Part shown: positions 1 through 64,000 of the stretch, piece after piece | Layout of the letters: each line of letters opens with the position of its first letter | How positions within the stretch are numbered: position 1 is the stretch's first letter | NCBI GenBank assembly: GCA_050303855.1 | Contig: JBNLCO010000010.1 | Location: 124,093 to 188,092 of the forward strand | Source of the DNA: Candidatus Pacearchaeota archaeon | GTDB taxonomy: Archaea; Nanobdellota; Nanobdellia; Pacearchaeales; GW2011-AR1 | Length of the DNA: 64,000 nucleotides | Direction: 5' to 3' | The notes under the pieces: generated by a model | Database searches by the model: none | Told to the model about the DNA's origin: nothing | What the model saw: the letters and a program-made list of their open reading frames with translations, nothing else | Position numbers and translations under genes: made by a program

Positions 1-1098
1 AGTATTTGTCCTGCAAGAAAGGCTGACTTCTCGCTAAGGTCTTCTGGACCTTCTTCGGAAGGATTGAGAACTTTGATTATGTCAATTAGTTCTAGGATGG
101 GCCCAATTCCATTTCCTATAGGCTCGTTTCCATTTGTCAAAACAACTTTTATGTTTATTTTGAAGTGTTTCCCTAATTTTTCAAAATCTTTCTTAAGCTT
201 TAGTGCTTCAATTTTTCCAACTTTTGCGGTTTTACCGTAAGGGATATCAATTAGAATGTGTTTGCTTCCTGCAGCAATTTTCTTGGACATTATTGAAGCT
301 AATAACTGTGATCTTGGATCAACTTTTAGCATCTTTTCTACTTTAAGGATTTTAGAATCAGCGGGCACAAGGCCTAAAGAACCTCCCCAAATAAGGAATG
401 CTCCCGTCTTCTTTATTATGCTCTTGAGTTCTTTTAGATTAAACTCTACTTTTGCAATCGCCTCTATCACATCTGCAGTTCCAGCCGCACTTGTAATTGC
501 CTTTGAAGAAGATTTAGGAAATATCAGTCCTGATGCGGCACAAATTGCAACTACGATAGGAGTTGTTCTGTTTCCAGGAATTCCCCCAATACAATGCTTA
601 TCTACAACTATCCCTCTACTGAATTTCAAAATGTTTCCAAATTTTAGGAAAGAATTTATTGTGCTCACTGTTTCTTTAAAATTCATTTTATTTTGGTATA
701 TTGCAGAAATGAACAGAGCTATTTCTGGTTCAGAAAGAGAATTATCTACTACGTCTTTTACAATTTCATCTATTTCTTGGGGAGTCAATCTTTTTCCATT
801 TAGTTTTTTTCTTATGTAGCTTAAACTCATAGGAGATTTAGCAAGGTTAACATCTATTTTTTGTCCATCTCTTAAACCCAAATGATTTGTTATTTCTGTA
901 GATATTCCAAGCTCACCTTTTTTTACTAACTTATTTACAATATCAACAATAGTAGAAAACTCCCCATCTTTTTTTGATAGAGGGGTTATTGAAATTCTAT
1001 CGCCTTCATGAACTCCAATTTCTGAAGAAGTATCCCTATGAAGCATAGCAACAGGCAATCCGGCAGACCAATCTAGAATTTTTACTTTTAATTCCATT
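1..1098 (-). CDS. AMP phosphorylase / thymidine phosphorylase family protein. Partial: the gene runs off the window start, so the C-terminus is missing.
   Basis: Manual minus-strand translation from the ATG at 1098 gives MELKVKILDWSAGLPV...KHCIGGIPGNRTTPIVVAICAASG. The N-terminal extra domain plus the glycine-rich phosphate-binding loop are typical of archaeal DeoA-type AMP phosphorylase. The plus-strand ORF 256..819 is its antisense shadow. Confidence 0.7.
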
Positions 1099-1100
1099 GT

Positions 1101-2135
1101 TTATCTTGGGCTTTCTATAAATGCCCCTGGAACTTTTTTATCTCTATAAATTTCAAGAACTATAAGCAAGTAAGCTAGTATTAACGGCCCCAAAATAATT
1201 CCCATTATTCCGAATAAGAATAATCCTCCAATCATACCTATAAGTATAACAGAAGAATTCATTTGAGTTCTTCTTGATACAAACACTGGTTTTATGAAGT
1301 TCTCTATGATTGAAGATATCACCCCAAATATTGCAACACCAAATGCACCAAAGGTATTTCCACCTATGAGAAGATATATTGTAACGGGGATCCAAATAAT
1401 GGTCGTACCAATTATAGGGAATATACCTGCAAGAGCTGCAAGGGCGGTAAGCAATAACGCGTTAGGAACTTTAAACAAGTAGAAACCAATACCTGCAACA
1501 ATACCCTGCACAATACCAATAATTATTTGTCCGTATAAAACAGAAAGTGTTATGTCTTTAGAAGATTTGAATAATTTCTTTTCTACTTCTTTAGAGAAAG
1601 GTATCAAACTTTGTATATAGGCTATCATTTCTTTTTTGTCCCTTAAAACAAAATAGAAAGTGAAGAAGGTTACCAATAATTGTAAAAATAATGTTGGGAA
1701 ATTTAAAATCAAGTTAGAAAGAGAATTTGTCATAGAATTTGTTGTTCTTGTTACAAAGGTTCTTATGGCAGATCCAATTTCATTTGAGAATGCTTCAGAT
1801 TGGAATAGCGAAGGGAAAATCTTTTGGAAAGGTGTAACAAAATCAATTTGTTGTGAAGCTAAGTAGAATTTTATTGACTGCTGAATCATTATTGGAGCAA
1901 GGTACCAAATAGGCAAGACTATCAAAACCAATAAAATCAAACAAACAATCGTAGCAGAAATATCCTTAGAACGTAACATTTTGTAGAGCCATTGATATAT
2001 TGGCATAAAAATAAAGGCCAATAATATACCTATGATAATTGCCATTAGTATCGGTTTTAGAAGTAGAAAAGATAAAACTATCAAAACTGCTAGAATAATT
2101 GTTGTGGAAATCTTTTTGAAATAATCGTCAACCAT
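1101..2135 (-). CDS. AI-2E family (UPF0118/PerM-like) membrane transporter
   Basis: 344 aa with multiple predicted TM helices. The overall pattern is typical of AI-2E family permeases. Confidence 0.55.
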   Translation of the reverse strand: MVDDYFKKISTTIILAVLIVLSFLLLKPILMAIIIGILLAFIFMPIYQWLYKMLRSKDISATIVCLILLVLIVLPIWYLAPIMIQQSIKFYLASQQIDFVTPFQKIFPSLFQSEAFSNEIGSAIRTFVTRTTNSMTNSLSNLILNFPTLFLQLLVTFFTFYFVLRDKKEMIAYIQSLIPFSKEVEKKLFKSSKDITLSVLYGQIIIGIVQGIVAGIGFYLFKVPNALLLTALAALAGIFPIIGTTIIWIPVTIYLLIGGNTFGAFGVAIFGVISSIIENFIKPVFVSRRTQMNSSVILIGMIGGLFLFGIMGIILGPLILAYLLIVLEIYRDKKVPGAFIESPR

Positions 2136-2241
2136 TTTTTTAACCTCTTTTAACGTTAATGGGAAGAAGATTGTATATTTAAAGTTTGTCCATATAAGAA
2201 TGGTTAAAAAAATTTATAAAGACAGTTGATAGAATCTATTT

Positions 2242-2949
2242 ATGAATTTCATAAAAAAAGTTGCTGATAAGCATTTTGATGAGTCTGTTCATTTGCAGTT
2301 TCAAAAATTCTCTAAAGGAGAGTTCAGAAATAGGGCTATAATTGAAGCTAAAAATTCTAAAGGAAAATATACAATCAAAACTTCTGCGGAATTCTCCAAT
2401 GAACTCGTTAGAGATGTTGCTGAAAAACTTGGAAGTAATAAATCAAAAATTACAGGAGCGATTGTTTCTACCTCTGATCTAAAGGGAGAGTTAGAATTTA
2501 AAGAAGTTAAGCAATTTCAAGGCGTTAAAAGATATTTGATTGATAGTGAAATGTCGGGCGAGGAGATTATCAAGTTATTGGATAAATTCCCAAAGAATTT
2601 CTTTGCACTTTCTTTCAAATTGGAAGATGGAACTGAACTTAAGATAAAACCCAAAGCTCCTAAATCAGGAAAACCGGGGAAGGGAGAGGAAGCTCCTAAA
2701 GCAGATTTCTGTGTTTTGAAAACCACAGATAAAGATTTAGCAGAAGGATTTATCTTTGAGCAACCAATGTTTAAGACTGCAAAGATTAATCATACTTTCT
2801 TTATTGATAAAATAGAGATACCAGAAGATTTGAAGAGTTCTAAAGATTTTGCAATGATAAGGGAAATGTCAAAAAGAATTGGGAGAATTATAAGAAATGC
2901 TGAAATTGATGATAAAAAGCTTGAGGAAGAATTGAGCTTTGAGGCTTAA
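2242..2949 (+). CDS. hypothetical protein (lysine-rich, no recognisable domain)
   Basis: 235-aa ORF divergent from the transporter gene and immediately upstream of the r-protein operon. Coding-like composition. Confidence 0.4.
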   Translation: MNFIKKVADKHFDESVHLQFQKFSKGEFRNRAIIEAKNSKGKYTIKTSAEFSNELVRDVAEKLGSNKSKITGAIVSTSDLKGELEFKEVKQFQGVKRYLIDSEMSGEEIIKLLDKFPKNFFALSFKLEDGTELKIKPKAPKSGKPGKGEEAPKADFCVLKTTDKDLAEGFIFEQPMFKTAKINHTFFIDKIEIPEDLKSSKDFAMIREMSKRIGRIIRNAEIDDKKLEEELSFEA

Positions 2950-3089
2950 ATGAGGATTAGGCCTTTATTTGCATGGTATGATTTTTGGGTTGGATTATTT
3001 TGGGATAAAAACAAGAAAATACTCTATTTCTTTCCTATTCCCATGTTTGGACTAAAGTTCGTGTTCTGATCTATGGGATCTACCCACAC

Positions 3090-3125
3090 AAGGTTTATAA
3101 ACCGAAATTTTCTATGATTTATATT
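3090..3125 (+). promoter_or_regulatory. Candidate archaeal TATA/BRE promoter for the L3-led ribosomal operon
   Basis: TTTATAAA at 3094-3101 and TTTATATT at ~3117 in the 220-bp intergenic region upstream of the ATG at 3172. Confidence 0.3.
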
Positions 3126-3171
3126 CCAGGGTAGGACAAAATGAGATCCGCATCATTGACAATTATAGAAA

Positions 3172-4128
3172 ATGCCAACAAGAAAATCACCAAGAAAAGG
3201 AAGCTTGCAATTTTGGCCTCGAAAGAGGATCAACAAATTTTTGCCTAGAGTTAACTGGAGTGCTATTAATTCTGATAAGAAATTGAAGGGATTTGTTGGA
3301 TATAAGGCAGGGATGGTTTCTGTTGAAGTTAAGGATTTAACTGCCAATTCAATGACTAAAGATAAGAAGATAATTATTCCGGCTACAGTTATTGAATGTC
3401 CTAAGATGAAAATCTTTTCGGTTAGATTCTACAAAAATGGGGTCGTTAAGAAGGATGTTTTAGCTGAACAATTCGACAAGGAACTTAAGAAAAAGGTTAA
3501 GGTTCCAAAAGAGAATAAATTGAAGCTTGATTCTGTAAAAAGTGAGAATTATGATGATGTTTCTGTTATTGCTTATACTGTTGTTAAGAAAACAGGATTG
3601 AAGAAGAAACCAGATATGGCTGAAATTGGTATTTCAGGTTCAAGTGTTGATGAGAAATTAAGTTTTGTTAAAGAGAATTTGAATAAAGAGTTGAGTGTTA
3701 CGGATTTATTCGCTTCAGGAGATTTAGTTGACTTTAGAGGTTTAACTAAAGGTAAAGGTCTTGTTGGTCCTGTAAAGAGATTTGGAATTACATTAAAAGC
3801 TCATAAGTCGGAGAAAGGTGTTAGAAGACCAGGTAATGTTGGTCCGTGGCATCCTGCAAGAGTTACTTTTAGAATCCCTATGGCAGGTCAATTAGGGAAG
3901 TTTACAAGAGTACATTATAATCAAAAAGTTATTGTAACTGGAAATGATGAAGAAGTTAAGAAATCTTTGAAAGCGATAAAGAACTATGGAAATGTTAACA
4001 TGGATTATGTTATTGTTTCTGGTTCAGTTCAAGGTCCAGCAAAGAGACAAGTGTTTATTACTGCTCCTTTGAGAAAAAGTAAAATGTCTGCAAAGAAGAA
4101 TTATGAATTCGGGAGAATATTGAGATAA
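3172..4128 (+). CDS. rpl3: 50S ribosomal protein L3
   Basis: MPTRKSPRKGSLQFWPRKR... is the typical archaeal uL3 N-terminus. Sits at the canonical operon position. Confidence 0.9.
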   Translation: MPTRKSPRKGSLQFWPRKRINKFLPRVNWSAINSDKKLKGFVGYKAGMVSVEVKDLTANSMTKDKKIIIPATVIECPKMKIFSVRFYKNGVVKKDVLAEQFDKELKKKVKVPKENKLKLDSVKSENYDDVSVIAYTVVKKTGLKKKPDMAEIGISGSSVDEKLSFVKENLNKELSVTDLFASGDLVDFRGLTKGKGLVGPVKRFGITLKAHKSEKGVRRPGNVGPWHPARVTFRIPMAGQLGKFTRVHYNQKVIVTGNDEEVKKSLKAIKNYGNVNMDYVIVSGSVQGPAKRQVFITAPLRKSKMSAKKNYEFGRILR

Positions 4129-4129
4129 A

Positions 4130-4375
4130 ATGGATATTGGAGAATCAATGGCGAAGAGAAAAATGATTGAAGAATTTAAGAAGTTAGAAATTGTAGCAGA
4201 AGCATTTTCTGAGGTTAAGGGGAATGTTGCTAAAGACAAAGATCTTGGGATGAGGATTGATGAAACAACAGAATTTCATTATAATATTAAAACAAATTAT
4301 GAAGAAGCAAAGGGAAAATTCGTTGGAGAAGATGGAATGCAATATGCTTTTGAAATAAGGAGATATAACGATTAA
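4130..4375 (+). CDS. hypothetical small protein inserted between L3 and L4
   Basis: 81-aa ORF. TAAAATG junctions on both sides match all neighbouring r-protein genes. No recognisable family. Confidence 0.45.
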   Translation: MDIGESMAKRKMIEEFKKLEIVAEAFSEVKGNVAKDKDLGMRIDETTEFHYNIKTNYEEAKGKFVGEDGMQYAFEIRRYND

Positions 4376-4376
4376 A

Positions 4377-5216
4377 ATGAAAACTAAAACATACGATTTA
4401 ACAGGGAAAGAAAAAGCAGAAATTGCATTACCCAAAGAATTTAGTTCTAAGGTAAGAGAAGATATTGTTTCTAAAGTTCTTGAAGCTGCAAAGAAACATC
4501 AACCTTACTCTCCAAGTCCTGTTGCAGGAAAACAACATTCTGCCAAAGGAAAGATTGTACATAGAAGACATGTTTGGAGAAGTGGTTATGGTAGAGGAGC
4601 ATCAAGAGTACCAAGAAAAATATTCTCACAGAAAGGTTCAAGATTTAATTGGGAAGCTGCAGAAGTTCCATTCGCAAGAGGCGGTATGAGAGCTCACCCT
4701 CCAAAGATAGAACACTTCTTAAAAGAACTTAAGATCAATAAGAAAGAATTAAAGATTGCTTTTGTATCTGCATTGAGTGCAACAGCTTCTGAAAAATATG
4801 TTGTTGATAAATATGCTACAGTAAATAAATTGAATAAAAAAGTGCCATTCATCTTAACTCTTGGAAATACTGAAAACTTGAAAGTTAAAGATTTACTTAA
4901 TGGTTTGAAAGGTATGCTTGGAGAAGAACTTTACAATATTGCAATAAAGAAAAAATCAATTAGGGCTGGAAAAGGAACAATGAGAGGTAGAAAATACAAA
5001 TCAAATGCAGGTATGCTTTTAGTTGTTGGAAAAGATGAAATTGGAAAAGTAAAAACTAAAATGTTTGAAGTTGTTTCGGCTGGAGAACTTGGAGTTACAG
5101 ATCTTGCCCGAGGAGGATTAGGAAGATTAACTGTTTATACTGAAAATTCTGTTAAAGAATTAGAAAATAAGTTTAATGGTAAAACTGAAAAGAAAGTGGA
5201 GGAAAAGAAAAAATGA
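4377..5216 (+). CDS. rpl4: 50S ribosomal protein L4 (uL4) with K/E-rich C-terminal tail
   Basis: HRRHVWRSGYGRGASRVPRK motif region. Position after L3. Confidence 0.85.
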   Translation: MKTKTYDLTGKEKAEIALPKEFSSKVREDIVSKVLEAAKKHQPYSPSPVAGKQHSAKGKIVHRRHVWRSGYGRGASRVPRKIFSQKGSRFNWEAAEVPFARGGMRAHPPKIEHFLKELKINKKELKIAFVSALSATASEKYVVDKYATVNKLNKKVPFILTLGNTENLKVKDLLNGLKGMLGEELYNIAIKKKSIRAGKGTMRGRKYKSNAGMLLVVGKDEIGKVKTKMFEVVSAGELGVTDLARGGLGRLTVYTENSVKELENKFNGKTEKKVEEKKK

Positions 5217-5545
5217 ATAGTGTAGAAATTAAAGTTGTTGAAAATTGGGAAAAACCTGAAGTTTTCAGGACTTTAAAAGAAAAAGATTTGATAAGTGATA
5301 AAGAAGTTGTATTTGAATCCTTCAAGTTGAGAGGAGAAGGAACTTCTTTAATTCATACGCTCCAGAGAGTCAAGCCAGGAATTGTGAAGGTTAAAAAATA
5401 TTATTTTGAATCAGGTAAATTGAGCAGTAACGCAGGAGTGGATTATTGGACCAATTCACTGGATATAGGATATAATCCAGAAGCAAAATCAGATCAAATA
5501 CTTTATGATGCAGAAGATAAATTCCTAAGAGAGGCAGGATTATGA
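5213..5545 (+). CDS. hypothetical small protein inserted between L4 and L23
   Basis: 110-aa ORF with ATGA overlaps at both ends (L4 stop and L23 start). No recognisable family. Confidence 0.45.
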   Translation: MNSVEIKVVENWEKPEVFRTLKEKDLISDKEVVFESFKLRGEGTSLIHTLQRVKPGIVKVKKYYFESGKLSSNAGVDYWTNSLDIGYNPEAKSDQILYDAEDKFLREAGL

Positions 5546-5778
5546 GACCAATAGCAACTGAAAAAGCAGTAATGAAAATTGAAGCAGAGAATGTAATGAC
5601 CTTTGAATTTGATAAAAGAATGAATAAAGAGGACATTAAGAAAGAAATTGAAGAGCTTTTAGATGTTAAAGTTGATTCGGTTAAAACGCAAATAAGAAAG
5701 AACAAGAAAATTGTTTACGCTAAATTAAATAAGAAGAACCTTGCAATTGATCTTGCAACTAAATTAGGAATGATGTAA
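5542..5778 (+). CDS. rpl23: 50S ribosomal protein L23 (uL23)
   Basis: 78 aa, MRPIATEKAVMKIE.. Canonical position before L2. Confidence 0.85.
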   Translation: MRPIATEKAVMKIEAENVMTFEFDKRMNKEDIKKEIEELLDVKVDSVKTQIRKNKKIVYAKLNKKNLAIDLATKLGMM

Positions 5779-5779
5779 A

Positions 5780-6478
5780 ATGGGAAAGAGAATAATACAA
5801 CAGGCACGGGGAAAGGGAAGTTCAACTTATAGAGTTAAGAGAAAAGCTTTCAGTCACAAAATCCAATATCCAAGAGGATTAACTGGAGAAGGAAGAATTG
5901 TAAAGTTATTCTTAACTGGTGGACATAGTGCTCCGCTTGCAAAGATAAACTGGTCTGGAGAGAGTTTTTATGTTCCTGCATTCAAAGGAATGGTTCAAGG
6001 AGAGAAGATTAATTTTGATTCAAAAGAAATTGTTAAAGGAAGTATCCTTGAGTTAGGAGATATTCCACTTAAGACAAAGATATTTTGCATTGAATCGAGA
6101 CCTGGAGATGGTGGAAAGTTCATAAAGACTGCAGGAAGTTCTGCAGAAGTTGTTAGAAGGGTCGGCAAAAATGTTCATGTATTAATGCCGTCGAAAAAAG
6201 AAAAACCTTTTAACCCGAAATGTCGGGCTATTATTGGTGAAGCTGCTGGTCATGGTAGAACAGACAAACCAATAATGAAAGCTGGAAAGCAACATCATAT
6301 TAAGAAAGCAAAAAGTAAATTATGGCCAAGAACAGGTGCATTGAAAGTTAATGCTATCGATCATCCTTTCGGTTCAGGTAGAGGAAAGAACCCTAAGAGC
6401 AAGATTGCAAAGAGAAATTCAGCTCCTGGTCAAAAGGTTGGTTTATTGAGACCAAGAAGGACAGGTAAGAGAAAGTAA
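5780..6478 (+). CDS. rpl2: 50S ribosomal protein L2 (uL2)
   Basis: GKRIIQQARGKGSSTYRV... and ..GGHSAP.. motifs. 232 aa. Confidence 0.9.
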   Translation: MGKRIIQQARGKGSSTYRVKRKAFSHKIQYPRGLTGEGRIVKLFLTGGHSAPLAKINWSGESFYVPAFKGMVQGEKINFDSKEIVKGSILELGDIPLKTKIFCIESRPGDGGKFIKTAGSSAEVVRRVGKNVHVLMPSKKEKPFNPKCRAIIGEAAGHGRTDKPIMKAGKQHHIKKAKSKLWPRTGALKVNAIDHPFGSGRGKNPKSKIAKRNSAPGQKVGLLRPRRTGKRK

Positions 6479-6479
6479 A

Positions 6480-6848
6480 ATGGAAATGAAATTACAAACA
6501 ACTGGAATAAAGTATGAAAATCTAGTTGGAAAAGGATTAGAACTTTTTTGTGAAAGTGCGGTCAATAAAGATGAAAATGTTGTGGGAAGGTATCTTCCTG
6601 GAATTGAGGGACAAGAGATAACCTATTTAGGAAATTTAGGACATAGATTCGGAGAAAGAGATTTATTTGGATTTGAAGAAGACAATAAATTGACTGTCCT
6701 TGTTGGAAACATAAAAGACATTACTGGAAACAGGGCAACGTTAAGCACCTTTGTTCAAAGCATTTCCCCAAATTTTTACGGAACTGAAAATTTGAGTGAT
6801 GAGATTTTAAAACAATGCAAAGAGATTTTGTCAGGAGTAAAAGAATAA
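6480..6848 (+). CDS. hypothetical protein inserted between L2 and S19 (possible divergent small beta-barrel protein)
   Basis: 122-aa ORF with TAAAATG junctions both sides. Weak LVGxxLEL...VVGxxxGIEG pattern faintly reminiscent of RNase P Rpp29-type barrels. Confidence 0.4.
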   Translation: MEMKLQTTGIKYENLVGKGLELFCESAVNKDENVVGRYLPGIEGQEITYLGNLGHRFGERDLFGFEEDNKLTVLVGNIKDITGNRATLSTFVQSISPNFYGTENLSDEILKQCKEILSGVKE

Positions 6849-6849
6849 A

Positions 6850-7254
6850 ATGGTAGATATAGGATCACAAAAGAAACAATTCAAGTATCGAGGCAAAGAT
6901 ATTGAAGAGTTGAAGGCTTTAGATACTCGAGAGGTTGCAAAATACCTTGATTCGAGAGCTAGAAGAACTGTACTTAGAAACTTCCAAGAAATTGAGGATT
7001 TCCTTCAGAGAGCTAAGAGAAAACAATCAAAGAATAAGAAGATTAAAACTCATAAGAGAAAATTGATAGTTGTTCCTCAAATGGTTGGAATGCAAATCCA
7101 AGTACATAACGGAAGAATGTTTATTCCAATTGAGGTTGTCCCGGAGATGATCGGACATTATTTGGGAGAATTTTCATTAACAAGGGCAAAAGCTTCACAT
7201 AGTAAATCAGGAGTTGGTGCTACTAAGGGTAGTAGAGCCAAATCCAAGAAGTAA
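6850..7254 (+). CDS. rps19: 30S ribosomal protein S19 (uS19)
   Basis: HKRKLIVVPQMVGMQIQVHNGRMFIPIEV.. GHYLGEFSLTR motif. Confidence 0.85.
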   Translation: MVDIGSQKKQFKYRGKDIEELKALDTREVAKYLDSRARRTVLRNFQEIEDFLQRAKRKQSKNKKIKTHKRKLIVVPQMVGMQIQVHNGRMFIPIEVVPEMIGHYLGEFSLTRAKASHSKSGVGATKGSRAKSKK

Positions 7255-7259
7255 GTAAA

Positions 7260-7871
7260 ATGACAGAAAAACAATACGCTCCAAGTGCTAAAGAAAAGAA
7301 GATGTCTACAAAGAAAGTAGAATCCCCAGTAGCAGAAGCTCCTAAAAAGGTTGAAGCTAAAGAAAATAAAACTGAAGAGAAAAAAGTTGAAGAAAAGAAA
7401 ACAGAAGTAAAGCAACCTGTTAAAGTTACAAAAGTTAAGAAAGATCTTGCTGTAGTTAATGCAAACAATTCAAAAGTTTCATTAAAATATGCAATAAGCA
7501 TTTGTAAATTCATTAAAGGCAAAAGAATTGGCGATGCGATAAGAGATTTAGAAGCAGTTGTTGTTAAGAAAAAGGCAGTTCCAATGACTGGAGAGTATGC
7601 GCATAAGAAAAGTGTAAAGAAATATGCATCAGGTGCTGGAAAATACCCTGTTAATGCTGCAAAGGCTTTCCTTGTGTTGGTTAAAAGCCTTTTAGGAAAT
7701 GCTAATGCAAATGACATAAATGAACCTGTAATCACTGAATGTATTGCAAACAAAGCCCCCAAACCAATGGGAAGATTTGGAAGATGGGAAAGAAAAAGAT
7801 GCCACATCAAATTGGTTGCAAGAGAAATTAAAGTTAAAGAGAATAAAGCTAAGACAGAGGAAAAGAAATAA
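7260..7871 (+). CDS. rpl22: 50S ribosomal protein L22 (uL22) with ~60-aa K/E/A/P-rich N-terminal extension
   Basis: Core NNSKVSLKYAISICKFIKGKRIGDAIRDLE.. after a low-complexity lysine-rich N-terminus. Confidence 0.85.
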   Translation: MTEKQYAPSAKEKKMSTKKVESPVAEAPKKVEAKENKTEEKKVEEKKTEVKQPVKVTKVKKDLAVVNANNSKVSLKYAISICKFIKGKRIGDAIRDLEAVVVKKKAVPMTGEYAHKKSVKKYASGAGKYPVNAAKAFLVLVKSLLGNANANDINEPVITECIANKAPKPMGRFGRWERKRCHIKLVAREIKVKENKAKTEEKK

Positions 7872-7872
7872 A

Positions 7873-8565
7873 ATGGAAGAAAAACAAACTGTAAAATTCA
7901 AGAAGGAAGACTTTGCTATAAAGGAAATCATAAGAAAGACAATTGGAAAGGGAAAGATGAGCAGAGTTAGAATTGAATATACTCCGGTTGGAGAAAAAGT
8001 AATAATCTCCACAGATAAACCAGGTTTGGTTATTGGAAGGGGTGGAGAGAGTTTGAACGAATTAAGTGATATGCTTAGAAAGAATTTCAAATTCCAAAAT
8101 TTACATATTGAAATTGAAGAAATAAAAGAACCTGAATTTGACTCTCAAACTATTGCAGATGAGATTGCTTTAGGTTTAGAGAGAGCTGGACCATTAAAGT
8201 TCAAGGTTATTGCTTACAGAACACTTGAGAAAGTGATGAAAGCGGGAGCATTAGGTTGTGAAATAAGATTAAGCGGAAAACTTCCAAGTTCAAGAGCTAA
8301 GACATGGAGATTCGCTCAAGGATATTTAAAGAAAACAGGAGACTCTGCAAAGGTTGTAAGTCGTGCTCAAGCAAGAGCTGAGACTAAGCCGGGAACTGTG
8401 GGAGTTAAGGTTAGTATATTATCACCGCATGCAATATTGAAAGATAGAATAAAGATCAACGAAGATTTGATAAACCAGTTGAAAGAAAACGCTGAAAAAT
8501 TAAATGAAGTTCCAGAGAAGAAAACTAAGAAAAAAGCTAAGACTGCTAAGGAGAGTAAAAAATGA
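7873..8565 (+). CDS. rps3: 30S ribosomal protein S3 (uS3)
   Basis: KH-domain GRGGESLNEL. True start taken at the TAAAATG junction at 7873 rather than the longer track ORF starting 7744. Confidence 0.9.
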   Translation: MEEKQTVKFKKEDFAIKEIIRKTIGKGKMSRVRIEYTPVGEKVIISTDKPGLVIGRGGESLNELSDMLRKNFKFQNLHIEIEEIKEPEFDSQTIADEIALGLERAGPLKFKVIAYRTLEKVMKAGALGCEIRLSGKLPSSRAKTWRFAQGYLKKTGDSAKVVSRAQARAETKPGTVGVKVSILSPHAILKDRIKINEDLINQLKENAEKLNEVPEKKTKKKAKTAKESKK

Positions 8566-8756
8566 AACACTCAGAAGTAAAGAAATTAAGTAAGACAGAC
8601 AGAGATAAGAAATTAAAAGAACTAAAGTTGGAATTAGTTAAAGAAAACGTATCAAAGCAAGGCGGAAATAAATCTGCTAAAATAAGAAAAATAATCGCAA
8701 GAATACACACACTCAACAACATGGAAAATAAACCCAAGGAGTTGAATAACAAATAA
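8562..8756 (+). CDS. rpl29: 50S ribosomal protein L29 (uL29)
   Basis: 64 aa, helical, ..LKELKLELVKEN... Canonical position. ATGA overlap with S3. Confidence 0.75.
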   Translation: MKHSEVKKLSKTDRDKKLKELKLELVKENVSKQGGNKSAKIRKIIARIHTLNNMENKPKELNNK

Positions 8757-8760
8757 AACA

Positions 8761-9060
8761 ATGGAAATAGATCCAAAAACAGGATTGCCAGTTCAGGCAA
8801 TGGAGTGGGAAGACCTTGCAAAGGGTTCCCAAAAAATACGGGTAACGACCGATAAAAAAAGATACGGAAAGATCGTTACTCTAGTGAGTGGTTTCGACAA
8901 AGGAATCGACATAAAGAAAACCGCAAAGGCATTGAAGAATGAACTTGCGTGTGGCGGGACCTTTAAGGACGATGCAGTTGAACTGCAAGGAGACCACACA
9001 AAGAAAGTAAAGCAAGTCCTTGTAAAAATGGGATTTGACGAAAGCTCCATAGAAGACTGA
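8761..9060 (+). CDS. translation initiation factor SUI1 (eIF1/aSUI1)
   Basis: 99 aa, ..KIRVTTDKKRYGKIVTLVSGFD...ACGGT..ELQGDH.. is the SUI1 fold signature. Archaeal operon position between L29 and S17. Confidence 0.8.
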   Translation: MEIDPKTGLPVQAMEWEDLAKGSQKIRVTTDKKRYGKIVTLVSGFDKGIDIKKTAKALKNELACGGTFKDDAVELQGDHTKKVKQVLVKMGFDESSIED

Positions 9061-9078
9061 AGAGGTGAAAAATAAAAA

Positions 9079-9423
9079 ATGGAAAGTAAGAAAATGAAAA
9101 AAACAGAAGTAAAAGAATCAAAAATAGTTGGAACTGAAAAGAGTATAAACCCAAGAGGAAAGATCTTCGAGGGAGTTGTAACAGCAAAGTTCCACAAGAG
9201 AATAACAATCGAATTCGAAAGAATGGTTTATATTAGAAAGTATGAAAGATATGCAAAGTCGAAGACAAAAATCCATGCAAGACTCCCAGTTTCAATGGAA
9301 AACGAAGTTAATGTTGGAGATTTGATAAGAGTTCAAGAGTGTAGACCTTTAAGTAAGATAATCCATTTCATCGTGGTTAAGAAATTAAAAGATGCTTCAG
9401 AAATTTTAGGAGGAAAGAAATAA
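9079..9423 (+). CDS. rps17: 30S ribosomal protein S17 (uS17)
   Basis: ..GVVTAKFHKRITIEFERMVYIRKYERY..HARLP.. motifs. Confidence 0.85.
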   Translation: MESKKMKKTEVKESKIVGTEKSINPRGKIFEGVVTAKFHKRITIEFERMVYIRKYERYAKSKTKIHARLPVSMENEVNVGDLIRVQECRPLSKIIHFIVVKKLKDASEILGGKK

Positions 9424-9424
9424 G

Positions 9425-9826
9425 ATGAAAGCAATAAGTTCAAGAGCTACAGAAGGATTGAATTTGGGGGCAATAATGGTTGCTGCAGACAATAGTGGGG
9501 CTAAAGTTGTAAAATTAGTTTCGGTTAAGAAAGCTAAAGCTAAGAAGGGAAAACAAGTTGCTGGAAAGATTGCTGACTGGGTTAAAGTATCCGTAAGAAA
9601 AGGTGTTCCAGATATGAAAGGAAAAGTGTTTGATGCAGTAATAGTTAGACAGAAAAAACCATGGAGAAGGAATACGGGGGAGAGAGTTGCATTTGAAGAT
9701 AACGCTGTTGCAATCTTGAAAGACGATAAAGGTAATCCGAAAGGAACTCAAATTAAAGGACCAATTGCAAGGGAGGTTCAGGAGCGATGGCAATCTGTTG
9801 CTAAAATAGCTCAAACTGTTTATTAA
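9425..9826 (+). CDS. rpl14: 50S ribosomal protein L14 (uL14)
   Basis: ..ADNSGAKVVKLVSV..GDWVKVSVRKG.. motifs. Confidence 0.9.
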   Translation: MKAISSRATEGLNLGAIMVAADNSGAKVVKLVSVKKAKAKKGKQVAGKIADWVKVSVRKGVPDMKGKVFDAVIVRQKKPWRRNTGERVAFEDNAVAILKDDKGNPKGTQIKGPIAREVQERWQSVAKIAQTVY

Positions 9827-9827
9827 A

Positions 9828-10325
9828 ATGAAGAACAAATTTTCAACAAAATGGAAGGCAAGTAAGAGACCTTCAAAGCAGAGAAAGTATTTAGCAAATG
9901 CTCCTTTACATATAAAGGCAAAACTAGTTAGCGTAAATCTTGCAAAACCTCTTAGAAAGACTTCAGAAAAGAGAAATGTTCCAGTAAGAAAGGATGACAA
10001 GGTAAAGATTATGAGAGGTAAATTCAAAGGGAAAGAAGGAAAGGTTTTGAGTGTAAGTACAAAATATTCAAAAGTAATTGTCGAAGGAATAACAATCAAG
10101 AAAATGGATGGTTCACAAGCAAATGTTCCATTAAAACCTTCAAACTTACAGATAATTGAGATGACAGATAGAAAACAAAAAGCAGTTTCTGAGAAGAAGA
10201 CTGAAGTAAAAAAAAGAGTCTCTGAAACAAAGTCTCAGGACTCATCCGCTGTAGCGACGTCGAACGAAACACCTAAAAAGGAAGTTAAAGAAGTAAAAGA
10301 TAAAGGTAAGGAGAATAAAAAATGA
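9828..10325 (+). CDS. rpl24: 50S ribosomal protein L24 (uL24) with K/E-rich C-terminal extension
   Basis: KOW motif KDDKVKIMRGKFKGKEGKV. Confidence 0.85.
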   Translation: MKNKFSTKWKASKRPSKQRKYLANAPLHIKAKLVSVNLAKPLRKTSEKRNVPVRKDDKVKIMRGKFKGKEGKVLSVSTKYSKVIVEGITIKKMDGSQANVPLKPSNLQIIEMTDRKQKAVSEKKTEVKKRVSETKSQDSSAVATSNETPKKEVKEVKDKGKENKK

Positions 10326-10972
10326 AACATCTAAAGAGAGAAGTAGTACCAAAGAGTTGGCCAGTTCCAAGGAAAGGAACAACTTTTGTAGTTAGATCTA
10401 ACTCAAATCCTGAAAAGGGTGTTCCAATGTTGATATTCCTTAGAGATATGGTAAAGGTTTCTCAAAATAGAAAAGAAGTGAAGAGAGCTTTAGTTAACAA
10501 GAATATTCTAATTAATGGAAAATACGTTTCAGATGAGAAAAACGCAGTTGTATTACTTGATGTTGTTACAATTGTTCCATCAAAGAAATATTTCGTTCTT
10601 GATTTAACAGAAAACGGAAAGTTCGTTGCTAGAGAAATATCTGAGAAAGAGTCAATGAATAAAGTTTCAAAGATTACCGGAAAGAAATCTCTAAGAGGGA
10701 AGAAAACTCAAATTAATTTGATAGACGGAAGAAATTTCATCTCAAATGTAAAATGTGTAGTAGGAGATTCTGTTTTGATTGATTTCAAAGGAAATAAAAT
10801 TGAGAAATGTGTTCCATTGAAAGATAAAGCGAAAGTAATTATTTTTGCAGGAAAACACGCAGGAATGAAAGGAGAAATAGAAAAGATTGACGAGGAAAGA
10901 AAGATGGCTTCAGTGTCTTCAAATGGAGAAAAAATAAATGTTCTTGTTGAACAACTAATGGTAACAGAATAA
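10322..10972 (+). CDS. rps4e: 30S ribosomal protein S4e
   Basis: MKHLKREVVPKSWPVPRKGTTFVV.. is a typical eS4 N-terminus. Archaea/eukaryote-specific. Confidence 0.85.
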   Translation: MKHLKREVVPKSWPVPRKGTTFVVRSNSNPEKGVPMLIFLRDMVKVSQNRKEVKRALVNKNILINGKYVSDEKNAVVLLDVVTIVPSKKYFVLDLTENGKFVAREISEKESMNKVSKITGKKSLRGKKTQINLIDGRNFISNVKCVVGDSVLIDFKGNKIEKCVPLKDKAKVIIFAGKHAGMKGEIEKIDEERKMASVSSNGEKINVLVEQLMVTE

Positions 10973-10973
10973 A

Positions 10974-11492
10974 ATGGCAGAAGAAAAAACTGAAAAAGTA
11001 AACCCTATGAATGAGGTTAAAATTGAAAAGGTAGTTTTAAGCATAGGTGGGACTGGAGATTATTTGGATAGAGGTTACAGATTGTTGAAATATCTTACAG
11101 GAAAGAATCCTATGAAGACAAAGGCTCAGAAAAGAATTCCAGCATGGGGGGTTAGACCTGGTTTGGAAGTTGGAGCAACAGTAACATTAAGGAAAGATGC
11201 TATTGATTTTTTGAAGAGAATGTTGGTTACAATAGATAATAACTTGAAAAAGAAGCAAGTAAGTGAAAATAGTCTTTCATTTGGAATAAAAGAGTATATT
11301 GAAATACCTGATGTAGAATATCAAAGGGATATCGGTATAATGGGGTTCGATGTAACAATAACATTTAAGAGATCAGGAAGAAGAGTTAAATTAAGAAAGA
11401 TAAAATCTGGAAAAGTTGGAAAAAAACAGATTATAAAGAAGGAAGAAATAGTAAAATATATGGAGGATAATTTCGGAACGGAATTTATATAA
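10974..11492 (+). CDS. rpl5: 50S ribosomal protein L5 (uL5)
   Basis: ..MKTKAQKRIPAWGVRPG...GIMGFDV.. motifs. Confidence 0.9.
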   Translation: MAEEKTEKVNPMNEVKIEKVVLSIGGTGDYLDRGYRLLKYLTGKNPMKTKAQKRIPAWGVRPGLEVGATVTLRKDAIDFLKRMLVTIDNNLKKKQVSENSLSFGIKEYIEIPDVEYQRDIGIMGFDVTITFKRSGRRVKLRKIKSGKVGKKQIIKKEEIVKYMEDNFGTEFI

Positions 11493-11493
11493 A

Positions 11494-11760
11494 ATGGCAA
11501 ATAAAATAACTTTAAAGAATAGGGAGAAATTGAGGGAAGAGCTTGAGAAGTTAGTTGTACAAGTTGATGAGATAAACGACTTCATGGGGCAGTTACCTCA
11601 TAACAATCATGGGCAGGCAACTAGGAGCTTAAACCCTAAGAAAGGTGAATATTTAAGTCACTTTGATGGAAATAGCGAAGGCATAGTTGGAAAATATCGT
11701 TCAAAAAATGGAGAGGTTTATACTATTAGCGTATCAAAAGAATACGGAGGTGGAAAATAA
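11494..11760 (+). CDS. hypothetical small protein inserted between L5 and S14
   Basis: 88-aa ORF with TAAAATG junctions both sides. No recognisable family. Confidence 0.45.
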   Translation: MANKITLKNREKLREELEKLVVQVDEINDFMGQLPHNNHGQATRSLNPKKGEYLSHFDGNSEGIVGKYRSKNGEVYTISVSKEYGGGK

Positions 11761-11761
11761 A

Positions 11762-11992
11762 ATGACAGCAAGCAATTACGAAAAGATGTTGAAGCAATTA
11801 AGAAGCAAACCTGCAAAGATGCAGAGATACTTGAAGCACAATAAGCCAAAAACTAGAACTACTGGTAAGGCTTTGAGAAGATGTGAACAGACGGGACAAT
11901 TCGGAGGACACATAAAAATGTACGGATTGAACTTATGTAGACAGGCATTCAGAGAAATAGCGGAGGAATTAGGATTTAAGAAATACTCTTAA
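11762..11992 (+). CDS. rps14: 30S ribosomal protein S14 (type Z, zinc-binding)
   Basis: ..RRCEQTGQFGGHIKMYGLNLCRQ.. zinc-knuckle. Start chosen at the TAAAATG junction (11762), not the longer track ORF starting 11687. Confidence 0.8.
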   Translation: MTASNYEKMLKQLRSKPAKMQRYLKHNKPKTRTTGKALRRCEQTGQFGGHIKMYGLNLCRQAFREIAEELGFKKYS

Positions 11993-12006
11993 ATTGCAAA
12001 AGTAAA

Positions 12007-12387
12007 ATGAGTCACGATGTTGTAGCAGATGGATTGAATATGTTGAGAAATGCAGCTGTAGCTGGAAAAGAAACCGTGAAGATAAATAGAATCTCAAATG
12101 TTTTGATAGAAGTTCTTAAAATAATGAAGCAAGATGGAGCAATAAAGAAATATAAAATAGATTCTGAAGATAAATCTCTTACAGTTACAATAGACAAATT
12201 AGATGAATGTAAGGCAATAAAACCAAGATTCACTTGTGATGTTTCGCAAATAGAGAACTATAGAAGAAGATATCTTCCAGCAAGAGATGTTGGAACAATG
12301 ATACTTTCTACAAACAAAGGGTTAATGACTCACAAAGAGGCAACAGAAGAAAATATTGGAGGATGCCTAATTGCATATTTCTATTAA
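12007..12387 (+). CDS. rps8: 30S ribosomal protein S8 (uS8)
   Basis: MSHDVVADGLNMLRNA.. is a canonical uS8 N-terminus. Confidence 0.9.
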   Translation: MSHDVVADGLNMLRNAAVAGKETVKINRISNVLIEVLKIMKQDGAIKKYKIDSEDKSLTVTIDKLDECKAIKPRFTCDVSQIENYRRRYLPARDVGTMILSTNKGLMTHKEATEENIGGCLIAYFY

Positions 12388-12388
12388 A

Positions 12389-12931
12389 ATGAAAAAACCT
12401 TTATCAAAAATAATTGAAATTCCTGAAGGAGTGGAAGTTGCTCTAGATGGAAGAGATGTTAAGGTAAAAGGCCCAGAAGGAGAGATAACTAAAGATTTTG
12501 ATTTTGGGACTTTAGATATTGTTATCAAAGATGGAAAGATAGAATTAAGCCATAAAAGTGCAACAAAGACTGAAAAGAGAACAATGAATACTTTTGCAGC
12601 GCATATACTAAACATGATTAAAGGTGTTCAAGAGAAATTCGAATATACGCTTAAGGTTGCTTCAAGCCACTTCCCTATGACTGTGAAGGTAGAAGGAAAC
12701 ATTGCAACAATAAAGAATTATTACGGAGAAAAAACTGATAGAAAAACAAAAATTCCGAAAGGAGTTGAGGTAGAAGTTAACAAAGATTCAATTGTTGTTA
12801 AGTCTGTTGATAAAGAACTTGCAGGTCAGGCTGCAGCAAATTTCGAGAACGCTACAAAAGTTAGAAATAGGGATAGAAGAATTTTCCAAGATGGAATTTA
12901 CATAACTAAAAAACACGATAAAGCTATTTAA
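12389..12931 (+). CDS. rpl6: 50S ribosomal protein L6 (uL6)
   Basis: ..IPEGVEVALDGRDVKVKGPEG.. Start at the TAAAATG junction. Confidence 0.85.
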   Translation: MKKPLSKIIEIPEGVEVALDGRDVKVKGPEGEITKDFDFGTLDIVIKDGKIELSHKSATKTEKRTMNTFAAHILNMIKGVQEKFEYTLKVASSHFPMTVKVEGNIATIKNYYGEKTDRKTKIPKGVEVEVNKDSIVVKSVDKELAGQAAANFENATKVRNRDRRIFQDGIYITKKHDKAI

Positions 12932-12936
12932 TTAAA

Positions 12937-13341
12937 ATGACCGAAAAGAAAAAACCAAATTTCAAGAGAAAGGACTCACACAAGTATTCTAAGCTTGGAA
13001 AGTCAAGAAAGAATAAACAGAAGTGGAAGAAACCTACTGGAAGAGATAACAAAATGCGTGAGAAGAAGAAGGGTCATCCAGCGGTTGTTTCAATAGGGTA
13101 TAAGACAAACACTTCAATAAGAGGAAAAGTGGAAGAAAAGAAACCAGTTTATGTTTACAACATCAAGGATTTGGAAAATGTAAACACAAATGAAATTGTA
13201 ATTGTTGGAAATGTTGGGATGAAGAAGAAAGTAGAAATTACAAAGGTTGCAAAAGAAAAGAAAATCAAAATAAAAAACATTAATGAGAAAAAATTAATGA
13301 AGAAAGTTAAGAAAAAAACAACTAAGGAGAGTAAAAAATGA
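12937..13341 (+). CDS. rpl32e: 50S ribosomal protein L32e
   Basis: ..KWKKPTGRDNKMR.. eL32 motif. Archaea/eukaryote-specific. Confidence 0.8.
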   Translation: MTEKKKPNFKRKDSHKYSKLGKSRKNKQKWKKPTGRDNKMREKKKGHPAVVSIGYKTNTSIRGKVEEKKPVYVYNIKDLENVNTNEIVIVGNVGMKKKVEITKVAKEKKIKIKNINEKKLMKKVKKKTTKESKK

Positions 13342-13805
13342 ATTTGAGATCAAAGAAGGAGCTAGCTGCAAGAACATTCAAGGTTGGTAAAGAAAGAATT
13401 ACTTTCATTAAAGAAAGATTGGATGAAGTAAAAGAAGCTATAACTAAACAAGATATGATTGGTTTGGAGAAAGACGGAGCAATAAAGGTAAAGGAAGTAA
13501 GTGGGAGAAAGAAGGTACATACTGTAAGAAATAGAAGCCCAGGGAACGTAAGAAAGAAGGTTAACACTAGAAAAAGGGACTATGTTATCATGACTAGAAA
13601 GCTTAGACAACACGTTAGACACCTTAAATCCAATGGAGAATTAAGCCCTGAAGAAGTTAAAGAAATAAGAAAAAGAATAAGAAACAAAGGATTTAAGAGT
13701 AAAGCACATATGAAAGAACAGATAGCAACAAAGAATTATTCCTCTGTTCAAGTATCAGGAAAATCAAAAAATAAAAAAACTAAATCAAGTAAAAAGAAAA
13801 AATGA
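13338..13805 (+). CDS. rpl19e: 50S ribosomal protein L19e with K-rich tail
   Basis: MNLRSKKELAARTFKVGKERI.. is a typical eL19 N-terminus. Confidence 0.8.
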   Translation: MNLRSKKELAARTFKVGKERITFIKERLDEVKEAITKQDMIGLEKDGAIKVKEVSGRKKVHTVRNRSPGNVRKKVNTRKRDYVIMTRKLRQHVRHLKSNGELSPEEVKEIRKRIRNKGFKSKAHMKEQIATKNYSSVQVSGKSKNKKTKSSKKKK

Positions 13806-14290
13806 AAGTACAAAAACGAAGAAGAAGAGAAAATAAGACAGACTATCTTAAGAGAATGAAGCTTCTTAAGAGCGCAAAGCCAAGAGTAGTATTCAGAAAA
13901 ACAAACAAATATGTTATTGCGCAATATGTTGTTAGTGATGAAGCTAAAGATAAAGTTGTATTTGGAGTAAGTTCAAAAGATTTGTTAAAGAAAGGTTGGG
14001 ATGAAAATGCTAAAGGATCTTTGAAGTCAATACCTGCAACATATTTAACAGGGTATTATGCTGGTAAAAAAATCTTGAAAGAAGGGCTTGAAACTCCAAT
14101 AGTGGATTTAGGTATGATAAAAACTTTACATAAAACAAAGGTTTTTGCTTTTATCAAAGGTTTAATTGATTCTGGAGTAGAAATTGGATCAAAAGAAGAA
14201 GCATTCCCTGAAGAAGAAAGAATAAATGGAGAAAGTTTAAAGAACAAGGTAGACATTCAAAAAATTAAATCAAGTTTAGATAAAGAATAA
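13802..14290 (+). CDS. rpl18: 50S ribosomal protein L18 (uL18)
   Basis: ..RRRRENKTDYLKRMKLLKS..PRVVFRKTNKYVIAQ.. motifs. Confidence 0.8.
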   Translation: MKVQKRRRRENKTDYLKRMKLLKSAKPRVVFRKTNKYVIAQYVVSDEAKDKVVFGVSSKDLLKKGWDENAKGSLKSIPATYLTGYYAGKKILKEGLETPIVDLGMIKTLHKTKVFAFIKGLIDSGVEIGSKEEAFPEEERINGESLKNKVDIQKIKSSLDKE

Positions 14291-14291
14291 A

Positions 14292-15158
14292 ATGACCGAA
14301 AAAGAACTTAATAAAAAAACTGCAGAAGCATACAAAGATAATTTGAATACTGACGCGGAAGAAGCTACAGAGAAAATGATAAAGGATGAAGAAAATGATG
14401 AATATGCAGAAGTTCCTGAAGAAGTTTTAGATGAGAAAGAACTTAAGGAATTAAAAGAGATGGAAAAGGACACTAAGAAGCCTGGAAGGGACAGAAGAGA
14501 TAGCGCTCCTGCAGAAGCATGGTCTCCTATTACAAAGTTAGGGGTTGCTGTAAAAGAAGGAACAATCAAAGATATTGATGAAATTATTGAGAAAAAAATG
14601 AAGATCCTTGAACCAGAAATAGTTGATAAATTAATACCTGTTGAATCAGATTTAATTTCTATAGGGCAATCTAAAGGTAAGTTTGGTGGTGGAAAAAGGA
14701 GAGCATGGAGACAGACTCAAAGAAAAAAGAAGGAAGGAAATGTTGCTACATTCTCAGCTATGGCCGTTATTGGCGATGGTAATGGTCATGTGGGTATTGG
14801 AACAGGAAAGTCTACAGAGACTCTTCCAGCAAGAGATAAAGCTACAAGAAAAGCTAAAATTAATGTAATAAAAATTATTAGGGGGGATGGAAGTTTCGAT
14901 TCTGTTGGAGGAGGAAATACAAGTATTCCATTCAAAGTTTCAGGTCAAGCAGGAAGTGTAAGAATTACTTTAATGCCTGCTGCTCCAGGTACAGGTCTTG
15001 TTGCAGGGGATGAAATGAAGAAGATACTTAGAATTGCAGGAATAAAAGATATATACTCAAAAACAGAAGGAAAATTGTCTACAAAGTTTAACCTTGCAAA
15101 AGCAACAATAGATGCACTTAAGAAAACAAATCCTTTGTATAAGAGGGCAAAACAATAA
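14292..15158 (+). CDS. rps5: 30S ribosomal protein S5 (uS5) with acidic/K-rich N-terminal extension
   Basis: ..GGGKRRAWRQTQRKKKEGN...AVIGDGNGHVGIGTGKS.. motifs. Confidence 0.9.
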   Translation: MTEKELNKKTAEAYKDNLNTDAEEATEKMIKDEENDEYAEVPEEVLDEKELKELKEMEKDTKKPGRDRRDSAPAEAWSPITKLGVAVKEGTIKDIDEIIEKKMKILEPEIVDKLIPVESDLISIGQSKGKFGGGKRRAWRQTQRKKKEGNVATFSAMAVIGDGNGHVGIGTGKSTETLPARDKATRKAKINVIKIIRGDGSFDSVGGGNTSIPFKVSGQAGSVRITLMPAAPGTGLVAGDEMKKILRIAGIKDIYSKTEGKLSTKFNLAKATIDALKKTNPLYKRAKQ

Positions 15159-15159
15159 A

Positions 15160-15522
15160 ATGAAAATCGCAGTAATAAGGATAAAAGGAATGGTTGGACT
15201 AAAAACAGACATAGCTGAGACTTTGGATAGATTAAGATTGAGAAGAAAATATGCGTGTGTGGTTATAGAAGATACACCAGAGAATTTAGGAATGATAAAG
15301 AAGGTTGGAGACTTTGTTGCACATGGCCCTATTGATGAAAAAACCTACAAAGAATTAGTTGATAAGAGAGGAAAGAAAGATTCTGAAGGCAAACTTAAAC
15401 CATTCTTTAGATTGCACCCTGCTAGAGGCGGAATGGAAACTAAAAAACACTTTGGAGTGGGTAAAGGAGTTTTAGGAAATAATAAAGATAAAATAAATGA
15501 ATTAATAGGGAGGATGTTGTGA
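15160..15522 (+). CDS. rpl30: 50S ribosomal protein L30 (uL30)
   Basis: MKIAVIRIKGMVGLKTDIAETLDRLRLRRK.. Start taken at the internal Met at the TAAAATG junction. Confidence 0.8.
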   Translation: MKIAVIRIKGMVGLKTDIAETLDRLRLRRKYACVVIEDTPENLGMIKKVGDFVAHGPIDEKTYKELVDKRGKKDSEGKLKPFFRLHPARGGMETKKHFGVGKGVLGNNKDKINELIGRML

Positions 15523-15523
15523 A

Positions 15524-15742
15524 GTGTCCGAGTACTATAAGGGCAAAAAAATTAATGGCGAGCTTATTTGCGGAGTGAGTGATCAGGGAAACTACAATCC
15601 TATAATTACAACCGTTTCAAAGTCAGAGGACGAGAATTTAAGGAATACTTATGTTCTCAAAGAAGACATCCTTGAGTTTGTCAAGGCCGATCCGCTAACA
15701 GACAAACAAGCTAGAAATTACATAAACAAATCAAAAAGATAA
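15524..15742 (+). CDS. hypothetical small protein inserted between L30 and L15 (GTG start)
   Basis: 72-aa ORF with one Cys. GTG start one base after the L30 stop and a TAAAATG junction into L15. No recognisable family. Confidence 0.35.
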   Translation: MSEYYKGKKINGELICGVSDQGNYNPIITTVSKSEDENLRNTYVLKEDILEFVKADPLTDKQARNYINKSKR

Positions 15743-15743
15743 A

Positions 15744-16235
15744 ATGGCGCAAAGAACACATAAAAGAAAAAAATCAACAAGATACCATGGAAGGAATATG
15801 GGTACTTCTAGCAATGGTTCTAGAAAAACACATAGAAGTTCAGGTAATAAAGGTGGAACGGGATTATCTGGTACTGGAAAGAGAGCAGACCATAAGAAAA
15901 CATTGATAAACAAATTATACGGAAATAATTACTTTGGGAAACAAGGAATTACCTCTAAGAAGACTCAGAGAGATAAGAGATTAAGAATAACTCTTTCTCA
16001 AATAATGAATAACCTTGAAAGCTATGGAAAAAAGACTGCAAAAGGTTGGGAAATTGATTTAAGCAAGTACAAAATACTTGGTAAAATTGAAGTTAAGGAA
16101 AAATTAATAATAAAGGCTCTTGAAGCATCAAAAGGAGCAATTGAATCGGTTAAGAAATCTGGTGGAGAGATAGTTTTGCCTGTTCCTAAAAAGAAGGTTG
16201 AAGTCAAAAGTTCCGACGATGGCAAAGAAGAATAG
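15744..16235 (+). CDS. rpl15: 50S ribosomal protein L15 (uL15)
   Basis: ..HKRKKSTRYHGRNMGTSSNG..GGTGLSGTGKRADHKK.. motifs. Confidence 0.85.
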   Translation: MAQRTHKRKKSTRYHGRNMGTSSNGSRKTHRSSGNKGGTGLSGTGKRADHKKTLINKLYGNNYFGKQGITSKKTQRDKRLRITLSQIMNNLESYGKKTAKGWEIDLSKYKILGKIEVKEKLIIKALEASKGAIESVKKSGGEIVLPVPKKKVEVKSSDDGKEE

Positions 16236-16266
16236 TTTTAAAAACACTCTTTCTTAATTCTATACT

Positions 16267-17661
16267 ATGGCAAATCTTACGAAGATATTCTCTTTAATTC
16301 CTGAAGTTAGGAATCCAGATGAAAAGAAGCTAGCTTTTAATGTGAAGCTTAAGTGGACACTTGTTGTATTGATAGGATTTTTTATTTTAGCAAACATACC
16401 TTTGTTTGGTTTGACGAATAATGCTTTGGAGAGATTCCAATATTTAGCTATAATTTTAGGGACAGATTTTGGTTCAATAATTTCTTTAGGTATTGGTCCG
16501 ATCGTTATGGCTTCGATTATATTGCAGTTGTTAACGGGAGCGGGTATTTTAAACATAAATACAAACACTGCAGAAGGAAAGAAGTTTTTCCAAGGAGTTC
16601 AGAAATTAATGGTGTTCTTCTTTATATTATTTGAAGCCACAGTTTATGTATTAATGAAAGGTCTTGAAGCTGCCCCTGGACTTGCAGGAATAGTTATCTT
16701 CCAACTTATAATTGGAGGTATTGCGATTTACTATATGAATGAACTTTGTGAAAAATGGGGATTCGGTTCGGGAGTTAGTTTGTTCATTGCAGCGGGAGTA
16801 TCTTGGAATCTATTTACTGGTGCATTCCAGTTCATAAATCAGCAAGGTAGAAACTGTCTTGCAGATTTCTCGGGAACTGCATGTTCAGGAAAGATTTTCG
16901 TATTAATACAATCAATTGTGAATAAGTACCCTGTTGAATTTATGTCCGCACTTGGGGCTATTGTAGCAACGGTTGCTATATTTTTGTTGGTAGTTTGGGC
17001 CCAATCGCTTAAGGTAGAAATTCCTTTGAGTTTTGGAAGAATTAGAGGATATGGTGTAAAGTGGCCTTTGAGTTTCTTCTACGCTTCAGTTATCCCTGTT
17101 ATTTTAACTGCTGCTTTAGTTGCAAACATACAACTATTTGGAGGGCTTTTGGAGAATTGGAGAGGTCATGCAACATTCCTAGGTCATTTCGTAAATGGTC
17201 AGGCAGTGTCCGGTTTAGGGTTCTGGCTTGGGCATACGAATTTGCTTGAATTGGCAATAAGAGGAGGATTCTTACCTAGGTTCTTAGTCCAAGGATTGAC
17301 GCACATAATATTCTATACTGGACTTGCAATGTTGTTCTCGATATTTTGGGTTAAAAGTTCTGGAATGGACTCAAAAGCTCAAGCTCAAAAGATATCTTCA
17401 TCAGGATTACAAGTTGCAGGTTTCAGACAAGATAACAGAGTTTTGGAAAGCATATTAGATAGATATATAATGCCTTTAACAGTTATGGGAGGAGCGGCAA
17501 TAGGATTGCTAGCTGCTTTAACAGACTTGTTAGGTGCTATGGTTTCAGGAACAGCGATACTTTTGGTTATCATGATAATGTTCCAATTCTATCAGAGTAT
17601 TGCACAACAACACATGACAGATATGAATCCTGCTATGAGGAAGTTTATGGGAAATGCATAA
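16267..17661 (+). CDS. secY: preprotein translocase subunit SecY
   Basis: 464 aa, 10 TM. ..LGIGPIVMASIILQLL.. plug/TM2 region. Canonical position after L15. Confidence 0.9.
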   Translation: MANLTKIFSLIPEVRNPDEKKLAFNVKLKWTLVVLIGFFILANIPLFGLTNNALERFQYLAIILGTDFGSIISLGIGPIVMASIILQLLTGAGILNINTNTAEGKKFFQGVQKLMVFFFILFEATVYVLMKGLEAAPGLAGIVIFQLIIGGIAIYYMNELCEKWGFGSGVSLFIAAGVSWNLFTGAFQFINQQGRNCLADFSGTACSGKIFVLIQSIVNKYPVEFMSALGAIVATVAIFLLVVWAQSLKVEIPLSFGRIRGYGVKWPLSFFYASVIPVILTAALVANIQLFGGLLENWRGHATFLGHFVNGQAVSGLGFWLGHTNLLELAIRGGFLPRFLVQGLTHIIFYTGLAMLFSIFWVKSSGMDSKAQAQKISSSGLQVAGFRQDNRVLESILDRYIMPLTVMGGAAIGLLAALTDLLGAMVSGTAILLVIMIMFQFYQSIAQQHMTDMNPAMRKFMGNA

Positions 17662-18376
17662 GATGACAGAAGAAGAAAATACAAAAAAAGAGGAAGTGGA
17701 CGATACTGTTTCTGAAGAAGTTTTGAAGGTTGAAGAGAAAACTCCCGAGGAAGATAAAAAAACTGAAGAAGTTAAAGAGGAAATTGTTCAAGAGAAAAAA
17801 ACTGATCCAAGGAATTCAAGCAACCTTATGAAAGATAAGAATGCTAAAGAAGGAAGTTTTACACCATTAGTTTTGATTATGATTGCTTCACTAGTTATTG
17901 CATTTTATTGGGATAAAATATCATTCATAAAAGAAGCGATACACTTTATTTTTAATCCAACCGCTGGAGCATTATTGGATTGGAATTTAAACATTGGTAT
18001 GTTGATTATAGTTTTTATTATTTCTATTATTACAACACTAGTTCAGAAATATGCAACGGACCAAGATAAGTTGAAAGAATTGAAGAAAGAGCAGAAAGAA
18101 ATACAAAAGCAGATGAAAGAGTTCAAGAATCATCCTGAGAAAATCATGGAGTTGCAGAAAAAACAATTTGCAATGATGCCAAAGCAGATGAAGTTGTCTA
18201 TGAGAGGTATTGCTTATACAGGTATACCGTTTATATTGTTCTTTAGATGGTTTAATGATTATTTCTTAGCTGCAGGAAATCCAAAATTCATTCTTGGATT
18301 GAGTTGGTTCTGGTTCTATTTGATATTTGCAATGGTATTCAGTTCTATCCTTAGGAAGAAAATGGATGTTGTTTAG
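17654..18376 (+). CDS. DUF106 family membrane protein (archaeal YidC/Oxa1/EMC3-like insertase) with acidic/K-rich N-terminal extension
   Basis: Arrangement TM1 - charged coiled-coil hairpin (KELKKEQKEIQKQMKEF) - TM2 - TM3 matches DUF106. Conserved archaeal position downstream of secY. Confidence 0.55.
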   Translation: MHKMTEEENTKKEEVDDTVSEEVLKVEEKTPEEDKKTEEVKEEIVQEKKTDPRNSSNLMKDKNAKEGSFTPLVLIMIASLVIAFYWDKISFIKEAIHFIFNPTAGALLDWNLNIGMLIIVFIISIITTLVQKYATDQDKLKELKKEQKEIQKQMKEFKNHPEKIMELQKKQFAMMPKQMKLSMRGIAYTGIPFILFFRWFNDYFLAAGNPKFILGLSWFWFYLIFAMVFSSILRKKMDVV

Positions 18377-18418
18377 ACCATTCAAAACCCTTAAAAATGC
18401 TTTTTATCTGGATTATTC

Positions 18419-18820
18419 ATGGCTAAAAGTGAGAAATCAGAACAAGAACTTATGATGAAGTTTAGTATGTTTGAACAGCAAATAAGACTAATTCAAGATC
18501 AACTTCAGGCAGTTGAACAGAAAATACTAGAATTGAAAGATATAGAATTAGGCCTTGAAGAATTAATCGGTAAAGCGAACTCAGAAATCTATGCTCCAGT
18601 TGGAAGCGGAATATATGTTAAAGCAAAATTGGAATCAGAAGAGTTATTAGTTAATGTTGGAGGGAGAAACCTTATTTCAAAAGATATTCCTGAAACAAGA
18701 AAGATTTTACAAGAACAAATAAAGAAATTAGAGGGAATAAGAGGGGACTTGAATAAAGAAATGGATAAAATCAATGACGAAGTAACTAAGGTTTTTATGG
18801 AACACAAAGAAAATAACTAA
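18419..18820 (+). CDS. pfdA: prefoldin alpha subunit
   Basis: 133 aa. Coiled-coil, then two beta-hairpin segments (IYAPVGSGIYVKAKL / LLVNVGGRNLISKD), then coiled-coil. Confidence 0.6.
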   Translation: MAKSEKSEQELMMKFSMFEQQIRLIQDQLQAVEQKILELKDIELGLEELIGKANSEIYAPVGSGIYVKAKLESEELLVNVGGRNLISKDIPETRKILQEQIKKLEGIRGDLNKEMDKINDEVTKVFMEHKENN

Positions 18821-18823
18821 TAA

Positions 18824-19642
18824 TTATTTCATCATTTTTCTTATGAAAGTATTGTAGGACATAAAACCCTCTTCAGTTATTATTCCAGAAATGTATTTTT
18901 TATCGATAAATTCAAATGCGGGATTTTTTATTTTTATTTTTCTTGGAGCGTTATCCCAAATTTCATTTAATTTTCTTTGTTCAATAGGCACAGGGCTTTT
19001 TGTGAATTTCCAAGAGTCTGCAACTATGTAAAAAGGTATTTTTTCGTCCTTGGCGATTCTGGCTACAAGTTCCGAACCCACTTTATTGATAACTCCATTT
19101 TTTGTCAGGGCATCGGCTCCAAGAAAGACAATTGAGACTTTTTTTGTTCCTTGTTCCTTCCCAAGTGCAATTCCAATAGCAGAATCTACAAACATAGTAA
19201 CTTTTATTCCTGCTTTACGAAGTTCTTTTGAAGTTTTTCTTCCTTGGAATAGAGGTCGAGTCTCAGTGTTATACACTTCAAACTTTTTTCCCTTATTATG
19301 AGAATATTTTAGAGCATTAGAAACATTTGTAGAATGGCAATGTGTGAATATTACTGAATTTGGTTTTATTATTTTATGAACGTAAGAATTTATTTTATCT
19401 TGAGCGGAATCAAAATGGTATAGAATTGTCTCTTTTGGAATTCCCAATTCGGCCATTTCCAACACATTTTCCATCATTGGCTCGGTAGGTCTAGATTTAA
19501 GGAGGGCTTTCTTTGATTTCTTTGAAGGAACTAAGAAATAAGCTTTTATTGCTGCTTTAGCAACATTACGCGCCCCTTGTATTTTTACGGATTTTATATC
19601 CCTTACAACTTTATCAAACTTCTTTTGTTTTGAAAACATCAT
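18824..19642 (-). CDS. eIF-2B alpha/beta/delta family protein (ribose-1,5-bisphosphate isomerase / aIF-2BII-like)
   Basis: ..VFLGADALTKNGVINKVGSELVA.. IF-2B family signature. 272 aa. Confidence 0.6.
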   Translation of the reverse strand: MMFSKQKKFDKVVRDIKSVKIQGARNVAKAAIKAYFLVPSKKSKKALLKSRPTEPMMENVLEMAELGIPKETILYHFDSAQDKINSYVHKIIKPNSVIFTHCHSTNVSNALKYSHNKGKKFEVYNTETRPLFQGRKTSKELRKAGIKVTMFVDSAIGIALGKEQGTKKVSIVFLGADALTKNGVINKVGSELVARIAKDEKIPFYIVADSWKFTKSPVPIEQRKLNEIWDNAPRKIKIKNPAFEFIDKKYISGIITEEGFMSYNTFIRKMMK

Positions 19643-19752
19643 ACACCTCTTTGAGTCTTAAGAAAGATGAATATAAAAATTGTTCGTAAGAATATTATTT
19701 CTAATGTGTCCAACCTAAGAACATTTAAAAATATCTTTTATTATTTTTAGTT

Positions 19753-20619
19753 ATGCTTGAAAGAATAATAAGCCCAAAAACAGGTGAGAAATATCCGTGG
19801 AGAATGTTCTTTGTAGGAATAATTTACGCTTCTCTTTCACTATTGCTTGTTCATTGGTTGTTTGGAGATGACCCTAGTCTGTCTGGAGCATCAGGGATGA
19901 TGGTTGTTCTATTTTGCATAATGTTTACATTACCTTATATGTATTTTATAATACGTAGAGAGGAAAGAGAAGACGAAGGCGTAGAGGGTTTCTTTGGTGT
20001 TTGGAAAGTTCATAAAGACGCAATTTATTCCCTTATGTGGTTGTTCTTTGGTTTTATAGTTGCTTTTGCTTTCTGGAATATGATCTTGCAAGACCCAAAT
20101 CTTCTAAATTTCCAAGTTCAAACTTACTGTCAAATAAATGATCCTGCAAATGTTTCAAGATGTGTCTCTGACTATTCATTTGAAAGTATTGGGCAGTCTC
20201 TTGGAACTGGTGCTGCAACAAAGGAATTAAGATTGTTGGCAATTATCGAAAATAATGTATATGTTATGATCTTTACTTTAATATTTTCATTGTTGTTTGG
20301 TGCTGGAGCAATATTTATTTTGGTATGGAATGCTAGCGTTATATCCGCAGCAATAGGTATTTTCTCCAGATATAATCTGAAAGATCTTCCATTGGGCATT
20401 GCAAGATATATGATCCATGGATTCCCTGAAATCGCAGCTTACTTCATAACGGCTCTTGCAGGAGGAATGTTTGGAGTAGGAATTTTAAGGCATGGCTTCA
20501 AGGATAAAAGAACACTTAGAGTAATTGAGAATTCTATAATACTTCTGTTTATTGCAATAATTGTAATTATTCTTGCAGGGATTATTGAGGTTTATATAAC
20601 TCCTCTTCTGTTTGGGTAG
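19753..20619 (+). CDS. SpoIIM-like (DUF95) integral membrane protein
   Basis: 288 aa, ~6 TM, ..WNASVISAAIG...HGFPEIAAYF.. pattern. Confidence 0.4.
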   Translation: MLERIISPKTGEKYPWRMFFVGIIYASLSLLLVHWLFGDDPSLSGASGMMVVLFCIMFTLPYMYFIIRREEREDEGVEGFFGVWKVHKDAIYSLMWLFFGFIVAFAFWNMILQDPNLLNFQVQTYCQINDPANVSRCVSDYSFESIGQSLGTGAATKELRLLAIIENNVYVMIFTLIFSLLFGAGAIFILVWNASVISAAIGIFSRYNLKDLPLGIARYMIHGFPEIAAYFITALAGGMFGVGILRHGFKDKRTLRVIENSIILLFIAIIVIILAGIIEVYITPLLFG

Positions 20620-20649
20620 ATTTAAAAAAACCCAAATCAATAGAAAAGT

Positions 20650-21636
20650 ATGGAACCCTTAATTGCAATAACAATTTTTGCGAGTTTTTTTTGCTCATTT
20701 TTGATAACACCCCTTTGGATAAGGAAAGCCAAGTCTTTAGGGTTAACAGGTAAAGATATTCACAAGAAAAAATCTGAAGAGGTAGCAGAAGGGGGAGGAG
20801 TAGGTATCTTGTTTGGATTTACAATAGGCGTTTTACTTTATGTTGCAATAAATACGTTCTACTTTAACAATACTACCAAACTTACAGAAATATTTGCTTT
20901 ACTTTGTGTTATATTCATAGGGTCAATTGTAGGAATAGTTGATGATTTGACTGGATGGAAAAAGGGGTTGAGTAGGAAGATAAGAATTGCGATAGTTGTA
21001 TTTGCTGCAATTCCTTTAATGGTTATAAACGCGGGGGAATCTTCTATACTTGGAATAAATCTGGGCATATTCTTCCCATTGATAGTTATACCTCTTGGGA
21101 TTGTTGGGGCGACAACAGTTTACAACACTCTAGCTGGATACAATGGTCTTGAAACTTCGCAAGGTATGCTTTTACTTGGAGCTTTGGCTTATATTACATA
21201 CATTACGGGAAACCCTTGGTTAAGTGTTGTTGCATTGTGTATGGTTGCTGCTCTTCTTGCATTCTACTTTTTCAATATGAATCCTGCTAAAATCTTCCCA
21301 GGAGATATTACAACATACTCAATTGGGGCTCTATTTGGGGGGATTGCTATAATTGGAAATGTAGAAAAAATAGCTTTGTTCTTTTTCATACCCTATATAT
21401 TTGAGATCATATTAAAGATCAGAGGTAAATTGGAAAAGGAGAGTTTTGGTAAATTAAACCAAGATGGAGAAAGTCTTGATTTGAGGTATAATAAGATATA
21501 TGGTCTTGAACATCTTGCTATAAAAATATTAAAGAAAGTCAAGAAATCTGGAAAAGCATACGAAAACGAAGTGGTCTGGTTGATAAATGGTTTCCAATTA
21601 TTAATAATTATTCTTGGACTTTTGATATTCTTTTAA
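20650..21636 (+). CDS. aglH: UDP-HexNAc:dolichyl-phosphate HexNAc-1-phosphate transferase (GT4 MraY/WecA/AglH family)
   Basis: Polytopic membrane protein with ..IVGIVDDLTGW.. and ..NTLAGYNGLETSQG.. motifs of the GPT/MraY family. Confidence 0.75.
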   Translation: MEPLIAITIFASFFCSFLITPLWIRKAKSLGLTGKDIHKKKSEEVAEGGGVGILFGFTIGVLLYVAINTFYFNNTTKLTEIFALLCVIFIGSIVGIVDDLTGWKKGLSRKIRIAIVVFAAIPLMVINAGESSILGINLGIFFPLIVIPLGIVGATTVYNTLAGYNGLETSQGMLLLGALAYITYITGNPWLSVVALCMVAALLAFYFFNMNPAKIFPGDITTYSIGALFGGIAIIGNVEKIALFFFIPYIFEIILKIRGKLEKESFGKLNQDGESLDLRYNKIYGLEHLAIKILKKVKKSGKAYENEVVWLINGFQLLIIILGLLIFF

Positions 21637-21673
21637 TAAAAAAGGTTTTAAATGATCATTATTTATCAAGAAG

Positions 21674-24415
21674 ATGAGTGATAAAGAATTTTCCCTAAAT
21701 GTTAAGGAAATTAAGAGTAGTTACAAAAAATCTAAGCATTTCTTTATGGACAAAAGAGTACAATTAATCCTTACTGCAGTTATTTTTCTTATTATACTAA
21801 TATCTGCTTCTGTAATAAGAACCTCCAATTTGGACAATCTTAAAGACATGACTACCGGAAACTATTCTGCAGCAGATCCAGATGCTCTTTATTTCCTAAG
21901 GCTGTCCCACGTTGTTCTTGACCAAGGAAATTTAAATGGTGTTGATGCTTTAAGGGCTCCAGGTTTAAACATACCTTATCTTAAGGAGATTGCCCCTTAC
22001 ACAATTGTTGGAATTTACAAAATAGCTAGTGTGTTTAGCCAGGGGGCAGATCTTAACTTCATTGCGGTAATTTCGCCAGTAATATTCTTCATTTTGGGAC
22101 TAATTGTCTTTTTCTTTCTCTGTTATTATTTAACAAAATCAAAACTTGTTGCTTTACTTTCTTCCGCATTTTTAGCATTTTCACCTGCATATTTGTTTAG
22201 AACTATGTCTGGAGTTTTAGATCACGATTCTATAGGTATGTTGGGAATATTTGCGACACTACTCGTTTTTGCTGTAGGCTCTAAGAGATATAATAAATCA
22301 AAAAATAAAACTTTGTTGTGGGGAGGAATTTTGGGCCTATCAACAGCATTCGCATTGGGAGCATGGGCAGGAGGGGTTACATTCTTGTTTATGATTATAC
22401 CTCTTGCAATAATTGTTAATTACTTGTTTAACCTTGAAGGGAAAAAGGAGGAAAAAGAGAAACTAATTTTATTCAATATAACTTGGCTTGTTTCATATGT
22501 AATCTTCACTAGAATCATTGGATTTGCTATGTCTGATATACTTAATCGGTTGACAAATCCTTCAAGTATGTTGGTATTACTCGTCTTAGGTTTTATCGTG
22601 GTGGATTATCTTGTTGAAAGAAACATGAAGAAGTTGAAAATGATTAAAGAAGAAAATAGGGTTGCTTATTCTATTGTTGCAGCAATAATTTTGGGAATCT
22701 TATTATTGACTTTGACGGGAAACAATTTCTTCTCTATGGTCTCTCAAATATATTATAAAATCTTGAATCCTTTCGGTTACGGAGGAAGATTAGGTTCCAC
22801 CGTTTCAGAAAATGCCCAACCGTATCTAACCTCTTGGATAAGCCAAATAGGAAAGGGTCTGTTCGCTTTATTCTTTGCAGGAATGGTTCTTATGGGGTTT
22901 GATTTTTCTAAGAAGATCGGCTCTAAAAAACACCGTATTTATTTTGTTGCGTTTTGGATAATCCTTATATCAGGGATATTATTTAGTAGAATCTCTCAAG
23001 GCCATATACTAAACGGAGAAAATTTCATAAGTCAAATATTTTACATTGGAGGATTTTTATTATTCCTTATTTATTTCGTAAGACTATATTTCAAAAACAG
23101 ATTTGAGATAGACAAAGACATGATCTTGGTTTTCTCTTGGATGTTATTCATGTTAGTTCTTAGTAGGGCTGCTGCAAGAACAATATTTGTTGCAACACCC
23201 TTTGCATGTTTCGCTGCAAGCTATTTGCTTGTTGGGTTGGGAAAGAGATTGAGAAAACCTAGAGAAGATACGATGAAAATGATTCTTTGGTTAATTTTCA
23301 TAATAGGAGTTATACTTGCATTCGTTTCTTTATTTGGAAACCCTTTAACTCAGTCTCCAGGTACGTATCAAATACTTAAGAATCAGGCGTCAGGCATCGG
23401 TCAAGCAGCAAATTATCAATGGCAATACGCAATGGAGTGGGCAAGAGATAATACTGGAGAAGGAGATATTTTTGTACACTGGTGGGATTATGGGTATCTC
23501 GTCCAAACCCTAGCAAATAGAAAGACCGTTAGTGATGGAGGTCATGCTGCAGGAGATTCAGGAGACCATAATGTAGGGAGATACATCTTAACAACCCCTA
23601 ACCCTATTACTGCCTTGAGCTATATGAAGACTTGGAATGTTTCCTATTTGATAATTGATCCAACAGATCTTGGAAAATATGGAGCATATTCAAAGATTGG
23701 AAGTGATAAGGATTATGATAGATACTCAGCTCCATTTGCTTTAGCAAAAGAAGATAGTCAAACTGTTGAAACTTCTTCAGGAAACAAATTTGTTTACCAA
23801 GGAAGTAGTTTTGTTGACGGAGATATCAGCTATCAAGATATATTCATCCCTGGACCAAGCTTTACAGAATCAGGACAAGCAACTGCGAACGCATACATTA
23901 TAGGATTACTTTTAGAAACCTCCGATGTGTCGGAAGGAAGAACCGAGATAAAACAACCCCAAGCAGTATTCTACTATAAAGATAAACAATATCAAATTCC
24001 CATAAGATATGTGTATTATCAAGGAAGGATTATGGATTTCCAATCAGGTATAGAATCAACATTCGTTTTGATTCCTAAAGTAAATGAAGACTCTTTAGGG
24101 TCAATAGGCATTGATTATACAGGGGCAGGAATGTATTTATCAGAAAAAGTCTCCGATAGTCTATTTGCAAACCTTTATTTGATGGATGATCCATTCAATA
24201 AATACCCTACAATCACTCTTGCAAATTCTGAAGATGATTACGTTGTTAATGCTTTGAAACAACAGGGTGCAGAGGTTGGGGACTTTGTATATTATGGTGG
24301 TTTCAGAGGTCCTTTAAAAATTTGGAAAGTAGAATACCCTCAAGGAACTGAAACACATGATGAATTCTTGCAGTTGACTTCTAATTGGGAAGGAGAATTA
24401 GATAAATTATTTTGA
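21674..24415 (+). CDS. aglB: oligosaccharyltransferase AglB / STT3
   Basis: 913 aa, N-terminal multi-TM domain, WWDYGY catalytic motif (..VHWWDYGYLV..), large C-terminal soluble domain. Confidence 0.85.
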   Translation: MSDKEFSLNVKEIKSSYKKSKHFFMDKRVQLILTAVIFLIILISASVIRTSNLDNLKDMTTGNYSAADPDALYFLRLSHVVLDQGNLNGVDALRAPGLNIPYLKEIAPYTIVGIYKIASVFSQGADLNFIAVISPVIFFILGLIVFFFLCYYLTKSKLVALLSSAFLAFSPAYLFRTMSGVLDHDSIGMLGIFATLLVFAVGSKRYNKSKNKTLLWGGILGLSTAFALGAWAGGVTFLFMIIPLAIIVNYLFNLEGKKEEKEKLILFNITWLVSYVIFTRIIGFAMSDILNRLTNPSSMLVLLVLGFIVVDYLVERNMKKLKMIKEENRVAYSIVAAIILGILLLTLTGNNFFSMVSQIYYKILNPFGYGGRLGSTVSENAQPYLTSWISQIGKGLFALFFAGMVLMGFDFSKKIGSKKHRIYFVAFWIILISGILFSRISQGHILNGENFISQIFYIGGFLLFLIYFVRLYFKNRFEIDKDMILVFSWMLFMLVLSRAAARTIFVATPFACFAASYLLVGLGKRLRKPREDTMKMILWLIFIIGVILAFVSLFGNPLTQSPGTYQILKNQASGIGQAANYQWQYAMEWARDNTGEGDIFVHWWDYGYLVQTLANRKTVSDGGHAAGDSGDHNVGRYILTTPNPITALSYMKTWNVSYLIIDPTDLGKYGAYSKIGSDKDYDRYSAPFALAKEDSQTVETSSGNKFVYQGSSFVDGDISYQDIFIPGPSFTESGQATANAYIIGLLLETSDVSEGRTEIKQPQAVFYYKDKQYQIPIRYVYYQGRIMDFQSGIESTFVLIPKVNEDSLGSIGIDYTGAGMYLSEKVSDSLFANLYLMDDPFNKYPTITLANSEDDYVVNALKQQGAEVGDFVYYGGFRGPLKIWKVEYPQGTETHDEFLQLTSNWEGELDKLF

Positions 24416-24420
24416 GAACA

Positions 24421-25221
24421 ATGGATGGCAAAATTAAGAATAGCTTGAAAGAGAACTATGTCAAAAGAATAGCTAATAGAGTGATGAACACGCTTTATAT
24501 CTACCCTTTCTTCAAACTAAAGGGTCCTTTGAAAGGCCATACGGCAAAAATAATTAATTTGCATTACATAGAGAGGGCTCCAGAAACTCAAGTTGCGGAA
24601 ATAATTGAGAGTAAAGTAAACCTCGGAGACAAGGTAATTGATGTGGGAACACATTTTGGATACTATACCTTACTCATGGCAAAGAAGGTTGGATCGGAAG
24701 GAAAAGTCATATGTTTTGAGCCTTCTAAAGAGACAAGAAATATTCTTAGGAACAATATTAAGAAAAATAAATACCAAGATAGAACAATAATTGAGAGCAA
24801 AGGCGTTTCCAATGAAAGAAAAACTCTCCCATTTAGCGTTAGGAAATTTAGTCCAATGAATACTTTTACGATTGAGGAATATGGAAATGTCAAAAAAATT
24901 GAATGTATTGATTTAGACACTTATTGTAAAGAGAAGGATATTACCCCTTCTTTCCTAAAGATTGATGTAGAGGGTGTGGAAAAAGAAGTTATTGAAGGTA
25001 TGAAGAAGCTAATAAGAATAAGTAAACCAAAGGTTCTCCTTGAAGCTTCAAAAGAAACAGAAGGTATGGAAGAAATATTTGATATGTTTATTAAAAATGG
25101 ATACAAAGTTTACACTTGGAGAACAAGGGTTGATGAGGACTCTTGGAAAGATCTGGTTGAAATAAAAAGGCCAGGAGAAGTGATTACAAAACACATCTAC
25201 TTCGAGTATCCTCTTTTCTAG
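24421..25221 (+). CDS. FkbM-family SAM-dependent methyltransferase
   Basis: ..VIDVGTHFGYYTLLMAKKVGSEGKVICFEPS.. motif. The track ORF (24412) starts at a TTG overlapping the aglB stop. The ATG at 24421 is more likely. Confidence 0.6.
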   Translation: MDGKIKNSLKENYVKRIANRVMNTLYIYPFFKLKGPLKGHTAKIINLHYIERAPETQVAEIIESKVNLGDKVIDVGTHFGYYTLLMAKKVGSEGKVICFEPSKETRNILRNNIKKNKYQDRTIIESKGVSNERKTLPFSVRKFSPMNTFTIEEYGNVKKIECIDLDTYCKEKDITPSFLKIDVEGVEKEVIEGMKKLIRISKPKVLLEASKETEGMEEIFDMFIKNGYKVYTWRTRVDEDSWKDLVEIKRPGEVITKHIYFEYPLF

Positions 25222-26324
25222 TTTATCGCTTTAGAATATATTTCTCTTAGAATTTCATTTCTTTTTTCTATGGAAAATTTCTCTTTTGATTCTTTTATAG
25301 CATTCTTAGACATTTTATTAAGTAGTTTTTTATTCTTTATTAGCAATGAAGTTTTCTCAACAAGATTACTTATGAACGTTTCATCCATTTCAGCATACCC
25401 TTTCCAATTTTTAGGAAGATCTATTAGAAAACCTGTTTTCCCTTCAGAAACCAATTCTGATTTTGCAAAACTATTTGTTGTTATTACAGGTAATCCGTAC
25501 GCCAATGCTTCTGGAACTGCAAAACCATAAGAATCTCCAAACCCGGGGTAAAAGAATATATCTGAAGAAGGATAAATTTCTTTGAATAACTTCTCTTGAG
25601 GAATAAGGTCCATTATTTTTATCTGTTTGTTTTTAGAATACTTATCTTTAAACTCCTTTGGAATCGGACAGAGAAATATAAATTCAACATTCTTATGATT
25701 TTTTGATAAACGATCAAAGACCTCCAAAGTTTGACGGCCCCCTTTTGCATCAAACCACCTTGCAACGAATAAAACTCTTGTTTTTTTGTGAGGTATTTTC
25801 TTAAAATTAACGGGAGGTGTTGCGAAAGGCACAATAGCCATTTTGTCTAAGATCTTTCTATTTCTATGGAATGCTTTTTCAAAAGTTTTTTTGCAATCTT
25901 CTGACCAAACCAATATTTTCTTACAATATTTACTCTCTAGCCTATTTCTTATTATTGCTTTTCCTAAGCCCTTTGTGGCAGTATTTCTACCTGCAGAAGC
26001 TAATTGATCATAAACTTCAGTATCTACCACCCATGGTTTCCTATTTAAGCTTAAACAGTGAGCACAATGAATTAGATCAAAATTTCTTGAGGTAGTAAAG
26101 GTTAAGTTAGGCAAGTGGATCAGCCTCAATAATTTCCTTATTCTATTTTTGAAAACCCTCATAGATTCGAATTTCCTTCCAGATCCAATAATTTCCATTT
26201 TCTTTGAATTCTTTTTGTAGTTAACATAACTAATATTTTTTGGAGGAAAATCAAGAATGTTTTTGTAGTATGAACTATCTGGAAATTTCCATGGATATTG
26301 CAGATGAACCTTGATTTCTTTCAT
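25218..26324 (-). CDS. glycosyltransferase, GT1-fold (CAZy GT4-like)
   Basis: C-terminal ..FFYPGFGDSYGFAVPEALAYGLPVITT..E..K.G motif. Confidence 0.7.
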   Translation of the reverse strand: MKEIKVHLQYPWKFPDSSYYKNILDFPPKNISYVNYKKNSKKMEIIGSGRKFESMRVFKNRIRKLLRLIHLPNLTFTTSRNFDLIHCAHCLSLNRKPWVVDTEVYDQLASAGRNTATKGLGKAIIRNRLESKYCKKILVWSEDCKKTFEKAFHRNRKILDKMAIVPFATPPVNFKKIPHKKTRVLFVARWFDAKGGRQTLEVFDRLSKNHKNVEFIFLCPIPKEFKDKYSKNKQIKIMDLIPQEKLFKEIYPSSDIFFYPGFGDSYGFAVPEALAYGLPVITTNSFAKSELVSEGKTGFLIDLPKNWKGYAEMDETFISNLVEKTSLLIKNKKLLNKMSKNAIKESKEKFSIEKRNEILREIYSKAIN

Positions 26325-27570
26325 ATATATTTTGCATACCAGAAGAGTTTATAAAATTATAACCTTGATAATAAGTATGGTTAAGGAAGTGGACGCGGTT
26401 TACGTTGTTGCATCCAAATTGGGAAGTATTGGAATGGGTTCTGCAGCATATAGTGCTATAAAAGGTATTGATAAATCAAAAGACATATCTTATAGAATTT
26501 TCTGTAGAGGATATAATTCTAAAGTTAAAATAAATAAAAAAAATCTTATTTCTTATGGATATTTAGAATATCTTTCTTACCCTTTTCGTTTTTTGGAGAA
26601 AAAACTTAAGATAAAGATTGATTCATTCAAATGGGTAAACTATCTTTTTGGCAAAAGAATTTATAAAAATCTGCCAAAGTGTAAGATCTACCATACTTGG
26701 ATGGGGATATCTCCAGAAGCGATAAAAAAGGCAAAAAAGAACGGAGCAATATTGATTCTAGAAGCGGCAAATTCCCACCCCCTAAATTTCTTAAATCTTA
26801 TTAATGAAGAATACAAAACTTTTGATTGCGATAAATTCATTTTAGAAACTGAAAAATTTAAGAAAGATGTGGAATACATAAAATCATTTGACTATATTTC
26901 TTGCCCGTCTGATTTCGTTTATAATTCTTTTTTGGAAGAAGGCTTTGCAAAAGAAAAACTAATAAAGATTAACTATGGGGTTGATGTGGACAAATTTTCT
27001 CCTTCTAGAAGAAAGAAAGATAAGAAATTTCGGGTGTTATTTGTGGGATCAATACAAATGAGAAAAGGAATTCCTTATTTACTAAAAGCGTGGGAAGAAT
27101 TGAATTTAAAAGATTCTGAACTAGTTGTTGTAGGAAGTGTTTATCCTGAAGCTGTTCAAATTATTAAGAAATATTTAAAAAACCCTTCAATAAAATTCTG
27201 CGGTTTTAACCCTGATTTGAGGGAATACTATTCAAATGCGGATGTTTTTGTATTTCCTTCTATTGAAGAGGGTTCTGCTTTAGTTAATTATGAGGCTATG
27301 GCTTCAGGTTTACCATTAATCACAACATTTAATTCAGGAAGTGTTGCAAGAGACGGAAAGGAGGGATTTATTATACCTATAAGAAATACAGAGAAGTTAA
27401 AAGAAAAAATAAAATTTATGCATGACAACCCTAAAAAACGTATTCAAATGGGCAAAAATGCTAGAAAAAGAATCGAAGAATTTACTTGGGACATATACGG
27501 AAAGAAGTTATCAAATCTTTATCGAGATCTCCTGAAGAAATCAAAATATACTTCTCTTACAATTATTTAA
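26311..27570 (+). CDS. glycosyltransferase, GT1-fold (CAZy GT4-like)
   Basis: ..VFVFPSIEEGSALVNYEAMASGLPLITT..G..EGFI.. motif. True start possibly at the internal Met (~26377). Confidence 0.7.
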   Translation: MISFIYILHTRRVYKIITLIISMVKEVDAVYVVASKLGSIGMGSAAYSAIKGIDKSKDISYRIFCRGYNSKVKINKKNLISYGYLEYLSYPFRFLEKKLKIKIDSFKWVNYLFGKRIYKNLPKCKIYHTWMGISPEAIKKAKKNGAILILEAANSHPLNFLNLINEEYKTFDCDKFILETEKFKKDVEYIKSFDYISCPSDFVYNSFLEEGFAKEKLIKINYGVDVDKFSPSRRKKDKKFRVLFVGSIQMRKGIPYLLKAWEELNLKDSELVVVGSVYPEAVQIIKKYLKNPSIKFCGFNPDLREYYSNADVFVFPSIEEGSALVNYEAMASGLPLITTFNSGSVARDGKEGFIIPIRNTEKLKEKIKFMHDNPKKRIQMGKNARKRIEEFTWDIYGKKLSNLYRDLLKKSKYTSLTII

Positions 27571-27589
27571 GAATAATAATGTTTATTAA

Positions 27590-28612
27590 ATGTCATTTTT
27601 TGAGGTTCTTATGGATTTAACAAATGAATATTTGAATAAAAAAGTATTGATTACAGGCGGTGGCGGCTTTATTGGAAGCAACCTTGCAATAAAATTAGTA
27701 GAATTAGGCGCAGAAGTTTCGGTAATGGATTCGAAATTAAAGCCTTATGGGTTTAATTTGTTTAATCTTGATCCAGTGTTGGATAAAATAAATATAGATT
27801 ATTCGGATATAAGGGATAGAAATGCTGTTGAAAGGAATATTGCTGGACAAGATATAATCTTTAATTTGGCTGCACAGGTAGGTGAAAAAGTAGGAGAGGA
27901 AAATCCTTTTTTAGACTGGGACATAAATGTTAGAGGGCACATGGAAGTATTAAATGCATGCAAAAACAAAAATAAAGAAGCAAGAATAATATTTCCAGGT
28001 TCAAGGTTACAATATGGTAAGACAAATGGGGCAGAGATAATTTCTGAAAGCCACCCCATGAACCCCTTAACTAATTATGCCAGAAACAAAGTCGTGGGGG
28101 AAGAAATGTACCAAAAACTTAACAAAGAGGGTTTAGAAACGGTAACATTTAGAATTGCTAATCCTTTCGGTCCTCGTGCATCAATTAATAATCCTGGTTA
28201 TTGTATTGTCAATTGGTTTATTGGTAGGGCCTTGGATGGAAAAGATTTACCCATTTATGGAGAAGGGTCTCAGGCAAGAGATTATATTTTTATAGAAGAT
28301 TTAACAGATGCTATGGCAATCGCAGGAGTCCATAAAAATTCTCCAGGAAACACTTACAATTTAGGGTCAGGCCAGAAGACTTTATTCAAAGATATGGCTG
28401 AGAAAATAGTTGCACTTTCAGAAAATAATTATTCAAAAATAAATTTTGTTGAATGGCCAAAAGATGCAAAAGAAAGAGAGACTGGAAATTTTGTCGCAGA
28501 TATCTCAAAGATAGAAAGAGAATTGGGTTGGAAGCCTAAGTATAGTTTAGAAGAGGGTCTGAAAAGAACAATTGAATTTTATAGAGAAAATAAGAACAAT
28601 TATATTGGATAA
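27590..28612 (+). CDS. NAD-dependent sugar-nucleotide epimerase/dehydratase (extended SDR)
   Basis: TGGGGFIGSNL Rossmann motif. YxxxK region present. Confidence 0.7.
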   Translation: MSFFEVLMDLTNEYLNKKVLITGGGGFIGSNLAIKLVELGAEVSVMDSKLKPYGFNLFNLDPVLDKINIDYSDIRDRNAVERNIAGQDIIFNLAAQVGEKVGEENPFLDWDINVRGHMEVLNACKNKNKEARIIFPGSRLQYGKTNGAEIISESHPMNPLTNYARNKVVGEEMYQKLNKEGLETVTFRIANPFGPRASINNPGYCIVNWFIGRALDGKDLPIYGEGSQARDYIFIEDLTDAMAIAGVHKNSPGNTYNLGSGQKTLFKDMAEKIVALSENNYSKINFVEWPKDAKERETGNFVADISKIERELGWKPKYSLEEGLKRTIEFYRENKNNYIG

Positions 28613-28694
28613 AATCACGAGAATATTTATAAAATAGAAAAAAATTCTAGATGAATGAGGAATAATTTTATTACATTTTGTAGGAGGTTATTGG

Positions 28695-29279
28695 ATGGAA
28701 GATCAAGAAAGTAAAGTTTATTTTTCGATTGGGGAGAGTATAAATGCAAAAAAATCTTTTTATAGTCGCCCAAAAGATCTTGTTGATATTTCAAACAAAA
28801 TTTATGAGTCTTTAAATAAAGGTCAAAAAATACTTGTTTTTGGGAATGGAGGTAGTGCGGCAGATGCACAACACATTGCAGGAGAGTTAGTTGGAAGGTT
28901 TAAGAAAGAACGTAAAGCTTTAGCAGCAATGGCTTTAACCACAGATACATCCGTAATAACATCATTATCTAATGATTATGATTATTCAAAGGTATTCGAG
29001 AGGCAAATTGAAGCATTTGCTAGGGAAGGAGATATTTTATGGGGAATTTCAACCTCAGGAAACTCGGAAAACGTTATTAAAGGTCTTGAAAAAGGAAGAG
29101 AAATAGGCACTTATAATTTTTCTATGACTGGTAAAGATGGAGGCATAGTAAAGAAATTAAGTGATTTTAATATAAATATTGATTCTAAAAACACTCCAAG
29201 AATTCAGGAAGCACATCAATTGGCGTACCATATTATTTGCGAATTGGTTGAAGATAAAATATATCATAATAATCTTTAA
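28695..29279 (+). CDS. gmhA: SIS-domain sedoheptulose-7-phosphate isomerase (GmhA-like)
   Basis: ..ILVFGNGGSAADAQHIAGELVGRF...GISTSGNSENVI.. GmhA signature. Confidence 0.7.
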   Translation: MEDQESKVYFSIGESINAKKSFYSRPKDLVDISNKIYESLNKGQKILVFGNGGSAADAQHIAGELVGRFKKERKALAAMALTTDTSVITSLSNDYDYSKVFERQIEAFAREGDILWGISTSGNSENVIKGLEKGREIGTYNFSMTGKDGGIVKKLSDFNINIDSKNTPRIQEAHQLAYHIICELVEDKIYHNNL

Positions 29280-29305
29280 AAAGAAAAACAAAGTTTTAGG
29301 AAGGT

Positions 29306-30286
29306 ATGGTAAGAAATCTTATAACAGGCACTACAGGGATGGTGGGTTCTCATTTGGCAGAATTTCTTTTGGACAAAGGGGAAGAAGTTTATGGAACACG
29401 TCGTTGGCGAAGTAGGATGGATAATTGTAGAGGATTTGAGGACAAAATAAATTGGGTGAATATGGAATTAATTGACGCCCATTCTGTTAGAAATGCTATT
29501 GAAAGTGTAAGACCTGATGTGATCTATCATCTTGCTGCACAAAGCTATGTTGTTGATTCAAAAGATGAGCCTGTAGCCACAATGGAAATTAACGCCCATG
29601 GAACTGCTCATATTCTTGAAACCGTGAAGGAAATGAAGAAAAGAGATGGGTACAACCCTGTTATTCATGTTTGTAGTAGTAGTGAAGTTTATGGGCAGGT
29701 GAATCCGGACGAAGTTCCAATAAAAGAAACAAACCAATATCGACCGGCCTCTCCTTATGCGATAGGAAAGCTAGGAGCAGATATGCTTGCTAGGTGGTAT
29801 TTTGAAGAATATGATCTGAAGACGATACGTACAAGAATGTTTACTCATACAGGGCCAAGAAGAGGGGATGTTTTTGTAGTTTCAGCTTTTGCCAAACAAA
29901 TTGCAAAAATTGAGAAAGGATTACAAAAACCAAAATTAAAAGTAGGTAATCTAGAATCTGTTAGGACTTTTGCAGATGTTAGAGATACTGTGCATGCATA
30001 CTATCTCTTAACTAAGCATTGTAAGCCTGGAGAAGTCTATAACATAGGAGGAAATAGAACAATGAAGATTGGAGAGATGTTGGATATCCTTTTAAGCTAC
30101 TCTCCAATGAAAGATAAAATAGAAGTTGAAGTGGATCCGAATCTTCTAAGAAAAACTGATGTAACATATCAAATACCCGACACATCTAAGTTCAAAAAAG
30201 AAACCGGATGGGATAGCCCAATTCCTCTTGAGAAGACTTTAGAAGACACCCTAGACTATTGGAGAGGGGAATTTAAGAATGAGTAA
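29306..30286 (+). CDS. nucleotide-sugar 4,6-dehydratase (GDP-mannose 4,6-dehydratase-like extended SDR)
   Basis: ITGTTGMVGSHLAEFLL..., RPASPYAIGK, ..FTHTGPRRG.. resemble Gmd/4,6-dehydratase motifs. Confidence 0.65.
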   Translation: MVRNLITGTTGMVGSHLAEFLLDKGEEVYGTRRWRSRMDNCRGFEDKINWVNMELIDAHSVRNAIESVRPDVIYHLAAQSYVVDSKDEPVATMEINAHGTAHILETVKEMKKRDGYNPVIHVCSSSEVYGQVNPDEVPIKETNQYRPASPYAIGKLGADMLARWYFEEYDLKTIRTRMFTHTGPRRGDVFVVSAFAKQIAKIEKGLQKPKLKVGNLESVRTFADVRDTVHAYYLLTKHCKPGEVYNIGGNRTMKIGEMLDILLSYSPMKDKIEVEVDPNLLRKTDVTYQIPDTSKFKKETGWDSPIPLEKTLEDTLDYWRGEFKNE

Positions 30287-31349
30287 AGAAGTAAAAGTAA
30301 AATTAAATCATTTTTCTGGGGAATATGAAAATGATGAAGAGTATTATGAGAAATATTGGTCAATTAAAGTTTTGTTAGATAATTTTAATGTAAAAATTGT
30401 AGATAATGTGAAAGAGGCGGATGTTATATTTGAACAGTGTACAAGAGGAAGTAATTATAATTTTTTAAATGAAAAGAATAAAAAAATAGTGCTCTTTTCT
30501 TCAGAAGATCTATATAAAAAAAGAGATATTTTTAATTTAATAGAATCCTTTCTTTATAAGGTAGGATTGGGGGATAAAAAGTGGAAAATTATAGATAAAC
30601 TAGATAGTATTATTCCTTCAAGTATCTCAAGCATTCCATTGAAATATTTTCTACCAAAACATTTGAAGTTTGTGAGAAAAATTTCAGAAGGAAAAATAAA
30701 AAATGCATACGCAATTGTTCAAAATGATATAAAAGGGGAAAACATCTTGATAATTCCCTGTTTCTTGCATGTTTTTTATTATAATTTGAAAGATTTCACA
30801 AAAAAGAAAAAACAGGAATCAAGTAAAAGGAAGAAATTTTGTGCGTTTATTGTATCTAGCAATTCCTCTAGGGAAAGGGTTAAATTTTTTAAGAAATTGT
30901 CCAAATACAAGAAAATTGATTCTTATGGAAGGGTCATGAATAATATGGGAGATAGTATTTTTAATGGCCACTGGAGTGGAACCCACCCGGAGATATATAA
31001 AGACTATAAATTCGTGATTTGTTTTGAGAATAGTTTTACAAAAGAGTATATTTGTGAGAAATTGCCTAGGACTATGCTTTCTGGAGCAATACCTATATTC
31101 AGAGGTGCTCCAAACATTGGAGAATATTTCAATAAAAAATCTTTCATTAATTATGATAATTATGGAAGTTATGAAAATATGATAAAGAAAATTATTGAGT
31201 TGGATAGTGATGATAAAAGATATGAATCATTCCTAAGAGAACCTTGGTTCAAAGATAACAAGATTCCAAAGATATTTAGAGATAAAGAGAAAGAATTAAT
31301 TCAATTTTATACCAAGATTTTTGGACCTCCAAAGAGAAAATTAAAATGA
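30279..31349 (+). CDS. GT10-family alpha-1,3-fucosyltransferase-like glycosyltransferase
   Basis: ..YKFVICFENSFTKEYICEKL.. matches the GT10 FucT motif (YKFxLxFENS...YxTEK). Confidence 0.5.
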   Translation: MSKEVKVKLNHFSGEYENDEEYYEKYWSIKVLLDNFNVKIVDNVKEADVIFEQCTRGSNYNFLNEKNKKIVLFSSEDLYKKRDIFNLIESFLYKVGLGDKKWKIIDKLDSIIPSSISSIPLKYFLPKHLKFVRKISEGKIKNAYAIVQNDIKGENILIIPCFLHVFYYNLKDFTKKKKQESSKRKKFCAFIVSSNSSRERVKFFKKLSKYKKIDSYGRVMNNMGDSIFNGHWSGTHPEIYKDYKFVICFENSFTKEYICEKLPRTMLSGAIPIFRGAPNIGEYFNKKSFINYDNYGSYENMIKKIIELDSDDKRYESFLREPWFKDNKIPKIFRDKEKELIQFYTKIFGPPKRKLK

Positions 31350-32002
31350 ACAATATTTTTTATGGAATACTTTCTGTAGGGTTTGACATCGATCAAACAA
31401 TGTACGCAAAAAATAGTGAAATAGACTTAATTATTCAAGATGAAATTGCGAGGAAGATTCTTGAAATAAAACCTTCTTTCAATAATCTTGAATCAGCAAA
31501 AGAATTTTCTGAAAGAAGATATTCTGAATTAGGGAGCCGAACAAGTGTGTTAGAAGAGGTTGGCTATAAAAATGCTCAAGAAATCTTGTACGGATGCATT
31601 TCAAGTGATAAAACAATAAACCCTCTCCAGAAAGACGAAAGGCTTCAGGAAATGATTTCAAGATTGGGACATAAATATGATCTTTTTTTAATAACTAATA
31701 ATTCGGAGGATATTGCGACTAAAAAATTAGATCGATTAGGTGTTGACAAGTCTTTATTTAACCTAAAATTTTATGGAGACACATTACCTGGAATAAAAAA
31801 ATCTGATGGTTCTTTGTTCAAATATTTCCTAAGTAGGTCCAAACATTCCCCTGAAAACCACATATATGTCGGAGATAGCCTTAATGCAGACATAATCCCT
31901 TCTAAAAAGCTAGGTTTCAAAACAATTTGTGTAGGAAATCACTTTCTTGAAGCGAATTATTCTGTTAAAGAAATTTATGATATAGAAAATCTTCTTCTAT
32001 AA
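31346..32002 (+). CDS. HAD-superfamily hydrolase (candidate heptose-bisphosphate phosphatase)
   Basis: DxDxT-like ..GFDIDQTM.. N-terminus. Context next to GmhA/HddA. Confidence 0.4.
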   Translation: MNNIFYGILSVGFDIDQTMYAKNSEIDLIIQDEIARKILEIKPSFNNLESAKEFSERRYSELGSRTSVLEEVGYKNAQEILYGCISSDKTINPLQKDERLQEMISRLGHKYDLFLITNNSEDIATKKLDRLGVDKSLFNLKFYGDTLPGIKKSDGSLFKYFLSRSKHSPENHIYVGDSLNADIIPSKKLGFKTICVGNHFLEANYSVKEIYDIENLLL

Positions 32003-32061
32003 GGCAATTTAGGGTAACCTAGGACATAAATTCTTTTAAAGGAATCACCCATCAAATATTA

Positions 32062-33849
32062 ATGAAGTTAGCAGATTATGTTATTGATTATTTTGGAGAT
32101 AAGGGAGTGAAGGATATATTTGAGGTCTATGGTGCTGCGAATGGTGATTTGATTGATGCTTTTACGAGAACAGATAAAACAAGATATGTTGCTATAATGC
32201 ACGAACAAGCTGCAGGGTTTGCTACAGAATGTTATTCTAAGATCAGCGGTAAGCCAGGTGTTGCGATAGCCACAAGTGGCCCTGGAGGCCAGAATTTTGT
32301 GACTCCAATTGCAAATTGTTATTATGATTCTGTTCCGGCAATTTTTATAACAGGTCAGGTAAACTCCAGATTTTTAAGGCCTGATGAAAGTATAAGACAG
32401 AGAGGATTCCAAGAAACCCCTATTGCAGAAATTGTTGCTCCCATAACAAAATATTCTAAAATGATTACAGACCCAAGCACAATAAAACATGAACTTGAAA
32501 AAGCATGGTATATTTCCCAAGAAGGAAGACCAGGCCCAATTCTTCTTGATCTTCCGATAGATATTCAAAAAGCGGAAGTAGATCCGTCAAAACTATTTGG
32601 GTTTAATTCAGAAACTTATAAAACCAATTTTAATATGGAACAGGTTAATAACCAGATAGACCACTATCTTGAAGACTTGTCCCGTGCTGAAAGACCAGTT
32701 ATTCTTGTTGGAGGAGGAGTAAGACCTTCAGGAGGAATAGAAAAACTTCTGAGTTTGGGAGAGAAATTAAAAATTCCGATGTTCCCCACATGGAATTCAT
32801 TAGATATTGTTACTTCTGATTACAATTACTATGGAGGAAGGGTTGGAACTTATGGCGGAAAAGGAAGAAACTTTGGTTTGCAGAACTCCGATTTAGTTTT
32901 GGCTTTGGGAAGCAGAATTTCTGGAAGACTTTATGGAAGCCAGACAAAGGCTTTCTTAAGAGATGCAAAGAAATATGTAGTAGATATTGATAAAGCTAAC
33001 TTACAACAAATATTCCAAGAAGTTCCCTTTGACGAGAACATTTTTTGTGACGCGAAAACTTTTATAGAAAGTTTAGATAAAAAGTTGGAAGGTGTTCCTA
33101 AGAAAGATTTCTCTTCATGGACAAGTAAAGTTATGGGTTGGAGAAACAAGTATGACCCTGTAAAGAAAGAATTTTTTGAGGCTAATGAGAATGCAAACCC
33201 CTATGCTTTTTTTAGAACACTTTCTCAAGAAATGAAATCTGGAGATATCCTTGTGGGAGACTGTGGGGGAAATATTGTTGTTGCTAGTCACGCTTTTGAA
33301 ACAAAGAAAGGGCAAAGATTCATTACAAATAATGGAAACTCCCCTATGGGATTTTCATTTTCAGGAGCCATGGGGGCCTACCTTGCTGCAAATGAAGGCC
33401 AAAATGTAGTTTGCACGATTGGAGATGGAGGTTTCAATATGAATATCCAAGAACTACAAACTTTAAAGAATTATGATCTAAATTTCAAGACATTCATAAT
33501 TAACAATGGAATTTATGGTATCACTAAAGCATTCCAAGAAAAGAAGTTTGAGGGTAGGGCTGAAGCATGTGGTCCAAAAGGCTATGTTCCTCCTAATTTT
33601 ATGGCCATATGTGATGCTTACGGAATTAAAACCGAATCTATAAAAGGAAATGATATTGATAGCATGAGAGAGAAAATTGGAGATGTTTTGAATTCAAAAG
33701 GTCCTGTTGTGTGTGATGTAAGTTGTCCAGACTGGCATACTTACGAACCAACAGTTTTTGGATCAGTCCCAATCGAAGAAATGCACCCTCAGTTGCCTGA
33801 AGAAGAATTCAGAGAAAATATGATTATAAAACCTTGGAAAAAGAAATAA
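32062..33849 (+). CDS. thiamine-diphosphate-dependent enzyme (acetolactate-synthase/YerE-like)
   Basis: 595 aa. Pyr domain (..AIMHEQAAGFATECYSKI..), central domain, PP domain with ..GDGGFNMNIQEL.. ThDP-binding motif. Confidence 0.75.
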   Translation: MKLADYVIDYFGDKGVKDIFEVYGAANGDLIDAFTRTDKTRYVAIMHEQAAGFATECYSKISGKPGVAIATSGPGGQNFVTPIANCYYDSVPAIFITGQVNSRFLRPDESIRQRGFQETPIAEIVAPITKYSKMITDPSTIKHELEKAWYISQEGRPGPILLDLPIDIQKAEVDPSKLFGFNSETYKTNFNMEQVNNQIDHYLEDLSRAERPVILVGGGVRPSGGIEKLLSLGEKLKIPMFPTWNSLDIVTSDYNYYGGRVGTYGGKGRNFGLQNSDLVLALGSRISGRLYGSQTKAFLRDAKKYVVDIDKANLQQIFQEVPFDENIFCDAKTFIESLDKKLEGVPKKDFSSWTSKVMGWRNKYDPVKKEFFEANENANPYAFFRTLSQEMKSGDILVGDCGGNIVVASHAFETKKGQRFITNNGNSPMGFSFSGAMGAYLAANEGQNVVCTIGDGGFNMNIQELQTLKNYDLNFKTFIINNGIYGITKAFQEKKFEGRAEACGPKGYVPPNFMAICDAYGIKTESIKGNDIDSMREKIGDVLNSKGPVVCDVSCPDWHTYEPTVFGSVPIEEMHPQLPEEEFRENMIIKPWKKK

Positions 33850-34479
33850 TTAAATTAATATTTTCTCTAATTCGTTTATAAATTTCTTTGAACCTTTACG
33901 AACTATTTTTTTATCTAAATAATTTTCTTCGGTATTGAGAACTAAATAGGAAACAAAATCAACCCCTGGATATTTGAAGTCAAGGTCTATATCTTCCCAG
34001 TACTTTGCTGTTTTATCCCAAACAGATACGTCTGAAGGATCTGAGATAAGTCCATCTGAAGGGGGCCTAGATTTCATTCTTTTCTTTGCTTCAGCCTCAG
34101 AACAAACACATTCTACAACAATTACATTCTTTCCTGCACCCGAAGCTACACCATAAATCTGTTGTCTTCTAAAGGTATGTCTATTTACGCTATCGATTAT
34201 TACCCCTTTCCCTTTGGTTAAATAATCCATTGCAGTCCGATCAATAAGCCTTAAAGTTTCTTCTTGTTTCTTTGGCATTTTTTTTAGTCCTAAATTACGT
34301 CTTACTTCGTTTTGAGAAATATATTCATAATTTTGGAGGCCTTTAGCCAATTTAGCAGAAGCACTAGTTTTACCTGTACCGGGGAAACCAGTCATCAAAA
34401 TGAGGTAATTTTCCATATAACCCCAATTTTTATTTAATTTAAATAGATTTATGTCTTTGTTTAGAATGTTTTCTTCCAT
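33850..34479 (-). CDS. P-loop NTPase/kinase (AAA_33-like)
   Basis: Walker A GFPGTGKTS. ~200 aa. Confidence 0.45.
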   Translation of the reverse strand: MEENILNKDINLFKLNKNWGYMENYLILMTGFPGTGKTSASAKLAKGLQNYEYISQNEVRRNLGLKKMPKKQEETLRLIDRTAMDYLTKGKGVIIDSVNRHTFRRQQIYGVASGAGKNVIVVECVCSEAEAKKRMKSRPPSDGLISDPSDVSVWDKTAKYWEDIDLDFKYPGVDFVSYLVLNTEENYLDKKIVRKGSKKFINELEKILI

Positions 34480-35128
34480 CTAAAATGAGTTCAGATTTTT
34501 TTTCTTTGTATGCAGCAAATATTTCTTCTGAAACATATTTTGGATCCATGGAGTTTTCTCTACCAGGTCGAGTTCTTATTCTAGTTGGATAAACTCCCAT
34601 CACATGTATTCCGTTTTCAATTGCTTCCAAATTTAAGCTATCTGTGAAACCCTTAAGCCCGTATTTGCATGCTGAAGCCACGCTACGAAACTTTTTGCTT
34701 TCAAGGCCCATTATTGAGTTAATATTTATGATTGTTCCAGAGTTCTTCTTTAAAAAAAGAGGATAAATTTCCTTAGATAATTTTATTGGAGCATATAGAT
34801 TTGTTTCGAGTAATTCGTCTACTGTTTCTCTGGATATTTTATCTAAGGGTAAACCAGGACAAAAAACCCCTGCATTATTTACTAAAATTGACAAGTCTTT
34901 TTTCTCTGCAATGTTTGCCAAGTCCTTAATAGTCTTCTCGGATCTTAAATCTCCATAAACCACTTCCACCTTTGACCCGTATTTTAGTATTTCTCTCTGA
35001 GAATCATTTAAGCTAGTTTTATCCCTTCCATGGATTATTAAATTGTAACCTTCTCTTGCAAAAGTTAAAGCTAATTCCTTTCCAAGACCTTTGCTAGAAC
35101 CAGTTATCAGAACAGATTCTTTTTTCAT
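34439..35128 (-). CDS. short-chain dehydrogenase/reductase (classical SDR)
   Basis: ITGSSKGLGKELA cofactor motif. ..NNAG.. and YxxxK regions. Confidence 0.7.
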   Translation of the reverse strand: MKKESVLITGSSKGLGKELALTFAREGYNLIIHGRDKTSLNDSQREILKYGSKVEVVYGDLRSEKTIKDLANIAEKKDLSILVNNAGVFCPGLPLDKISRETVDELLETNLYAPIKLSKEIYPLFLKKNSGTIININSIMGLESKKFRSVASACKYGLKGFTDSLNLEAIENGIHVMGVYPTRIRTRPGRENSMDPKYVSEEIFAAYKEKKSELILDGRKHSKQRHKSI

Positions 35129-35132
35129 TTTT

Positions 35133-36044
35133 TTAATTCGAAGAATTTTTTGAATACCAATCCAAAGTTTTTACAATACCTTCTTCAAGCGGGACTTTTT
35201 GAGACCACCCAATTTCATTTGCTTTGGTACAATCTAAGGATAGATTCATCTTAATCGTAGGTTTTGTTGTATCATGCTCAATTTTCAAATTCTTTCCGGA
35301 GGCATTAATGATCTTCTTTGTTAAGTCATTAACTGGTACTTGCTCTCCAGATCCAACATTATAAACCCCATCAAGTTCTTTTTCAAGAGCAATTTCCACA
35401 AAATCTACAAAATCAGAAACATACAAGAAATCTCTTTTTTCTTTTCCATCTCCCCAAATTACAATGCTTTCTCCGTCTGGAGTATTAGTAACTTCATTAA
35501 TTTTTGCTGCAAAAACATGAGAAGTAGCCAAATCAAAATTATCGTTAGGTCCGTAAATATTGGAGTGTCTCATCACAGTATGTTTTGTTCTTCCCAATCC
35601 AGAATAAAAATTGCACATATTTTCAAGATAAATCTTTGTACCTCCTCCACCTGAATATTTTACATTTGGAGAAGTGGGATCTGTTTCCTTATGGGGTTTA
35701 TCGCTTGAAGGGTAAACATTTGTACAGCTTGGAAATATAAACTGTTTAACATTATTTTCAAAAGCACTTCTTAACAAAAGAGAATTCATTACTGCATTAT
35801 CGGTTACATGAATATAAGGCCTCTCTATTATATCTTTAACCCCTGTACTCGTAGCAGCCATTTGAATTATAACGTCTTGACCTTTTACTACCCTTTCAAC
35901 GTCTTCTTTTCTAGTTAAATCGGCATATACATCTGATTTATTTCTAAATCCAACTCCTGTAACATCATATTTATCTTTTAGTCTTTCATATATGTTACTT
36001 CCTAAGAATCCTGTTGCTCCAGTTATTAACACTTTCTTTTTCAT
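35133..36044 (-). CDS. NAD-dependent sugar-nucleotide epimerase/reductase (extended SDR)
   Basis: ITGATGFLGSNIYERL motif. Confidence 0.7.
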   Translation of the reverse strand: MKKKVLITGATGFLGSNIYERLKDKYDVTGVGFRNKSDVYADLTRKEDVERVVKGQDVIIQMAATSTGVKDIIERPYIHVTDNAVMNSLLLRSAFENNVKQFIFPSCTNVYPSSDKPHKETDPTSPNVKYSGGGGTKIYLENMCNFYSGLGRTKHTVMRHSNIYGPNDNFDLATSHVFAAKINEVTNTPDGESIVIWGDGKEKRDFLYVSDFVDFVEIALEKELDGVYNVGSGEQVPVNDLTKKIINASGKNLKIEHDTTKPTIKMNLSLDCTKANEIGWSQKVPLEEGIVKTLDWYSKNSSN

Positions 36045-36081
36045 TATATATCTTCCTTTACTTTTTACTTTTTATATTTTA

Positions 36082-37062
36082 TCATTCAAAGATATTATAT
36101 CTTTTATTTACAATATCTTTATTTTCTTTATACCAATCCATTGTTCTCCGAACTCCCTCTTCTAGAGATACTTTTGGATTCCATCCAAGAGACTTTGCTC
36201 TTGATACATCCATTAACCTTATTTTATCTCCTCTTGGCATAGAAGGATCCCATTTTATGGAGGGTTTTCCTTCAATGTTATTTACAATTATATTTGCTAA
36301 TTCTTTTATGCTCTTTCTTTCCCCTGATCCAAGATTTAAAGGGTAGTCTGGGCCTGGAGCCTTTTCTAAAGCCACAAGCATTCCTTCAGCAACATCCTCT
36401 GAATAAATGAAATCTCTTATTGGACTTCCATCTCCTCCTACTTTAAGGGGATTTTCTCCATCAACAGCCCTTTTTATCAATGAAGGTATTACCATTGCGT
36501 TATTCACATCAAAGTTATCAAAAGGCCCGTAGACATTTGCAGGTCTTACTATTGCTGTTTTATCCCACCCATGTTGAATTTTATATGCCCTTGCTTGTAA
36601 TTCACCAGATCTCTTTGCATAACCCCCAAACAAATCATTCTCGGAAGGAAGCGTTTTGAAAACGTCATCCTCTCTCAAAATTTCGGCAGGTTGATAAACA
36701 CCTATTGTGCTTGTAAACAAGAATCTTTCTGTCCCCTCTTTTCTAGCAGCTTCCATCAAATTTGTATTAAATTGGAGAACAGGAACAAGAAAATTAGCTG
36801 GTTTTTCCAAGGTCATTTTTGGAGAACCTTTTATTCCAAGAAGATTAAAAACATAATCCTGTCCTTCGCAAGCAATTTCACAGTTGTGATAATTGGTTAG
36901 ATCAAGTTTCAAATATTCTGAATTGGGATTTGCCCTTGAAGGATCATCCATTGAAACAACTCTTACATTTGCACCTTCCTCAAGAAGTCTATTTACTAGA
37001 GGCTTTCCAATAAGTCCGGTTCCCCCTGCGACAAGAACGTTTTTTCCCTCATAAAAACCCAT
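36082..37062 (-). CDS. NAD-dependent sugar-nucleotide epimerase/reductase (extended SDR, GDP-fucose-synthase-like)
   Basis: VAGGTGLIGKPLVNRL motif. Confidence 0.7.
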   Translation of the reverse strand: MGFYEGKNVLVAGGTGLIGKPLVNRLLEEGANVRVVSMDDPSRANPNSEYLKLDLTNYHNCEIACEGQDYVFNLLGIKGSPKMTLEKPANFLVPVLQFNTNLMEAARKEGTERFLFTSTIGVYQPAEILREDDVFKTLPSENDLFGGYAKRSGELQARAYKIQHGWDKTAIVRPANVYGPFDNFDVNNAMVIPSLIKRAVDGENPLKVGGDGSPIRDFIYSEDVAEGMLVALEKAPGPDYPLNLGSGERKSIKELANIIVNNIEGKPSIKWDPSMPRGDKIRLMDVSRAKSLGWNPKVSLEEGVRRTMDWYKENKDIVNKRYNIFE

Positions 37063-37173
37063 AAAGAGATGTATTTCCTTTTCTTTTTAAGGATTTGTTT
37101 TATTGATAGTATATTTACAAAACATACAGAAAAGAACAATTAATTTTATAAACAATTATAGCCCAGGTTCAGG

Positions 37174-38304
37174 ATGGGAATTTCTTTTGGAGATTTGAGA
37201 GTCAGTAAGGAGTCTAGAAAACATCTTGAAGACTGTCTCAATAATAATATGATTTCTGGAGGAGATAAAGTGAAAATCTTGGAGGATTCTTGGGGAAAAC
37301 TTTTTGGATATAAATATAATGTTGCTATGGGTTCTGGAACAGATGCAGATATGGCTGCTGCAATGACTCTTTATGATACAGTGGAAGCCAAACCAGGTGA
37401 TGAGGTTATCGTTCCTGCTCTTGCATTTGCAGCCGTAGGGAATAGTGTAAGAGCTGCAGGTTTTACACCTAAATTTGTTGACATAGAAAGAGAAACATTA
37501 AACATCAACCCTGATTTGATTGAAGAAAAAATAACTCCAAAAACAAAGGCCATAATGGCAGTCCATACAATGGGAAAACCAAATGAGATGGACAAAATAA
37601 CTCAAATTGCAAACAAGTATAACCTAAGGGTTTTAGAAGATTGTTGTGAATCTCATGGGGGAGAATATAAGGGGAAGTTTTTAGGTAGCTTTGGGGATGC
37701 ATCTGCATTTAGTTTTTATGTTGCACACATTGTTTCTTGTGGTGATGGAGGCATGCTTTCAACAAACTCTGAAGAGATAAGCGATTTAGCCGATTCAGTA
37801 AAACACCACGGAAGAAAACCTAGAACAATTTATTTTGATCATCCAAGATTTGGTATGAATTTTAGGATGAATGCCTTGACAGCTTCCATAGGCATCCCCG
37901 AAATACAAAATTTTTGGAAGATTTTTGATAAAAGAAAAGGCAATTTGAATTATTTACTGGATTCAACAAAAGACCTTCAGGATTTTGCTTATTTTGTTAA
38001 GGAGGAACCTCATGAGGTTGTCTCTCCTCACGCTTTTAGTATAACTCTTAAAAATCCGGATCACGATTTCAAAGGATTGTATGCATTCTTAGAAAAAAAT
38101 GATATAGAATGTAAAAGAAACTTCGGGAGTATGCCAACACAGCATAAAGCTTTTGAATATCTTGGATACAAGAAAGGTGAATTTCCTGAAGCAGAGTATG
38201 TTGGAGATAATGGGTTGCATTTTGGAATCCATCAATTCTTAGAAAAGAGTGATTTAGATTATGCTTCAGAAAAAATCCACGAATATTTTAAAAAATTTAA
38301 ATAA
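37174..38304 (+). CDS. DegT/DnrJ/EryC1/StrS-family PLP/PMP enzyme, ColD/E1-type sugar 3-dehydratase candidate
   Basis: Family fold. Active-site motif reads SFYVAHIVSCGDGG with His where aminotransferases of this family have Lys. Confidence 0.65.
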   Translation: MGISFGDLRVSKESRKHLEDCLNNNMISGGDKVKILEDSWGKLFGYKYNVAMGSGTDADMAAAMTLYDTVEAKPGDEVIVPALAFAAVGNSVRAAGFTPKFVDIERETLNINPDLIEEKITPKTKAIMAVHTMGKPNEMDKITQIANKYNLRVLEDCCESHGGEYKGKFLGSFGDASAFSFYVAHIVSCGDGGMLSTNSEEISDLADSVKHHGRKPRTIYFDHPRFGMNFRMNALTASIGIPEIQNFWKIFDKRKGNLNYLLDSTKDLQDFAYFVKEEPHEVVSPHAFSITLKNPDHDFKGLYAFLEKNDIECKRNFGSMPTQHKAFEYLGYKKGEFPEAEYVGDNGLHFGIHQFLEKSDLDYASEKIHEYFKKFK

Positions 38305-38310
38305 AAAAAT

Positions 38311-39168
38311 TTATTTTTTAGAATCTAAAGATTGAATATAGTTCTTTATTTCATTCAAATTGTCTTCGGATATTTTGTAGAAAAGGTTTTCTTCGGGAAA
38401 ACTTCCAGATCTTATTTCGTTTACATAACTAGACAAACCTTTCTTCATTTCACTTCCAACATCTGAGAATTGTTTTACAAACTTAGCTTTTATTCCGCCT
38501 AAACCAACCACATCGTTAACTATTGCCAAGATACCGTCTACGTTTTTTCCAGCCCCGATTCCGTAAACAGGAATGTTCAAAGATTTTGCGATATATCCTG
38601 CAGGTTCATTTGGAACAGCTTCCAAAAGTATTGCGCAAGCTCCCGCGTCCTGTAATGCTTTTGAATCATTATAGAGGGTTTTGAATCCGTCTAAACTTTT
38701 TGATTGTACAACCCCCATTAGATCTGTTGATTGGGGTGTATATCCTATATGCCCTATTGTCGCTATCCCAGCATCTTTCAAGGCCTTTACTCTTTGAGTT
38801 ACTCTTTCTCCCCCTTCAAGCTTAACTGCATCAACACCTGCTTCTTTCATAAATCTTAATGCATTGAAAGTTGCATTTTCATTAGAAATTTGGTAAGAAC
38901 CTAAAGGCATATCCCCCACAATAAAAGTATTTGGAGCTCCTCTACGGACTGCTTTTGTTAACATGATCATCTCATCCATTGTTACTGGAATAGTATTTTC
39001 ATAACCTAGAAGATTATTTCCTGCAGAATCTCCAACAAGGATCATATCCACTCCAGACTCTTCAGCTATTCTTGCTGTTTGAAAATCATAAGAAGTTATC
39101 CATGTGACTTTTTCCCCTTTTTTTTTCATCTTTACAAGATCTCCGAGGGTTTTTCTCTTTCCTTCCAT
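38311..39168 (-). CDS. 3-methyl-2-oxobutanoate hydroxymethyltransferase (PanB) family protein
   Basis: ..ITSYDFQTARIAEESGVDMILVGDSAGNNLLGYENTIPVTMDEMI..VGDMPLGSY.. matches PanB family signatures. Confidence 0.65.
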   Translation of the reverse strand: MEGKRKTLGDLVKMKKKGEKVTWITSYDFQTARIAEESGVDMILVGDSAGNNLLGYENTIPVTMDEMIMLTKAVRRGAPNTFIVGDMPLGSYQISNENATFNALRFMKEAGVDAVKLEGGERVTQRVKALKDAGIATIGHIGYTPQSTDLMGVVQSKSLDGFKTLYNDSKALQDAGACAILLEAVPNEPAGYIAKSLNIPVYGIGAGKNVDGILAIVNDVVGLGGIKAKFVKQFSDVGSEMKKGLSSYVNEIRSGSFPEENLFYKISEDNLNEIKNYIQSLDSKK

Positions 39169-39394
39169 ATTCTTTGGTACAGGCTATTCTTTTTAAAATT
39201 AATTATATCCTAAAATACACTAAATAAAGGATGCTTTGATAAATTCAATTGTTTAACTAAGTTTTAGATTAAATTTATAACAATCCTTTTGGAAAAAATG
39301 TCTTTTACCCTATAAATATTTATAAACAATTTTCTTATTATTGGAAAATGAGGTTTATCATCTTTTTGAATAAAGTATTGATTGCAGGCAAAAG

Positions 39395-41440
39395 ATGAAA
39401 GCATTGATACTTGCAGGAGGATTTGGTACCCGACTTCAAGGGGTTGTTAAAGATGTTCCAAAACCAATGGCCTCTATTGCGGGAAAACCTTTTTTGGAGC
39501 ATCAGATACGTTATTTGAAAAGACAAGGAATTAACGAATTTATCTTGGGAGTTCATTATAAATCAGATGTCATAAAATCTTATTTTGGCAACGGTATGAG
39601 GCAAGATGTAAGCATAACTTATTCTGAAGAGGATTCTCCTCTTGGAACAGGGGGAGCAATAAAACTCGCGCAGAAATTCATTGACGGGCCATTTTTAGTT
39701 TTGAATGGGGACTCGTATACTGATTTGGATCTGGGCAAATTTATGAGATTCCATGAAAAAAATAATTCTGTTGCAAGCATGGTCTTGCAAAAAATGGAAA
39801 AGGATAATTCCCACTATGGAAATGTTGAATTAGAAGGGGATACAATAAAGAGATATTCCGAAAAAAAATCAGTTGGCAAAGGACTGTCCAATTCAGGAAT
39901 CTATTTATTTGATCAAGAGATATTTGACTACATTCCTGGATCTAAAAAGATTTCTTTGGAAGAAAGAGTGTTTCCTGAACTGGTAAAGAAGGGTGCTATT
40001 TCTGGATTTGTCAACAAAGGTTATTTTGTCGATATCGGAAGACCCGAGACCTATCTTCAATTTAAAAAAGATTTTATTGAGAAATTGCAATCTTCAAAAG
40101 ACATTATTTTAAGAGATGCTATAAAAAAGATGTATGAAAATGGTTCAGACATATTGTTTATGGTTAATGAAGAGAAAGAATTTCAAGGTTTGCTAACAGA
40201 TGGAATTATTAAAAGATACCTAATAAGAGGGGGAGAATTTGAAGCAGGAGTTGATGAAGCCATGATAGAAAAACCAGAAAGGATTGCTACAATAAAAGAC
40301 AGTGAGGATAAAATAAGAGGTTTCTTAAAAGAAGGGGTCAAGAATCTTCCAATACTGGACGAACAAGGAAAAATATACGATATTCGATTTAGAACCGAAG
40401 AGGTAAAAGGAGAAGAATATCCAACCATTAGAGGTAAAACTCCTTTGAGAATAAGTTTTGCAGGAGGCGGTACAGATATGCCCTATTTTTTTGAGAAATA
40501 CGGAGGGGCTGTAATAAGCACAACTATTGATAAGTATTGCAACATTACTGCAAAAAAAAGAGGGGATTCCAAAATCGTAATTAATTCGGATATTTTAGAG
40601 GAGGAAGTGATTTTGGATGCCGGGAATTTAAAATATGATAGAAGTAAATTTGATCTAGTAAAATCAGTATATAATCTTGTAAACCCGGGGTGTGGTGTTG
40701 ATCTCCATTTGAATAATGACGTACCTCCAGGAAGAGGTCTTGGTTCATCTGCATCATTTGCAGTTCTTTTAACTAAAATTTTGGGCAAGCTAAAAGGGAG
40801 TAATTTGAGTGATGAGGAAGTTGCAGAATTTGCTTATAGAGCAGAAGTTGAAGAATTGGGAATAAGAGGAGGCAAGCAAGATCAATACGCTGCAGTATTT
40901 GGAGGATTTAATTGGATGGAATTTGAAAATGGAAATAGAAAAATAATGACATCCCTTAGAATAAAAGAAGATACTTTGAATGAATTGAAAGATCATTTAA
41001 CTTTATGCTACACTGGCAAAGAACATGAATCAATCCATCAACAGAAGTTATTGGAAGACAAATTTAAAAAAGAGAACCAGAGTGCAATTGAAAGGCTAAA
41101 AAGAATGAAACTTAATGCACGAGAAATAAAGAATTATCTTCTATCTCCGACCCCCGATTTTCAAAGGATAGGCGAGATAACCCATAAAATCTGGACAGAT
41201 AAAAAGAAGACTTCTTCGAAAGTAACCAGCAAAGTTATTGAAAACCTTTATGAAGTGGGAATGACTAATGGATCATATGGAGGTAAGCTTTTAGGTTCTG
41301 GTGGGGGAGGCTACTTGTTATTTTTCCATCCTCCAGAAAAAAGGAACAAATTAGAGAGAGGATTATCTCAGGAAGGTGGAGAAATCATGAACTTCAATTT
41401 TACTGAAGATGGTGCCAAGATATGGGTTCCGAACAAATAA
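39395..41440 (+). CDS. Tri-domain protein: sugar-1-phosphate nucleotidyltransferase (HddC-like) + CBS pair + GHMP kinase (HddA-like heptose-7-phosphate kinase)
   Basis: N-terminal MKALILAGGFGTRL. Middle ..GLLTDGIIKRYL...LPILDEQGKIYDI.. CBS-like. C-terminal GHMP motif PPGRGLGSSASFAV. Confidence 0.7.
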   Translation: MKALILAGGFGTRLQGVVKDVPKPMASIAGKPFLEHQIRYLKRQGINEFILGVHYKSDVIKSYFGNGMRQDVSITYSEEDSPLGTGGAIKLAQKFIDGPFLVLNGDSYTDLDLGKFMRFHEKNNSVASMVLQKMEKDNSHYGNVELEGDTIKRYSEKKSVGKGLSNSGIYLFDQEIFDYIPGSKKISLEERVFPELVKKGAISGFVNKGYFVDIGRPETYLQFKKDFIEKLQSSKDIILRDAIKKMYENGSDILFMVNEEKEFQGLLTDGIIKRYLIRGGEFEAGVDEAMIEKPERIATIKDSEDKIRGFLKEGVKNLPILDEQGKIYDIRFRTEEVKGEEYPTIRGKTPLRISFAGGGTDMPYFFEKYGGAVISTTIDKYCNITAKKRGDSKIVINSDILEEEVILDAGNLKYDRSKFDLVKSVYNLVNPGCGVDLHLNNDVPPGRGLGSSASFAVLLTKILGKLKGSNLSDEEVAEFAYRAEVEELGIRGGKQDQYAAVFGGFNWMEFENGNRKIMTSLRIKEDTLNELKDHLTLCYTGKEHESIHQQKLLEDKFKKENQSAIERLKRMKLNAREIKNYLLSPTPDFQRIGEITHKIWTDKKKTSSKVTSKVIENLYEVGMTNGSYGGKLLGSGGGGYLLFFHPPEKRNKLERGLSQEGGEIMNFNFTEDGAKIWVPNK

Positions 41441-41442
41441 AA

Positions 41443-42314
41443 TGAATAATAATAAATCCAAGAAATTTGATTTGAATACTCCTGTTTTATTTTTAGTATT
41501 TAATCGATTAAATTCTACAAAAAAAGTTTTTGAAGAAATTAAGAAAGCTAAGCCAAAAAAAATATTCATAGCTGCAGATGGGCCTCGGAATCAAGAAGAA
41601 AAATCTAAGACAGATTCTGTTAGAGAATATATTATAAAAAACATTAAATGGAAATGTCAGGTCAAAACTCTTTTTCGGGAAAAAAACCTTGGTTGCAAAT
41701 ATGCAGTATCTTCCGCGATTGATTGGTTCTTCAAAAATGTTGAAAGAGGGATTATATTAGAGGATGATTGTTTGCCTAACCAAAGTTTCTTTAGATTTTG
41801 TCAAGAAATGCTTGAAAAATACAGGGATAACGAGAAAATAATGCATGTTTCAGGGACCAATATTGAAGAAGTCTCAAAAATTCCAGAGAGTTATTTCCTC
41901 TCAAGATGCACCAACGTTTGGGGATGGGCTACATGGAGAAGAGCTTGGAAAGATTATGATGTTGAAATGAGAAAATGGCCAATTTGGAAAATAAAAATTC
42001 TTGGTCTGATGAAAAATTATGGACTATTTAACAAAATAAAATCTTGGAGGTTGTATGAATTAACTTATAGAAATAAGATAAATACGTGGGACTACCAATG
42101 GGATTTCTTATGTAGAATAAAAAAAGGACTAAGCATTGTTCCAAAGGTTAATTTGATAACCAATCTCGGTTTTATTGAAGGAACCCATACAGTCAATTAT
42201 CAAAAAAATGAAAAAACATTAAAGAGGAGAGAGCTAAAATTCCCTTTAGAATCCAGAAAAATCAATATTTTGGAAGAATATCAGAAGAAATATTTTAGAT
42301 TCTTTGGGAAATAA
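41443..42314 (+). CDS. putative glycosyltransferase (HlpA-like nucleotide-diphospho-sugar transferase fold)
   Basis: ..VLFLVFNRLNSTKKVFEEI...ILEDDCLP.. pattern. Start at the TAAAATG junction. Confidence 0.4.
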
Positions 42315-42351
42315 GGAATATTTTTAAAAAGTGTATGGAATTGGTTAATCA

Positions 42352-43005
42352 ATGGTCGAAAAGCTTAGGGGAGATTATTCACTCCATACTTTCAAAAAAG
42401 AAATTTTTAGAAGAGTTCCAAGAAATTCTAAGGTTTTGGAAGTTGGATGTAATTTTGGTCTTTTAGGAAAAGCCCTTAAAGATAAAAAAGAATGTACTGT
42501 TTACGGTATAGAGATTTATGAGCCTGCTCTGAAGAAGGCTAAAGAGAATCTTGATTTAGCAAAGAAAGTAGATTTGGAAGATTATTCTTTACCATTTAAG
42601 GAGAAATTTGATGTAATAATCTTTGAAGATGTTCTCGAGCATATACGATACCCAGAAGTTACACTTAAATTATATAGGGATATGCTTACCCCAAAAGGAA
42701 AAATCATCATATCTCTTCCAAATGTTGCAAACATAAAAATTAGATTTAAACTTTTATTTGGAAAATGGGACTATGAAGATGAAGGGATACTAGACAAAAG
42801 TCATTTTAAATTTTATACAAGAAAAACTTCTCTTCTTCTCCTAAGAAATGCAGGCTACTCTGCAAAAATAGTAGACTTTACTCCAGGTTTTAGTTTTATA
42901 TTTTTTAGGTTTTACCCCTTATTAAAGAGAATAAGGAAGGTTCTATGTTCAATAAACCCAAAATTATTTTCACAACAGTTTATCCTAGAAGGAAAATTAA
43001 GATGA
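42352..43005 (+). CDS. class I SAM-dependent methyltransferase
   Basis: ..VLEVGCNFGLLGKAL... motif I. ..IIFEDVLEH.. motif. Confidence 0.6.
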   Translation: MVEKLRGDYSLHTFKKEIFRRVPRNSKVLEVGCNFGLLGKALKDKKECTVYGIEIYEPALKKAKENLDLAKKVDLEDYSLPFKEKFDVIIFEDVLEHIRYPEVTLKLYRDMLTPKGKIIISLPNVANIKIRFKLLFGKWDYEDEGILDKSHFKFYTRKTSLLLLRNAGYSAKIVDFTPGFSFIFFRFYPLLKRIRKVLCSINPKLFSQQFILEGKLR

Positions 43006-43886
43006 AATCCAAACCATTTGTAAATATTGTATTGCTAAATTTAAACAATTATTTGGATACAGTAGAATGTTTGGATTCGATTAAAAATATAGAATATAAG
43101 AAATGGGGCATAACGCTTTTAGATAATGGATCTACAGACAATTCTTTTGATAAGTTGAAGAAGAAATATGGAAAGAACAAGAAAATAAAATTCATGTCAA
43201 ACAAAACAAACTTAGGATTTGCTAAAGCAAACAATCAGGCTATGAAAAAGGACCTATTTGACTCTGATTATTTTCTTTTGTTAAATAATGATACAATTGT
43301 TAAGAGAGATTTTTTAACAAAACTTGTTCATGAAGAAAAAGATCTAATTTCTCCTTTAATTTACAACTACTATTCTAAGAAAGAATTGAGTAGAAACGAT
43401 TTTCCAGGAAAATTCAATCTTTTTATTGGAGGGGGGAGAGCAATCAACCCTGTGAGAGATAAAACAACCAAGGTAGATTATGCTTCAGGGTGTTGTTGGT
43501 TAATAAAGAAGTCATTATTCAAAGAAACAAACGGGTTTAACGAGGAATATTTTGCATATAATGAGGAAGTTGAGTGGGCGTATAGGTTGAGAAAATCAGG
43601 CTATCAATTTTACTTGTCCGGCCATTCAAAGATCTGGCACAAAGGGGCAAAAACCTCTTCTAAAATATCAGGTTTCAAAATGAAATTTATGAACCGAAAT
43701 ATAATCTGGTTTGAAAAAAAATATGCCGGATGGAAATATCCTATTTTCCTAATATATTTATTTTTATATAGGGTTCCAAAGAACATTATTAAGATTATCG
43801 TCTCGAGGAAAGAAGTTGTTAAAAACATAAAGAGTTTTTTTTCAGGTCTTGGAGAAGGTTTATTTTCAAAAGAGGTAAATCAATAA
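42945..43886 (+). CDS. GT2-family glycosyltransferase
   Basis: ..IVLLNLNNYLDTVECLDS.. and ..LLNNDTIV.. (DXD-region). Probable true start at Met ~42981. Confidence 0.7.
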   Translation: MFNKPKIIFTTVYPRRKIKMKSKPFVNIVLLNLNNYLDTVECLDSIKNIEYKKWGITLLDNGSTDNSFDKLKKKYGKNKKIKFMSNKTNLGFAKANNQAMKKDLFDSDYFLLLNNDTIVKRDFLTKLVHEEKDLISPLIYNYYSKKELSRNDFPGKFNLFIGGGRAINPVRDKTTKVDYASGCCWLIKKSLFKETNGFNEEYFAYNEEVEWAYRLRKSGYQFYLSGHSKIWHKGAKTSSKISGFKMKFMNRNIIWFEKKYAGWKYPIFLIYLFLYRVPKNIIKIIVSRKEVVKNIKSFFSGLGEGLFSKEVNQ

Positions 43887-43910
43887 AAACCCTTTTTTAC
43901 TGAAGAAAGT

Positions 43911-45716
43911 ATGTGTGGAATAAACGGATTTAATTTTTTAGACAAAAAAACTCTAAGATCTATGAATGGGTCTCTGAGTCATAGGGGCCCTGACGGATCA
44001 GGAGAATTCTTTGATACAAGGGGCAAAGTTTCACTCGGGCATCTAAGACTTTCTATTATTGACTTATCTAAAAAAGGATCTCAGCCAATGACTTATACCC
44101 ACAAAGGGAAGAAGGTAGTTATTGTATTTAATGGGGAAATCTATAATTTTATGGAAATAAAAGAAGATCTCTTGAAAAAAGGACATAGGTTTAAATCAAA
44201 TTCGGATACGGAGATTATAACTGCAAGTTATTTGGAATGGGGAAAGGAATGTGTAAAGAAGTTCAACGGTATGTGGGCTTTTTGTATCTATGATCCTCAA
44301 AAAGAAATCTTGTTCTTATCCAGAGACCGAATTGGAAAAAAGCCAATTTACTATTACTTTGATAAGAAGAAATTTATTTTTTCATCAGAAATAAAGGGTA
44401 TATTGGAACATAAAGTAAAGAAAAAAATAAATCCAGAGTCATTGGATCTTTATTTCTCTCTAGGATTCATCCCTGCTCCTTATTCAATTTATGAGAATAT
44501 ATTTAAGCTAGAGCAAAGACAATCAGTGATATTTGATTTGAACAAGAAAAAACTTACAAAAGAATATTATTATCACTGGCCCGAATATTCACCAAAGAGA
44601 AATAAAGATAAGAATATCGAAGAAATAAAGAATCTTCTGAGGGACTCGGTTAAGAGGAGAATGATTTCTGATGTCCCTTTAGGCGCTTTCCTTTCTGGAG
44701 GTCTCGATAGCTCGACAATAGTTAACTTTGCAAAGAAACTAAACCCAAACATAAATACTTATTCAATTGGATTTGAAGGCAAATATGATGAAACCCAAAA
44801 CATAAACCAAATAGTTAAAAAATTCAAGACAAAACACCACCATAAATATTATCACGAATCTGATTTCAAAAAAGGTTTAAAGAAAATATTTTATTACTAT
44901 GATGAGCCTTTTTCGGATCCTTCCATGTTTCCAACTATATTTCTTTCAAGGTTTGCTCGTCAAAAAATCACAGTATCTCTTAGCGGAGATGGAGGGGATG
45001 AAATTTTTGGAGGTTATCCAAGGTACAAAAAAGCAAAACAACTTGAGAAATTAATGAAAATCCCAAGATTTTTAAGAAAAATTGTTTTACATCTCCCCCT
45101 GCCTTATTCTCTCAAAGAAGGAATCAAATTAAGTTTGAATAAAAAGGATTTGTTCTATTCTGAAGCAAGAAGTGATTTCTATAAACCATTCGTTACTAAG
45201 AATCTGCTTCAAGAAAAATTAGCATCGTGTCTTAAAAGAACAAAAGGCAACCTTGTAGAGGCAGTTAGGCTGATGGACATTGAATTTTATACTCTTCCGG
45301 ATAATTTCTTAACTAAGGTAGACCGAGCTTCTATGGCCAATGGATTAGAGATTAGATGTCCTTTTTTAGATTACAAAATTATAGAATACTCTATGAAAAT
45401 TCCAACAAAATATAGGGTTTCATTATTTAGAGATAAAATTCTTTTTAAGAAAATTATAAAGAATTTCTTGCCCAAAAAGATTATCTCACAAAAAAAGAAA
45501 GGATTTACTCCTCCAATAAATGATTGGATTTCTCGAAAAGAGTACGGAGATACACTCAACAAAATCATATCTGAATTGGAAAAAAATAAGGTGTTGTCTG
45601 GAGATTGGATCAATTTTTATAAAAAAAGGATACTGGATAGAAACTCTCTTGTTGAAAATAACTATAAAATAAGACTTTATTTGTTCTATGAATGGTATAA
45701 ACTTTGGATTAAATAG
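43911..45716 (+). CDS. asnB: asparagine synthase (glutamine-hydrolysing)-family amidotransferase
   Basis: MCGINGF N-terminal nucleophile. ..SGGLDSS.. PP-loop. Confidence 0.8.
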   Translation: MCGINGFNFLDKKTLRSMNGSLSHRGPDGSGEFFDTRGKVSLGHLRLSIIDLSKKGSQPMTYTHKGKKVVIVFNGEIYNFMEIKEDLLKKGHRFKSNSDTEIITASYLEWGKECVKKFNGMWAFCIYDPQKEILFLSRDRIGKKPIYYYFDKKKFIFSSEIKGILEHKVKKKINPESLDLYFSLGFIPAPYSIYENIFKLEQRQSVIFDLNKKKLTKEYYYHWPEYSPKRNKDKNIEEIKNLLRDSVKRRMISDVPLGAFLSGGLDSSTIVNFAKKLNPNINTYSIGFEGKYDETQNINQIVKKFKTKHHHKYYHESDFKKGLKKIFYYYDEPFSDPSMFPTIFLSRFARQKITVSLSGDGGDEIFGGYPRYKKAKQLEKLMKIPRFLRKIVLHLPLPYSLKEGIKLSLNKKDLFYSEARSDFYKPFVTKNLLQEKLASCLKRTKGNLVEAVRLMDIEFYTLPDNFLTKVDRASMANGLEIRCPFLDYKIIEYSMKIPTKYRVSLFRDKILFKKIIKNFLPKKIISQKKKGFTPPINDWISRKEYGDTLNKIISELEKNKVLSGDWINFYKKRILDRNSLVENNYKIRLYLFYEWYKLWIK

Positions 45717-46821
45717 TTTCAAATATTTTTATAAACCTTTTAGAGAATTTTTTTAATTCAAATTCCTTTATGAATTTTTTTCTTCCCGTAAGACCCATTT
45801 TTTTCCTTTTGTTGAAATTCTTTAACTTTAAAACAGCCTCCGCTATTTCTTCGGGTTTATTTTCCTTTAGAACGAATCCTGTTTTTTCATCATCAATTAT
45901 TGAGGGTATGGTTGCTATTCCATTTGCAACAACAGGGATCCCAAACATCATCCCTTCAATTATAACCCTTCCAAAAGTCTCCAAGGGATATTCTGTTGGA
46001 AATATTATAATATCAGACTTACTTAGGACCATGTTTTTTTCCTCTCCTGATTTTTTTCCTAGGTAAGAGATGTTCTCTTGTAGATTGTGTGATGTGGCAA
46101 AATTCTTGAATAAATTGAATTCGTTTTTTCCAGGAAAAGCGCCAACAAAAGCACAATTAAATTTTAATCCAGATTTTTTTAATAAAACACAAGATTGAAG
46201 TAGTTTCATCCATCCTTTGGAGATATCCATATTTGATAAAAAAAGAAGGTCAAGTTTTCGTTTTGAACTTTTTTTGTTTATAAGTTTACTTAGTTCTTTT
46301 TCGGATACCACGTTCTCAATTGCGTTAGGAAGTAAAATTATGTTCTCTCTAGATATTGAACCGTGTAGATCTTTGATAAGTTCTTCTCCTAACAGAATGA
46401 TTTTTTGGTTTTTAATCATCTTTGATAATTTTCGCTTAAACGATTTTTTTCCCCAATCGTTATCAAGAATCCTACTCCTTAGATGAAAAATAATCTTTCC
46501 CGCATAATTCTTCTTTATTTGTTTCCAGAATAAATAATCTCTCTTGAAACCCCAGGAAGAAGTTGCAGGGACAAAATATATTACGTCTGGGTTAAATTTC
46601 TTTAAAGTCTTTTTAATCATAGATCTTACCTTAAAAAAACCCCTTATTTTTTCGATATTGAATTTTCCTATATCAGATATTTTTTTAGAATAGTTTAGAC
46701 GAATGTTTTCTACATCAAATTTTCTAGAATCATTTAATATCTTAAGGCACATCTCGCTAGAAAGTGCACTCCCGTAATTAGGGGGAGGTAACGGACTTAT
46801 GAACAAGATTCTCTTTTTCAT
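45709..46821 (-). CDS. glycosyltransferase, GT1-fold
   Basis: ..IIFPTEYPLETFGRVIIEGMMFGIPVVA...GFV.. C-terminal GT-B motif. Confidence 0.65.
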   Translation of the reverse strand: MKKRILFISPLPPPNYGSALSSEMCLKILNDSRKFDVENIRLNYSKKISDIGKFNIEKIRGFFKVRSMIKKTLKKFNPDVIYFVPATSSWGFKRDYLFWKQIKKNYAGKIIFHLRSRILDNDWGKKSFKRKLSKMIKNQKIILLGEELIKDLHGSISRENIILLPNAIENVVSEKELSKLINKKSSKRKLDLLFLSNMDISKGWMKLLQSCVLLKKSGLKFNCAFVGAFPGKNEFNLFKNFATSHNLQENISYLGKKSGEEKNMVLSKSDIIIFPTEYPLETFGRVIIEGMMFGIPVVANGIATIPSIIDDEKTGFVLKENKPEEIAEAVLKLKNFNKRKKMGLTGRKKFIKEFELKKFSKRFIKIFETI

Positions 46822-47549
46822 TTTATCAAGGTTGTGTGTTTAAGGAGGTATTTATTTGCCATAAAACTTCGTTTCACTTTTTTCCAAGTATGTCTGAAAT
46901 CGGTTATTAACCTATAGAACCATTCCAAACCAATAGATTGGAAAAACGTTGGAGATTGTTTTTTGTTCCCTTTTGCATAATCAAAGAATGCACCGACATT
47001 AAAGAAAAAAGACACATTTACTTTTTCTGATAAATCGTTAGATAAAATTTCCTGTTTGGGGTTTCCAATTGCAATCCAAACATAATCTGTCTTTATTTTT
47101 TTTATCTTTTTTACTAATTCACTGTCATCAAATTTCTCTTTTTTTAGTTGAGGAAGCCCGTAGTAAAAACAACTTGTTTTTTTTAATAAAGGGTATTTTT
47201 CAACAATGTTTTCTATATCTTCTTCTGAAAAATTTCCAATAAATAAATGTCTTTTTCCTTTTAGAATAGCCTCATTTTTCATAAAAGAATCTGAGAAATC
47301 AGGACCCTTCAATCTTTTTACGGGTTTTAGAAATTTGAAGGATAATATAATGGAGAGGATAAAACCATCAACAAAGTTATAATTTTTGTCTTTTAATATA
47401 TGTTCTCTAAAAATTTTGTGATTTCTGAACAAATATACAGTGTGAGAATTTACAAAATTAAAAATAGAATTTTTTGGGAATTCATTCTGAGAGATTCTTT
47501 CAAATAAACCATTAATTGACGTTTCTGTTAAACCTAATGATTCTTTCAT
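46818..47549 (-). CDS. WecB/TagA/CpsF-family (GT26) glycosyltransferase
   Basis: ..FVNSHTVYL...YVWIAIGNPKQE...GLEWFYRL.. family motifs. Confidence 0.7.
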   Translation of the reverse strand: MKESLGLTETSINGLFERISQNEFPKNSIFNFVNSHTVYLFRNHKIFREHILKDKNYNFVDGFILSIILSFKFLKPVKRLKGPDFSDSFMKNEAILKGKRHLFIGNFSEEDIENIVEKYPLLKKTSCFYYGLPQLKKEKFDDSELVKKIKKIKTDYVWIAIGNPKQEILSNDLSEKVNVSFFFNVGAFFDYAKGNKKQSPTFFQSIGLEWFYRLITDFRHTWKKVKRSFMANKYLLKHTTLIK

Positions 47550-47585
47550 GTAAATTTAAGAAATAAGCCCATTAAAAGGGTTTTG

Positions 47586-48980
47586 CTACCCTCTATTTCT
47601 TCTCCGAGAATAAATTATACCCACAAAATAAATTAGTCTGCTTGCTATCGTAGCGAAACAAGCTCCAAGTACTGCTTGAAACATTCCAGGGGGACCAAAG
47701 AAGCCATGATTTAAACCATAAGTTATTCCGAAATAGTTAAACCCAATATTAAAAATTGTACTTACGATTAGAAGCTTTGCAATTACACTTGTTTTCTTTT
47801 GTGAAATCATATAGTTATCGTATATTCCTGAAATCGGAAGTAAGAAAATTATAGCCGCTAGAAGTTTTAGGATAGGAACGGCTGTCAGATATTCTGAACC
47901 ATAAGCAATTTTAACAACATAATAAGCGATAAAATAAGTTATTATTGCAGATAAAAATGCGATTAGGAAAGTTATATTTCTAGATTTCTTAAATAATCTT
48001 TCTAGAGATCTACCTTCAAGTTTAGCAAATAAAGGGAATAGTGCTGCAGCAGTAAAACCGATTATTGCTGTGGCAGAACCCACCAAACTAAATGCTGCCC
48101 CATAATATGCTATAAATTCTTCTGAAACAAAATGTCCAAGCATAAGAGTATCAATATATCCAAAAAACACTCCCGAAAGGGCTGTGACCGTTAAAGGGAG
48201 AAGGAATTTCTTTACTTCTTTTACTTCTTGTTTATCTAATTTTCCAGCTTTCCCTTTTACGAAAGAGACTTTCTTCCTTGCCATGAGGGCAAATATGAAG
48301 AGACTAATTGCATAACAAATCGTTAAAGAAAGTAAAACAAGTGCTACAACGGTTCCATTTGATAAACTTGTCTTTAGCAAGAACAAAATAGTCAAAGGAA
48401 CAATTGTCAATCTTAGGGTCTGAAATATTATTTCCTTTACAAGAGGCATCTTGAAATTATTTGTTGCTTTAAAAGACTGCTCAAAGAAATTTAGGAATCC
48501 TACAATTGGTATATAAAGGCCTCCTACCAGCAAAGCATAGAATATTGGTTTGTTATAATATCCATTTGCAACAAAATAAGCACTTGCTAGGAGAACTAAG
48601 GAGCACACTGTGGTTAAAACAAATTTCCATCTTAATAAGGTTCTGAAATATTTTTTAGCTTTTTCTAGATCTTTTCTTCCAAGAACTTTAGAAATAAACG
48701 TGACAACGCCTGTTGATATCCCAAAATCAGAAAATGCAGAAAACAAAACAATTGTGGATAGTGCAAGTGAATAAAGGCCCATTCTCTCTGGCATAAGTAG
48801 TCTTGCAACGATTATTGTGAAAAAAAGTGATCCAAACTTAATTGTCAAATTTTCTGCTAATTGGTAACTAGAATTCTTTATAGCTTGTCCAGTGTTTCCT
48901 GAAAAATCTCTCTTCTTAAAACGCCTGAAAACATTTCTCGCATCTCCTTCTTCCTTTTCTAAAAAATCATCCATGAACAA
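47586..48980 (-). CDS. MOP-superfamily polysaccharide/oligosaccharide flippase (Wzx-like)
   Basis: 464 aa, ~12-14 TM, typical PST-family layout. Adjacent to GTs. Confidence 0.65.
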   Translation of the reverse strand: MFMDDFLEKEEGDARNVFRRFKKRDFSGNTGQAIKNSSYQLAENLTIKFGSLFFTIIVARLLMPERMGLYSLALSTIVLFSAFSDFGISTGVVTFISKVLGRKDLEKAKKYFRTLLRWKFVLTTVCSLVLLASAYFVANGYYNKPIFYALLVGGLYIPIVGFLNFFEQSFKATNNFKMPLVKEIIFQTLRLTIVPLTILFLLKTSLSNGTVVALVLLSLTICYAISLFIFALMARKKVSFVKGKAGKLDKQEVKEVKKFLLPLTVTALSGVFFGYIDTLMLGHFVSEEFIAYYGAAFSLVGSATAIIGFTAAALFPLFAKLEGRSLERLFKKSRNITFLIAFLSAIITYFIAYYVVKIAYGSEYLTAVPILKLLAAIIFLLPISGIYDNYMISQKKTSVIAKLLIVSTIFNIGFNYFGITYGLNHGFFGPPGMFQAVLGACFATIASRLIYFVGIIYSRRRNRG

Positions 48981-49024
48981 CGAAGGAGGATTTTATTTTT
49001 ATATATATTGGATTTAAAGAAATC

Positions 49025-50542
49025 TTAATCTTTATGAATCTTTTTTATTATCTCGCCAAATGCAGGTCTTGTAATGAAAACCCCTACAGAAATACCAATT
49101 ATTGTTGTTATTGCGAACCCTTTTAATAAACCTGCTCCAGCCCACATTAGAGGAAGTAGTGAAACCAATGCGGTGAAATAAGCTCCCATAATTATTGCAA
49201 ATGCCCTTTTCAACCTTTGCTTGAGGCTCATAACCGTCTTGTTTCTAGATTCGTCAAGCAAAACAATTTGATCATCAAATCCTGTACCAATTGTAGCCAG
49301 TATTCCCGCAATTCCCGCTAAATCTATGTTCCAATCTATTAAAGAAGCTATCCCTAAAATAATTATAATTTCTGAAAAACTAACCACAACTAGAGCTATT
49401 GAAGACTTAAAATCACGGTATCTAATGAACACCACAATTGATGCTGCTATAAGTGCGGCTATTCCAGCAAGCATGATGAATTTTATGAAATTATTTCCAA
49501 GGGTGGGAGATATTGTATCAAGCTTTACAATTTCTAATTGGTAAGGCAAGCTACCTGTTATTAAAACTGTTTTAAGTCTATTCATTTCTGCCTGAGCGTT
49601 GTCGTATGCTTCTTCGATAGTTGCCCCTGATTCTGAACCCGAAATAGAAATTCTTGTTTCTAATTGGCCTTTAAGTCCTGTACTAATTTGTAAGCTACTT
49701 ACAAGAGAATCATCAACATAAAGGTCAAGTGATTCTTCCAAATAAGTTGGATTGGAATCATTTGATGAAAGATTAGACGTTACTTTTGCGAATTTCTTTG
49801 CTGCTTCTGGGCTTAGAGTTATTCCGAATTGGAAACTACAAACTGGATCGTTGGTAGGGCAGGACACATAAGACTCTTGGGCATTGTTACTTACGGAAGC
49901 TATATCTTTATCCCCTCCAATAAATACAATTTCATCCCCGATTTTGGCTTCAAATTTACCTTGATTTTCGATTAGATCTTTCAAGTCTTTAGGGGTAGAT
50001 CCTGCAATCTCTATTAACATGAAATAATTCCCATCCAAATCTCTTACTGGGCTTACCTTAACATCGGATAAACCATATACGTTTAATCTGTTTGTTGTAA
50101 TTGAAACCAAATCGCTTATTTCTTCTGAATTTAATTCTTGCCCTTTAGCTTTGATTAACGCTCTTGCCCCTCCTGATAAATCCAACCCAGTTTTTATAGA
50201 AGTTTTGGGTATTTGGGCAACGGTTATTTCAGGGGCTGAACTAGAATAATAAATTATCTCTGAACCCTTTGTTTGAAAAACCATTTTTGTGTTTCCATTC
50301 AAGAATTTCCCTTGCAAATAATTTGAGAAATCTGAAAGGTTTTCTATTTTTACATTGTCAATAGAAGTTATTATTTGTCCTTGCCGGAATCCTTGGTCAA
50401 AAGCGGTAGAATTGGCTTCTACGCTAGTAACCAAAACTCCTTTTTGTAAAATGGTAAAACCATTTGATGAAACGAAAATAGACAATAAGGAGATCAAAAT
50501 TAGGATTAACCAGATCCAAGTCTTAATTCCAAGTTTCTTCAT
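49025..50542 (-). CDS. secD: protein-export membrane protein SecD
   Basis: 505 aa, large extracytoplasmic domain with TGLDLSGGARAL motif, C-terminal 6-TM RND-like bundle. Confidence 0.8.
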   Translation of the reverse strand: MKKLGIKTWIWLILILISLLSIFVSSNGFTILQKGVLVTSVEANSTAFDQGFRQGQIITSIDNVKIENLSDFSNYLQGKFLNGNTKMVFQTKGSEIIYYSSSAPEITVAQIPKTSIKTGLDLSGGARALIKAKGQELNSEEISDLVSITTNRLNVYGLSDVKVSPVRDLDGNYFMLIEIAGSTPKDLKDLIENQGKFEAKIGDEIVFIGGDKDIASVSNNAQESYVSCPTNDPVCSFQFGITLSPEAAKKFAKVTSNLSSNDSNPTYLEESLDLYVDDSLVSSLQISTGLKGQLETRISISGSESGATIEEAYDNAQAEMNRLKTVLITGSLPYQLEIVKLDTISPTLGNNFIKFIMLAGIAALIAASIVVFIRYRDFKSSIALVVVSFSEIIIILGIASLIDWNIDLAGIAGILATIGTGFDDQIVLLDESRNKTVMSLKQRLKRAFAIIMGAYFTALVSLLPLMWAGAGLLKGFAITTIIGISVGVFITRPAFGEIIKKIHKD

Positions 50543-51432
50543 CTTGAACCTCCGTGTTTTTTATGGAAGTACCACTTAAGTATTGAAACATTGGTGATCC
50601 AAGTGTTTATCATATCAAAGAATAATCCTATTACAAGGATTGTGAAAATTTGAGTTAAAATTTCTGAGAAAGATGAGGCAACAAACAGAGCTATTGCCAT
50701 AGCAAAAAATGAAGTTAAAGTCATAGTCATACCGGTCTTAAAAGCCCCAGATATTCTTTCGTTTAGAGAGCCTTCGTGACGTTTCAATACTCTGTTTGTA
50801 AGAAGGATATCCGTATCCACAGAATAACCAATAAGCATAAGCAAAGCAATTATTCCTGCGCTAGACATCTTTATTCCAAAGAGATTTATTGCAACAAGGG
50901 TTAACAGGATATCTGCAAAAGCAGAAATTATAACTGCTCCTGAAGGAATTAGATCTTTGAAAATTATGAAAACAACTATTGCCATAAATAAGAATGCTAC
51001 AAGAACTGCAATTATCAATTGCTTATAGAAACTTTCACCAAAAGAAGATCCTGTTGAAATTATGTCTGAATTCTCTCCAGATATTAATTCGTAACCCAAG
51101 AATGTCTCTAATTCGGCTTTAGCTGTGTCAACATCTGAAGTAGTTTCTATTGTGAGGGCTATTTGCTCTTGAGTTAGAAGATCAGAGATTTCTCTTACTG
51201 CGAGATTATCCAATTTTGGTTCTAGAGCTAAGGTTAATTCGGAAGCGGATATTTTATCATAAACAGTTATTGAAGTTCCCCCTGTAAGGGAGATATCTTT
51301 CTCAAAGAATGCTCCGTGGTTTGAATTATAAACTCCAAGATAAACTAGTGAAAATAGGATTAAAACTGCAGGGATAATTAGCAAATATTTGTAAGATTTA
51401 TCATGCCAGTGTTTTTTTGTTGATTCTTCCAT
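50539..51432 (-). CDS. secF: protein-export membrane protein SecF
   Basis: 297 aa, ..DISLTGGTSITV.. motif. Overlaps the secD start. Confidence 0.8.
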   Translation of the reverse strand: MEESTKKHWHDKSYKYLLIIPAVLILFSLVYLGVYNSNHGAFFEKDISLTGGTSITVYDKISASELTLALEPKLDNLAVREISDLLTQEQIALTIETTSDVDTAKAELETFLGYELISGENSDIISTGSSFGESFYKQLIIAVLVAFLFMAIVVFIIFKDLIPSGAVIISAFADILLTLVAINLFGIKMSSAGIIALLMLIGYSVDTDILLTNRVLKRHEGSLNERISGAFKTGMTMTLTSFFAMAIALFVASSFSEILTQIFTILVIGLFFDMINTWITNVSILKWYFHKKHGGSR

Positions 51433-51443
51433 TTGAAATTCTA

Positions 51444-51531
51444 TGCGCGGACCGGGGATCGAACCCGGATCAACTGGTCTCTTCAGACAACCTGTGGAAG
51501 CCAGTTATTCTAACCATTAAACTATCCACGC
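51444..51531 (-). tRNA. tRNA-Gly (anticodon UCC) with a 16-nt canonical intron between positions 37/38
   Basis: Reverse-complement folds into a cloverleaf. Acceptor GCGUGGA/UCCGCGC, discriminator A. T-arm CCGGG-UUCGAUC-CCCGG. Anticodon stem ACUGG/CCAGU enclosing CUUCCA|CAGGUUGUCUGAAGAG|A. Confidence 0.8.
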
Positions 51532-51891
51532 CTATTTATCTATATTGTGGGTGTGTTTTAAAGGTTTTTGCTTTTCCCAATGTAATTTTCTATGGCAGTT
51601 GGCACAAAGCACTTTGCATTTTTTAATCTCATGAAGTATCCTCTTAATTGAATATCCTTCGGAAACCATCTTGGCAACTTCCATTTCTTTATCATCCCTT
51701 TGGTGATGAAAATCTATTGTGGCGGGATGGTTTTCTTTGCAAATTGTGCAACCCAAACTATCCTTATAGTTGCGAAACCAGGATTTTATTTCTTTTTTCC
51801 TTCTTGCCACGTGCTTTATCTCTGATTCCTTATTTTTGCTGTACCAATTTTTCCGATACTCCAATCTTTTTTTACGGTCTTTGAAGGGCAT
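51532..51891 (-). CDS. HNH endonuclease-family protein (small, standalone)
   Basis: ..CTICKENHPATIDFHHQRDDKE...KVLCANCHRKLH is an HNH zinc-finger nuclease motif. The gene abuts tRNA-Gly and lies between two tRNA genes. Confidence 0.55.
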   Translation of the reverse strand: MPFKDRKKRLEYRKNWYSKNKESEIKHVARRKKEIKSWFRNYKDSLGCTICKENHPATIDFHHQRDDKEMEVAKMVSEGYSIKRILHEIKKCKVLCANCHRKLHWEKQKPLKHTHNIDK

Positions 51892-51945
51892 ATAAATTTC
51901 AGGATTTAAACCATTATAAAAGGTTGTAACCTCTTAAGAATAAAA

Positions 51946-52021
51946 CGCCCGAGACAGGATTTGAACCTGCGACCTATTCCTTAGGAGGGAATCGCTCTAA
52001 TCCAGGCTGAGCTACCCGGGC
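51946..52021 (-). tRNA. tRNA-Arg (anticodon CCU)
   Basis: 76-nt cloverleaf on minus strand. Acceptor GCCCGGG/CUCGGGC. Anticodon loop CUCCUAA. T-arm GCAGG-UUCAAAU-CCUGU. Confidence 0.85.
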
Positions 52022-52104
52022 AATTGTTCTCAGAACAAGAAAAGGAGATTTAAATGTTATGCAAGGAACTAAATCTTTAATAATAAGGCTTTAGATGCGA
52101 AATA

Positions 52105-52920
52105 ATGGTTACAAAGAACATCATATCTGACTATGAAATTGAAAAAGGTAGGAAAGTTCTTGAAAACCACCTTGTTTACCCTTTAACAAAAGAAGGAGCA
52201 TTTGAATCAGGATTGTGGTGCATAAGCAGTCAGGCAACACCTTGGGAAATGGCCTCCAACATAATCTATAAACTTAGGGAAAATTCTTATCCAGGAGACC
52301 CTCATGCAAAAAAGAAGATTTCTCGGATGGAAACTCTTAAGGATGTAGGAGAAGTTAACAAGTCTGCTAAAGAAGCGGGATGGAGGTTTGCAAAGGGAAA
52401 TAGATTCAACGATTTTATTAATTATTTCTCAAAAGAGGAAATATCTTCAAAGGACTGGCACTATGAAGTTAGAGATGCCAATAATGAATATAGAAAACAA
52501 ATTGTGAAGGATGTTGGGTGGCTAGGCTTGAAGACTTTCTCATTTTGGAACATCTGTTTGGGAGGAAAAGATTTTCTTGCATTAGATGTATGGATTCTAA
52601 AAGATCTTAAGAAATTAGGTTTAGATATAAAAGAGGAATATGTTGTAGCTCAGAGTAGGAATGTGGGAAAACAAAAAGTAAGGAAGACCCCTAGGGAAAA
52701 AGAATATTGTAAGGTAGAAAACGAAGCAAGAGAATTATTTTCTAAAGATAAAAGATTCCTACAAGAAGATGGAAAGGTCGACCTTGCTTTAGTAGATAGT
52801 GTTTTATGGTGGAGAGGTGCAAACAGAGGTACTTTGTATCAGCAGTCTCTTTTTGAAGAAGAAGTACTTTTAGAAATGCCTTATCAAAATATGCGGAGAA
52901 CAGGATTCGAACCTGCGTAG
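52105..52920 (+). CDS. Ogg2-type 8-oxoguanine DNA glycosylase-like (HhH-GPD) protein with ~130-aa N-terminal extension
   Basis: ..VKDVGWLGLKTFSFWNICLGGKDFLALDVWILKDL.. parallels the archaeal Ogg2 catalytic-Lys and helix-hairpin-helix region. The last ~10 codons overlap tRNA-Leu on the other strand. Confidence 0.45.
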   Translation: MVTKNIISDYEIEKGRKVLENHLVYPLTKEGAFESGLWCISSQATPWEMASNIIYKLRENSYPGDPHAKKKISRMETLKDVGEVNKSAKEAGWRFAKGNRFNDFINYFSKEEISSKDWHYEVRDANNEYRKQIVKDVGWLGLKTFSFWNICLGGKDFLALDVWILKDLKKLGLDIKEEYVVAQSRNVGKQKVRKTPREKEYCKVENEARELFSKDKRFLQEDGKVDLALVDSVLWWRGANRGTLYQQSLFEEEVLLEMPYQNMRRTGFEPA

Positions 52921-52975
52921 GCACTAAGCCATAAGAGCCTTAATCTTACCCATTTGACCACTCTGGCATCTCCGC
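52892..52975 (-). tRNA. tRNA-Leu (class II, long variable arm); anticodon reads AAG by hand-folding
   Basis: 84 nt. Acceptor GCGGAGA/UCUCCGC, discriminator A. T-loop UUCGAAU. Anticodon stem UAAGA/UCUUA, loop UUAAGGC. Confidence 0.7.
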
Positions 52976-53075
52976 ATAAGCACAGAAAAACAAACTTCAG
53001 ACCCTATAAAAAAGTTTGGAATGTGGTCTGTAAAGACATAAATGTTTTTAAAATTGGGAGGGTTTGATAAAACCA

Positions 53076-53230
53076 TGACAGATGAATTAGTTCTTAAAAT
53101 GGCGGTTATTGCAGGTGCGTCAAACGCTCTTAAGTTAAAAGAGAAGAATCCTAGTTGGAATGATGATAAAATATTCCAGAAGATCAACGATCAAATTCTT
53201 GAGATTTTAAGCAAACTCGATAGAGAATAA
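53076..53230 (+). CDS. hypothetical small protein (51 aa from the ATG at 53076)
   Basis: Short ORF between tRNA-Leu and the 5S gene. GGGAGGG purine tract ~12 nt upstream of the ATG. Weak support. Confidence 0.2.
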
Positions 53231-53235
53231 AAAGG

Positions 53236-53243
53236 TTTAAATA
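53236..53243 (+). promoter_or_regulatory. candidate TATA box for the 5S rRNA gene
   Basis: TTTAAATA centred ~27 nt upstream of the predicted 5S 5' end. Confidence 0.3.
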
Positions 53244-53264
53244 GCCCTTATTTCTTGAAAAATT

Positions 53265-53379
53265 AAGACGGCCATAGTAGCGATGGTTCCACCTGGTCTC
53301 TTTCCGAACCCAGAAGTTAAGCATCCTACGTTGTTACCGGTACTGTCCTGCAAGATGGGAAAGTAACAAGCTGTCCTAC
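53265..53379 (+). rRNA. rrf: 5S ribosomal RNA (unlinked copy)
   Basis: GACGGCCAUAGUAGCG...CCUGGUCUCUUUCCGAACCCAGAAGUUAAGC...GUACUGUCCUGCAAGAUGGGAAAGU...GCUGUC matches the archaeal 5S consensus. Helix I pairing between 53267-72 and 53370-75. Confidence 0.8.
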
Positions 53380-54119
53380 TTTTTTTTATAGAATTTATTT
53401 AATATTTGAACATATTCTTTATTTATTCCTTCTAACCTAAAAATGACTACTTTCTTGAACCCAGATTTTTTTACAAAGTTCAGATCTTTTTCTAAATTCT
53501 CTGGAGAGAGGATTGGTTCGTTTCCAAGAATCCCTATCGCAATTGTCCCGAGAGATATAGAATGGTTCTCTTTATTTCTCAGCCCCATTAAATTAGATTT
53601 AACCCTTTTATTAAAAGCTCTTGGAAACATACTTGAATACCACATTATGCTCCGCTCATAATTGAGATTATAATTTAACCCAATTAACTTCATAAATTTT
53701 GAAACAAATGCGAAGGGATATTCTGCGGTAGTTACTCTTTCCTTGTTGTTCTTCAAGAATTCTAGGATAAGCTTTTTGTTTTTCTTAAAGTGAAAAATAT
53801 TTCTAAAGTACATCTTCCATTTATTTCTTAGAGGCAGCTCCAGATCAATAAGAAGATGATTTTTTATGGAATTTAATTCATGGAATAATTCCTTAAGATC
53901 TTCTGTGTTGGAAAATGGAGAAATCCAATAAGAATTTTTTACAATAGGCCAATATGCTACTTCAAGATCTTTTTTGTAAGACTTAGCTATCTTTTCGTAT
54001 TTTTGGAATTCATTAATTGATTTAGAAGCAATAAATATTTTTGTTGGATATTTTATTAATTTTAGTTTAGAAAGATTTTCTTCATTTGGAAATTCTTCAT
54101 AAAATTCTATCTCCATCAA
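53376..54119 (-). CDS. hypothetical protein (247 aa, K-rich, no recognised domain)
   Basis: Long ORF with coding-like composition. Its 3' end abuts the 5S gene on the opposite strand. Confidence 0.4.
   Translation of the reverse strand: MMEIEFYEEFPNEENLSKLKLIKYPTKIFIASKSINEFQKYEKIAKSYKKDLEVAYWPIVKNSYWISPFSNTEDLKELFHELNSIKNHLLIDLELPLRNKWKMYFRNIFHFKKNKKLILEFLKNNKERVTTAEYPFAFVSKFMKLIGLNYNLNYERSIMWYSSMFPRAFNKRVKSNLMGLRNKENHSISLGTIAIGILGNEPILSPENLEKDLNFVKKSGFKKVVIFRLEGINKEYVQILNKFYKKK
53380..53390 (+). terminator. oligo-T archaeal transcription terminator after the 5S gene
   Basis: Run of 9 T immediately following the 5S 3' end. Confidence 0.4.
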
Positions 54120-54146
54120 TTAATATAAATAAAGAAGCTCTTAAAA

Positions 54147-54347
54147 TTAACTCTTCTTGAACTTAGAAATAATTTCAATTGTATCTGTTTGACCTAAGAA
54201 GATTGATCTGCAACACATTCTTTCAAGACCTAATTCATCTAGAACTTTTTTTGGGTTCTCACTATTTTCTTGTGTTCTCTTTTTGAACTCTTCCCACAAG
54301 TGACCAAGAGGCTTTCCACAACTCATACATCTTACTGGAACTATCAT
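54147..54347 (-). CDS. rpoN: DNA-directed RNA polymerase subunit N (Rpb10)
   Basis: MIVPVRCMSCGKPLGHLWEEF...LDELGLERMCCRSIFL matches the RpoN zinc-bundle signature. Confidence 0.8.
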   Translation of the reverse strand: MIVPVRCMSCGKPLGHLWEEFKKRTQENSENPKKVLDELGLERMCCRSIFLGQTDTIEIISKFKKS

Positions 54348-54465
54348 GATATTAAAGACAATTGGCTATTTTTAAAGCTTTTGATGTAAGAAATATTCTG
54401 ATTTATACAAATCTTTAAAAAGAAATTTTCTCTAAGAATTTGATTAATCAAAAAAAGGTGTGCTA

Positions 54466-54663
54466 ATGTCAAAAAAGTGTATTTATTGTAAATCTGAGAT
54501 ACCTGATGAATCCGTAATAGATTTCTGCAATAGGTGTGGAGTTAGTGTCTGGGGAGAAAAGATGTTTGAAGCGATAGTTAAGAATATGGAAGATGCGAGA
54601 GATAACGACGATCTCTGCAGAACAAATATGAACCCGGATCAGATTGGAGAAACTCCAAGATAA
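54466..54663 (+). CDS. small zinc-ribbon protein
   Basis: CxxC...CxxC pairs (CIYCKSE...CNRCG) in a 65-aa ORF. Start taken at the second Met. Confidence 0.35.
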   Translation: MSKKCIYCKSEIPDESVIDFCNRCGVSVWGEKMFEAIVKNMEDARDNDDLCRTNMNPDQIGETPR

Positions 54664-54706
54664 AACAAAAGGATAGTTTTTTAAAGAGAATATTTCTGGA
54701 TATTTT

Positions 54707-54961
54707 ATGGCAAACAAGAAACCAATAAGGACAAGAGGAAAAATAAGCCTTAGTAGATACTTTAGAAGATATAATGATGGAGATAGAGTATCTATTGTTG
54801 AAGAAAGATCTGTTCCAAAGAATTTTCCTGGGAGATTACAAGGTAGGACAGGGATAGTGGAAGGAAAACAAGGAAGGTCTTATAGGGTGAAATTGAAGGA
54901 TCAGAACAAGGAAAAAGTATATCTTGTGCAATCAGCACATTTAAAAAAAATAAAAAACTAA
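54707..54961 (+). CDS. rpl21e: 50S ribosomal protein L21e
   Basis: ..RTRGKISLSRYFRRYNDGDRVSIV...GRTGIVEG.. is the eL21 pattern. Confidence 0.8.
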   Translation: MANKKPIRTRGKISLSRYFRRYNDGDRVSIVEERSVPKNFPGRLQGRTGIVEGKQGRSYRVKLKDQNKEKVYLVQSAHLKKIKN

Positions 54962-54968
54962 TTATAAA

Positions 54969-55274
54969 ATGATAAAAAGCTCACAACAACTAAGTACGCC
55001 AGAAGCAATGGAATATGTAGATGGTAAAAGCGAACAAGGTGCAAAAGTACTAGCTTTTGCTAAGAAGTTTGGAGCAATAAACCCAAAGAAAGCTAATGAA
55101 ATGAGAGAGAAACTATTGGAAGTTAACTCTATAAAAATAAATGAGGGGCATATAGCTAAGATAATTGAGTTTATGCCTGAGAATTCTGAAGAAGTGAATA
55201 AGATATTCACTGAATTAAGTTTGGAAGAAGATGAAAAGAATAAAATACTTGACATCGTCAACCAGTTCAAATAA
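54969..55274 (+). CDS. rpoF: DNA-directed RNA polymerase subunit F (Rpb4-like)
   Basis: ~100-aa helical protein at the conserved position between rpl21e and the DUF655 gene. Confidence 0.5.
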   Translation: MIKSSQQLSTPEAMEYVDGKSEQGAKVLAFAKKFGAINPKKANEMREKLLEVNSIKINEGHIAKIIEFMPENSEEVNKIFTELSLEEDEKNKILDIVNQFK

Positions 55275-55311
55275 AGGGACCAAAATCTTATATCAAGAGC
55301 GAGGAAATTAA

Positions 55312-55851
55312 ATGGCAAAAGAAGAAAAAGCAATAATTTTAGAATATTTACCTAACGGATATCCCCTATCAAAGAAGATGTTGCCAGTTGCACAGGCAAT
55401 AGGGGAGAATAACTTGACACTTTTAGAGCTTGTTCCAAGAAAAGGCGTTGGCTTAGAACTGGGAGAGGAAGTTTACATTGGAGAAGGTAAAAGAGATAAA
55501 ATATACTATATTTTGGGCAGATTACATAGAGAAAAGCTTACAGAAACTGCTAAGAATCAATTAGAAGAATTTATAAAGGGTGTTGTCAAGAAAAGAGAGA
55601 AGGAATTTGTAGAATTCTTCAATAAGGCAGATGCCATAAACAAAAGAATTCATCAGATTGAACTTCTTCCTGGTATGGGAAAAAAACATATGCAGGAGAT
55701 ATTAAAGCAAAGAAAGGAAAAGGATTTTGAGTCCTTTGACGACATGAAGGCGAGAGTACCTAACCTCCCTGACCCTGAAAAAGCCGTCGAAAAGAGAATT
55801 TTTCAGGAGTTAACGAATTTGGAAAGGTACAACTTGTTTACAGGAAACTAA
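55312..55851 (+). CDS. DUF655 (COG1491) predicted RNA/nucleic-acid-binding protein
   Basis: ..AIILEYLPNGYP.. N-terminal OB region and C-terminal HhH-like region. Conserved archaeal neighbour of rpl21e-rpoF. Confidence 0.7.
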   Translation: MAKEEKAIILEYLPNGYPLSKKMLPVAQAIGENNLTLLELVPRKGVGLELGEEVYIGEGKRDKIYYILGRLHREKLTETAKNQLEEFIKGVVKKREKEFVEFFNKADAINKRIHQIELLPGMGKKHMQEILKQRKEKDFESFDDMKARVPNLPDPEKAVEKRIFQELTNLERYNLFTGN

Positions 55852-55852
55852 G

Positions 55853-56320
55853 ATGGAAAAACCAATACAACAGAAAGACTCCGAAAGAATAGTAAGAATT
55901 TTATCTAAAGATATAGAAGGAAATACAACAGTTTATTCTGGATTAACTCAAATAAAGGGTGTTTCATGGAGTTTTTCAAATGCAGTTTGTAGAATTCTTG
56001 GAATCGACAAAAAAAAGAAAATTGGATCACTTACTTCTGAAGAAGTGAAAAAAATTGAAGATTTTATAAAAAATCCGCAATTACCTGAATATTTGTTGAA
56101 TAGAAGAAAGGATCTCGAAACAGGAAATGATAAGCATTTGCAAGGAACAGATTTGGAATTAAGAAAAGACTTTGATGTTAAGAGATTAAAACAAATAAGA
56201 AGCTACAGAGGTTTAAGACACACTCTTGGGTTACCTATGAGAGGTCAAAGAACAAAAGCTAATTTCAGAAGAAATAGGAAGAAAGGTTCAGGAATTAAAA
56301 AAAAGAACGTAAAGAAGTAA
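55853..56320 (+). CDS. rps13: 30S ribosomal protein S13 (uS13)
   Basis: ..RILSKDIEGNTTVYSGLTQIKGVSWSFSNAVCRILGID.. motif. Confidence 0.85.
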   Translation: MEKPIQQKDSERIVRILSKDIEGNTTVYSGLTQIKGVSWSFSNAVCRILGIDKKKKIGSLTSEEVKKIEDFIKNPQLPEYLLNRRKDLETGNDKHLQGTDLELRKDFDVKRLKQIRSYRGLRHTLGLPMRGQRTKANFRRNRKKGSGIKKKNVKK

Positions 56321-56321
56321 A

Positions 56322-56831
56322 ATGAAAAGAAAACATAAGATATATTCGAGACCAAAGAGACCTTTTGATAAGAAAAGGATAGAAGAAGAAGGAAAAATCA
56401 AAGAAGAGTTTGGTTTAAAGAATAAGAGAGAAATCTGGAGAGCAGAAGCAAAAATAAAGGTTATAAGAGAAAGGGCTAAGAAACTTGTTTCAGCAAAAGA
56501 TGAAGAGAAGAAAGCGTTCTTTGATAAATTGAATAAACAAGGTTTCAAAGTAACTTCTATTGCAGAGGTTCTTTCATTAACAAAAGAAGATTATCTTAAT
56601 AGAAGATTGCAAACAATTGTTTTTAAGAAAGAGTTAGCAAAGACTCCAAAAGAAGCAAGACAGTTAATAACTCATAAGAAAGTTATTATTGGGGATAGCA
56701 TAGTTAATATTCCCTCTTATTTGGTTTCTATTGAAGAAGAAGGTAAACTGAAAGTTAAAGAAAAGAAGGTTAAGGCTAAGCCGGTAGAAGCTTCAAAAGA
56801 AGAACCAGAGGAGGAAGATAAATCAGAATAA
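56322..56831 (+). CDS. rps4: 30S ribosomal protein S4 (uS4) with acidic/K-rich C-terminal tail
   Basis: MKRKHKIYSRPKRPFDKKRIEEE.. and S4 RNA-binding domain ..EDYLNRRLQTIV... Confidence 0.85.
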   Translation: MKRKHKIYSRPKRPFDKKRIEEEGKIKEEFGLKNKREIWRAEAKIKVIRERAKKLVSAKDEEKKAFFDKLNKQGFKVTSIAEVLSLTKEDYLNRRLQTIVFKKELAKTPKEARQLITHKKVIIGDSIVNIPSYLVSIEEEGKLKVKEKKVKAKPVEASKEEPEEEDKSE

Positions 56832-56832
56832 A

Positions 56833-57315
56833 ATGGCAAAAGAAATAGAAGAAAAAAAAGAAGAAATTGTTGAAGATAATAAGGAAGAGGCTTCGAAAGA
56901 AGAAGTTAAAGAAAAGACTGAAGTTAAGAAAAAAAAGGAGAAGGAAATAGAAGCTGTTGTTAACATTTATACTTCATTCAATAACACAATAGTTCATGTT
57001 ACAGATATGTCTGGGAGGACTCTTGCAAAAGTTTCTGGAGGAATGGTCACAAAGCATTCTAGACTTAAGGCAAACCCTACAATTGCGATGTTTATAGCTA
57101 AAAGAATTGCAGAAAATATGAAAGAAAAAGGAGTCAAATCTCTTTATATTAAAATAAGAGCTAAGACTGGAAATCCAACTCCGGGTCCTGGAGCTAATGC
57201 TATCGTTAAGAGTCTTACAAAGGAAGGTTTTAGAATATTAAATATCTTAGATGTTACACGTGTTCCAAGAGGAGGTCCAAAGAAGAAAGGTGGAAGACGT
57301 GGTAGAAGGCCGTAG
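56833..57315 (+). CDS. rps11: 30S ribosomal protein S11 (uS11) with K/E-rich N-terminal extension
   Basis: ..AVVNIYTSFNNTIVHVTDMSGRTLAKVSGGM.. motif. Confidence 0.85.
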   Translation: MAKEIEEKKEEIVEDNKEEASKEEVKEKTEVKKKKEKEIEAVVNIYTSFNNTIVHVTDMSGRTLAKVSGGMVTKHSRLKANPTIAMFIAKRIAENMKEKGVKSLYIKIRAKTGNPTPGPGANAIVKSLTKEGFRILNILDVTRVPRGGPKKKGGRRGRRP

Positions 57316-57354
57316 ACCCCTTAAATTTAAAAAACCCCAAAATAACCTAATAAT

Positions 57355-58059
57355 ATGGAAAAAATAAACGAAACAAAGGATAAGCTTGTATTTAAGGCAG
57401 AAGTTGATGAGAGCTTAGCTAACGCCGTTAGAAGGTATGTTCACCAGATACCTGTGGTTGCTGTCGATAGTGTAGAAATCTCAAGAAACGATTCTCCTTT
57501 GTATGATGAAACCGTTGCTCATAGAATTGGATTAATCCCTTTGAAACAAAATAAAAAAGAAGGAACAATGAAATTAAAGGTGAGTAAAGAAGGATTTGCT
57601 TATTCCGGAGAATTTGAAGGAGACATTAGTGTAGTTTATGATGGAATACCAATAACTTTGTTGAATAAAGGACAAGAAATTGATTTAACTGCTACTGCAA
57701 AGACTGGAAAGGGTGCAGACCATTCTAAATTCTCTCCTGGATTATTTTATTACAGAAAAGTGTTAGAGCTATCTATGGAGAAAGATGTTGCAGACAGATT
57801 AAAAAGAATGTATCCAGAAATAGAAATTAAGACAAAAGGTAATAAAGCGGTAGTTATTGATGATCAAGAAAGAGAAGTTTATGATTTTTGTGAGGGAGTT
57901 AGTGAAAAGGAAGGAAAGGAAGTTGAAGTTAAACCAATGAAAGAGTTGGTTGTTACAATTGAATCATTTGGCCAGATCCCTGCTAAAGATATTTTTACTA
58001 AATCATTAGATGTTTTGAAAAAAGATTTAGAAGATTTTGCAAAAAAAATAGCAAAATAA
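57355..58059 (+). CDS. rpoD: DNA-directed RNA polymerase subunit D (Rpb3-like)
   Basis: ..LANAVRRYVHQIPVVAVDSVEISRNDSPLYDETVAHRIGLIPLK.. motif. Conserved position after S13-S4-S11. Confidence 0.8.
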   Translation: MEKINETKDKLVFKAEVDESLANAVRRYVHQIPVVAVDSVEISRNDSPLYDETVAHRIGLIPLKQNKKEGTMKLKVSKEGFAYSGEFEGDISVVYDGIPITLLNKGQEIDLTATAKTGKGADHSKFSPGLFYYRKVLELSMEKDVADRLKRMYPEIEIKTKGNKAVVIDDQEREVYDFCEGVSEKEGKEVEVKPMKELVVTIESFGQIPAKDIFTKSLDVLKKDLEDFAKKIAK

Positions 58060-58525
58060 TTTTTCTAAAAAATAAAATATAATTTTGGATTTTTGTGACA
58101 AGAAATTTGTCTTTGGAAGTAATAATTTAATGAAATAGGGTATTTCGGGTAGGCTTATTTTTGGAAATTTTGCAAAAAAAATATCCCAAAACCAAATTAA
58201 TGATTCGGGGATATTTTGTGAATTTAATGTAACGAATGATAAAGCTTCTGCGGGGGCAAAAGAATTTTAAAGAAATCACCGGAATTAAGGAAGTATAAAT
58301 AGAATTCAAATGAATCCCCTCCTTTATTTAAATAGAGGACCCAGCAATAATTTTCTTCCCAAATTAGCTTCGCTTTATTTCTTAATTCTCCCCAGCTAGG
58401 ACTAGTTTTTGTAAGCGACCAGTCATTTGTTTGAATTACTCCGAATATCGAATTAGGAGAATTTTCTTTATTGAAAGCTTCTTTTACAATTTCTAAATCA
58501 TTTTTCATACCATTTTATTTTAAGG

Positions 58526-59092
58526 TTAAGCAAAATAATTAATTGAGATGAAATTAAGAGGGTGGAATTCGCCTTGTTCTTTTTCAGATTTTATTTTCTC
58601 ATGAGACCTCCAAACCTTTCCATCTTGTCCAATCAATATGGCCTTATCGCCAGCGTAAACAATGTACTTGGGTCTTGGATCTACCTGATAAACATAATCC
58701 TCTTCGGCACTGTAATTATCACAGAAATCTTCATAATCTTCTATCTTTAATGACCGCCCGCTCTTAAATATAACTCTAACAGAGAGAGGGTTTTCTTTTA
58801 GGATAGGTTTCAGATCATCATATTTCCAAAATTCTTTGAATGGGACAAAACGAACAACTTTGACTAAAGAATCTTCTCCTTTAATCGAATATCCTTCCGT
58901 GTTTATTAGTTTGGATTCCTTTTTCTTCAGGAATCCTTTTTCTTCAACAAATTTTGCGGCGTCAGTCACAAAATCTTCAAGCGTTGCCTCTTTTGGAGGT
59001 TTTACTATTTTCTCCTGAGTTTTAGGAGATTTTTTATTGCAACCAGAAATAAAAAGTGCAATAATTACTAAAATAACGATACGTGTTTTCAT
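58526..59092 (-). CDS. predicted lipoprotein (unknown function)
   Basis: Signal peptide MKTRIVILVIIALFISGC with lipobox-like ISGC. Confidence 0.45.
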   Translation of the reverse strand: MKTRIVILVIIALFISGCNKKSPKTQEKIVKPPKEATLEDFVTDAAKFVEEKGFLKKKESKLINTEGYSIKGEDSLVKVVRFVPFKEFWKYDDLKPILKENPLSVRVIFKSGRSLKIEDYEDFCDNYSAEEDYVYQVDPRPKYIVYAGDKAILIGQDGKVWRSHEKIKSEKEQGEFHPLNFISINYFA

Positions 59093-59118
59093 AATTATAA
59101 ATTTAATTTGGATAATTT

Positions 59119-59460
59119 TTAAAACAAAAGACTAAAATAATTATCAATTTCATTATCAGATACGGCCTCTTCAAAATTCTCTATATTTTTTACAGCAAGT
59201 TTTAATTTATTAAAACAATCTTCTGTAATGATCAAAAAAGGCGATTCTTTATAAGGGACCTTAATAGTGATGATGTAATCTTGATTTCTTAGAAGAGGAA
59301 TAATCTTCTTATAATGCTTATAGAATTCATCGGAATCTGACATGAAACCAAGCGCAATGAGCTCTTGAATTGCTTCTATAGTTAAACGTGTTATCCCGGG
59401 CTCTTTTAAAGTCTTTATAACATCTTTATTGTTCATCTTTTTATCAATTATATTAAACAA
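59119..59460 (-). CDS. hypothetical protein (113 aa, no signal peptide)
   Basis: ORF co-directional with, and tightly spaced to, the neighbouring secreted-protein genes. Confidence 0.35.
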   Translation of the reverse strand: MFNIIDKKMNNKDVIKTLKEPGITRLTIEAIQELIALGFMSDSDEFYKHYKKIIPLLRNQDYIITIKVPYKESPFLIITEDCFNKLKLAVKNIENFEEAVSDNEIDNYFSLLF

Positions 59461-59533
59461 AAAGAAAAGGCATAAGCTATTGCTCTTTGCCTTTTCTAAG
59501 TTAGAGATTGGTATAGAAGAAATTAATAGGAGA

Positions 59534-60397
59534 TTAATTTGTATTAGTTTGGGTTGTTGATGGATTGCTTAATACTTCAAACCTTTCTTTAATCATTGTT
59601 ATGGAAAGCTTCTTGTGGGTATTGGAGGCGTATCCCATATTAACAACAACCAAATATTGTCCTGGTTCAAGTTCCAGCCCGATATTTTTGCCTTGTACAA
59701 ACTTTTCAAAACGATTATTGTAACCGTTACCTCTTATCTGAAAAGTTTCAACTTTCAAGACCTTTCCAGTTGAAGCGTCATATATTTTTGCATTAATACA
59801 AGGTATATCTTTTGATAACATTTTAATATAAAATGCAAAGTTTATTTCTTCTCCTTGAACGAATGATCTTTTCTTGCCTTGGAATTCATCTATTTGAGCA
59901 AGACCATCTCTGTTAAAATCAGAATACCAATTGTACATGAAAATATTGCCCAAAGTGGCATAATCCTTTACTCCAAAAGTATTTGAGGGTATGTATGCAA
60001 AGTTTACTAACTCATTTTGAGTATACTCTGGAAGAGTATGGGAGACAGAAACGGGGGTGTGTATAACGTTAAAGTCGCCTGGATCTTCGTTTGCCCAGGT
60101 GTATCCTTCATCAGGGTACACTCTCCTAGTGCCATCAACTTCTAAAACATGAGTATTTGGATAGTTATGCGTTACATTTATGTTTTGGGTGGAAGTATTT
60201 GAAGCGGTAGTAATCTCCATAGTGTATTCCATTTCACCAGATGTTGTAAGAGCCTTTCCCAATACACGGGAAAATTTATTTGCACCATTTTCTACTAAAA
60301 ACTCTCCAGCAATAATTTTCGCCTGAGTTTTAACTGATTGCGCACTTGTACCTAGTACAAGTAGAACCATTACTGAAATAAAAACTAATTTTTTCAT
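59534..60397 (-). CDS. secreted hypothetical protein
   Basis: N-terminal Sec signal MKKLVFISVMVLLVLGTSAQS. 287 aa, Asn/Thr-rich. Confidence 0.45.
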   Translation of the reverse strand: MKKLVFISVMVLLVLGTSAQSVKTQAKIIAGEFLVENGANKFSRVLGKALTTSGEMEYTMEITTASNTSTQNINVTHNYPNTHVLEVDGTRRVYPDEGYTWANEDPGDFNVIHTPVSVSHTLPEYTQNELVNFAYIPSNTFGVKDYATLGNIFMYNWYSDFNRDGLAQIDEFQGKKRSFVQGEEINFAFYIKMLSKDIPCINAKIYDASTGKVLKVETFQIRGNGYNNRFEKFVQGKNIGLELEPGQYLVVVNMGYASNTHKKLSITMIKERFEVLSNPSTTQTNTN

Positions 60398-60478
60398 CTT
60401 ATTTAATTTTTGTTAATAAATGTTATTTTTAATAAAAAAGAAACCTCCAGAGAGGTTTCATAAAAATTGCTTAAGAAA

Positions 60479-61207
60479 TTATTCTTTCTTAACAAAAATT
60501 CGAGAATAATTATTTATTCCAAGAAGCAATTGGTTTGAACAAATATAAACCAAATTTGTGACTATTTGACATCTAAAAGCCCCGTTTATGGAATTAGAGG
60601 GGTGCATTAAACTGATCTTATGATCTCCGTTTCCTTGTGTGGGCACCCCATATTCATCAATATCTCCATAATAACGCCACTTAGCTGAATAATCCTCAGA
60701 CCAAATAGATCTTTCTGTAAGATCGAATAACCCTTCCTTAGTTAATTCTAATCCCGGAAGATCAATTTTAAGAGGAATTTTTAATTTTCCAAAAGAATCA
60801 ATCTCTCCAAGAGATTTTTTGAATGATTTGAACTGGTTGATCAAATGGGTTGCATCTCCCTTATTTATACTCACTCCGTTAAGATAAATCCCTGCTTCAA
60901 CCAAGTGTTTTCCAAAGAATATTTTTTGGTTATTGTAACATTGATATGTTGTCAAAGGATTGTTTTTCAGACCTTCAGTATTTACCCACATATCATAAAG
61001 AACAATGAACTTTGGGTTAGCACGAATAATATCTACTTTTCCGGTTGAATAAACAATATCTTTTGTCATTAATTCGAAAACTTCTTTTCTAAGAAAAGAT
61101 CTTCCGAACCTGAGAACTTCTTTGAATATTTCAACATCTGAAAGCATTTCTCCATTCACTTTTAAACTTAATTCATGGAAAGGGTTTGATCTTAAAATAT
61201 TTTCCAT
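60479..61207 (-). CDS. hypothetical protein (242 aa)
   Basis: Long ORF, no signal peptide, no recognised domain. Confidence 0.4.
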   Translation of the reverse strand: MENILRSNPFHELSLKVNGEMLSDVEIFKEVLRFGRSFLRKEVFELMTKDIVYSTGKVDIIRANPKFIVLYDMWVNTEGLKNNPLTTYQCYNNQKIFFGKHLVEAGIYLNGVSINKGDATHLINQFKSFKKSLGEIDSFGKLKIPLKIDLPGLELTKEGLFDLTERSIWSEDYSAKWRYYGDIDEYGVPTQGNGDHKISLMHPSNSINGAFRCQIVTNLVYICSNQLLLGINNYSRIFVKKE

Positions 61208-61370
61208 AATTGTTGTTTTACATTATACATTATTTTTTCTTCTTGTTGAAACCTTTCTTCCTATTATATTCCAACCTTCTTTTTATCTTCTCTGGATTTA
61301 CCTCAGAAGAATCAATAAAATCTTCTTGCAAAAATAGATTGTTTTTCATAAGAACTAATTTAAATTATAA

Positions 61371-62561
61371 CTACTCTTTAATCCCTGTTATCCGGATTTT
61401 ACGGAGGTGTAGATATTCATTCTTTTCTTTTAGGAATTTATCATATTTTGCCACCACTCCTATCTTTATTATCCCTTCACTTTGATTAATTGACTTATTA
61501 AATTTTGTTAGATAATCTAAAGGGTCTTCCCAATTAAAGTCAGGGATTGGAGAAGAATAAATATCAAAAAGAAGGAAAATGTTTCCAAGACTATCTTGTC
61601 CAAATATTTCCAAATGACCTCCCTTTTTATTCCCCGCATCAAAAGATAGTTTTGTAATTGCATAACCTGACTCTGAGAACAAATCATCAAACCAAATAGT
61701 GTCCTTACACCCATATAATTTAAAGGGCCCTTCAATTTTGGAAGTCTCTTTTGGGATAAAGGTTGTATCTCCAGGGGCGAAAACAAATACAGAATCATAA
61801 ATCACAAGAGTATCTTTACTTGAAATGAAAACGCTGTCTATGCTATACACTGTGTCTTTCTGGTAAATGTAAATATACTCTATATTATAAATTGTATCAA
61901 GTTCAAAAGTAAAAATTGAATCTATACTAAAAACCGTATCTTTTTTATAGATAATAACAGAATCTATACTAAAAATAGTGTCAAAGAAATTATTTACAAC
62001 AAATACTGTATCTAACTTCGATATTATAAGTGTGTCCACATTGGAAATTATTTCTCTTATAGTATCATAAAAGAAATAAATTTTTGTCTGAACAATTGTG
62101 TCTTTTTCCACAATCCAATTAATTTTTCCACAAACTGTATCTTGAAGCAATAAAACATCTTCTTCATAAAACAAATAAATGTGGCACAAATCATTAAGGG
62201 CAACTGCCTCAAAATGAAAGTCGGGTTTTGTAACTTGGCTTGAATCGCCTTTTGGACCTTGAGGACCCCTATCTCCATTACAAGTAGTGTCTCTATATAT
62301 GAACCTGTCAACACCTTCATTATAGGTGGCATCTTCATCAAGGTTTTGATAAAGTGTTCTCACCCGGCACAATTCATCTATCTTTTTTGATTCAGAAAGA
62401 ATTGGGGGCCACTCTGGAGATCCGATATAGATTGTATCCACCCTGCCTTCTGGAGAGTTTATAGTTACATCAATAGAAACATTTGTTTCTTCCAAATAAT
62501 CTTCACAAGAGATAATTGTAAAGATTGTAATCACTATTACTAAATAGATTAAATTTCTCAT
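61371..62561 (-). CDS. predicted lipoprotein with internal 14-aa tandem repeats and a short collagen-like G-X-Y stretch
   Basis: MRNLIYLVIVITIFTIISC lipobox. Six DT[VI]xSIDSxF-type repeats. GDRGPQGPKGD. Confidence 0.5.
   Translation of the reverse strand: MRNLIYLVIVITIFTIISCEDYLEETNVSIDVTINSPEGRVDTIYIGSPEWPPILSESKKIDELCRVRTLYQNLDEDATYNEGVDRFIYRDTTCNGDRGPQGPKGDSSQVTKPDFHFEAVALNDLCHIYLFYEEDVLLLQDTVCGKINWIVEKDTIVQTKIYFFYDTIREIISNVDTLIISKLDTVFVVNNFFDTIFSIDSVIIYKKDTVFSIDSIFTFELDTIYNIEYIYIYQKDTVYSIDSVFISSKDTLVIYDSVFVFAPGDTTFIPKETSKIEGPFKLYGCKDTIWFDDLFSESGYAITKLSFDAGNKKGGHLEIFGQDSLGNIFLLFDIYSSPIPDFNWEDPLDYLTKFNKSINQSEGIIKIGVVAKYDKFLKEKNEYLHLRKIRITGIKE
61797..62057 (-). repeat. ~42-nt tandem coding repeats (6 units) inside the lipoprotein gene
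   Basis: Recurring gaatctatactaaaaa... DNA units and the DTVFSIDSxF peptide periodicity. Confidence 0.5.
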
Positions 62562-62588
62562 AAATTTAAAGATTTAAAGGGTTATTAG

Positions 62589-63479
62589 TTAAAATTTTAT
62601 TTTTAAGCCTGCACCATATTGAGAGGTTTCTAATTCAAAAGAATTCAACAATTTGTATTGGTTTTTTATTTCTCTGAATTTTCTTCCAAATATTCCATCC
62701 AAAAGAATTATGCCGCCTGCTGTTATTAAAACTGGCTTAAAGGGGTTCATCGTTTCCTTATAGGATTCAATTTTAGTCGAAACTTCAACACCATCCAAGT
62801 TTAAGTTAATGTCTTGGTTCGTTCTTTTAATTCTATCAGGTAGAAAAAACCCTCCAATAATTAAACCTGATCCAAGAGCGGTTTCGTAGTTTAGAAAATC
62901 ATTAAATTTCCATTTCAAAGTTTCTTCAAGAGACAAGAGGGATTTTTTTGAGAGTAAATTACAAGGATATTCAAAATAATGGTACATTGAATCAATATCT
63001 CCTTTATAGTCTAAAAGAATTAATGTATCTTTTCTAGAATATTCTTCAATAACAATATACGAATCTTTTGGGCATTCTTTTTTATCAGTTTTTCCCAATT
63101 CAATAGAAGGTTCACTGTTATTACTCTCATTTCTGGAGGAATCAATCGTCACACCTTTATTTGCAGAAAAGGTTGAATTCTTCTTATGCGATCCAACCTT
63201 GGATCTGGAAGGTTTTCTATTAGTTTGTCCTTTAATTTTAGGACATGTGCAGCAACAAGTGTCTACTTTTTCTTCTAGTTTCCTTAATTTATCTGAAAGG
63301 ATAATCATTTCATCAGTTAAAGTATTCAAATTTAATTTATTTCTGAGTACTTCACTTTCGAGTGGAGATATACTTCCATTGGAGGAGCTTTTATCTTTCC
63401 AAAAAGTTCCGTACGCTACAAAACAAAGTATCGCAAAAAGCAATACAGTGTTTATGTGAGAATTTTTGATTGTTTTCAT
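62589..63479 (-). CDS. membrane-anchored/secreted protein with coiled-coil, Cys-cluster and C-terminal beta-rich domain ending in Phe
   Basis: N-terminal hydrophobic anchor. CCCTCPK cluster. C-terminal ..YGAGLKIKF-stop. Confidence 0.45.
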   Translation of the reverse strand: MKTIKNSHINTVLLFAILCFVAYGTFWKDKSSSNGSISPLESEVLRNKLNLNTLTDEMIILSDKLRKLEEKVDTCCCTCPKIKGQTNRKPSRSKVGSHKKNSTFSANKGVTIDSSRNESNNSEPSIELGKTDKKECPKDSYIVIEEYSRKDTLILLDYKGDIDSMYHYFEYPCNLLSKKSLLSLEETLKWKFNDFLNYETALGSGLIIGGFFLPDRIKRTNQDINLNLDGVEVSTKIESYKETMNPFKPVLITAGGIILLDGIFGRKFREIKNQYKLLNSFELETSQYGAGLKIKF

Positions 63480-64000
63480 TTTTAAAATTTTAAAGTTTTA
63501 AACTATTTTCAGATTATTTCTTGAACAAGAGGACAAATTAATATAACCTGATATTAAATTTTGGTTATTATTTTTCTTTGAATCCTTTCTTGAGAGATTT
63601 TCGATTCTAAATAAAATGATCTTTTTTCTCATTTTTCTACTATTTTTTGAGGATTGTTTTTTAAATAAACTAAAATATTATCAAACTCATGGAAGGCTCA
63701 ATACCGATATCTGGATCATCTGGAAAGTTATCTCCATAGTTATAATAGATGTCGTATTGATCCTCCTCAAAAAAATATTTTAAATTCATAATTTTATCTC
63801 CTATTTTTAATTATATCTTTTAAAATTAAATTCTCTCGGCTCTTATGAACATGTCTCGGTAGGCATGTTTTTGGTTTCTAAATAGATTCCTCCAAGAACT
63901 TCTTCTCAAGATTATCTTTGCCAAAGTTTTAGACACGGCTATTGGATTCCAAAGCAAAGGAATCTCGGGAGATCTATAAATCTCTGTTTGAATTATTTTA

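What the first reader, a model, noticed from the sequence alone, without database searches (positions are those of the whole stretch)
3172..17661. Near-universal TAA-A-ATG / ATGA stop-start coupling with no Shine-Dalgarno spacing
Of ~28 consecutive gene junctions in the operon, at least 13 are (A)AATAAAATG(R), with the stop TAA, one A, then the start. At least 6 are ATGA overlaps. The same junction recurs in the glycosylation island (31346, 41443) and the S13-S4-S11 block (56322, 56833). This implies termination-reinitiation coupling as the dominant initiation mode for internal cistrons. It also makes TAAAATG a useful genome-specific gene-start predictor.
Basis: seen in the sequence. Interest (0 to 1): 0.5.

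Follow-up and report, generated by a model that had tools for sequence, protein, structure and literature searches.

The report
Stop-start gene junctions in archaeal ribosomal operon
In this small-genome archaeon, nearly every gene of a 28-gene ribosomal-protein operon begins one base after, or four bases inside, the previous gene's stop codon, a lineage-specific version of the well-known trick of passing ribosomes directly from one gene to the next.

Summary
From L3 to L15 (3172-16235) there are 27 junctions. Of these, 14 are in-frame TAA-A-ATG, two more have a 1-nt gap (TAAGATG, TGAAGTG), and 6 are ATGA overlaps. TAAAATG occurs 20 times on this strand against 4.7±2.2 in shuffles.

The window comes from a Pacearchaeota-type DPANN archaeon (GCA_050302495.1). 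In the same operon of 80 relatives, +1 (88% TAAAATG) and -4 are the two commonest distances. Gap 0 is almost absent.

The "no Shine-Dalgarno" reading is only half right. ATGA and TAATG overlaps carry GGAG-type motifs inside the upstream gene (64-69% against 14% control). TAAAATG junctions mostly lack them in relatives (19%), but about half have one in this genome (8/15).

All internal starts share an AAA context at -3..-1. TAAAATG is the closest position for a TAA stop that keeps this context. First genes instead have a TATA box near -30, so they look leaderless.

The best reading is termination-reinitiation coupling with two preferred geometries. That makes it a clade-specific variant of a known mechanism, of modest interest.

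The operon also holds five orphan ORFs, and about 280 such inserts occur in the relatives. That side observation may be the more unusual one.

The parts
3172..16235 (+). Run of 28 tightly abutted ORFs: L3, orf81, L4, orf110, L23, L2, orf122, S19, L22, S3, L29, SUI1, S17, L14, L24, S4e, L5, orf88, S14, S8, L6, L32e, L19e, L18, S5, L30, orf72, L15. No recognisable internal promoter.
   Evidence: Pfam; junction listing; no TATA-like motif at -38..-26 of any internal start.
4126..4132 (+). TAAAATG junction, L3 stop to orf81 start (in frame, gap +1)
4373..4379 (+). TAAAATG junction, orf81 > L4; AGGAG lies about 19 nt upstream of the ATG
5776..5782 (+). TAAAATG junction, L23 > L2
6476..6482 (+). TAAAATG junction, L2 > orf122
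6846..6852 (+). TAAAATG junction, orf122 > S19
7869..7875 (+). TAAAATG junction, L22 > S3
9824..9830 (+). TAAAATG junction, L14 > L24 (no SD-like match)
10970..10976 (+). TAAAATG junction, S4e > L5
11490..11496 (+). TAAAATG junction, L5 > orf88
11758..11764 (+). TAAAATG junction, orf88 > S14. It is preceded by GGAGGTG at 11746-11752, the strongest SD-like match (-14.2 kcal/mol).
12385..12391 (+). TAAAATG junction, S8 > L6
14288..14294 (+). TAAAATG junction, L18 > S5
15156..15162 (+). TAAAATG junction, S5 > L30
15740..15746 (+). TAAAATG junction, orf72 > L15
9421..9427 (+). TAAGATG junction, S17 > L14 (gap +1, spacer G); TAGGAGG upstream (-9.9 kcal/mol)
15520..15526 (+). TGAAGTG junction, L30 > orf72 (gap +1, GTG start). 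It is uncertain because orf72 has a weak coding score and the depositor did not call it.
5213..5216 (+). ATGA overlap, L4 > orf110; GGAGG embedded upstream
5542..5545 (+). ATGA overlap, orf110 > L23
8546..8565 (+). ATGA overlap, S3 > L29, within the 20-mer CTAAGGAGAGTAAAAAATGA (SD + A-run + ATGA). The same 20-mer occurs at 13322-13341.
10322..10325 (+). ATGA overlap, L24 > S4e; AAGGAGAA upstream
13322..13341 (+). ATGA overlap, L32e > L19e, second copy of the 20-mer CTAAGGAGAGTAAAAAATGA
13802..13805 (+). ATGA overlap, L19e > L18 (no SD-like match)
7252..7262 (+). TAAGTAAAATG, S19 > L22. The true stop lies 5 nt before the ATG, and a second, out-of-frame TAA completes the TAAAATG string.
11990..12009 (+). 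S14 > S8, gap 14; out-of-frame TAAAATG at the start
12929..12939 (+). TAATTAAAATG, L6 > L32e, gap 5; out-of-frame TAAAATG
9058..9081 (+). SUI1 > S17, the only spacer long enough to hold a free SD. GAGGTGA lies at 9062-9068, 10 nt before the ATG (-11.7 kcal/mol against an assumed canonical anti-SD).
16236..16269 (+). L15 > SecY spacer (31 nt) with TTTTAAAAA about 31 nt before the ATG. This is a likely promoter for a leaderless SecY transcript and marks the end of the coupled run.
17659..17665 (+). TAAGATG junction, SecY > EMC3/TMCO1-like gene (an ATG at -8 is an alternative start)
55849..56835 (+). DUF655 > S13 (TAAGATG at 55849), S13 > S4 (TAAAATG at 56318) and S4 > S11 (TAAAATG at 56829)
41438..41444 (+). 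TAAAATG junction, NTP-transferase/GHMP-kinase gene > unknown 290-aa ORF
31342..31349 (+). TAAAATGA, GT10 glycosyltransferase > HAD hydrolase. This is an ATGA overlap, and its TAA is out of frame.

Best explanation
The L3-L15 run is most likely one long polycistronic message of a DPANN (Pacearchaeota-type) archaeon. Its internal cistrons are most likely started by ribosomes that have just terminated on the gene before (termination-reinitiation).

Internal start sites are marked by two things:
- immediate proximity to the upstream stop codon;
- an A-rich context, AAA at -3..-1.

Two arrangements satisfy both, and they dominate:
- AAA-ATGA, where the TGA stop overlaps the ATG and the upstream protein ends in Lys (AAA);
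- TAA-A-ATG, the closest non-overlapping position for the preferred TAA stop that still leaves A at -3, -2 and -1.

Gap 0 would put T at -3, and TAATG puts T at -2. Both are disfavoured.

Overlap junctions are usually helped by a GGAG-type Shine-Dalgarno motif written into the last codons of the upstream gene. TAAAATG junctions usually do without one in the clade, although about half carry one in this genome.

First genes of transcription units are instead leaderless, with a TATA box about 30 nt before the ATG.

What is shown: the geometry, the contexts, the motif distributions and their conservation across relatives. What is inferred: co-transcription and the dependence of downstream translation on upstream termination.
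For: Geometry
- 22 of 27 junctions are +1 or -4.
- In the r-operon of 80 relatives the shares are +1 22.8-24.9% (88% of them TAAAATG), -4 18.6-24.1%, -1 about 6%, gap 0 1.3% and +2 4.5%.

Start context
- A at -3/-2/-1 is 72-93% in every class of internal start where those positions are free. At internal in-frame ATGs it is 36-49%.
- About 3 of 34 leader starts in the window have AAA, as read.

Stop codon
- TAA makes up 97-100% of stops in the 0/+1/+2 classes, against 67% when the gap exceeds 10 nt.

SD motif
- The fraction with a match <= -6 kcal/mol is 69% (-4), 64% (-1), 19% (+1) and 14% (control).
- The contrast holds within orthologous junctions: 67% against 26%, odds ratio 5.9.
- In the window it is 5/6 (-4) and 8/15 (+1) against an 18% baseline.

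Promoters
- A TATA-like motif peaks at -29 only for the 11-40 nt gap class (38%). The +1 class has 12% and the control 6%.
- None lies inside L3-L15, but one precedes SecY and one precedes the prefoldin gene.

Other
- TAAAATG inside coding sequence is not avoided more than control heptamers. This fits a signal that only works after in-frame termination.
- Junction regions fold less than controls.
- Experiments in Haloferax volcanii show strict coupling at -4, -1 and a native +1 pair, lost by about 20 nt. They also show that SD is helpful but not essential (PMC6728339, PMC10666635).
Against: - There is no transcript or translation data for this organism. Co-transcription and coupling are inferred from sequence alone.
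- The 16S rRNA 3' end was not available, so the anti-SD sequence had to be assumed canonical.
- About half of the +1 junctions in this genome carry an SD-like match, so de novo SD-led initiation cannot be excluded for them.
- The statistics from relatives are not phylogenetically independent.
- Ten of the 27 junctions involve five orphan ORFs, whose translation is itself unproven. orf72 in particular has a weak coding score.
- The reason SD tracks junction geometry is not explained.
Confidence: 0.6

Rival explanations
1. Internal cistrons are started de novo by free small subunits that bind a Shine-Dalgarno motif embedded in the 3' end of the upstream gene. The tight spacing is then only a by-product of compaction.
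For: - GGAG-type motifs are enriched at -15..-10 of ATGA and TAATG junctions.
- In the window 5/6 ATGA and 8/15 +1 junctions have one, against an 18% baseline.
- The only roomy spacer, SUI1>S17, holds GAGGTGA.
- L1 in the left flank has AGGAG before its ATG.
Against: - The +1 class in 80 relatives is near background (19% against 14%), and 7 of 15 +1 junctions in the window have no match.
- The 11-40 nt gap class, which has room for an SD, shows none (14%).
- Free SD-led initiation would not by itself explain the sharp +1 and -4 peaks or the near absence of gap 0.
- In haloarchaea, embedded SDs act in reinitiation and not in de novo initiation (PMC6728339).
Confidence: 0.2
2. The junction pattern has no function. 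It follows from AT-rich composition, a preference for TAA stops and deletion pressure in a streamlined genome.
For: - The genome has about 33% GC.
- The window-wide TAAAATG count is not above shuffles.
- The +1 fraction rises weakly as GC falls (rho -0.25).
- Short spacers with TAA are common in prokaryotes (PMC2784483).
Against: - There are 20 TAAAATG against 4.7 expected in the operon.
- Gap 0 is about 20-fold rarer than gap +1, and gap +3 is also far rarer.
- The spacer base is A in 88% of +1 junctions.
- TAA is 97% of stops, against 67% at loose junctions.
- AAA at -3..-1 is absent from leader starts and from internal ATGs.
- SD presence co-varies with junction geometry within orthologous junctions.
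Confidence: 0.12
3. Each gene is transcribed separately from a promoter inside the preceding gene and is translated as a leaderless mRNA.
For: - Leaderless architecture is the rule for first genes here, with TATA about 30 nt before the ATG.
- Promoters inside operons are known in archaea.
Against: - No TATA-like motif lies at -38..-26 of any internal start in L3-L15.
- The +1 class in relatives has 12% against 6% in controls, compared with 38% in the 11-40 nt class.
- Position -1 is A at internal starts but mostly a pyrimidine at leader starts.
Confidence: 0.04
4. The pattern is an annotation artefact: the true starts lie elsewhere and the ATG after TAA is coincidental.
For: The depositor's calls differ at S14, L30 and L15 and omit orf72. 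I also chose starts by proximity.
Against: - Relatives with other junction types start within 2 codons of the same aligned residue in 67-84% of cases, with a mode of 0.
- Most independent gene calls agree with mine.
- Pfam domains begin at or near residue 1 for many of these proteins.
Confidence: 0.02

Closest known systems
[quoted passage not shown] 2019, PMC6728339; Huber et al. 2023, PMC10666635)
   Same: - Co-directional genes have stop-start distances inside the -8..+6 window.
- ATGA overlaps carry an SD in the 3' end of the upstream gene.
- A native +1 pair (HVO_0685/0686) was shown to be coupled.
- Leaderless first genes combined with SD use at overlaps matches their 'third pattern' (haloarchaea, Crenarchaeota I).
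   Different: - Their survey of 1,695 species found -4 and -1 by far the most common everywhere. It included no Pacearchaeota or Woesearchaeota.
- Here +1 is as common as or commoner than -4, and -1 is minor.
- The +1 class is almost always the single heptamer TAAAATG, and it is largely SD-free in the clade.
Archaeal 'group D' start architecture of GeneMarkS-2 (PMC6028130): a promoter box about 26 nt before leaderless first genes, and an RBS for genes inside operons
   Same: First genes in the window have a TATA-like box about 27-35 nt before the ATG. Internal genes use a different signal.
   Different: For the largest class of internal genes the signal is an abutting TAA stop plus AAA, rather than an RBS at 6-8 nt.
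Kozak-like A-rich start context of SD-poor Bacteroidetes (Baez et al. 2019, PMC6847099; A-rich motif in PMC6028130 group B)
   Same: A is strongly preferred just upstream of the start codon, most of all at -3, and SD reliance is low for that class.
   Different: - That system is bacterial and applies to all genes.
- It is not tied to an upstream stop codon.
- In the present clade SD is clearly used at overlap junctions.
SD-scarce Nanoarchaeota (Nanoarchaeum equitans, Ca. Nanopusillus acidilobi; PMC10783764)
   Same: It is the same phylum-level group in GTDB naming, with few SD-led genes and many leaderless mRNAs.
   Different: Those reports concern overall SD percentages and loss of CCUCC. Here GGAG motifs are about 10-fold enriched at overlap junctions, which implies that a CCUCC-type anti-SD is retained.
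Stop-start reinitiation signals of eukaryotic viruses (UAAUG or AUGA with an upstream 18S-complementary element), recalled from general knowledge and not checked here
   Same: Stop and start codons overlap or abut, and a helper element within the upstream ORF pairs with small-subunit rRNA.
   Different: The domain and the factors differ. There is no evidence of homology, so this is an analogy only.

Membership tests
Termination-reinitiation (TeRe) translational coupling | Co-directional genes whose stop and start lie within about -8 to +6 nt | tested here: met
   25 of 27 junctions in L3-L15 lie between -4 and +5. Of these, 16 are +1 and 6 are -4.
Termination-reinitiation (TeRe) translational coupling | Both genes lie on one transcript, with no promoter or terminator between them | tested here: inconclusive
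   No TATA-like motif lies at -38..-26 of internal starts, and there is no room for a terminator. No transcript data are available.
Termination-reinitiation (TeRe) translational coupling | Translation of the downstream gene depends on translation and termination of the upstream gene | not testable with these tools
   This needs reporter constructs with premature stops, or ribosome profiling.
Termination-reinitiation (TeRe) translational coupling | An SD motif in the 3' end of the upstream gene (frequent, not essential) | tested here: met
   In relatives, ATGA and TAATG junctions reach 64-69% against 14% in controls. In the window the figures are 5/6 (-4) and 8/15 (+1). The +1 class in relatives reaches only 19%.
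SD-led de novo initiation at internal cistrons | A motif complementary to the 16S 3' end, 5-10 nt before the start, at most internal genes | tested here: not met
   It is absent at 7 of 15 +1 junctions in the window and at about 81% of +1 junctions in relatives. It is also absent from the 11-40 nt spacer class.
SD-led de novo initiation at internal cistrons | The 16S rRNA ends in a CCUCC-type anti-SD | not testable with these tools
   No 16S gene lies in the window, the 10-kb left flank or the 80 loci. It is inferred only from the GGAG/GGAGG enrichment.
Leaderless initiation (archaeal first genes) | A TATA/BRE box about 25-30 nt upstream of the ATG | tested here: not met
   This is not met for internal genes of L3-L15. 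It is met for SecY, the prefoldin gene and most first genes in the window.
Kozak-like A-rich start context | Position-specific A enrichment just upstream of true starts, relative to internal ATGs | tested here: met
   A at -3/-2/-1 is 72-93% in classes where those positions are free, against 36-49% at internal ATGs. TAA is forced to 97-100% when the stop falls in that zone.
Kozak-like A-rich start context | The context quantitatively tunes the initiation rate | not testable with these tools
   This needs expression measurements.

The most novel reading that the evidence does not exclude
UAAAAUG would be a self-sufficient, SD-independent reinitiation module that evolved in Pacearchaeota-type DPANN archaea. 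In it the UAA stop doubles as part of a Kozak-like AAA start context. Because it needs only seven bases and no promoter or rRNA-complementary element, any ORF can be spliced into a highly expressed operon. This would have turned the ribosomal-protein supercluster into a landing pad for orphan genes. About 280 unrelated extra ORFs sit between r-protein genes in 80 genomes, and five sit in this window. All are joined by +1 or -4 junctions.
Probability: 0.3. Interest if true: 0.6.

Novelty: new variant of a known kind. Interest (0 to 1): 0.35.

Why it matters
- Gene finding: it gives a concrete, testable rule for calling gene starts in a large uncultured archaeal clade. The rule is leaderless first genes, and AAA-context starts abutting TAA or overlapping TGA for the rest. 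Standard SD-based start models will misplace such starts, and the depositor's calls at S14, L30 and L15 already differ.
- The role of SD in reinitiation: orthologous junctions have switched between ATGA, TAATG and TAAAATG across relatives, and SD presence switches with them. This is a natural comparative experiment on when reinitiation needs rRNA pairing, a question that reporter work left gene-specific and unexplained.
- Gene gain: if such low-information junctions make it easy to add cistrons, they may help explain how orphan genes are born and expressed in streamlined symbiont genomes.

Tried and rejected
- 16S 3' end. No SSU rRNA lies in the window (Rfam), in the 80 related loci (regex) or in the 10-kb left flank. 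The look-up for the right flank failed. The anti-SD sequence therefore had to be assumed.
- Whole-window enrichment of TAAAATG. The count is 40 against 33 expected, so a purely k-mer argument fails and only the positional test works.
- Avoidance of TAAAATG inside coding sequence, against codon shuffles. One frame is enriched and the other depleted, but control heptamers behave alike. There is no specific signal, and I use this only as weak support.
- T at -4 as part of a motif in its own right. In relatives with gaps of 3-10 nt, T at -4 is 31%, about background. The four out-of-frame TAAAATG strings in the window are probably chance or relics of stop shifts.
- Literature search for the literal heptamer. 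It returned only primers and unrelated hits.
- Supplementary Table S4 of PMC10666635. It has per-COG medians only and no per-phylum distance histogram to compare +1 frequencies.
- Junction duplication on insertion. Inserted ORFs have the same junction type on both sides in 67% of cases, against 55% for conserved genes. This is suggestive but not significant.
- Context of the orf110 homologue P0123. The contigs are under 900 bp and uninformative.
- My first greedy longest-ORF gene call picked antisense ORFs in the purine-rich operon. I replaced it with codon-usage scoring.

Full report
**What the region is**

Window 3172-18376 (+) is an archaeal ribosomal-protein supercluster. Its gene order is L3, L4, L23, L2, S19, L22, S3, L29, SUI1, S17, L14, L24, S4e, L5, S14, S8, L6, L32e, L19e, L18, S5, L30, L15, SecY and an EMC3/TMCO1-like gene (Pfam). 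Five further ORFs without any Pfam match are wedged between conserved genes.

The window is 100% identical to NCBI assembly GCA_050302495.1, contig JBNLBP010000001.1 (268 kb). S4e homologues and 80 related genomic loci are labelled Pacearchaeota, Woesearchaeota or Nanoarchaeota, so the source is a DPANN archaeon. GC content is about 33%.

**Checking the observation**

I listed every junction and verified the strings. From L3 to L15 there are 28 ORFs and 27 junctions:
- 14 are in-frame TAA-A-ATG.
- 1 is TAAGATG and 1 is TGAAGTG, both with gap +1.
- 6 are ATGA overlaps.
- 5 have gaps of 4, 5, 5, 14 and 18 nt.

On the + strand of 3172-16235, TAAAATG occurs 20 times against 4.7±2.2 in 1000 dinucleotide-preserving shuffles. 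Seventeen of the 20 sit at gene starts. Over the whole window and both strands the heptamer is not enriched (40 against 33), so the signal is positional.

The start calls are credible:
- The depositor's own annotation agrees for most genes.
- For genes whose window start is a +1 junction, relatives that use other junction types begin within 2 codons of the same aligned residue in 67-84% of cases, with a mode of 0.

The sites cited outside the operon also hold. S13>S4 and S4>S11 are TAAAATG, and DUF655>S13 is TAAGATG. The NTP-transferase/GHMP-kinase gene is joined to its neighbour by TAAAATG. The site at 31342 is an ATGA overlap whose TAA is out of frame. The L1-L10-orf105-P1 operon just left of the window has two more TAAAATG junctions.

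Outside r-protein clusters tight junctions are a minority. In the window about 8-10 of 37 same-strand pairs are tight. Among pairs outside the operon, 76% have gaps above 12 nt.

**Is it a property of the lineage?**

In the orthologous operon of 80 relatives (S4e 51-63% identical) the distance distribution has two sharp modes:

| Distance | Share of junctions |
|---|---|
| +1 | 22.8-24.9% |
| -4 | 18.6-24.1% |
| -1 | about 6% |
| +2 | 4.5% |
| 0 | 1.3% |
| +3 | 0.9% |

Of the +1 junctions, 88% are exactly TAAAATG. The +1 class outnumbers -4 in 31 of 64 loci, and -4 outnumbers +1 in 25. The window ranks fourth for +1 use.

The largest published survey covered 1,695 species. It found -4 and -1 by far the most common everywhere, with only a small phylum-specific component (PMC10666635). 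Its species list contains no Pacearchaeota or Woesearchaeota.

**Shine-Dalgarno**

The motif can, however, lie inside the upstream gene.

In relatives, 4- and 5-mers of AGGAGGTGATC peak at -15..-10 before ATGA and TAATG starts. A 4-mer is present in 74% and 70% of these, against 27% at internal ATGs, and a 5-mer in 48% and 40% against 6%. The enriched words are GGAGA, AGGAG, GGAGG and GAGGA, about 10-fold over control.

I also scored duplex energy against an assumed canonical tail, GAUCACCUCCU. The fraction at <= -6 kcal/mol was:

| Junction class | Fraction with SD-like match |
|---|---|
| -4 | 69% |
| -1 | 64% |
| +2 | 40% |
| +1 | 19% |
| 11-40 nt gap | 14% |
| control | 14% |

The contrast survives a comparison within orthologous junctions that have switched type among relatives. 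Overlap junctions score 67% and +1 junctions 26%, with an odds ratio of 5.9.

In this genome 5 of 6 ATGA junctions and 8 of 15 +1 junctions pass the threshold, against an 18% baseline in the same genes (p=0.001 and p=0.002). Two ATGA junctions share the identical 20-mer CTAAGGAGAGTAAAAAATGA. The one roomy spacer, SUI1>S17, holds GAGGTGA.

"No SD" is therefore wrong for the overlaps and for half of the +1 junctions here. It is a fair description of the TAAAATG class across the clade.

**Start context**

Every class of internal start whose -3..-1 positions are free shows A at 72-93% there. Internal ATGs show 36-49%. First genes of transcription units lack this context: about 3 of 34 have AAA, and -1 is mostly a pyrimidine. 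They carry instead a TTTAAA/TTTATA box about 27-35 nt upstream, the signature of leaderless mRNAs (compare group D in PMC6028130).

When the stop codon falls within this zone it is TAA in 97-100% of cases, against 67% at loose junctions.

This gives a simple account of the geometry. Gap 0 puts T at -3 and TAATG puts T at -2. TAA-A-ATG is therefore the closest non-overlapping arrangement that keeps AAA. AAA-ATGA is the overlapping arrangement that does so, which is why upstream proteins at ATGA junctions tend to end in Lys-Lys.

T at -4 is not enriched when it is free (31%). The selected unit is thus AAA-ATG next to a stop, not the heptamer itself.

**Rival readings**

- Separate leaderless transcripts. 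A TATA-like motif peaks at -29 in the 11-40 nt gap class (38%) but not in the +1 class (12%, control 6%). None lies inside L3-L15, whereas SecY and the prefoldin gene each have one.
- Pure composition or compaction. This does not explain the gap-0 trough, the A spacer, the forced TAA, or the way SD co-varies with geometry.
- A stand-alone internal entry signal. TAAAATG inside coding sequence is not avoided more than control heptamers. This is weak evidence, but it fits a signal that needs in-frame termination.
- mRNA structure. Junction regions are predicted to be less structured than controls, which fits any initiation model.

**Mechanism, and how sure**

The best reading is termination-reinitiation on one long transcript. 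It has two optimised junction designs and optional SD assistance. Experiments in Haloferax volcanii support the principle. Coupling there is strict at -4, -1 and a native +1 pair, and it collapses by about 20 nt. SD helps but is not essential (PMC6728339, PMC10666635).

Nothing here shows coupling directly in this organism, and the 16S tail could not be read. I put this reading at about 0.6. The main rival is SD-led de novo initiation, at least for the junctions that carry an SD.

**Novelty**

Tight stop-start coupling in r-protein operons, and SD motifs embedded in upstream genes, are established. Three things appear not to have been described:
- a clade in which +1 rivals or beats -4;
- a +1 class that is almost always one heptamer built from TAA plus an AAA context;
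- a +1 class that largely dispenses with SD, while overlaps in the same operons keep it.

This is a new variant of a known kind and of modest interest.

**Side observation**

The r-protein supercluster of this clade is full of extra ORFs.
- The window has five: orf81, orf110, orf122, orf88 and orf72.
- The 80 relatives have 278 inserted ORFs of at least 35 aa at almost every junction, 1-21 per locus. Most are joined to the upstream gene by +1 (104) or -4 (103).
- 196 of the 304 ORFs found, a count that also includes unlabelled L29 genes, have no BLASTP relative among each other. A few small families sit at different junctions in different genomes.
- About 90% of 150 scanned have no Pfam match. 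The main exception is an RNase_T-like exonuclease between L4 and L23.
- orf122 has no relative among 5.8 billion proteins. orf110 has five distant ones among 1.8 billion representatives.
- Codon usage in the annotated frame resembles that of real genes, except for orf72.

Whether low-information coupling junctions make this operon an easy place to add genes is speculation, but it can be tested.

Noticed in passing
window 4130-4375, 5213-5545, 6480-6848, 11494-11760, 15524-15742 (+): Five ORFs (81, 110, 122, 88 and 72 aa) with no Pfam match are wedged between conserved r-protein genes (L3|L4, L4|L23, L2|S19, L5|S14, L30|L15). Each is joined by TAAAATG or ATGA on both sides. orf122 is an ORFan among 5.8 billion proteins. 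orf110 has only 5 distant relatives among 1.8 billion representatives. orf72 has a GTG start and a weak coding score, and the depositor did not call it.
   Followed up: partly
L003-L082, r-protein operon (+ strand of each locus): The relatives carry 278 extra ORFs of at least 35 aa between r-protein genes, 1-21 per locus, at nearly every junction. Most are mutually unrelated and about 90% lack a Pfam match. A few small families occur at different junctions in different genomes, which looks like re-insertion. Flanking junction types agree in 67% of inserts against 55% for conserved genes, which is not significant.
   Followed up: partly
L013:3655-4332, L015:3758-4408, L023:4767-5477 and about 10 other loci, between L4 and L23: A 199-237 aa RNase_T / Rv2179c-like 3'-5' exonuclease gene sits between L4 and L23 in 13 relatives. 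It is the only sizeable conserved insert family. This window has the unrelated orf110 at the same position.
   Followed up: no
window 8546-8565 and 13322-13341 (+): The identical 20-mer CTAAGGAGAGTAAAAAATGA (SD, A-run and ATGA) ends both S3 and L32e. Both proteins therefore end in ...KESKK. The C-terminal tails seem to be shaped by the downstream start signal.
   Followed up: partly
window, upstream of 16267, 18419, 19753, 20650, 21674, 26324(-), 26377, 37062(-), 37174, 39168(-), 42352, 54347(-), 54707, 57355: Most first genes have a TTTAAA/TTTATA-type box about 27-35 nt before the ATG, often preceded by AAACCC or CCC, and a pyrimidine at -1. This points to widespread leaderless transcription.
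   Followed up: partly
window 7260-7871 (L22) and 14292-15158 (S5): L22 (203 aa) and S5 (288 aa) have long Lys/Glu-rich N-terminal extensions ahead of the Pfam domain. The L22 domain starts at residue 68 and the S5 domain at residue 140.
   Followed up: no
window 8562-9423: No RNase P protein (Rpp29) gene follows L29, where many archaea have one. SUI1 sits there and is followed directly by S17.
   Followed up: no
window 51444-51531 (-): ARAGORN reports an 88-nt tRNA with an unassignable anticodon ('tc' at position 34), and Rfam also calls a tRNA there. It may be an intron-containing or otherwise atypical tRNA. It also overlaps the 5' end of the open frame 50539-51504.
   Followed up: no
window 53264-53379 (+): A 5S rRNA gene stands alone, with no 16S or 23S anywhere in the 64-kb window or in the 10-kb left flank. 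The rRNA genes are therefore unlinked.
   Followed up: no
L083 16685-18845 (left flank of the window, - strand of the locus): The L1-L10-P1 operon also contains an extra 105-aa ORF between L10 and P1. It uses TAAAATG twice and TAAAAATG once, the last preceded by GGAGGGAGG. L1 itself has AGGAG 10-14 nt before its ATG.
   Followed up: partly
window 7252-7262, 11990-12009, 12929-12939, 54962-54971: In four starts the real upstream stop lies 5-14 nt away, yet an out-of-frame TAA still completes TAAAATG. These may be relics of stop-codon shifts or chance, since T at -4 is not enriched in relatives.
   Followed up: partly
L080 (JAHYJW010000002.1): The record is titled 'Patescibacteria group bacterium' but carries an archaeal S4e-containing r-protein operon 54% identical to the window's. 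The MAG is probably mislabelled or chimeric.
   Followed up: no

Follow-up and report, generated by a model that had tools for sequence, protein, structure and literature searches.

A surface-glycan island centred on AglB in a DPANN archaeon and its proposed pathway to a C4-branched 3,6-dideoxy-heptose

The stretch of DNA analysed here, hereafter the window, is 64 kb long and comes from a DPANN MAG of Pacearchaeota/Nanoarchaeota-like affiliation. Positions 20650-48980 form a contiguous glycan island of 28 kb, flanked by a ribosomal-protein/SecY block on one side and by SecDF on the other; a SpoIIM-like gene runs up to 20619 and SecD starts at 49025, which bears out the borders given in an earlier sequence-only reading. 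The GC content of the island (0.29-0.36) is that of its flanks, and synteny is kept in a relative that shares 80% identity in SecY and 55-85% in the sugar enzymes. Families were assigned by Pfam and NCBIfam profile matches, and nearest solved relatives by PDB matches. All genes named earlier were found in place as ORFs with significant Pfam/NCBIfam matches, and the 4,6-dehydratase, three extended SDRs, further SDR, ThDP enzyme, PanB, AsnB, GT10 and two methyltransferases listed there all match by family. The genes of the island are as follows.

20650..21636, + strand: AglH/WecA-like polyprenyl-phosphate sugar-1-phosphate transferase (initiating); Pfam Glycos_transf_4, E 2.6e-28; ~8 hydrophobic segments
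21674..24415, + strand: AglB/STT3 oligosaccharyltransferase, 913 aa; Pfam STT3 and STT3-PglB core; WWDYG at residues 603-607; ~14 TM segments
24412..25221, + strand: FkbM-family methyltransferase; Pfam Methyltransf_21, 7e-23; TIGR01444 above cutoff
25218..26324, - strand: GT4 glycosyltransferase; Pfam Glycos_transf_1, 1e-18
26311..27570, + strand: GT4 glycosyltransferase; Pfam Glycos_transf_1, 2e-33
27590..28612, + strand: extended SDR, GalE/UXS/RmlB-like; Pfam Epimerase
28695..29279, + strand: GmhA, sedoheptulose-7-phosphate isomerase; TIGR00441, 201.3 bits (cutoff 209.45), E 8.5e-60
29306..30286, + strand: predicted GDP-heptose 4,6-dehydratase, a short Gmd-like SDR; best PDB match 7us5, E 2e-88, 300 bits
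30279..31349, + strand: GT10 fucosyltransferase-like glycosyltransferase; Pfam Glyco_transf_10, 4e-25
31346..32002, + strand: HAD-IA phosphatase, not GmhB-type (HAD-IIIA); Pfam HAD_2
32062..33849, + strand: YerE-like ThDP-dependent carboligase, proposed C4-branching enzyme; three ThDP domains (Pfam)
33850..34479, - strand: AAA_33 P-loop kinase; Pfam AAA_33/KTI12
34439..35128, - strand: classical SDR without the canonical catalytic Tyr (VASACK, from alignment); Pfam adh_short, 5e-38
35133..36044, - strand: GDP-fucose-synthase-like SDR, FclA; NCBIfam GDPFucSynFcl best match, 149 bits
36082..37062, - strand: GDP-fucose-synthase-like SDR, FclB; NCBIfam GDPFucSynFcl best match, 147 bits
37174..38304, + strand: ColD-type PMP-dependent sugar 3-dehydratase, DegT family, His185; Pfam DegT, 8e-82
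38311..39168, - strand: PanB-like 2-oxoacid hydroxymethyltransferase of a glycan-cluster clade; NF001452, 305 bits, and TIGR00222, 253 bits, both above cutoff
39395..41440, + strand: HddC (N-terminal)-HddA (C-terminal) fusion, heptose-1-P guanylyltransferase and heptose-7-P kinase; NCBIfam best matches
41409..42314, + strand: predicted GT-A glycosyltransferase, GnT-I/POMGnT1-like, 301 aa; predicted structure and Foldseek
42352..43005, + strand: class I SAM methyltransferase; Pfam Methyltransf_23/11/12
42945..43886, + strand: GT2 glycosyltransferase; Pfam Glycos_transf_2, 3e-17
43911..45716, + strand: AsnB-type glutamine amidotransferase; TIGR01536, 469 bits, above cutoff
45709..46821, - strand: GT4 glycosyltransferase; Pfam Glycos_transf_1, 8e-28
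46818..47549, - strand: GT26 WecG/TagA-family glycosyltransferase; Pfam Glyco_tran_WecG, 6e-28; TIGR00696 above cutoff
47586..48980, - strand: Wzx/MOP-family flippase; Pfam Polysacc_synt, Polysacc_synt_3 and MatE; ~9 or more TM segments

Beyond the AglH-like enzyme the island encodes seven glycosyltransferases (GT10 included) and a Wzx-type flippase, in agreement with the 'five or more' other transferases counted earlier; the true start of the GT4 gene at 26311..27570 is probably downstream of the ORF start (gene caller product, 397 aa). The sequence-only reading was silent on two genes, those for the AAA_33 kinase and the 301-aa protein. The latter has no match in Pfam or NCBIfam; its AF2 model (pLDDT 91.5) has 5ggf, 5ggi and 1fo8 as top Foldseek matches (E 2e-10), residues EDD118-120 are invariant in alignment, and from the predicted fold we assign it as a GT-A glycosyltransferase of GnT-I type. 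The FkbM-family methyltransferase has no counterpart in the related island L003.

The presence of a Wzx-type flippase with GT26, GT4 and GT2 sets is typical of Wzx/Wzy-type polysaccharide loci, and most homologous bacterial clusters cannot be N-glycan loci, as would be consistent with the island building a non-N-linked surface polymer (a capsule-like polysaccharide, O-glycan or glycolipid) to which AglB and AglH are merely adjacent. We regard this as unlikely: neither a Wzy polymerase nor a chain-length regulator was detected, the island opens with co-oriented genes for the initiating transferase and AglB, and the relative L003/L088 has the same AglH-AglB-to-SecDF arrangement. The agl genes of archaea are, moreover, often clustered at aglB. 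Linkage to AglB is nonetheless no proof that the sugar reaches Asn.

GmhA, HddA and HddC are all present, each missing its NCBIfam equivalog cutoff (HddA 246 bits, HddC 197 bits). The kinase/nucleotidyltransferase fusion described earlier is real; its N- and C-terminal matches place HddC before HddA. Because there is no GmhB-type gene anywhere in the 64-kb window, the heptose module cannot be called 'full', as had been claimed; the phosphatase cited in its support is of the HAD-IA type. DPANN loci keep this HAD-IA gene next to the ThDP gene, with orthologues in L003, L009 and L012; alongside it, L088 encodes a separate HAD of GmhB type.

The dehydratase gene, which has the gmhA gene directly upstream, encodes a protein with SSSE and Y151xxxK155 motifs; its match to the C. 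jejuni GDP-D-glycero-D-manno-heptose 4,6-dehydratase (7us5) reaches 300 bits, versus 145 bits for GDP-mannose dehydratases. These scores bear on a scheme in which GDP-mannose is the substrate for deoxygenation and branching, giving a colitose- or yersiniose-like hexose, with GmhA and HddCA separately supplying an unmodified heptose. The dehydratase is in the Gmd family, its second-best PDB match (2pk3) acts on a hexose derivative, the ColD and E1 precedents are hexose pathways, and an unmodified heptose is carried by the T. acidophilum N-glycan. The preference for the heptose enzyme, the adjoining gmhA, the lack of a mannose-1-P guanylyltransferase in the island apart from the HddC domain, and the joint recurrence of GmhA, HddCA, a His-type DegT enzyme and the ThDP gene in Methanoperedens, SAR11 and L089 make such a scheme distinctly improbable.

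His185 of the DegT-family protein aligns with E1 His220 and with the Schiff-base Lys of aminotransferases, and the Fe-S insert of E1 (residues 250-280) is missing; the protein is therefore assigned as a ColD-type 3-dehydratase, which upholds and narrows the ColD/E1-type claim. Its relationship to ColD (149 bits) and E1 (164 bits) is only a distant one, whereas the C. jejuni 3-dehydratases are 62-67% identical to ColD (PMC10440746). The GalE/UXS/RmlB-like SDR has UDP-Glc 4-epimerase-related proteins and UXS as top PDB matches (~110 bits). In the three candidate reductases (FclA, FclB and the classical SDR) the Tyr/Lys motifs are non-canonical; in alignments, FclA keeps the equivalent of His179, with Asn at the Cys109 position and Y-x6-K spacing, and FclB lacks the equivalents of both Cys109 and His179.

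The top PDB matches of the ThDP enzyme are JanthE (8rph, 311 bits) and PpYerE (5ahk, 273 bits), with AHAS at 241 bits; its best NCBIfam match is the AHAS large subunit, at 365 bits against a cutoff of 538, and it lies under every AHAS cutoff. By sequence comparison it is closer to YerE-like enzymes than to acetolactate synthases, and the subfamily to which it belongs is separate and highly conserved, with 60-78% identity across domains. Within 10 kb of a gene of this family, 66 of 67 DegT homologues are His-type (87 loci from genomes and assemblies), as are 34 of 34 in IMG/VR (49 loci), i.e. 100/101 over ~140 loci, a sample so dominated by Nitrospira and marine contigs that the independent lineages are far fewer than the locus count. 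GHMP-kinase and NTP-transferase genes stand alongside the ThDP gene in 52/87 loci. The AAA_33 kinase, whose sole PDB match is PSTK (27 bits), adjoins the ThDP gene in DPANN loci too (orthologues in L003, L009 and L012).

The pathway could instead end, as in C. jejuni, at an unbranched GDP-6-deoxy- or GDP-3,6-dideoxy-heptose, the Fcl-like SDRs serving as C4 reductases with or without C5 epimerisation, whilst the block of ThDP enzyme, PanB, kinase and HAD makes a different substituent, for example an acyl or hydroxyalkyl group that is not a sugar, or a second sugar. That the ThDP enzyme and a His-type DegT enzyme are paired in 100/101 cases is, however, as expected if a 3-deoxy-4-keto sugar is the ThDP acceptor; the nearest solved relatives of the ThDP enzyme are YerE-like enzymes accepting ketones, and the catalytic motifs of both Fcl-like SDRs are atypical. 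We thus find an unbranched end product doubtful, even though two GDP-fucose-synthase-like genes directly separate the ThDP block from the 3-dehydratase gene, the C. jejuni precedent works without a ThDP enzyme, and the kinase and HAD-IA found beside the ThDP gene in DPANN loci fit no YerE-type scheme. Of the C-branch and amide suggested earlier, the C-branch is supported by the YerE-like enzyme; nothing ties AsnB to the sugar.

In 28/49 IMG/VR loci, and likewise in Oligoflexia, Prochlorococcus, Woese- and Pacearchaeota, Terriglobia, Planctomycetia and marine contigs, the gene directly upstream of the ThDP gene, and often overlapping it, encodes a PanB homologue; in the window the PanB gene is 4.5 kb away, non-adjacent, monocistronic and on the opposite strand. 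Most loci (e.g. Nitrospira) have no PanB gene closer than 10 kb to the ThDP gene; PanB is therefore optional, and the donor may be plain pyruvate. The nearest relatives of the window PanB (56-71% identity) are all in ThDP-gene clusters wherever the context is readable, and not with pan genes. Together they make up a clade distinct from canonical PanB.

The protein is a full-length match above both equivalog cutoffs, 50-55% identical to canonical bacterial PanB, and it retains the Mg ligands and the catalytic residues (E. coli D45, S46, D84, K112, E114, H136 and E181). Gln211, invariant in 88/88 canonical sequences and in 5/5 solved PanBs, is replaced by Val or Ile in the glycan-cluster clade, and the GG(Y/F)(K/R)VQG loop is shortened. 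It is highly improbable that the ThDP enzyme and PanB are an acetolactate synthase and a ketopantoate hydroxymethyltransferase of branched-chain amino acid and pantothenate synthesis, in the island by chance. Such roles would suit the PanB scores, identity and conserved residues and the AHAS best match of the ThDP enzyme; the latter falls well short of the AHAS cutoffs, ilvN, ilvC, ilvD, panC and panE are all absent nearby, the two families recur in sugar clusters of many phyla, often as an overlapping pair, and the clade has lost Gln211. By its sequence and context, the PanB homologue is a recurrent ThDP-gene neighbour, not a stray primary-metabolism gene, and we propose that it supplies the donor of the branch. 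With formaldehyde, E. coli KPHMT turns diverse 2-oxoacids into 4-hydroxy-2-oxoacids (PMC7611260), and ErwE takes 4-hydroxy-2-oxoacid donors made by a neighbouring aldolase (PMC9306805).

The earlier proposal of an AglB-linked island for a heptose-derived 6-deoxy or 3,6-dideoxy sugar, possibly C-branched, survived every sequence-level test run. With moderate confidence, we interpret the locus as an AglB-centred surface-glycan island, most likely for an N-glycan, that makes a GDP-activated C4-branched 3,6-dideoxy-heptose; the best reading of its chemistry is a GDP-3,6-dideoxy-4-keto-heptose that receives a C4 branch from the ThDP enzyme, the donor being a hydroxy-2-oxoacid made by PanB. All substrates and products that follow are inferred. 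Sedoheptulose-7-P would be isomerised by GmhA (a family-level assignment) and phosphorylated at C1 by the HddA domain (best family match), after which the 7-phosphate would be removed by the HAD-IA or a gene product encoded elsewhere. The dehydratase would then yield GDP-6-deoxy-4-keto-heptose, exactly the reaction of its nearest solved relative, and the His185 enzyme, judged by its diagnostic residue, would remove the C3 hydroxyl in the manner of ColD to give GDP-3,6-dideoxy-4-keto-heptose. The PanB-like enzyme may form a 4-hydroxy-2-oxoacid by hydroxymethylating a 2-oxoacid. Gene linkage and the precedents of YerE and ErwE suggest that the ThDP enzyme would decarboxylate this donor and join the acyl anion to the C4 ketone, producing a tertiary-alcohol branch, the side-chain ketone of which might, more speculatively, be reduced by an atypical SDR of the island. 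Part of the 4-keto intermediate may also be drawn off by the Fcl-like SDRs to an unbranched 6-deoxy or 3,6-dideoxy-heptose. The GT10-like enzyme is the candidate transferase for the GDP-linked deoxy sugar; it, or another glycosyltransferase, would attach it to the lipid-linked glycan that the AglH-like enzyme initiates, and co-location suggests that Wzx flips this glycan and AglB moves it onto Asn.

In C. jejuni HS:5 and HS:11, the conversion of GDP-heptose to GDP-3,6-dideoxy-heptose by the same four-step logic has been proven biochemically (Ghosh, Xiang & Raushel 2023, PMC10440746); there, too, a Gmd-like 4,6-dehydratase is followed by a DegT-family PLP/PMP-dependent C3-dehydratase. The island differs in its atypical candidate reductases, in having no cupin C3/C5 epimerase of the C. 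jejuni kind, in its extra ThDP carboligase and PanB-like enzyme, in the fusion of HddC and HddA, and in lying at aglB of an archaeon rather than in a capsule locus. The pathway to yersiniose A (E1/E3, YerE, YerF) and the 'unifying scheme' for erwiniose and caryophyllose (ErwE with aldolase ErwI; PMC9306805, PMC12247030) share a His-type 3-dehydratase giving an NDP-3,6-dideoxy-4-keto sugar, an AHAS-like ThDP enzyme that acylates C4 and a reductase that completes the branch, and, for erwiniose, a donor made by a neighbouring enzyme. Those pathways use CDP-hexoses, an Fe-S E1 with an E3 reductase and a pyruvate aldolase; here, GDP-heptose, a ColD-like dehydratase and a PanB-family hydroxymethyltransferase would take their places, with a ThDP enzyme of a separate subfamily. 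The GDP-L-colitose pathway (Gmd, ColD, ColC) resembles the island in its GDP-linked substrate and its ColD-type dehydratase without an Fe-S cluster; the Fcl-like SDRs could epimerise and reduce, and a GT10-type (GDP-6-deoxy-L-sugar) transferase suits the chemistry. It differs in its mannose scaffold and in having no branching enzymes, and the island Fcl-like enzymes lack the Cys109 and, in FclB, the His179 equivalent.

Archaeal agl loci similarly group glycosyltransferases, a flippase and sugar-nucleotide genes around aglB, and the N-glycan of Thermoplasma acidophilum sets a precedent for heptose in its ordinary form, D-glycero-D-galacto-heptose (PMC11407970, PMC12448462). The earlier statement that such a sugar is not described for archaeal N-glycans thus holds for the deoxy or C-branched form, of which no example was found in the searchable archaeal N-glycan literature, and not for plain heptose; nor did that literature yield an N-glycan structure for any Pacearchaeota/Nanoarchaeota-like lineage. 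For archaea, the novelty would lie only in the deoxy or branched form and not in heptose itself, whilst the core enzyme trio of the island is uncharacterised and widespread in environmental microbes.

The island extends from the AglH-like initiating transferase (start 20650) to the Wzx-type flippase (end 48980). Archaeal ribosomal-protein genes (L32e, L19e), SecY, an EMC3/YidC-like gene, prefoldin, an IF-2B-family gene and a SpoIIM-like gene form the upstream flank, and SecD/SecF, three tRNAs and a 5S rRNA the downstream flank; the GC content of the island (0.29–0.36) is the same as that of the flanks. The window SecY is 83–85% identical to that of MAGs labelled Pacearchaeota or Nanoarchaeota, which identifies the host as a DPANN archaeon of that group. 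The window sequence lies in the 268-kb contig JBNLBP010000001.1 of MAG GCA_050302495.1, and a Logan assembly contains an identical copy of it. All of the ORFs named in the sequence-only reading are present where it placed them, with strong family matches; a P-loop kinase at 33850–34479 had been left out of its list. The GT2 ORF at 42945 shares 61 nt (42945–43005) with the methyltransferase ORF before it and encodes 313 aa, compared with 293 aa in the orthologue of the related island L003, and a GT4 ORF with a TTG start (26311–26376 region) encodes 419 aa, whereas the public gene call gives 397 aa; the listed starts of both are probably too far upstream.

An Rfam scan of the window found only 5S rRNA and tRNAs, all outside the island. 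One 88-nt tRNA (51444–51531; Rfam tRNA, 57.5 bits), returned by ARAGORN as 'tRNA-???' with the anticodon call 'tc', may have an intron or depart in some other way from typical archaeal tRNAs. The 5S rRNA gene (53264–53379; Rfam, 64 bits) stands alone, the window having neither a 16S nor a 23S rRNA gene, and fits the unlinked rRNA genes that are frequent in DPANN genomes.

Genes of the island central to the analysis (window coordinates)
29306–30286, dehydratase
31346–32002, HAD-IA protein
32062–33849, ThDP enzyme, predicted YerE-like carboligase
33850–34479, P-loop kinase
34439–35128, classical SDR
35133–36044, FclA, GDP-fucose-synthase-like SDR
36082–37062, FclB, GDP-fucose-synthase-like SDR
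37174–38304, DegT-family protein, predicted 3-dehydratase
38311–39168, PanB homologue
39395–41440, predicted HddC–HddA fusion
41409–42314, 301-aa protein, predicted glycosyltransferase

The heptose-supply genes stand partly as the sequence-only reading had them. GmhA is by far the best match of its ORF (TIGR00441, 201.3 bits, cutoff 209.45, E 8.5e-60), and the halves of the 681-aa fusion have HddA (245.8 bits, cutoff 600) and HddC (197.3 bits, cutoff 300) as best NCBIfam matches, both below cutoff; the order of the fusion is to be reversed, with HddC N-terminal and HddA C-terminal. The HAD protein, taken earlier as the phosphatase of the heptose module, belongs to HAD-IA by Pfam and NCBIfam, as opposed to HAD-IIIA for GmhB-type enzymes. 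We reject it as the default GmhB, as the related island L088 carries both a HAD-IA and a true GmhB-type HAD; a tblastn search with the GmhB-like protein of L088 gave zero matches within the 64-kb window.

The dehydratase retains the Ser-Glu and YxxxK catalytic set (SSSE at about residues 123–126, Y151xxxK155). Its closest solved relative is the GDP-D-glycero-D-manno-heptose 4,6-dehydratase of C. jejuni (7us5; 300 bits, E 2e-88), compared with at most 145 bits for GDP-mannose dehydratases in the same PDB search. In the C. jejuni HS:5/HS:11 pathway, conversion of GDP-heptose to the 6-deoxy-4-keto and then the 3,6-dideoxy-4-keto sugar has been biochemically demonstrated (PMC10440746). The island differs from this pathway in that the cupin C5 epimerase has no counterpart and the dedicated C4 reductase is matched only partially; a cupin/RmlC-like epimerase (dTDP_sugar_isom) is absent among island ORFs of at least 90 aa.

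The second deoxygenation is assigned to the DegT-family protein. An ordinary aminotransferase, giving an amino sugar, is ruled out by H185 (in SFYVAHIV), which occupies the position of the Schiff-base lysine of the aminotransferase 7b0m. The same residue aligns with H220 of E1 (lysine in the H220K mutant, 3bb8). E1 residues about 250–280, a segment of roughly 30 residues holding the Fe–S insert, are skipped in the alignment, and a Pfam scan of the island ORFs revealed no E3-type or ferredoxin-reductase-like gene, which together exclude a radical deoxygenation of the E1 (RfbH/AscC) type. The protein matches ColD (2gms) over its full length with 149 bits, whilst the C. jejuni C3-dehydratases are 62–67% identical to ColD. 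The histidine, the missing E1 segment and the lack of an E3 reductase thus point to a ColD-type PMP-dependent 3-dehydratase, of a separate His-type lineage that is remote from ColD as well as from E1.

The ThDP enzyme (595 aa) has all three ThDP-enzyme domains in an AHAS-like arrangement, and scores below every acetolactate-synthase cutoff (365 versus 538 bits). In the PDB it matches JanthE (8rph, 311 bits), a YerE-like enzyme (PMC12188165), and PpYerE (5ahk, 273 bits) better than the best AHAS, a plant enzyme (about 242 bits); it is predicted to be a YerE-like carboligase, closer to the YerE-like enzymes than to AHAS. YerE acts after E1, with a 3-deoxy-4-keto sugar as acceptor (PMC12247030, PMC9306805). 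Homologues of the window enzyme at 60–78% identity are very numerous across domains. A scan of species-representative genomes gave 80 loci, with hosts including Nitrospira (among them Ca. N. defluvii), Pelagibacteraceae, Prochlorococcus, many CPR bacteria, Woese-, Pace- and Nanoarchaeota and Methanoperedens, and all contexts inspected were nucleotide-sugar clusters. Histidine occupies the H185 position in 66 of the 67 DegT matches located up to 10 kb from the ThDP gene, and in a second, independent set of 49 IMG/VR loci the neighbouring DegT is His-type in 34/34. The combined figure (100 of 101 DegT neighbours) overstates independence, since the loci are phylogenetically redundant (many Nitrospira, many marine contigs), although the association still spans more than 10 phyla. 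Such a pairing would be expected of a ThDP enzyme that, like YerE, accepts a 3-deoxy-4-keto sugar. In the window the ThDP gene is accompanied by both dehydratase genes.

The 49 IMG/VR contigs with the ThDP family (L091–L139) include at least one (L094) that is identical to a contig of a Prochlorococcus single-cell genome (L018), and the 'viral' label therefore cannot be trusted for every one of them. In a further contig (L090; ERZ23495091 scaffold_21, 4435–6971 and 13440–16660) radical-SAM, GT4 and methyltransferase genes accompany an overlapping ThDP–PanB pair, and terminase and portal genes are about 6 kb away.

The PanB homologue would, at face value, be a pantothenate enzyme, as it passes both equivalog cutoffs (NF001452, 305 bits, cutoff 272; TIGR00222, 253 bits, cutoff 207.6) and keeps the catalytic and metal-binding residues D47, S48, D86, K116, E118, H140 and E183; its genomic context points elsewhere. 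The closest relatives (56–71% identity) form, in a neighbour-joining tree, a clade apart from canonical bacterial PanB, and are clustered with a ThDP gene wherever the context is readable (L088, which is the island of the closest relative, L089, L090 and the Woesearchaeota locus L009). Every clade member examined is surrounded by a glycan cluster, with no pantothenate-pathway context seen. Metal ligands and the catalytic Lys, Glu and His are retained throughout this clade. Its GG(Y/F)(K/R)VQG loop is shortened, and Gln211 (E. coli numbering), which adjoins the pocket residue Ile212 and is kept in 88/88 canonical sequences and all five PanB structures in the PDB, is Val or Ile in 29 of 30 members (Ile213 in the window protein). 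A stray pantothenate gene is ruled out by this context and clade evidence. In Oligoflexia and Tara Oceans contigs the PanB and ThDP genes overlap at the start of the latter, and the two are also adjacent in Woesearchaeota, Prochlorococcus, Pacearchaeota, Terriglobia, Planctomycetia and 28/49 IMG/VR loci.

E. coli KPHMT converts many 2-oxoacids, with formaldehyde, to 3-substituted 4-hydroxy-2-oxoacids (PMC7611260), and the YerE-like enzyme ErwE uses donors of this type, supplied by a neighbouring aldolase (PMC9306805). Given this chemistry and the context of the gene, we propose that the PanB-like enzyme would make the donor for the ThDP branching reaction. Most loci of the Nitrospira type have no PanB close to the ThDP gene, which marks PanB as optional, and the default donor may be pyruvate. 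We found no paper that connects PanB homologues with YerE-type enzymes; a prior description of the ThDP subfamily is possible.

Related islands conserve much of this arrangement. The host of L003/L088 (contig NODE_23 of ERZ4200981), with a SecY 80% identical to that of the window, also has this island, again located between AglH/AglB and SecDF. Identities to the window proteins are 85% (dehydratase), 78% (ThDP enzyme), 76% (3-dehydratase) and 68% (PanB), with AglB at only 41%; PanB and GmhA differ in position, and the GmhB-type HAD, a cytidylyltransferase–GHMP fusion and one more SDR are additional. A further locus beside SecDF (L089) contains DegT(His), PanB, a B12-radical-SAM enzyme, ThDP, an RmlC-like epimerase, GmhA and HddCA. 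From these comparisons we therefore regard the module as a stable but re-tailored trait of this archaeal group. The cytidylyltransferase-like protein with a C-terminal GHMP kinase (385 aa; L088, 7084–8241), which adjoins the flippase and has no window counterpart, hints at a second nucleotide-sugar route.

FclA and FclB are retained alongside the module in loci of DPANN and SAR11 and match the C. jejuni reductase structures only in part. In FclA the His179 equivalent is kept, the Cys109 position is Asn and the spacing is Y-x6-K; neither residue has an equivalent in FclB, which carries a GG(Y/W)AK motif. In the classical SDR the catalytic Tyr is Ala in the window, L003 and L012 and is kept in Woesearchaeota L009 (three of four orthologues lack it), which weakens its candidacy as a clear YerF equivalent. 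All three candidate reductases thus have non-canonical SDR active-site motifs that are conserved in orthologues. The kinase (AAA_33/KTI12-like; only PSTK, 27 bits, in a PDB search) and the HAD-IA gene flank the ThDP gene in the window, L003, L009 and L012; we know of no role for a kinase/phosphatase pair in any known branched-sugar pathway. AsnB, the enzyme behind a possible amide, shows no demonstrable link to the heptose, and its homologues are near the ThDP gene at only 7/87 loci; the same lack of a link holds for both methyltransferases and for the SDR at 27590.

For transfer to protein, AglB has the WWDYG motif at residues 603–607, preceded by about 14 hydrophobic or membrane segments, and matches Pfam STT3 (45.7 bits, cutoff 24.5) and the STT3-PglB core (29.6 bits, cutoff 23). 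It falls below the cutoff of the archaeosortase-A-associated STT3 subfamily TIGR04154 (83.7 bits, cutoff 450) and is an AglB outside that subfamily. The glycosyltransferases comprise a GT10, three GT4, one GT2 and one GT26 enzyme, plus the 301-aa protein. The GT10 gene, between the dehydratase and HAD genes, encodes the C-terminal catalytic domain (PF00852, 88.9 bits, cutoff 23.9); as GT10 enzymes take GDP-fucose as donor, a GDP-6-deoxy sugar would be a plausible substrate of its product. The 301-aa protein has no family match, an invariant EDD motif and a marginal profile match in the PDB (E 0.86). Its single-sequence AlphaFold model has a pLDDT of 34.6 and its alignment-based model one of 91.5; Foldseek matches the model to the GT13 GT-A enzymes POMGnT1 and GnT-I (E 2e-10), and its modelled fold suggests a further glycosyltransferase.

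Taken together, we tentatively read PanB-type 4-hydroxy-2-oxoacid synthesis, the YerE-like ThDP carboligase and the His-type DegT protein as a possible module for undescribed C4-(hydroxyacyl/hydroxyalkyl)-branched 3,6-dideoxy sugars, here on a GDP-heptose scaffold for N-glycan display, and spread by gene transfer through DPANN, CPR, Nitrospira, SAR11, Prochlorococcus and contigs classed as viral. Each enzyme family, the 3,6-dideoxy-heptose chemistry and the YerE/ErwE chemistry are already known; the combination with GDP-heptose, the PanB-family partner, the distinct and highly conserved ThDP subfamily and the archaeal AglB-linked setting are apparently new. The sugar had been put forward as new to archaeal N-glycans, which does not hold for heptose itself, present unmodified in the Thermoplasma acidophilum N-glycan (PMC11407970, PMC12448462), whereas a deoxy or branched form would be new. 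The biosynthetic prediction, drawn wholly from sequence, appears well supported, testable and of broad environmental reach.

The conserved Nitrospira cluster around the ThDP gene (L037; Ca. Nitrospira defluvii FP929003, 2,266,498–2,288,267) runs PilZ/YcgR, DegT(His), SDR, HddA-like GHMP kinase, NTP-transferase, class I/II aminotransferase, B12-radical-SAM, ThDP, B12-radical-SAM, a 1800-aa multi-GT2/methyltransferase/TPR protein and GT9; it may serve flagellin or LPS glycosylation, and offers a cultivable system for studying the module. As the ThDP gene and its His-type dehydratase occur in groups that are abundant in the environment (Nitrospira, SAR11, Prochlorococcus, CPR), characterising them once would allow hundreds of clusters to be annotated, and YerE-like enzymes are sought-after biocatalysts for chiral tertiary alcohols. 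DPANN surfaces mediate the host-dependent lifestyle, and we know of no N-glycan structure from Pacearchaeota/Nanoarchaeota-type DPANN archaea; the island occupies 28 kb of a probably small genome and yields concrete predictions for its sugar. If these are correct, recruitment of the PanB family to nucleotide-sugar chemistry as a supplier of ThDP donors would be a new role for it, and would add to the published aldolase/ErwE scheme a one-carbon route by which longer branches on sugars could be made.

Follow-up and report, generated by a model that had tools for sequence, protein, structure and literature searches.

A YerE-like ThDP enzyme in an archaeal glycan island may build a C-branched deoxysugar

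Does a ThDP-dependent enzyme encoded within an archaeal glycan island belong to branched-chain amino-acid biosynthesis, or does it build a branched sugar? The window analysed here, the whole 64-kb stretch of DNA from a Candidatus Pacearchaeota archaeon, carries at exactly 32062–33849 on the + strand a 595-residue open reading frame, running from ATG to TAA, which a preliminary description had likened to YerE, the ThDP enzyme of yersiniose A synthesis in Yersinia pseudotuberculosis. This ORF is not a product of chance, since a homologue search with the protein, which is full length relative to its homologues, returned one identical sequence and thousands of matches at E = 0. Pfam recognised three domains in it, each at full length: TPP_enzyme_N over residues 1–117 (E 4.5e-30), TPP_enzyme_M over residues 200–338 (E 6e-25) and TPP_enzyme_C over residues 402–553 (E 1e-34). 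Alignment placed the ThDP/Mg-binding motif GDG-X25-NN at residues 454–482 (33421–33507, +; GDGGFNMNIQELQTLKNYDLNFKTFIINN), so that the complete three-domain ThDP enzyme with a GDGG…N motif read from the DNA in the preliminary description is borne out. The catalytic glutamate that activates ThDP, Glu48 within HEQ (residues 47–49; 32200–32208, +), is kept in every aligned ThDP enzyme but Gcl.

We scored the protein against family models and known structures to place it within this superfamily. Its top NCBIfam match, TIGR00118, reached 365.2 bits against a cut-off of 538.35; among the best 25 of 51 matches about 20 further AHAS models all fell far under their own cut-offs, no listed model reached its cut-off, and the Xsc model was absent. 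The best PDB matches were JanthE of Janthinobacterium sp. HH01 (8rph, 311 bits, 33% identity) and PpYerE (5ahk, 273 bits), followed by plant AHAS (242 bits). Identity speaks against a YerE assignment in that the protein is only 31–33% identical to characterised YerE-type enzymes, no higher than to plant AHAS; it is about 28–32% identical to AHAS large subunits. A simple NJ tree of few reference sequences, drawn without YpYerE, ErwE, MMAR_2332 and Xsc, separated E. coli IlvB, IlvI, Gcl and plant AHAS from the window family, JanthE, PpYerE and a Yersinia YerE orthologue with 100% bootstrap, and set the window family apart from YerE proper as a clade of its own, again with 100% support. JanthE and PpYerE have no known physiological substrate. 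The Yersinia bercovieri orthologue (locus L029), which is 68% identical to PpYerE, lies in the gene order ddhD-ddhA-ddhB-ddhC(E1)-YerE-SDR, the classical yersiniose layout in which the SDR is yerF. Of the phylogenetic comparison with YerE, IlvB and Xsc that had been proposed, the first two parts thus hold, with the protein apart from IlvB and grouped with YerE-type enzymes, and the third extends to the Xsc family model only.

Diagnostic residues follow the same division. A six-residue insertion, RPDESI (residues 106–111; 32377–32394, +), occupies a site at which YerE-type enzymes carry an insertion that AHAS and Gcl lack in the alignments. GTYG (32845–32856, +) replaces the GMHG of AHAS, its tyrosine being the equivalent of Tyr268 that stabilises FAD in JanthE, and RISGR (32914–32928, +) stands where AHAS has RFDDR, the pattern R[IVL]SGR being present in 13/13 aligned sequences of the window family. 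In KAFQE (33526–33540, +) a phenylalanine takes the place of AHAS Trp574, an acceptor-specificity residue, a substitution common to the window protein, PpYerE and Yersinia YerE. The insertion, the GxYG tyrosine and the FQE residue are all present in the Y. bercovieri orthologue, which like the window protein is a three-domain, probably FAD-type enzyme of the decarboxylase superfamily, although the two are just 32% identical and fall in separate clades. By sequence alignment, the probable FAD site retains the Tyr268 equivalent, VGGGV and DID, with arginine at the position of JanthE Pro293. JanthE binds FAD, and in the tree its group is sister to the window family; it differs in having CDG in place of the canonical GDG of the ThDP motif and in lacking the Arg of RISGR.

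These comparisons bear directly on the possibility that the gene encodes a genuine AHAS catalytic subunit for branched-chain amino acids, located in the island by chance. In its favour are the identity of the top NCBIfam match, the JGI label 'acetolactate synthase large subunit' on homologues, and features common to IlvB, IlvI, IlvG and plant AHAS, namely fold, domain order, catalytic Glu, GDG…NN, the Gln of FQE, the Arg377 equivalent and the framework of a probable FAD site. Against it stand the bit score well under the AHAS cut-off, the 100% bootstrap split and a gene context that is a glycan cluster in 26/26 loci. Moreover, the gaps flanking the gene measure only 59 nt and 0 nt, leaving no room for an adjacent small subunit, and the protein has neither a regulatory subunit nor branched-chain amino-acid neighbours: no ilvN, ilvC, ilvD or leu gene occurs among the 55 ORFs of at least 150 residues that were scanned with Pfam in the 64-kb window, six overlapping or unscanned ORFs excepted. 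The separation from amino-acid genes and the sugar-nucleotide and glycosyltransferase genes on both flanks are thus as the preliminary description had them, and the IlvB/IlvG orthology that it had set beforehand as decisive against a sugar-branching role is contradicted by both the TIGR00118 score (365 against 538) and the bootstrap split. NCBIfam cut-offs, tree, diagnostic residues and gene context together led us to rule out an AHAS identity, a reading we regard as effectively refuted. A tblastn search of annotated plasmids and phages found ordinary ilvB genes only, at ∼30% identity. As far as sequence can place it, the window protein is a deep-branching relative of YerE in a separate subfamily and not an acetolactate synthase of the amino-acid pathway.

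Which sugar such an enzyme might act on is suggested by its neighbours. The gene at 37174–38304 (+) encodes a 376-residue DegT-family protein with His in place of the PLP-binding Lys, a PMP-dependent NDP-4-keto-6-deoxysugar 3-dehydratase. This His, in SFYVAH, aligns with His220 of E1, at a position held by Lys in the 3bb8 mutant, 7b0m and QdtB, of which the latter two are true aminotransferases; homologues bearing SFYVAH in L026 and L028 are 76% and 68% identical. The protein is closer in length to ColD (390 residues) than to E1 (437), its alignment to E1 is split in two by an E1-specific segment, and Pfam detected no Fer2/FAD_binding_6 reductase of E3 type in the window. On these comparisons the product is of ColD type, without the Fe–S insert and E3 partner, and not of E1 type. 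The co-occurrence of a ColD/E1-type dehydratase noted in the preliminary description is therefore sound, and 14 further loci of unrelated lineages also have such a His-type protein. A second dehydratase, encoded at 29306–30286 (+), matches the GDP-D-glycero-D-manno-heptose 4,6-dehydratase of Campylobacter jejuni best in the PDB (7us5, 300 bits; no GDP-mannose dehydratase exceeded 145) and scores only 159 bits against the gmd model TIGR01472, whose cut-off is 415.

Further genes point to the same kind of sugar. A GmhA-like sedoheptulose-7-phosphate isomerase with an SIS_2 domain (28695–29279, +) gave 201.3 bits against the TIGR00441 cut-off of 209.45, and a fusion of nucleotidyltransferase and GHMP kinase of HddC–HddA type, for GDP-heptose activation (39395–41440, +; Pfam NTP_transferase and GHMP_kinases), found its best NCBIfam matches in HddA (246 bits, cut-off 600) and HddC (197 bits, cut-off 300), both below threshold. 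No specific match to GmhB occurs in the window, where a generic HAD-family phosphatase (Pfam HAD_2; 31346–32002, +), directly upstream of the ThDP gene, is the one candidate analogue. Because the 7us5-like dehydratase, GmhA and the HddC–HddA fusion are present together, the acceptor in the window is GDP-linked and probably a heptose.

The island also carries genes for glycan assembly. An AglH/WecA-like initiating transferase (Pfam Glycos_transf_4; 20650–21636, +) precedes an AglB/STT3 oligosaccharyltransferase (Pfam STT3 and STT3-PglB_core; 21674–24415, +), a marker of N-glycosylation loci that is syntenic in L026; a GT10 fucosyltransferase-like glycosyltransferase identified by Pfam (30279–31349, +) overlaps the HAD gene at ATGA, and a Wzx-type flippase (Pfam Polysacc_synt/MatE; 47586–48980, −) closes the far end. 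With AglB in the island of an archaeal host, the product of the ThDP enzyme is probably bound for an N-glycan. Every DPANN locus has the HAD phosphatase gene beside the ThDP gene, and an AAA_33/KTI12-like P-loop kinase (33850–34479, −), convergent with and abutting the ThDP gene and with weak PSTK matches only in the PDB, is likewise conserved across these loci. Base composition gave no sign of recent transfer, the GC content of the island being 30–36% throughout.

Four SDR genes lie in the window. A classical SDR of 229 residues (Pfam adh_short; 34439–35128, −), conserved in L002, L003 and L026 at 49–62% identity, is a candidate side-chain ketoreductase. It is followed by two GDP-fucose-synthase-like extended SDRs, one an epimerase/reductase (35133–36044, −) conserved in L002, L003 and L008 and the other (36082–37062, −) ∼61% identical in L002 and L003, and a further extended SDR of epimerase/dehydratase type (27590–28612, +) is related at 26–30% to a family, F5, that recurs in 6 loci. 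None of the four gave a convincing match to YerF or to the SDR family F2 described below, and PDB searches with the three extended SDRs returned generic matches only. A pathway ending in an unbranched deoxyheptose would account for the two Fcl-like reductases equally well. The window also encodes PanB, a ketopantoate hydroxymethyltransferase (38311–39168, −), which passes two NCBIfam PanB cut-offs (305 bits over 272, and 253 over 207.55), has its catalytic motifs intact and cannot be told by sequence from housekeeping PanB; it lies on the opposite strand, 4.5 kb away from the ThDP gene.

We compared gene neighbourhoods at 26 loci from at least 10 lineages to find which of these partners recur. 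Members of the ThDP family are 55–78% identical and are spread over DPANN archaea, CPR and other bacteria. At 15 of the 26 loci the ThDP gene has a His-type 3-dehydratase gene no more than 10 kb away. Four bacterial loci (L006, L010, L013 and L016) combine it with a bona fide GDP-mannose dehydratase (456–565 bits against the cut-off of 415). At 9 loci an extended SDR (F2) follows immediately downstream of the ThDP gene, and members of this family are the best matches to YerF, if weak ones (E = 5e-5). A B12-radical SAM enzyme is a frequent partner of the subfamily and an AsnB-like amidotransferase recurs near the ThDP gene. PanB occurs at 7 loci (binomial P = 6e-7, for a background of 2%) and adjoins the ThDP gene in L001, L002, L015, L020, L027 and L028, frequently with translational coupling. 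An 887-residue ORF that appeared to fuse the two in L015 proved spurious, one of the long ORFs of a high-GC contig, and the two genes are distinct, with 6 nt between them. At 10 loci a class-I aminotransferase adjoins the ThDP gene; it and PanB occur together at none (P = 0.017), and about one-third of loci have neither; no HpaI/BphI-type aldolase was found at the loci examined. The closest relative, L026, whose ThDP protein is 78% identical, is syntenic with the window and has neither PanB nor GmhA in its cluster, so that both are accessory. GmhA was found in 0 of the 25 other loci. Our literature search found no report of coupling to PanB or an aminotransferase, or of archaeal YerE-like enzymes.

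The recurrence of PanB or an aminotransferase beside the ThDP gene suggests a 2-oxo-acid donor other than pyruvate, for which there is precedent: donors of YerE-like enzymes are made by co-encoded enzymes, and ErwE takes 4-hydroxy-2-oxo acids but not pyruvate (PMC9306805). In the erwiniose, caryophyllose and gastriose systems of ErwE, MMAR_2332 and MyGE (PMC9306805), with which our comparison is by description and not by sequence, a donor-making enzyme is encoded together with a ThDP 'E' enzyme and an 'F' reductase, and the preferred 4-hydroxy-2-oxo-acid donors are of the class that PanB produces. The supplier differs, being a pyruvate aldolase of HpaI/BphI or citrate-lyase type in those clusters and putatively PanB or a class-I aminotransferase, as functional analogues, in the window family. 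On the acceptor side, a 4,6-dehydratase and a PLP-dependent C3-dehydratase of C. jejuni convert GDP-heptose to GDP-3,6-dideoxy-4-keto-heptose (PMC10440746). This pathway and that of colitose (GMD plus ColD) supply the type of acceptor proposed for the window and end in C5 epimerization and C4 reduction, whereas the window adds a ThDP enzyme, proposed to capture the 4-keto intermediate.

Taken together, we propose that GmhA, the HddC–HddA fusion and a phosphatase would provide GDP-D-glycero-D-manno-heptose, which the heptose-type 4,6-dehydratase and the ColD-type 3-dehydratase would convert to GDP-3,6-dideoxy-4-keto-heptose. The ThDP enzyme would decarboxylate a 2-oxo acid, and the acyl-anion equivalent so formed on ThDP would attack the carbonyl at C4, giving a tertiary alcohol with an acyl branch, whose side-chain ketone would be reduced by one of the adjacent SDRs; glycosyltransferases, the flippase and AglB would then place the sugar on protein. 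PanB would provide a 4-hydroxy-2-oxo acid, for example ketopantoate. We put at roughly 0.7 the probability that the enzyme is a YerE-type ThDP carboligase building a C-branched deoxysugar for an archaeal N-glycan with a donor that is probably not simply pyruvate, and the likely product is a C4-branched GDP-3,6-dideoxyheptose. The acceptor named above is somewhat better than an even bet, the derivation of the donor from PanB is a tentative assignment that we hold at less than even odds, and both the choice of SDR as reductase and the N-glycan as destination are read from gene context.

The proposed chemistry is that of YerE, in which an acyl anion attacks an NDP-3,6-dideoxy-4-keto sugar at its C4 ketone, and in both systems the ThDP gene lies beside those for a His-type 3-dehydratase, a 4,6-dehydratase and an SDR. 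The YerE system is however CDP-linked (DdhA, DdhB, the 437-residue E1 and E3), whereas the window family is GDP-linked, with GMD or a heptose dehydratase and an E3-independent ColD-type enzyme (376 residues here); the window has no recognizable YerF; and YerE serves the LPS O-antigen of a bacterium, the window enzyme an archaeon with AglB. The C-branched dideoxy sugar suggested in the preliminary description by analogy with YerE is therefore supported by the tree and the dehydratase association, with the amendment that the nucleotide is GDP rather than CDP and the sugar in the window probably a heptose. The branch need not be of two carbons, given the recurrent PanB or aminotransferase.

A two-carbon branch, the version given in the preliminary description, would follow if the enzyme used plain pyruvate, as YpYerE does (PMC9306805; PMC12247030), to place an acetyl or 1-hydroxyethyl group on a GDP sugar in a yersiniose-like manner, PanB then being an unrelated gene of the CoA pathway or an incidental neighbour. 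The syntenic closest relative without PanB in its cluster, the canonical scores of the window PanB together with its distance from the ThDP gene, and the one-third of loci with neither supplier are all in keeping with this. What it accounts for poorly is the presence of PanB beside the ThDP gene in six unrelated lineages (P = 6e-7), to the exclusion of an adjacent aminotransferase, when pyruvate needs no dedicated supply enzyme. We favour feeding of the ThDP enzyme by PanB or the aminotransferase because the exclusivity pattern is otherwise hard to explain, and consider pyruvate as donor unlikely, at something like one chance in four.

Less probable still, in our estimate, is an enzyme acting on small 2-oxo acids only, an acyloin synthase or decarboxylase that, with an SDR and either PanB or the aminotransferase, makes a hydroxy-acid, aldehyde or pantoate-like unit for later attachment to the glycan as a non-carbohydrate substituent, with no C–C bond formed to the sugar ring. 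PanB, aminotransferase and ThDP enzyme do all act on free 2-oxo acids, the pantoate route is known to use AHAS and then PanB, the P-loop kinase and HAD phosphatase flank the ThDP gene in DPANN loci, and an AsnB-like amidotransferase is recurrent nearby. Yet such chemistry leaves unexplained why the most consistent partner (15/26 loci) is a 3-dehydratase, which makes a 4-keto-3-deoxy sugar, and why the acceptor site carries YerE-type residues, with Trp574 changed to Phe and RFDDR lost; nor do the Pfam-scanned ORFs of the window include an IlvC or IlvD to connect acetolactate with PanB. A further idea, de novo synthesis of an activated small polyol by PanB, the ThDP enzyme, the GHMP kinase and the NTP-transferase, was dropped, the kinase and transferase being HddA/HddC-like and 3-dehydratases the dominant partner.

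The sugar-branching reading would carry an enzyme class known from bacteria into new hosts, with new partner enzymes. To our knowledge, YerE-like enzymes belong to a small set of catalysts able to attack unactivated ketones with carbon nucleophiles, yielding chiral tertiary alcohols, and the handful we know to have been characterised are all from Proteobacteria or Mycobacteria and CDP-sugar-linked. The family described here is a large and strongly conserved YerE-like subfamily that crosses the domains of life, associated with GDP-sugars, ColD-type dehydratases and new candidate donor-supply partners in PanB, the class-I aminotransferase and, in many cases, a B12-radical SAM enzyme. In its most specific form, which we regard as a speculative possibility that is probably not correct in every part, the proposal is that a horizontally mobile cassette common to DPANN archaea, CPR and free-living bacteria builds an undescribed class of C4-acyl-branched GDP-3,6-dideoxy sugars, which in this archaeon would be a heptose, with a side chain from ketopantoate, another PanB product or a 2-oxo acid derived from an amino acid. 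A branched-chain sugar in an N-glycan of an archaeon would then be a first, as would the use of PanB, an enzyme of the pantothenate pathway, in building glycans. If the branching role is true, the label 'acetolactate synthase large subunit' would be corrected for thousands of database entries, biocatalysis would gain a broader toolbox of donors and acceptors, and DPANN archaea, CPR bacteria and SAR11-type marine bacteria, whose glycans have hardly been studied at all, would be predicted to display as yet undescribed branched sugars at their surfaces.

The ThDP gene is an open reading frame of 595 residues that runs from ATG to TAA exactly at 32062-33849 (+). The preliminary description had placed a three-domain ThDP enzyme with a GDG motif among sugar genes and away from branched-chain amino-acid (BCAA) genes, and all of this holds: Pfam finds each of the three domains canonical for ThDP decarboxylase-superfamily proteins at full length, the catalytic Glu lies in HEQ (aa 47-49), the canonical GDG-X25-NN cofactor motif occupies aa 454-482 (nt 33421-33507), nucleotide-sugar and glycosyltransferase genes lie on both flanks, and none of ilvN, ilvC, ilvD or leu was found among the Pfam-scanned ORFs of the 64-kb window. 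Public data contain an identical protein and thousands of homologues.

The top NCBIfam match of the protein is TIGR00118, at 365 bits against a cut-off of 538, and it falls far under the cut-offs of the remaining acetolactate-synthase models. The two top-scoring solved structures are JanthE (8rph, 311 bits) and PpYerE (5ahk, 273 bits), both YerE-like carboligases that accept ketones (PMC12188165, PMC12247030); plant acetohydroxyacid synthase (AHAS, 242 bits) and E. coli IlvB (213 bits) score lower. Since raw identities (JanthE 32.9%, PpYerE 31.4%, AtAHAS 31.7%) do not discriminate between YerE-type enzymes and AHAS, we built trees from E. coli IlvB, IlvI and Gcl, three PDB sequences and 13-16 members of the window family (homologues of the ThDP protein), using simple neighbour joining (NJ) with few reference sequences. 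IlvB, IlvI, AtAHAS and Gcl separated from the window family, JanthE and PpYerE with 100% bootstrap. Using PpYerE as query retrieved Yersinia orthologues (67-68% identical); with these added the AHAS/Gcl split remained at 100% and YerE-proper formed its own clade (100%), sister to the window family plus the JanthE group. The phylogenetic comparison with YerE and IlvB called for earlier thus places the protein with the former.

Discrete characters agree with this placement. All YerE-type and window-family sequences share a six-residue insertion (RPDESI at aa 106-111 of the ThDP protein) that AHAS and Gcl lack; the window family reads R[IVL]SGR where AHAS has RFDDR; and Phe replaces AHAS Trp574, as in PpYerE and Yersinia YerE. 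Where AHAS has GMHG the ThDP protein has GTYG, whose Tyr corresponds to the FAD-stabilising Tyr268 of JanthE. Of the proposed check of FAD residues, this equivalence stands, and the conserved motifs only suggest FAD binding. An AHAS identity is ruled out by the NCBIfam cut-offs, the 100% split, the diagnostic residues and the best structures. Carrying most of the defining features that can be read from sequence, the ThDP protein is a predicted YerE-like enzyme, functionally as well as phylogenetically.

The window family is large and unusually conserved, the best 120 database clusters all being at least 60% identical to the ThDP protein, whose nearest relatives are labelled 'archaeon', Woesearchaeota, Nanoarchaeia and Pacearchaeota. 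Scanning one genome per species gave 21 loci (Woesearchaeota, Pacearchaeota, Saccharibacteria, Parcubacteria, Liptonbacteria, Terriglobia, Pelagibacteraceae, Planctomycetia, Rhodospirillales and others); four more contexts came from exact look-ups, and partners, found by unbiased clustering of all ORFs followed by annotation, were recounted over 26 loci, the window among them. Fifteen of these have, no more than 10 kb from the ThDP gene, a DegT-family protein whose PLP lysine is replaced by His (ColD/E1-type 3-dehydratase), only one Lys-bearing paralogue occurring among the loci, and the window has a 376-aa ColD-type enzyme, so that the co-occurrence noted earlier is a recurrent one. The steadiest partner of the ThDP gene is the enzyme yielding an NDP-3,6-dideoxy-4-keto sugar, the compound that YerE uses as acceptor (PMC9306805).

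In the window this acceptor is probably a heptose. The window 4,6-dehydratase scores 300 bits against the C. jejuni GDP-D-glycero-D-manno-heptose 4,6-dehydratase (7us5) and at most 145 against GMDs; GmhA (28695-29279), at 201.3 bits against a cut-off of 209.45, occurs in the window only (1/26 loci); and an HddC-like nucleotidyltransferase is fused to an HddA-like GHMP kinase (681 aa, 39395-41440 (+)), as in L003 and L026, the two being separate genes in bacterial L001, L004 and L005. Bacterial loci carry a colitose-type front end (GMD plus ColD-type dehydratase) where the window has the heptose version; in L006, L010, L013 and L016 the 4,6-dehydratase passes the GDP-mannose dehydratase equivalog (456-565 bits against 415). 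The heptose route has been shown biochemically as far as GDP-3,6-dideoxy-4-keto-α-D-threo-heptose (PMC10440746). Given these partners and this precedent, we propose that the ThDP enzyme would trap the 4-keto heptose intermediate with a ThDP-bound acyl-anion equivalent, giving a C4 tertiary carbinol with an acyl branch, whose side-chain ketone would then be reduced by one neighbouring SDR. By sequence comparison none of the window SDRs is YerF-like, the Fcl-like SDRs giving generic matches only; an extended SDR lies directly downstream of the ThDP gene in nine of 26 loci, as the best but weak match to the SDR in the Yersinia YerF position.

Two partners bear on the donor. PanB occurs in seven of 26 loci (binomial P = 6e-7 on a generous 2% background): in the window (38311-39168 (-)) and, mostly directly adjacent to or translationally coupled with the ThDP gene, in L001 (9099-10004), L002, L015 (6711-7619), L020, L027 (9072-10001) and L028 (9163-9999). 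A class-I/II (aspartate-type) aminotransferase occurs in ten, directly upstream in nine of them, and the two are never found together (0/26; hypergeometric P = 0.017), which fits two alternative solutions to donor supply. Donors of longer-branched sugars come from a co-encoded enzyme (Steitz et al., PMC9306805); ErwE rejects pyruvate and accepts 4-hydroxy-2-oxo acids, and transamination has been noted as an alternative route (PMC9306805). PanB makes compounds of exactly the ErwE donor class, and the aminotransferase would supply amino-acid-derived 2-oxo acids. Because the ThDP-adjacent PanBs all exceed the NCBIfam equivalog cut-offs and the window PanB keeps its catalytic motifs, the default product is ketopantoate or a close analogue. 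It is nonetheless quite possible that branching uses plain pyruvate: neither PanB nor GmhA is in the cluster of L026, the closest and fully syntenic relative (78% identical), so both genes are accessory. Partner type does not follow ThDP phylogeny, a pattern that favours a shared donor or else a promiscuous enzyme. The seven lineages in which a canonical-looking PanB lies in a glycan cluster beside the ThDP gene are unrelated, and DPANN and CPR organisms with reduced genomes are among them; the synthesis of sugar side chains may have co-opted this enzyme from the pantothenate pathway.

A B12-binding radical SAM enzyme, which may C-methylate the donor or side chain, sits beside the ThDP/PanB or aminotransferase module in six of 26 loci (L001, L004, L005, L015, L027, L028) and is not in the window; in L028 it adjoins a 408-aa E1_dh-type (2-oxo-acid dehydrogenase E1) ThDP protein. 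In every DPANN locus (window, L002, L003, L026, L028) and no bacterial one, the ThDP gene is flanked by a HAD phosphatase (31346-32002 (+)) and an AAA_33/KTI12-like P-loop kinase (33850-34479 (-)) with weak, PSTK-like PDB matches.

The gene belongs to a ~30-kb N-glycosylation island (18824-48980), between SecY/EMC3-like genes and SecDF, with an AglH-like GT4 (from 20650) and STT3/AglB (913 aa, 21674-24415) towards one end, a Wzx-type flippase (47586-48980) at the other, and FkbM methyltransferase and several GT1, GT2, GT10 and WecG-type transferases. The branched sugar would reach the N-glycan via GT10, GT2 and GT4 transferases, the flippase and AglB. The GT10 gene (alpha-1,3-fucosyltransferase family, 30279-31349 (+)), which matches no NCBIfam model, overlaps the HAD gene (ATGA) and is also conserved in L026; an AsnB-type glutamine amidotransferase (43911-45716 (+)), with 34% identical homologues near the ThDP gene in L007, L009 and L017, might amidate a uronic acid or carboxylated side chain. 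ORF 41409-42314 (301 aa), conserved in L017 and L026, has no Pfam match, nor do ORF 256-819 and five consecutive ORFs (188-396 aa) at 58526-63479 (-). The island is set within a conserved neighbourhood, an archaeal ribosomal-protein operon (including S4e, L19e and L24P/L26e) followed by SecY and the EMC3-like gene at 3.1-16.2 kb and DUF655-S13-S4-S11-RpoD at 55.3-58.1 kb; GC is flat (30-36%) without deviation in the island, and the arrangement of S13 operon, SecFD and island recurs on a Nanoarchaeia contig (L028). Together with the nearest relatives of the ThDP protein, this recurrence makes it likely that the host is of DPANN type. Between SecDF and the S13 operon lie a stand-alone 5S rRNA gene (53264-53379 (+), Rfam 64 bits) and three tRNA genes (51444-51531, 51945-52022, 52891-52976 (-)), the first of which received a two-base 'tc' anticodon call from ARAGORN with no assignment and may have an intron or atypical loop; the overlapping ORFs 52105-52920 and 53376-54119 are probably spurious.

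The Yersinia bercovieri reference locus (5785-13961) shows the classical yersiniose layout, a compact cassette of ddhD (E3), ddhA, ddhB, ddhC (a 437-aa E1 with the His motif), yerE, the extended SDR yerF, gtrA and GT2. With a transposase and a toxin-antitoxin-like pair next to it, the cassette resembles a mobile, serotype-converting yersiniose module of the Gtr type more than a section of the main O-antigen locus. Six differences set the window family apart from described YerE-type enzymes: a separate deep subfamily at ~32% identity; GDP- rather than CDP-sugars; a ColD-type rather than E1/E3 3-dehydratase; PanB or an aminotransferase rather than an aldolase for donor supply; the probable heptose acceptor in the window; and archaeal and CPR hosts, with AglB beside the window gene. 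The YerE-like reading first put forward is supported with these refinements. Members of both this family and YerE-proper are commonly labelled 'acetolactate synthase I/II/III large subunit' (JGI) or generically 'thiamine pyrophosphate-binding protein' (NCBI). This looks like systematic misannotation, which could inflate the BCAA-biosynthesis capacity inferred for DPANN and CPR genomes.
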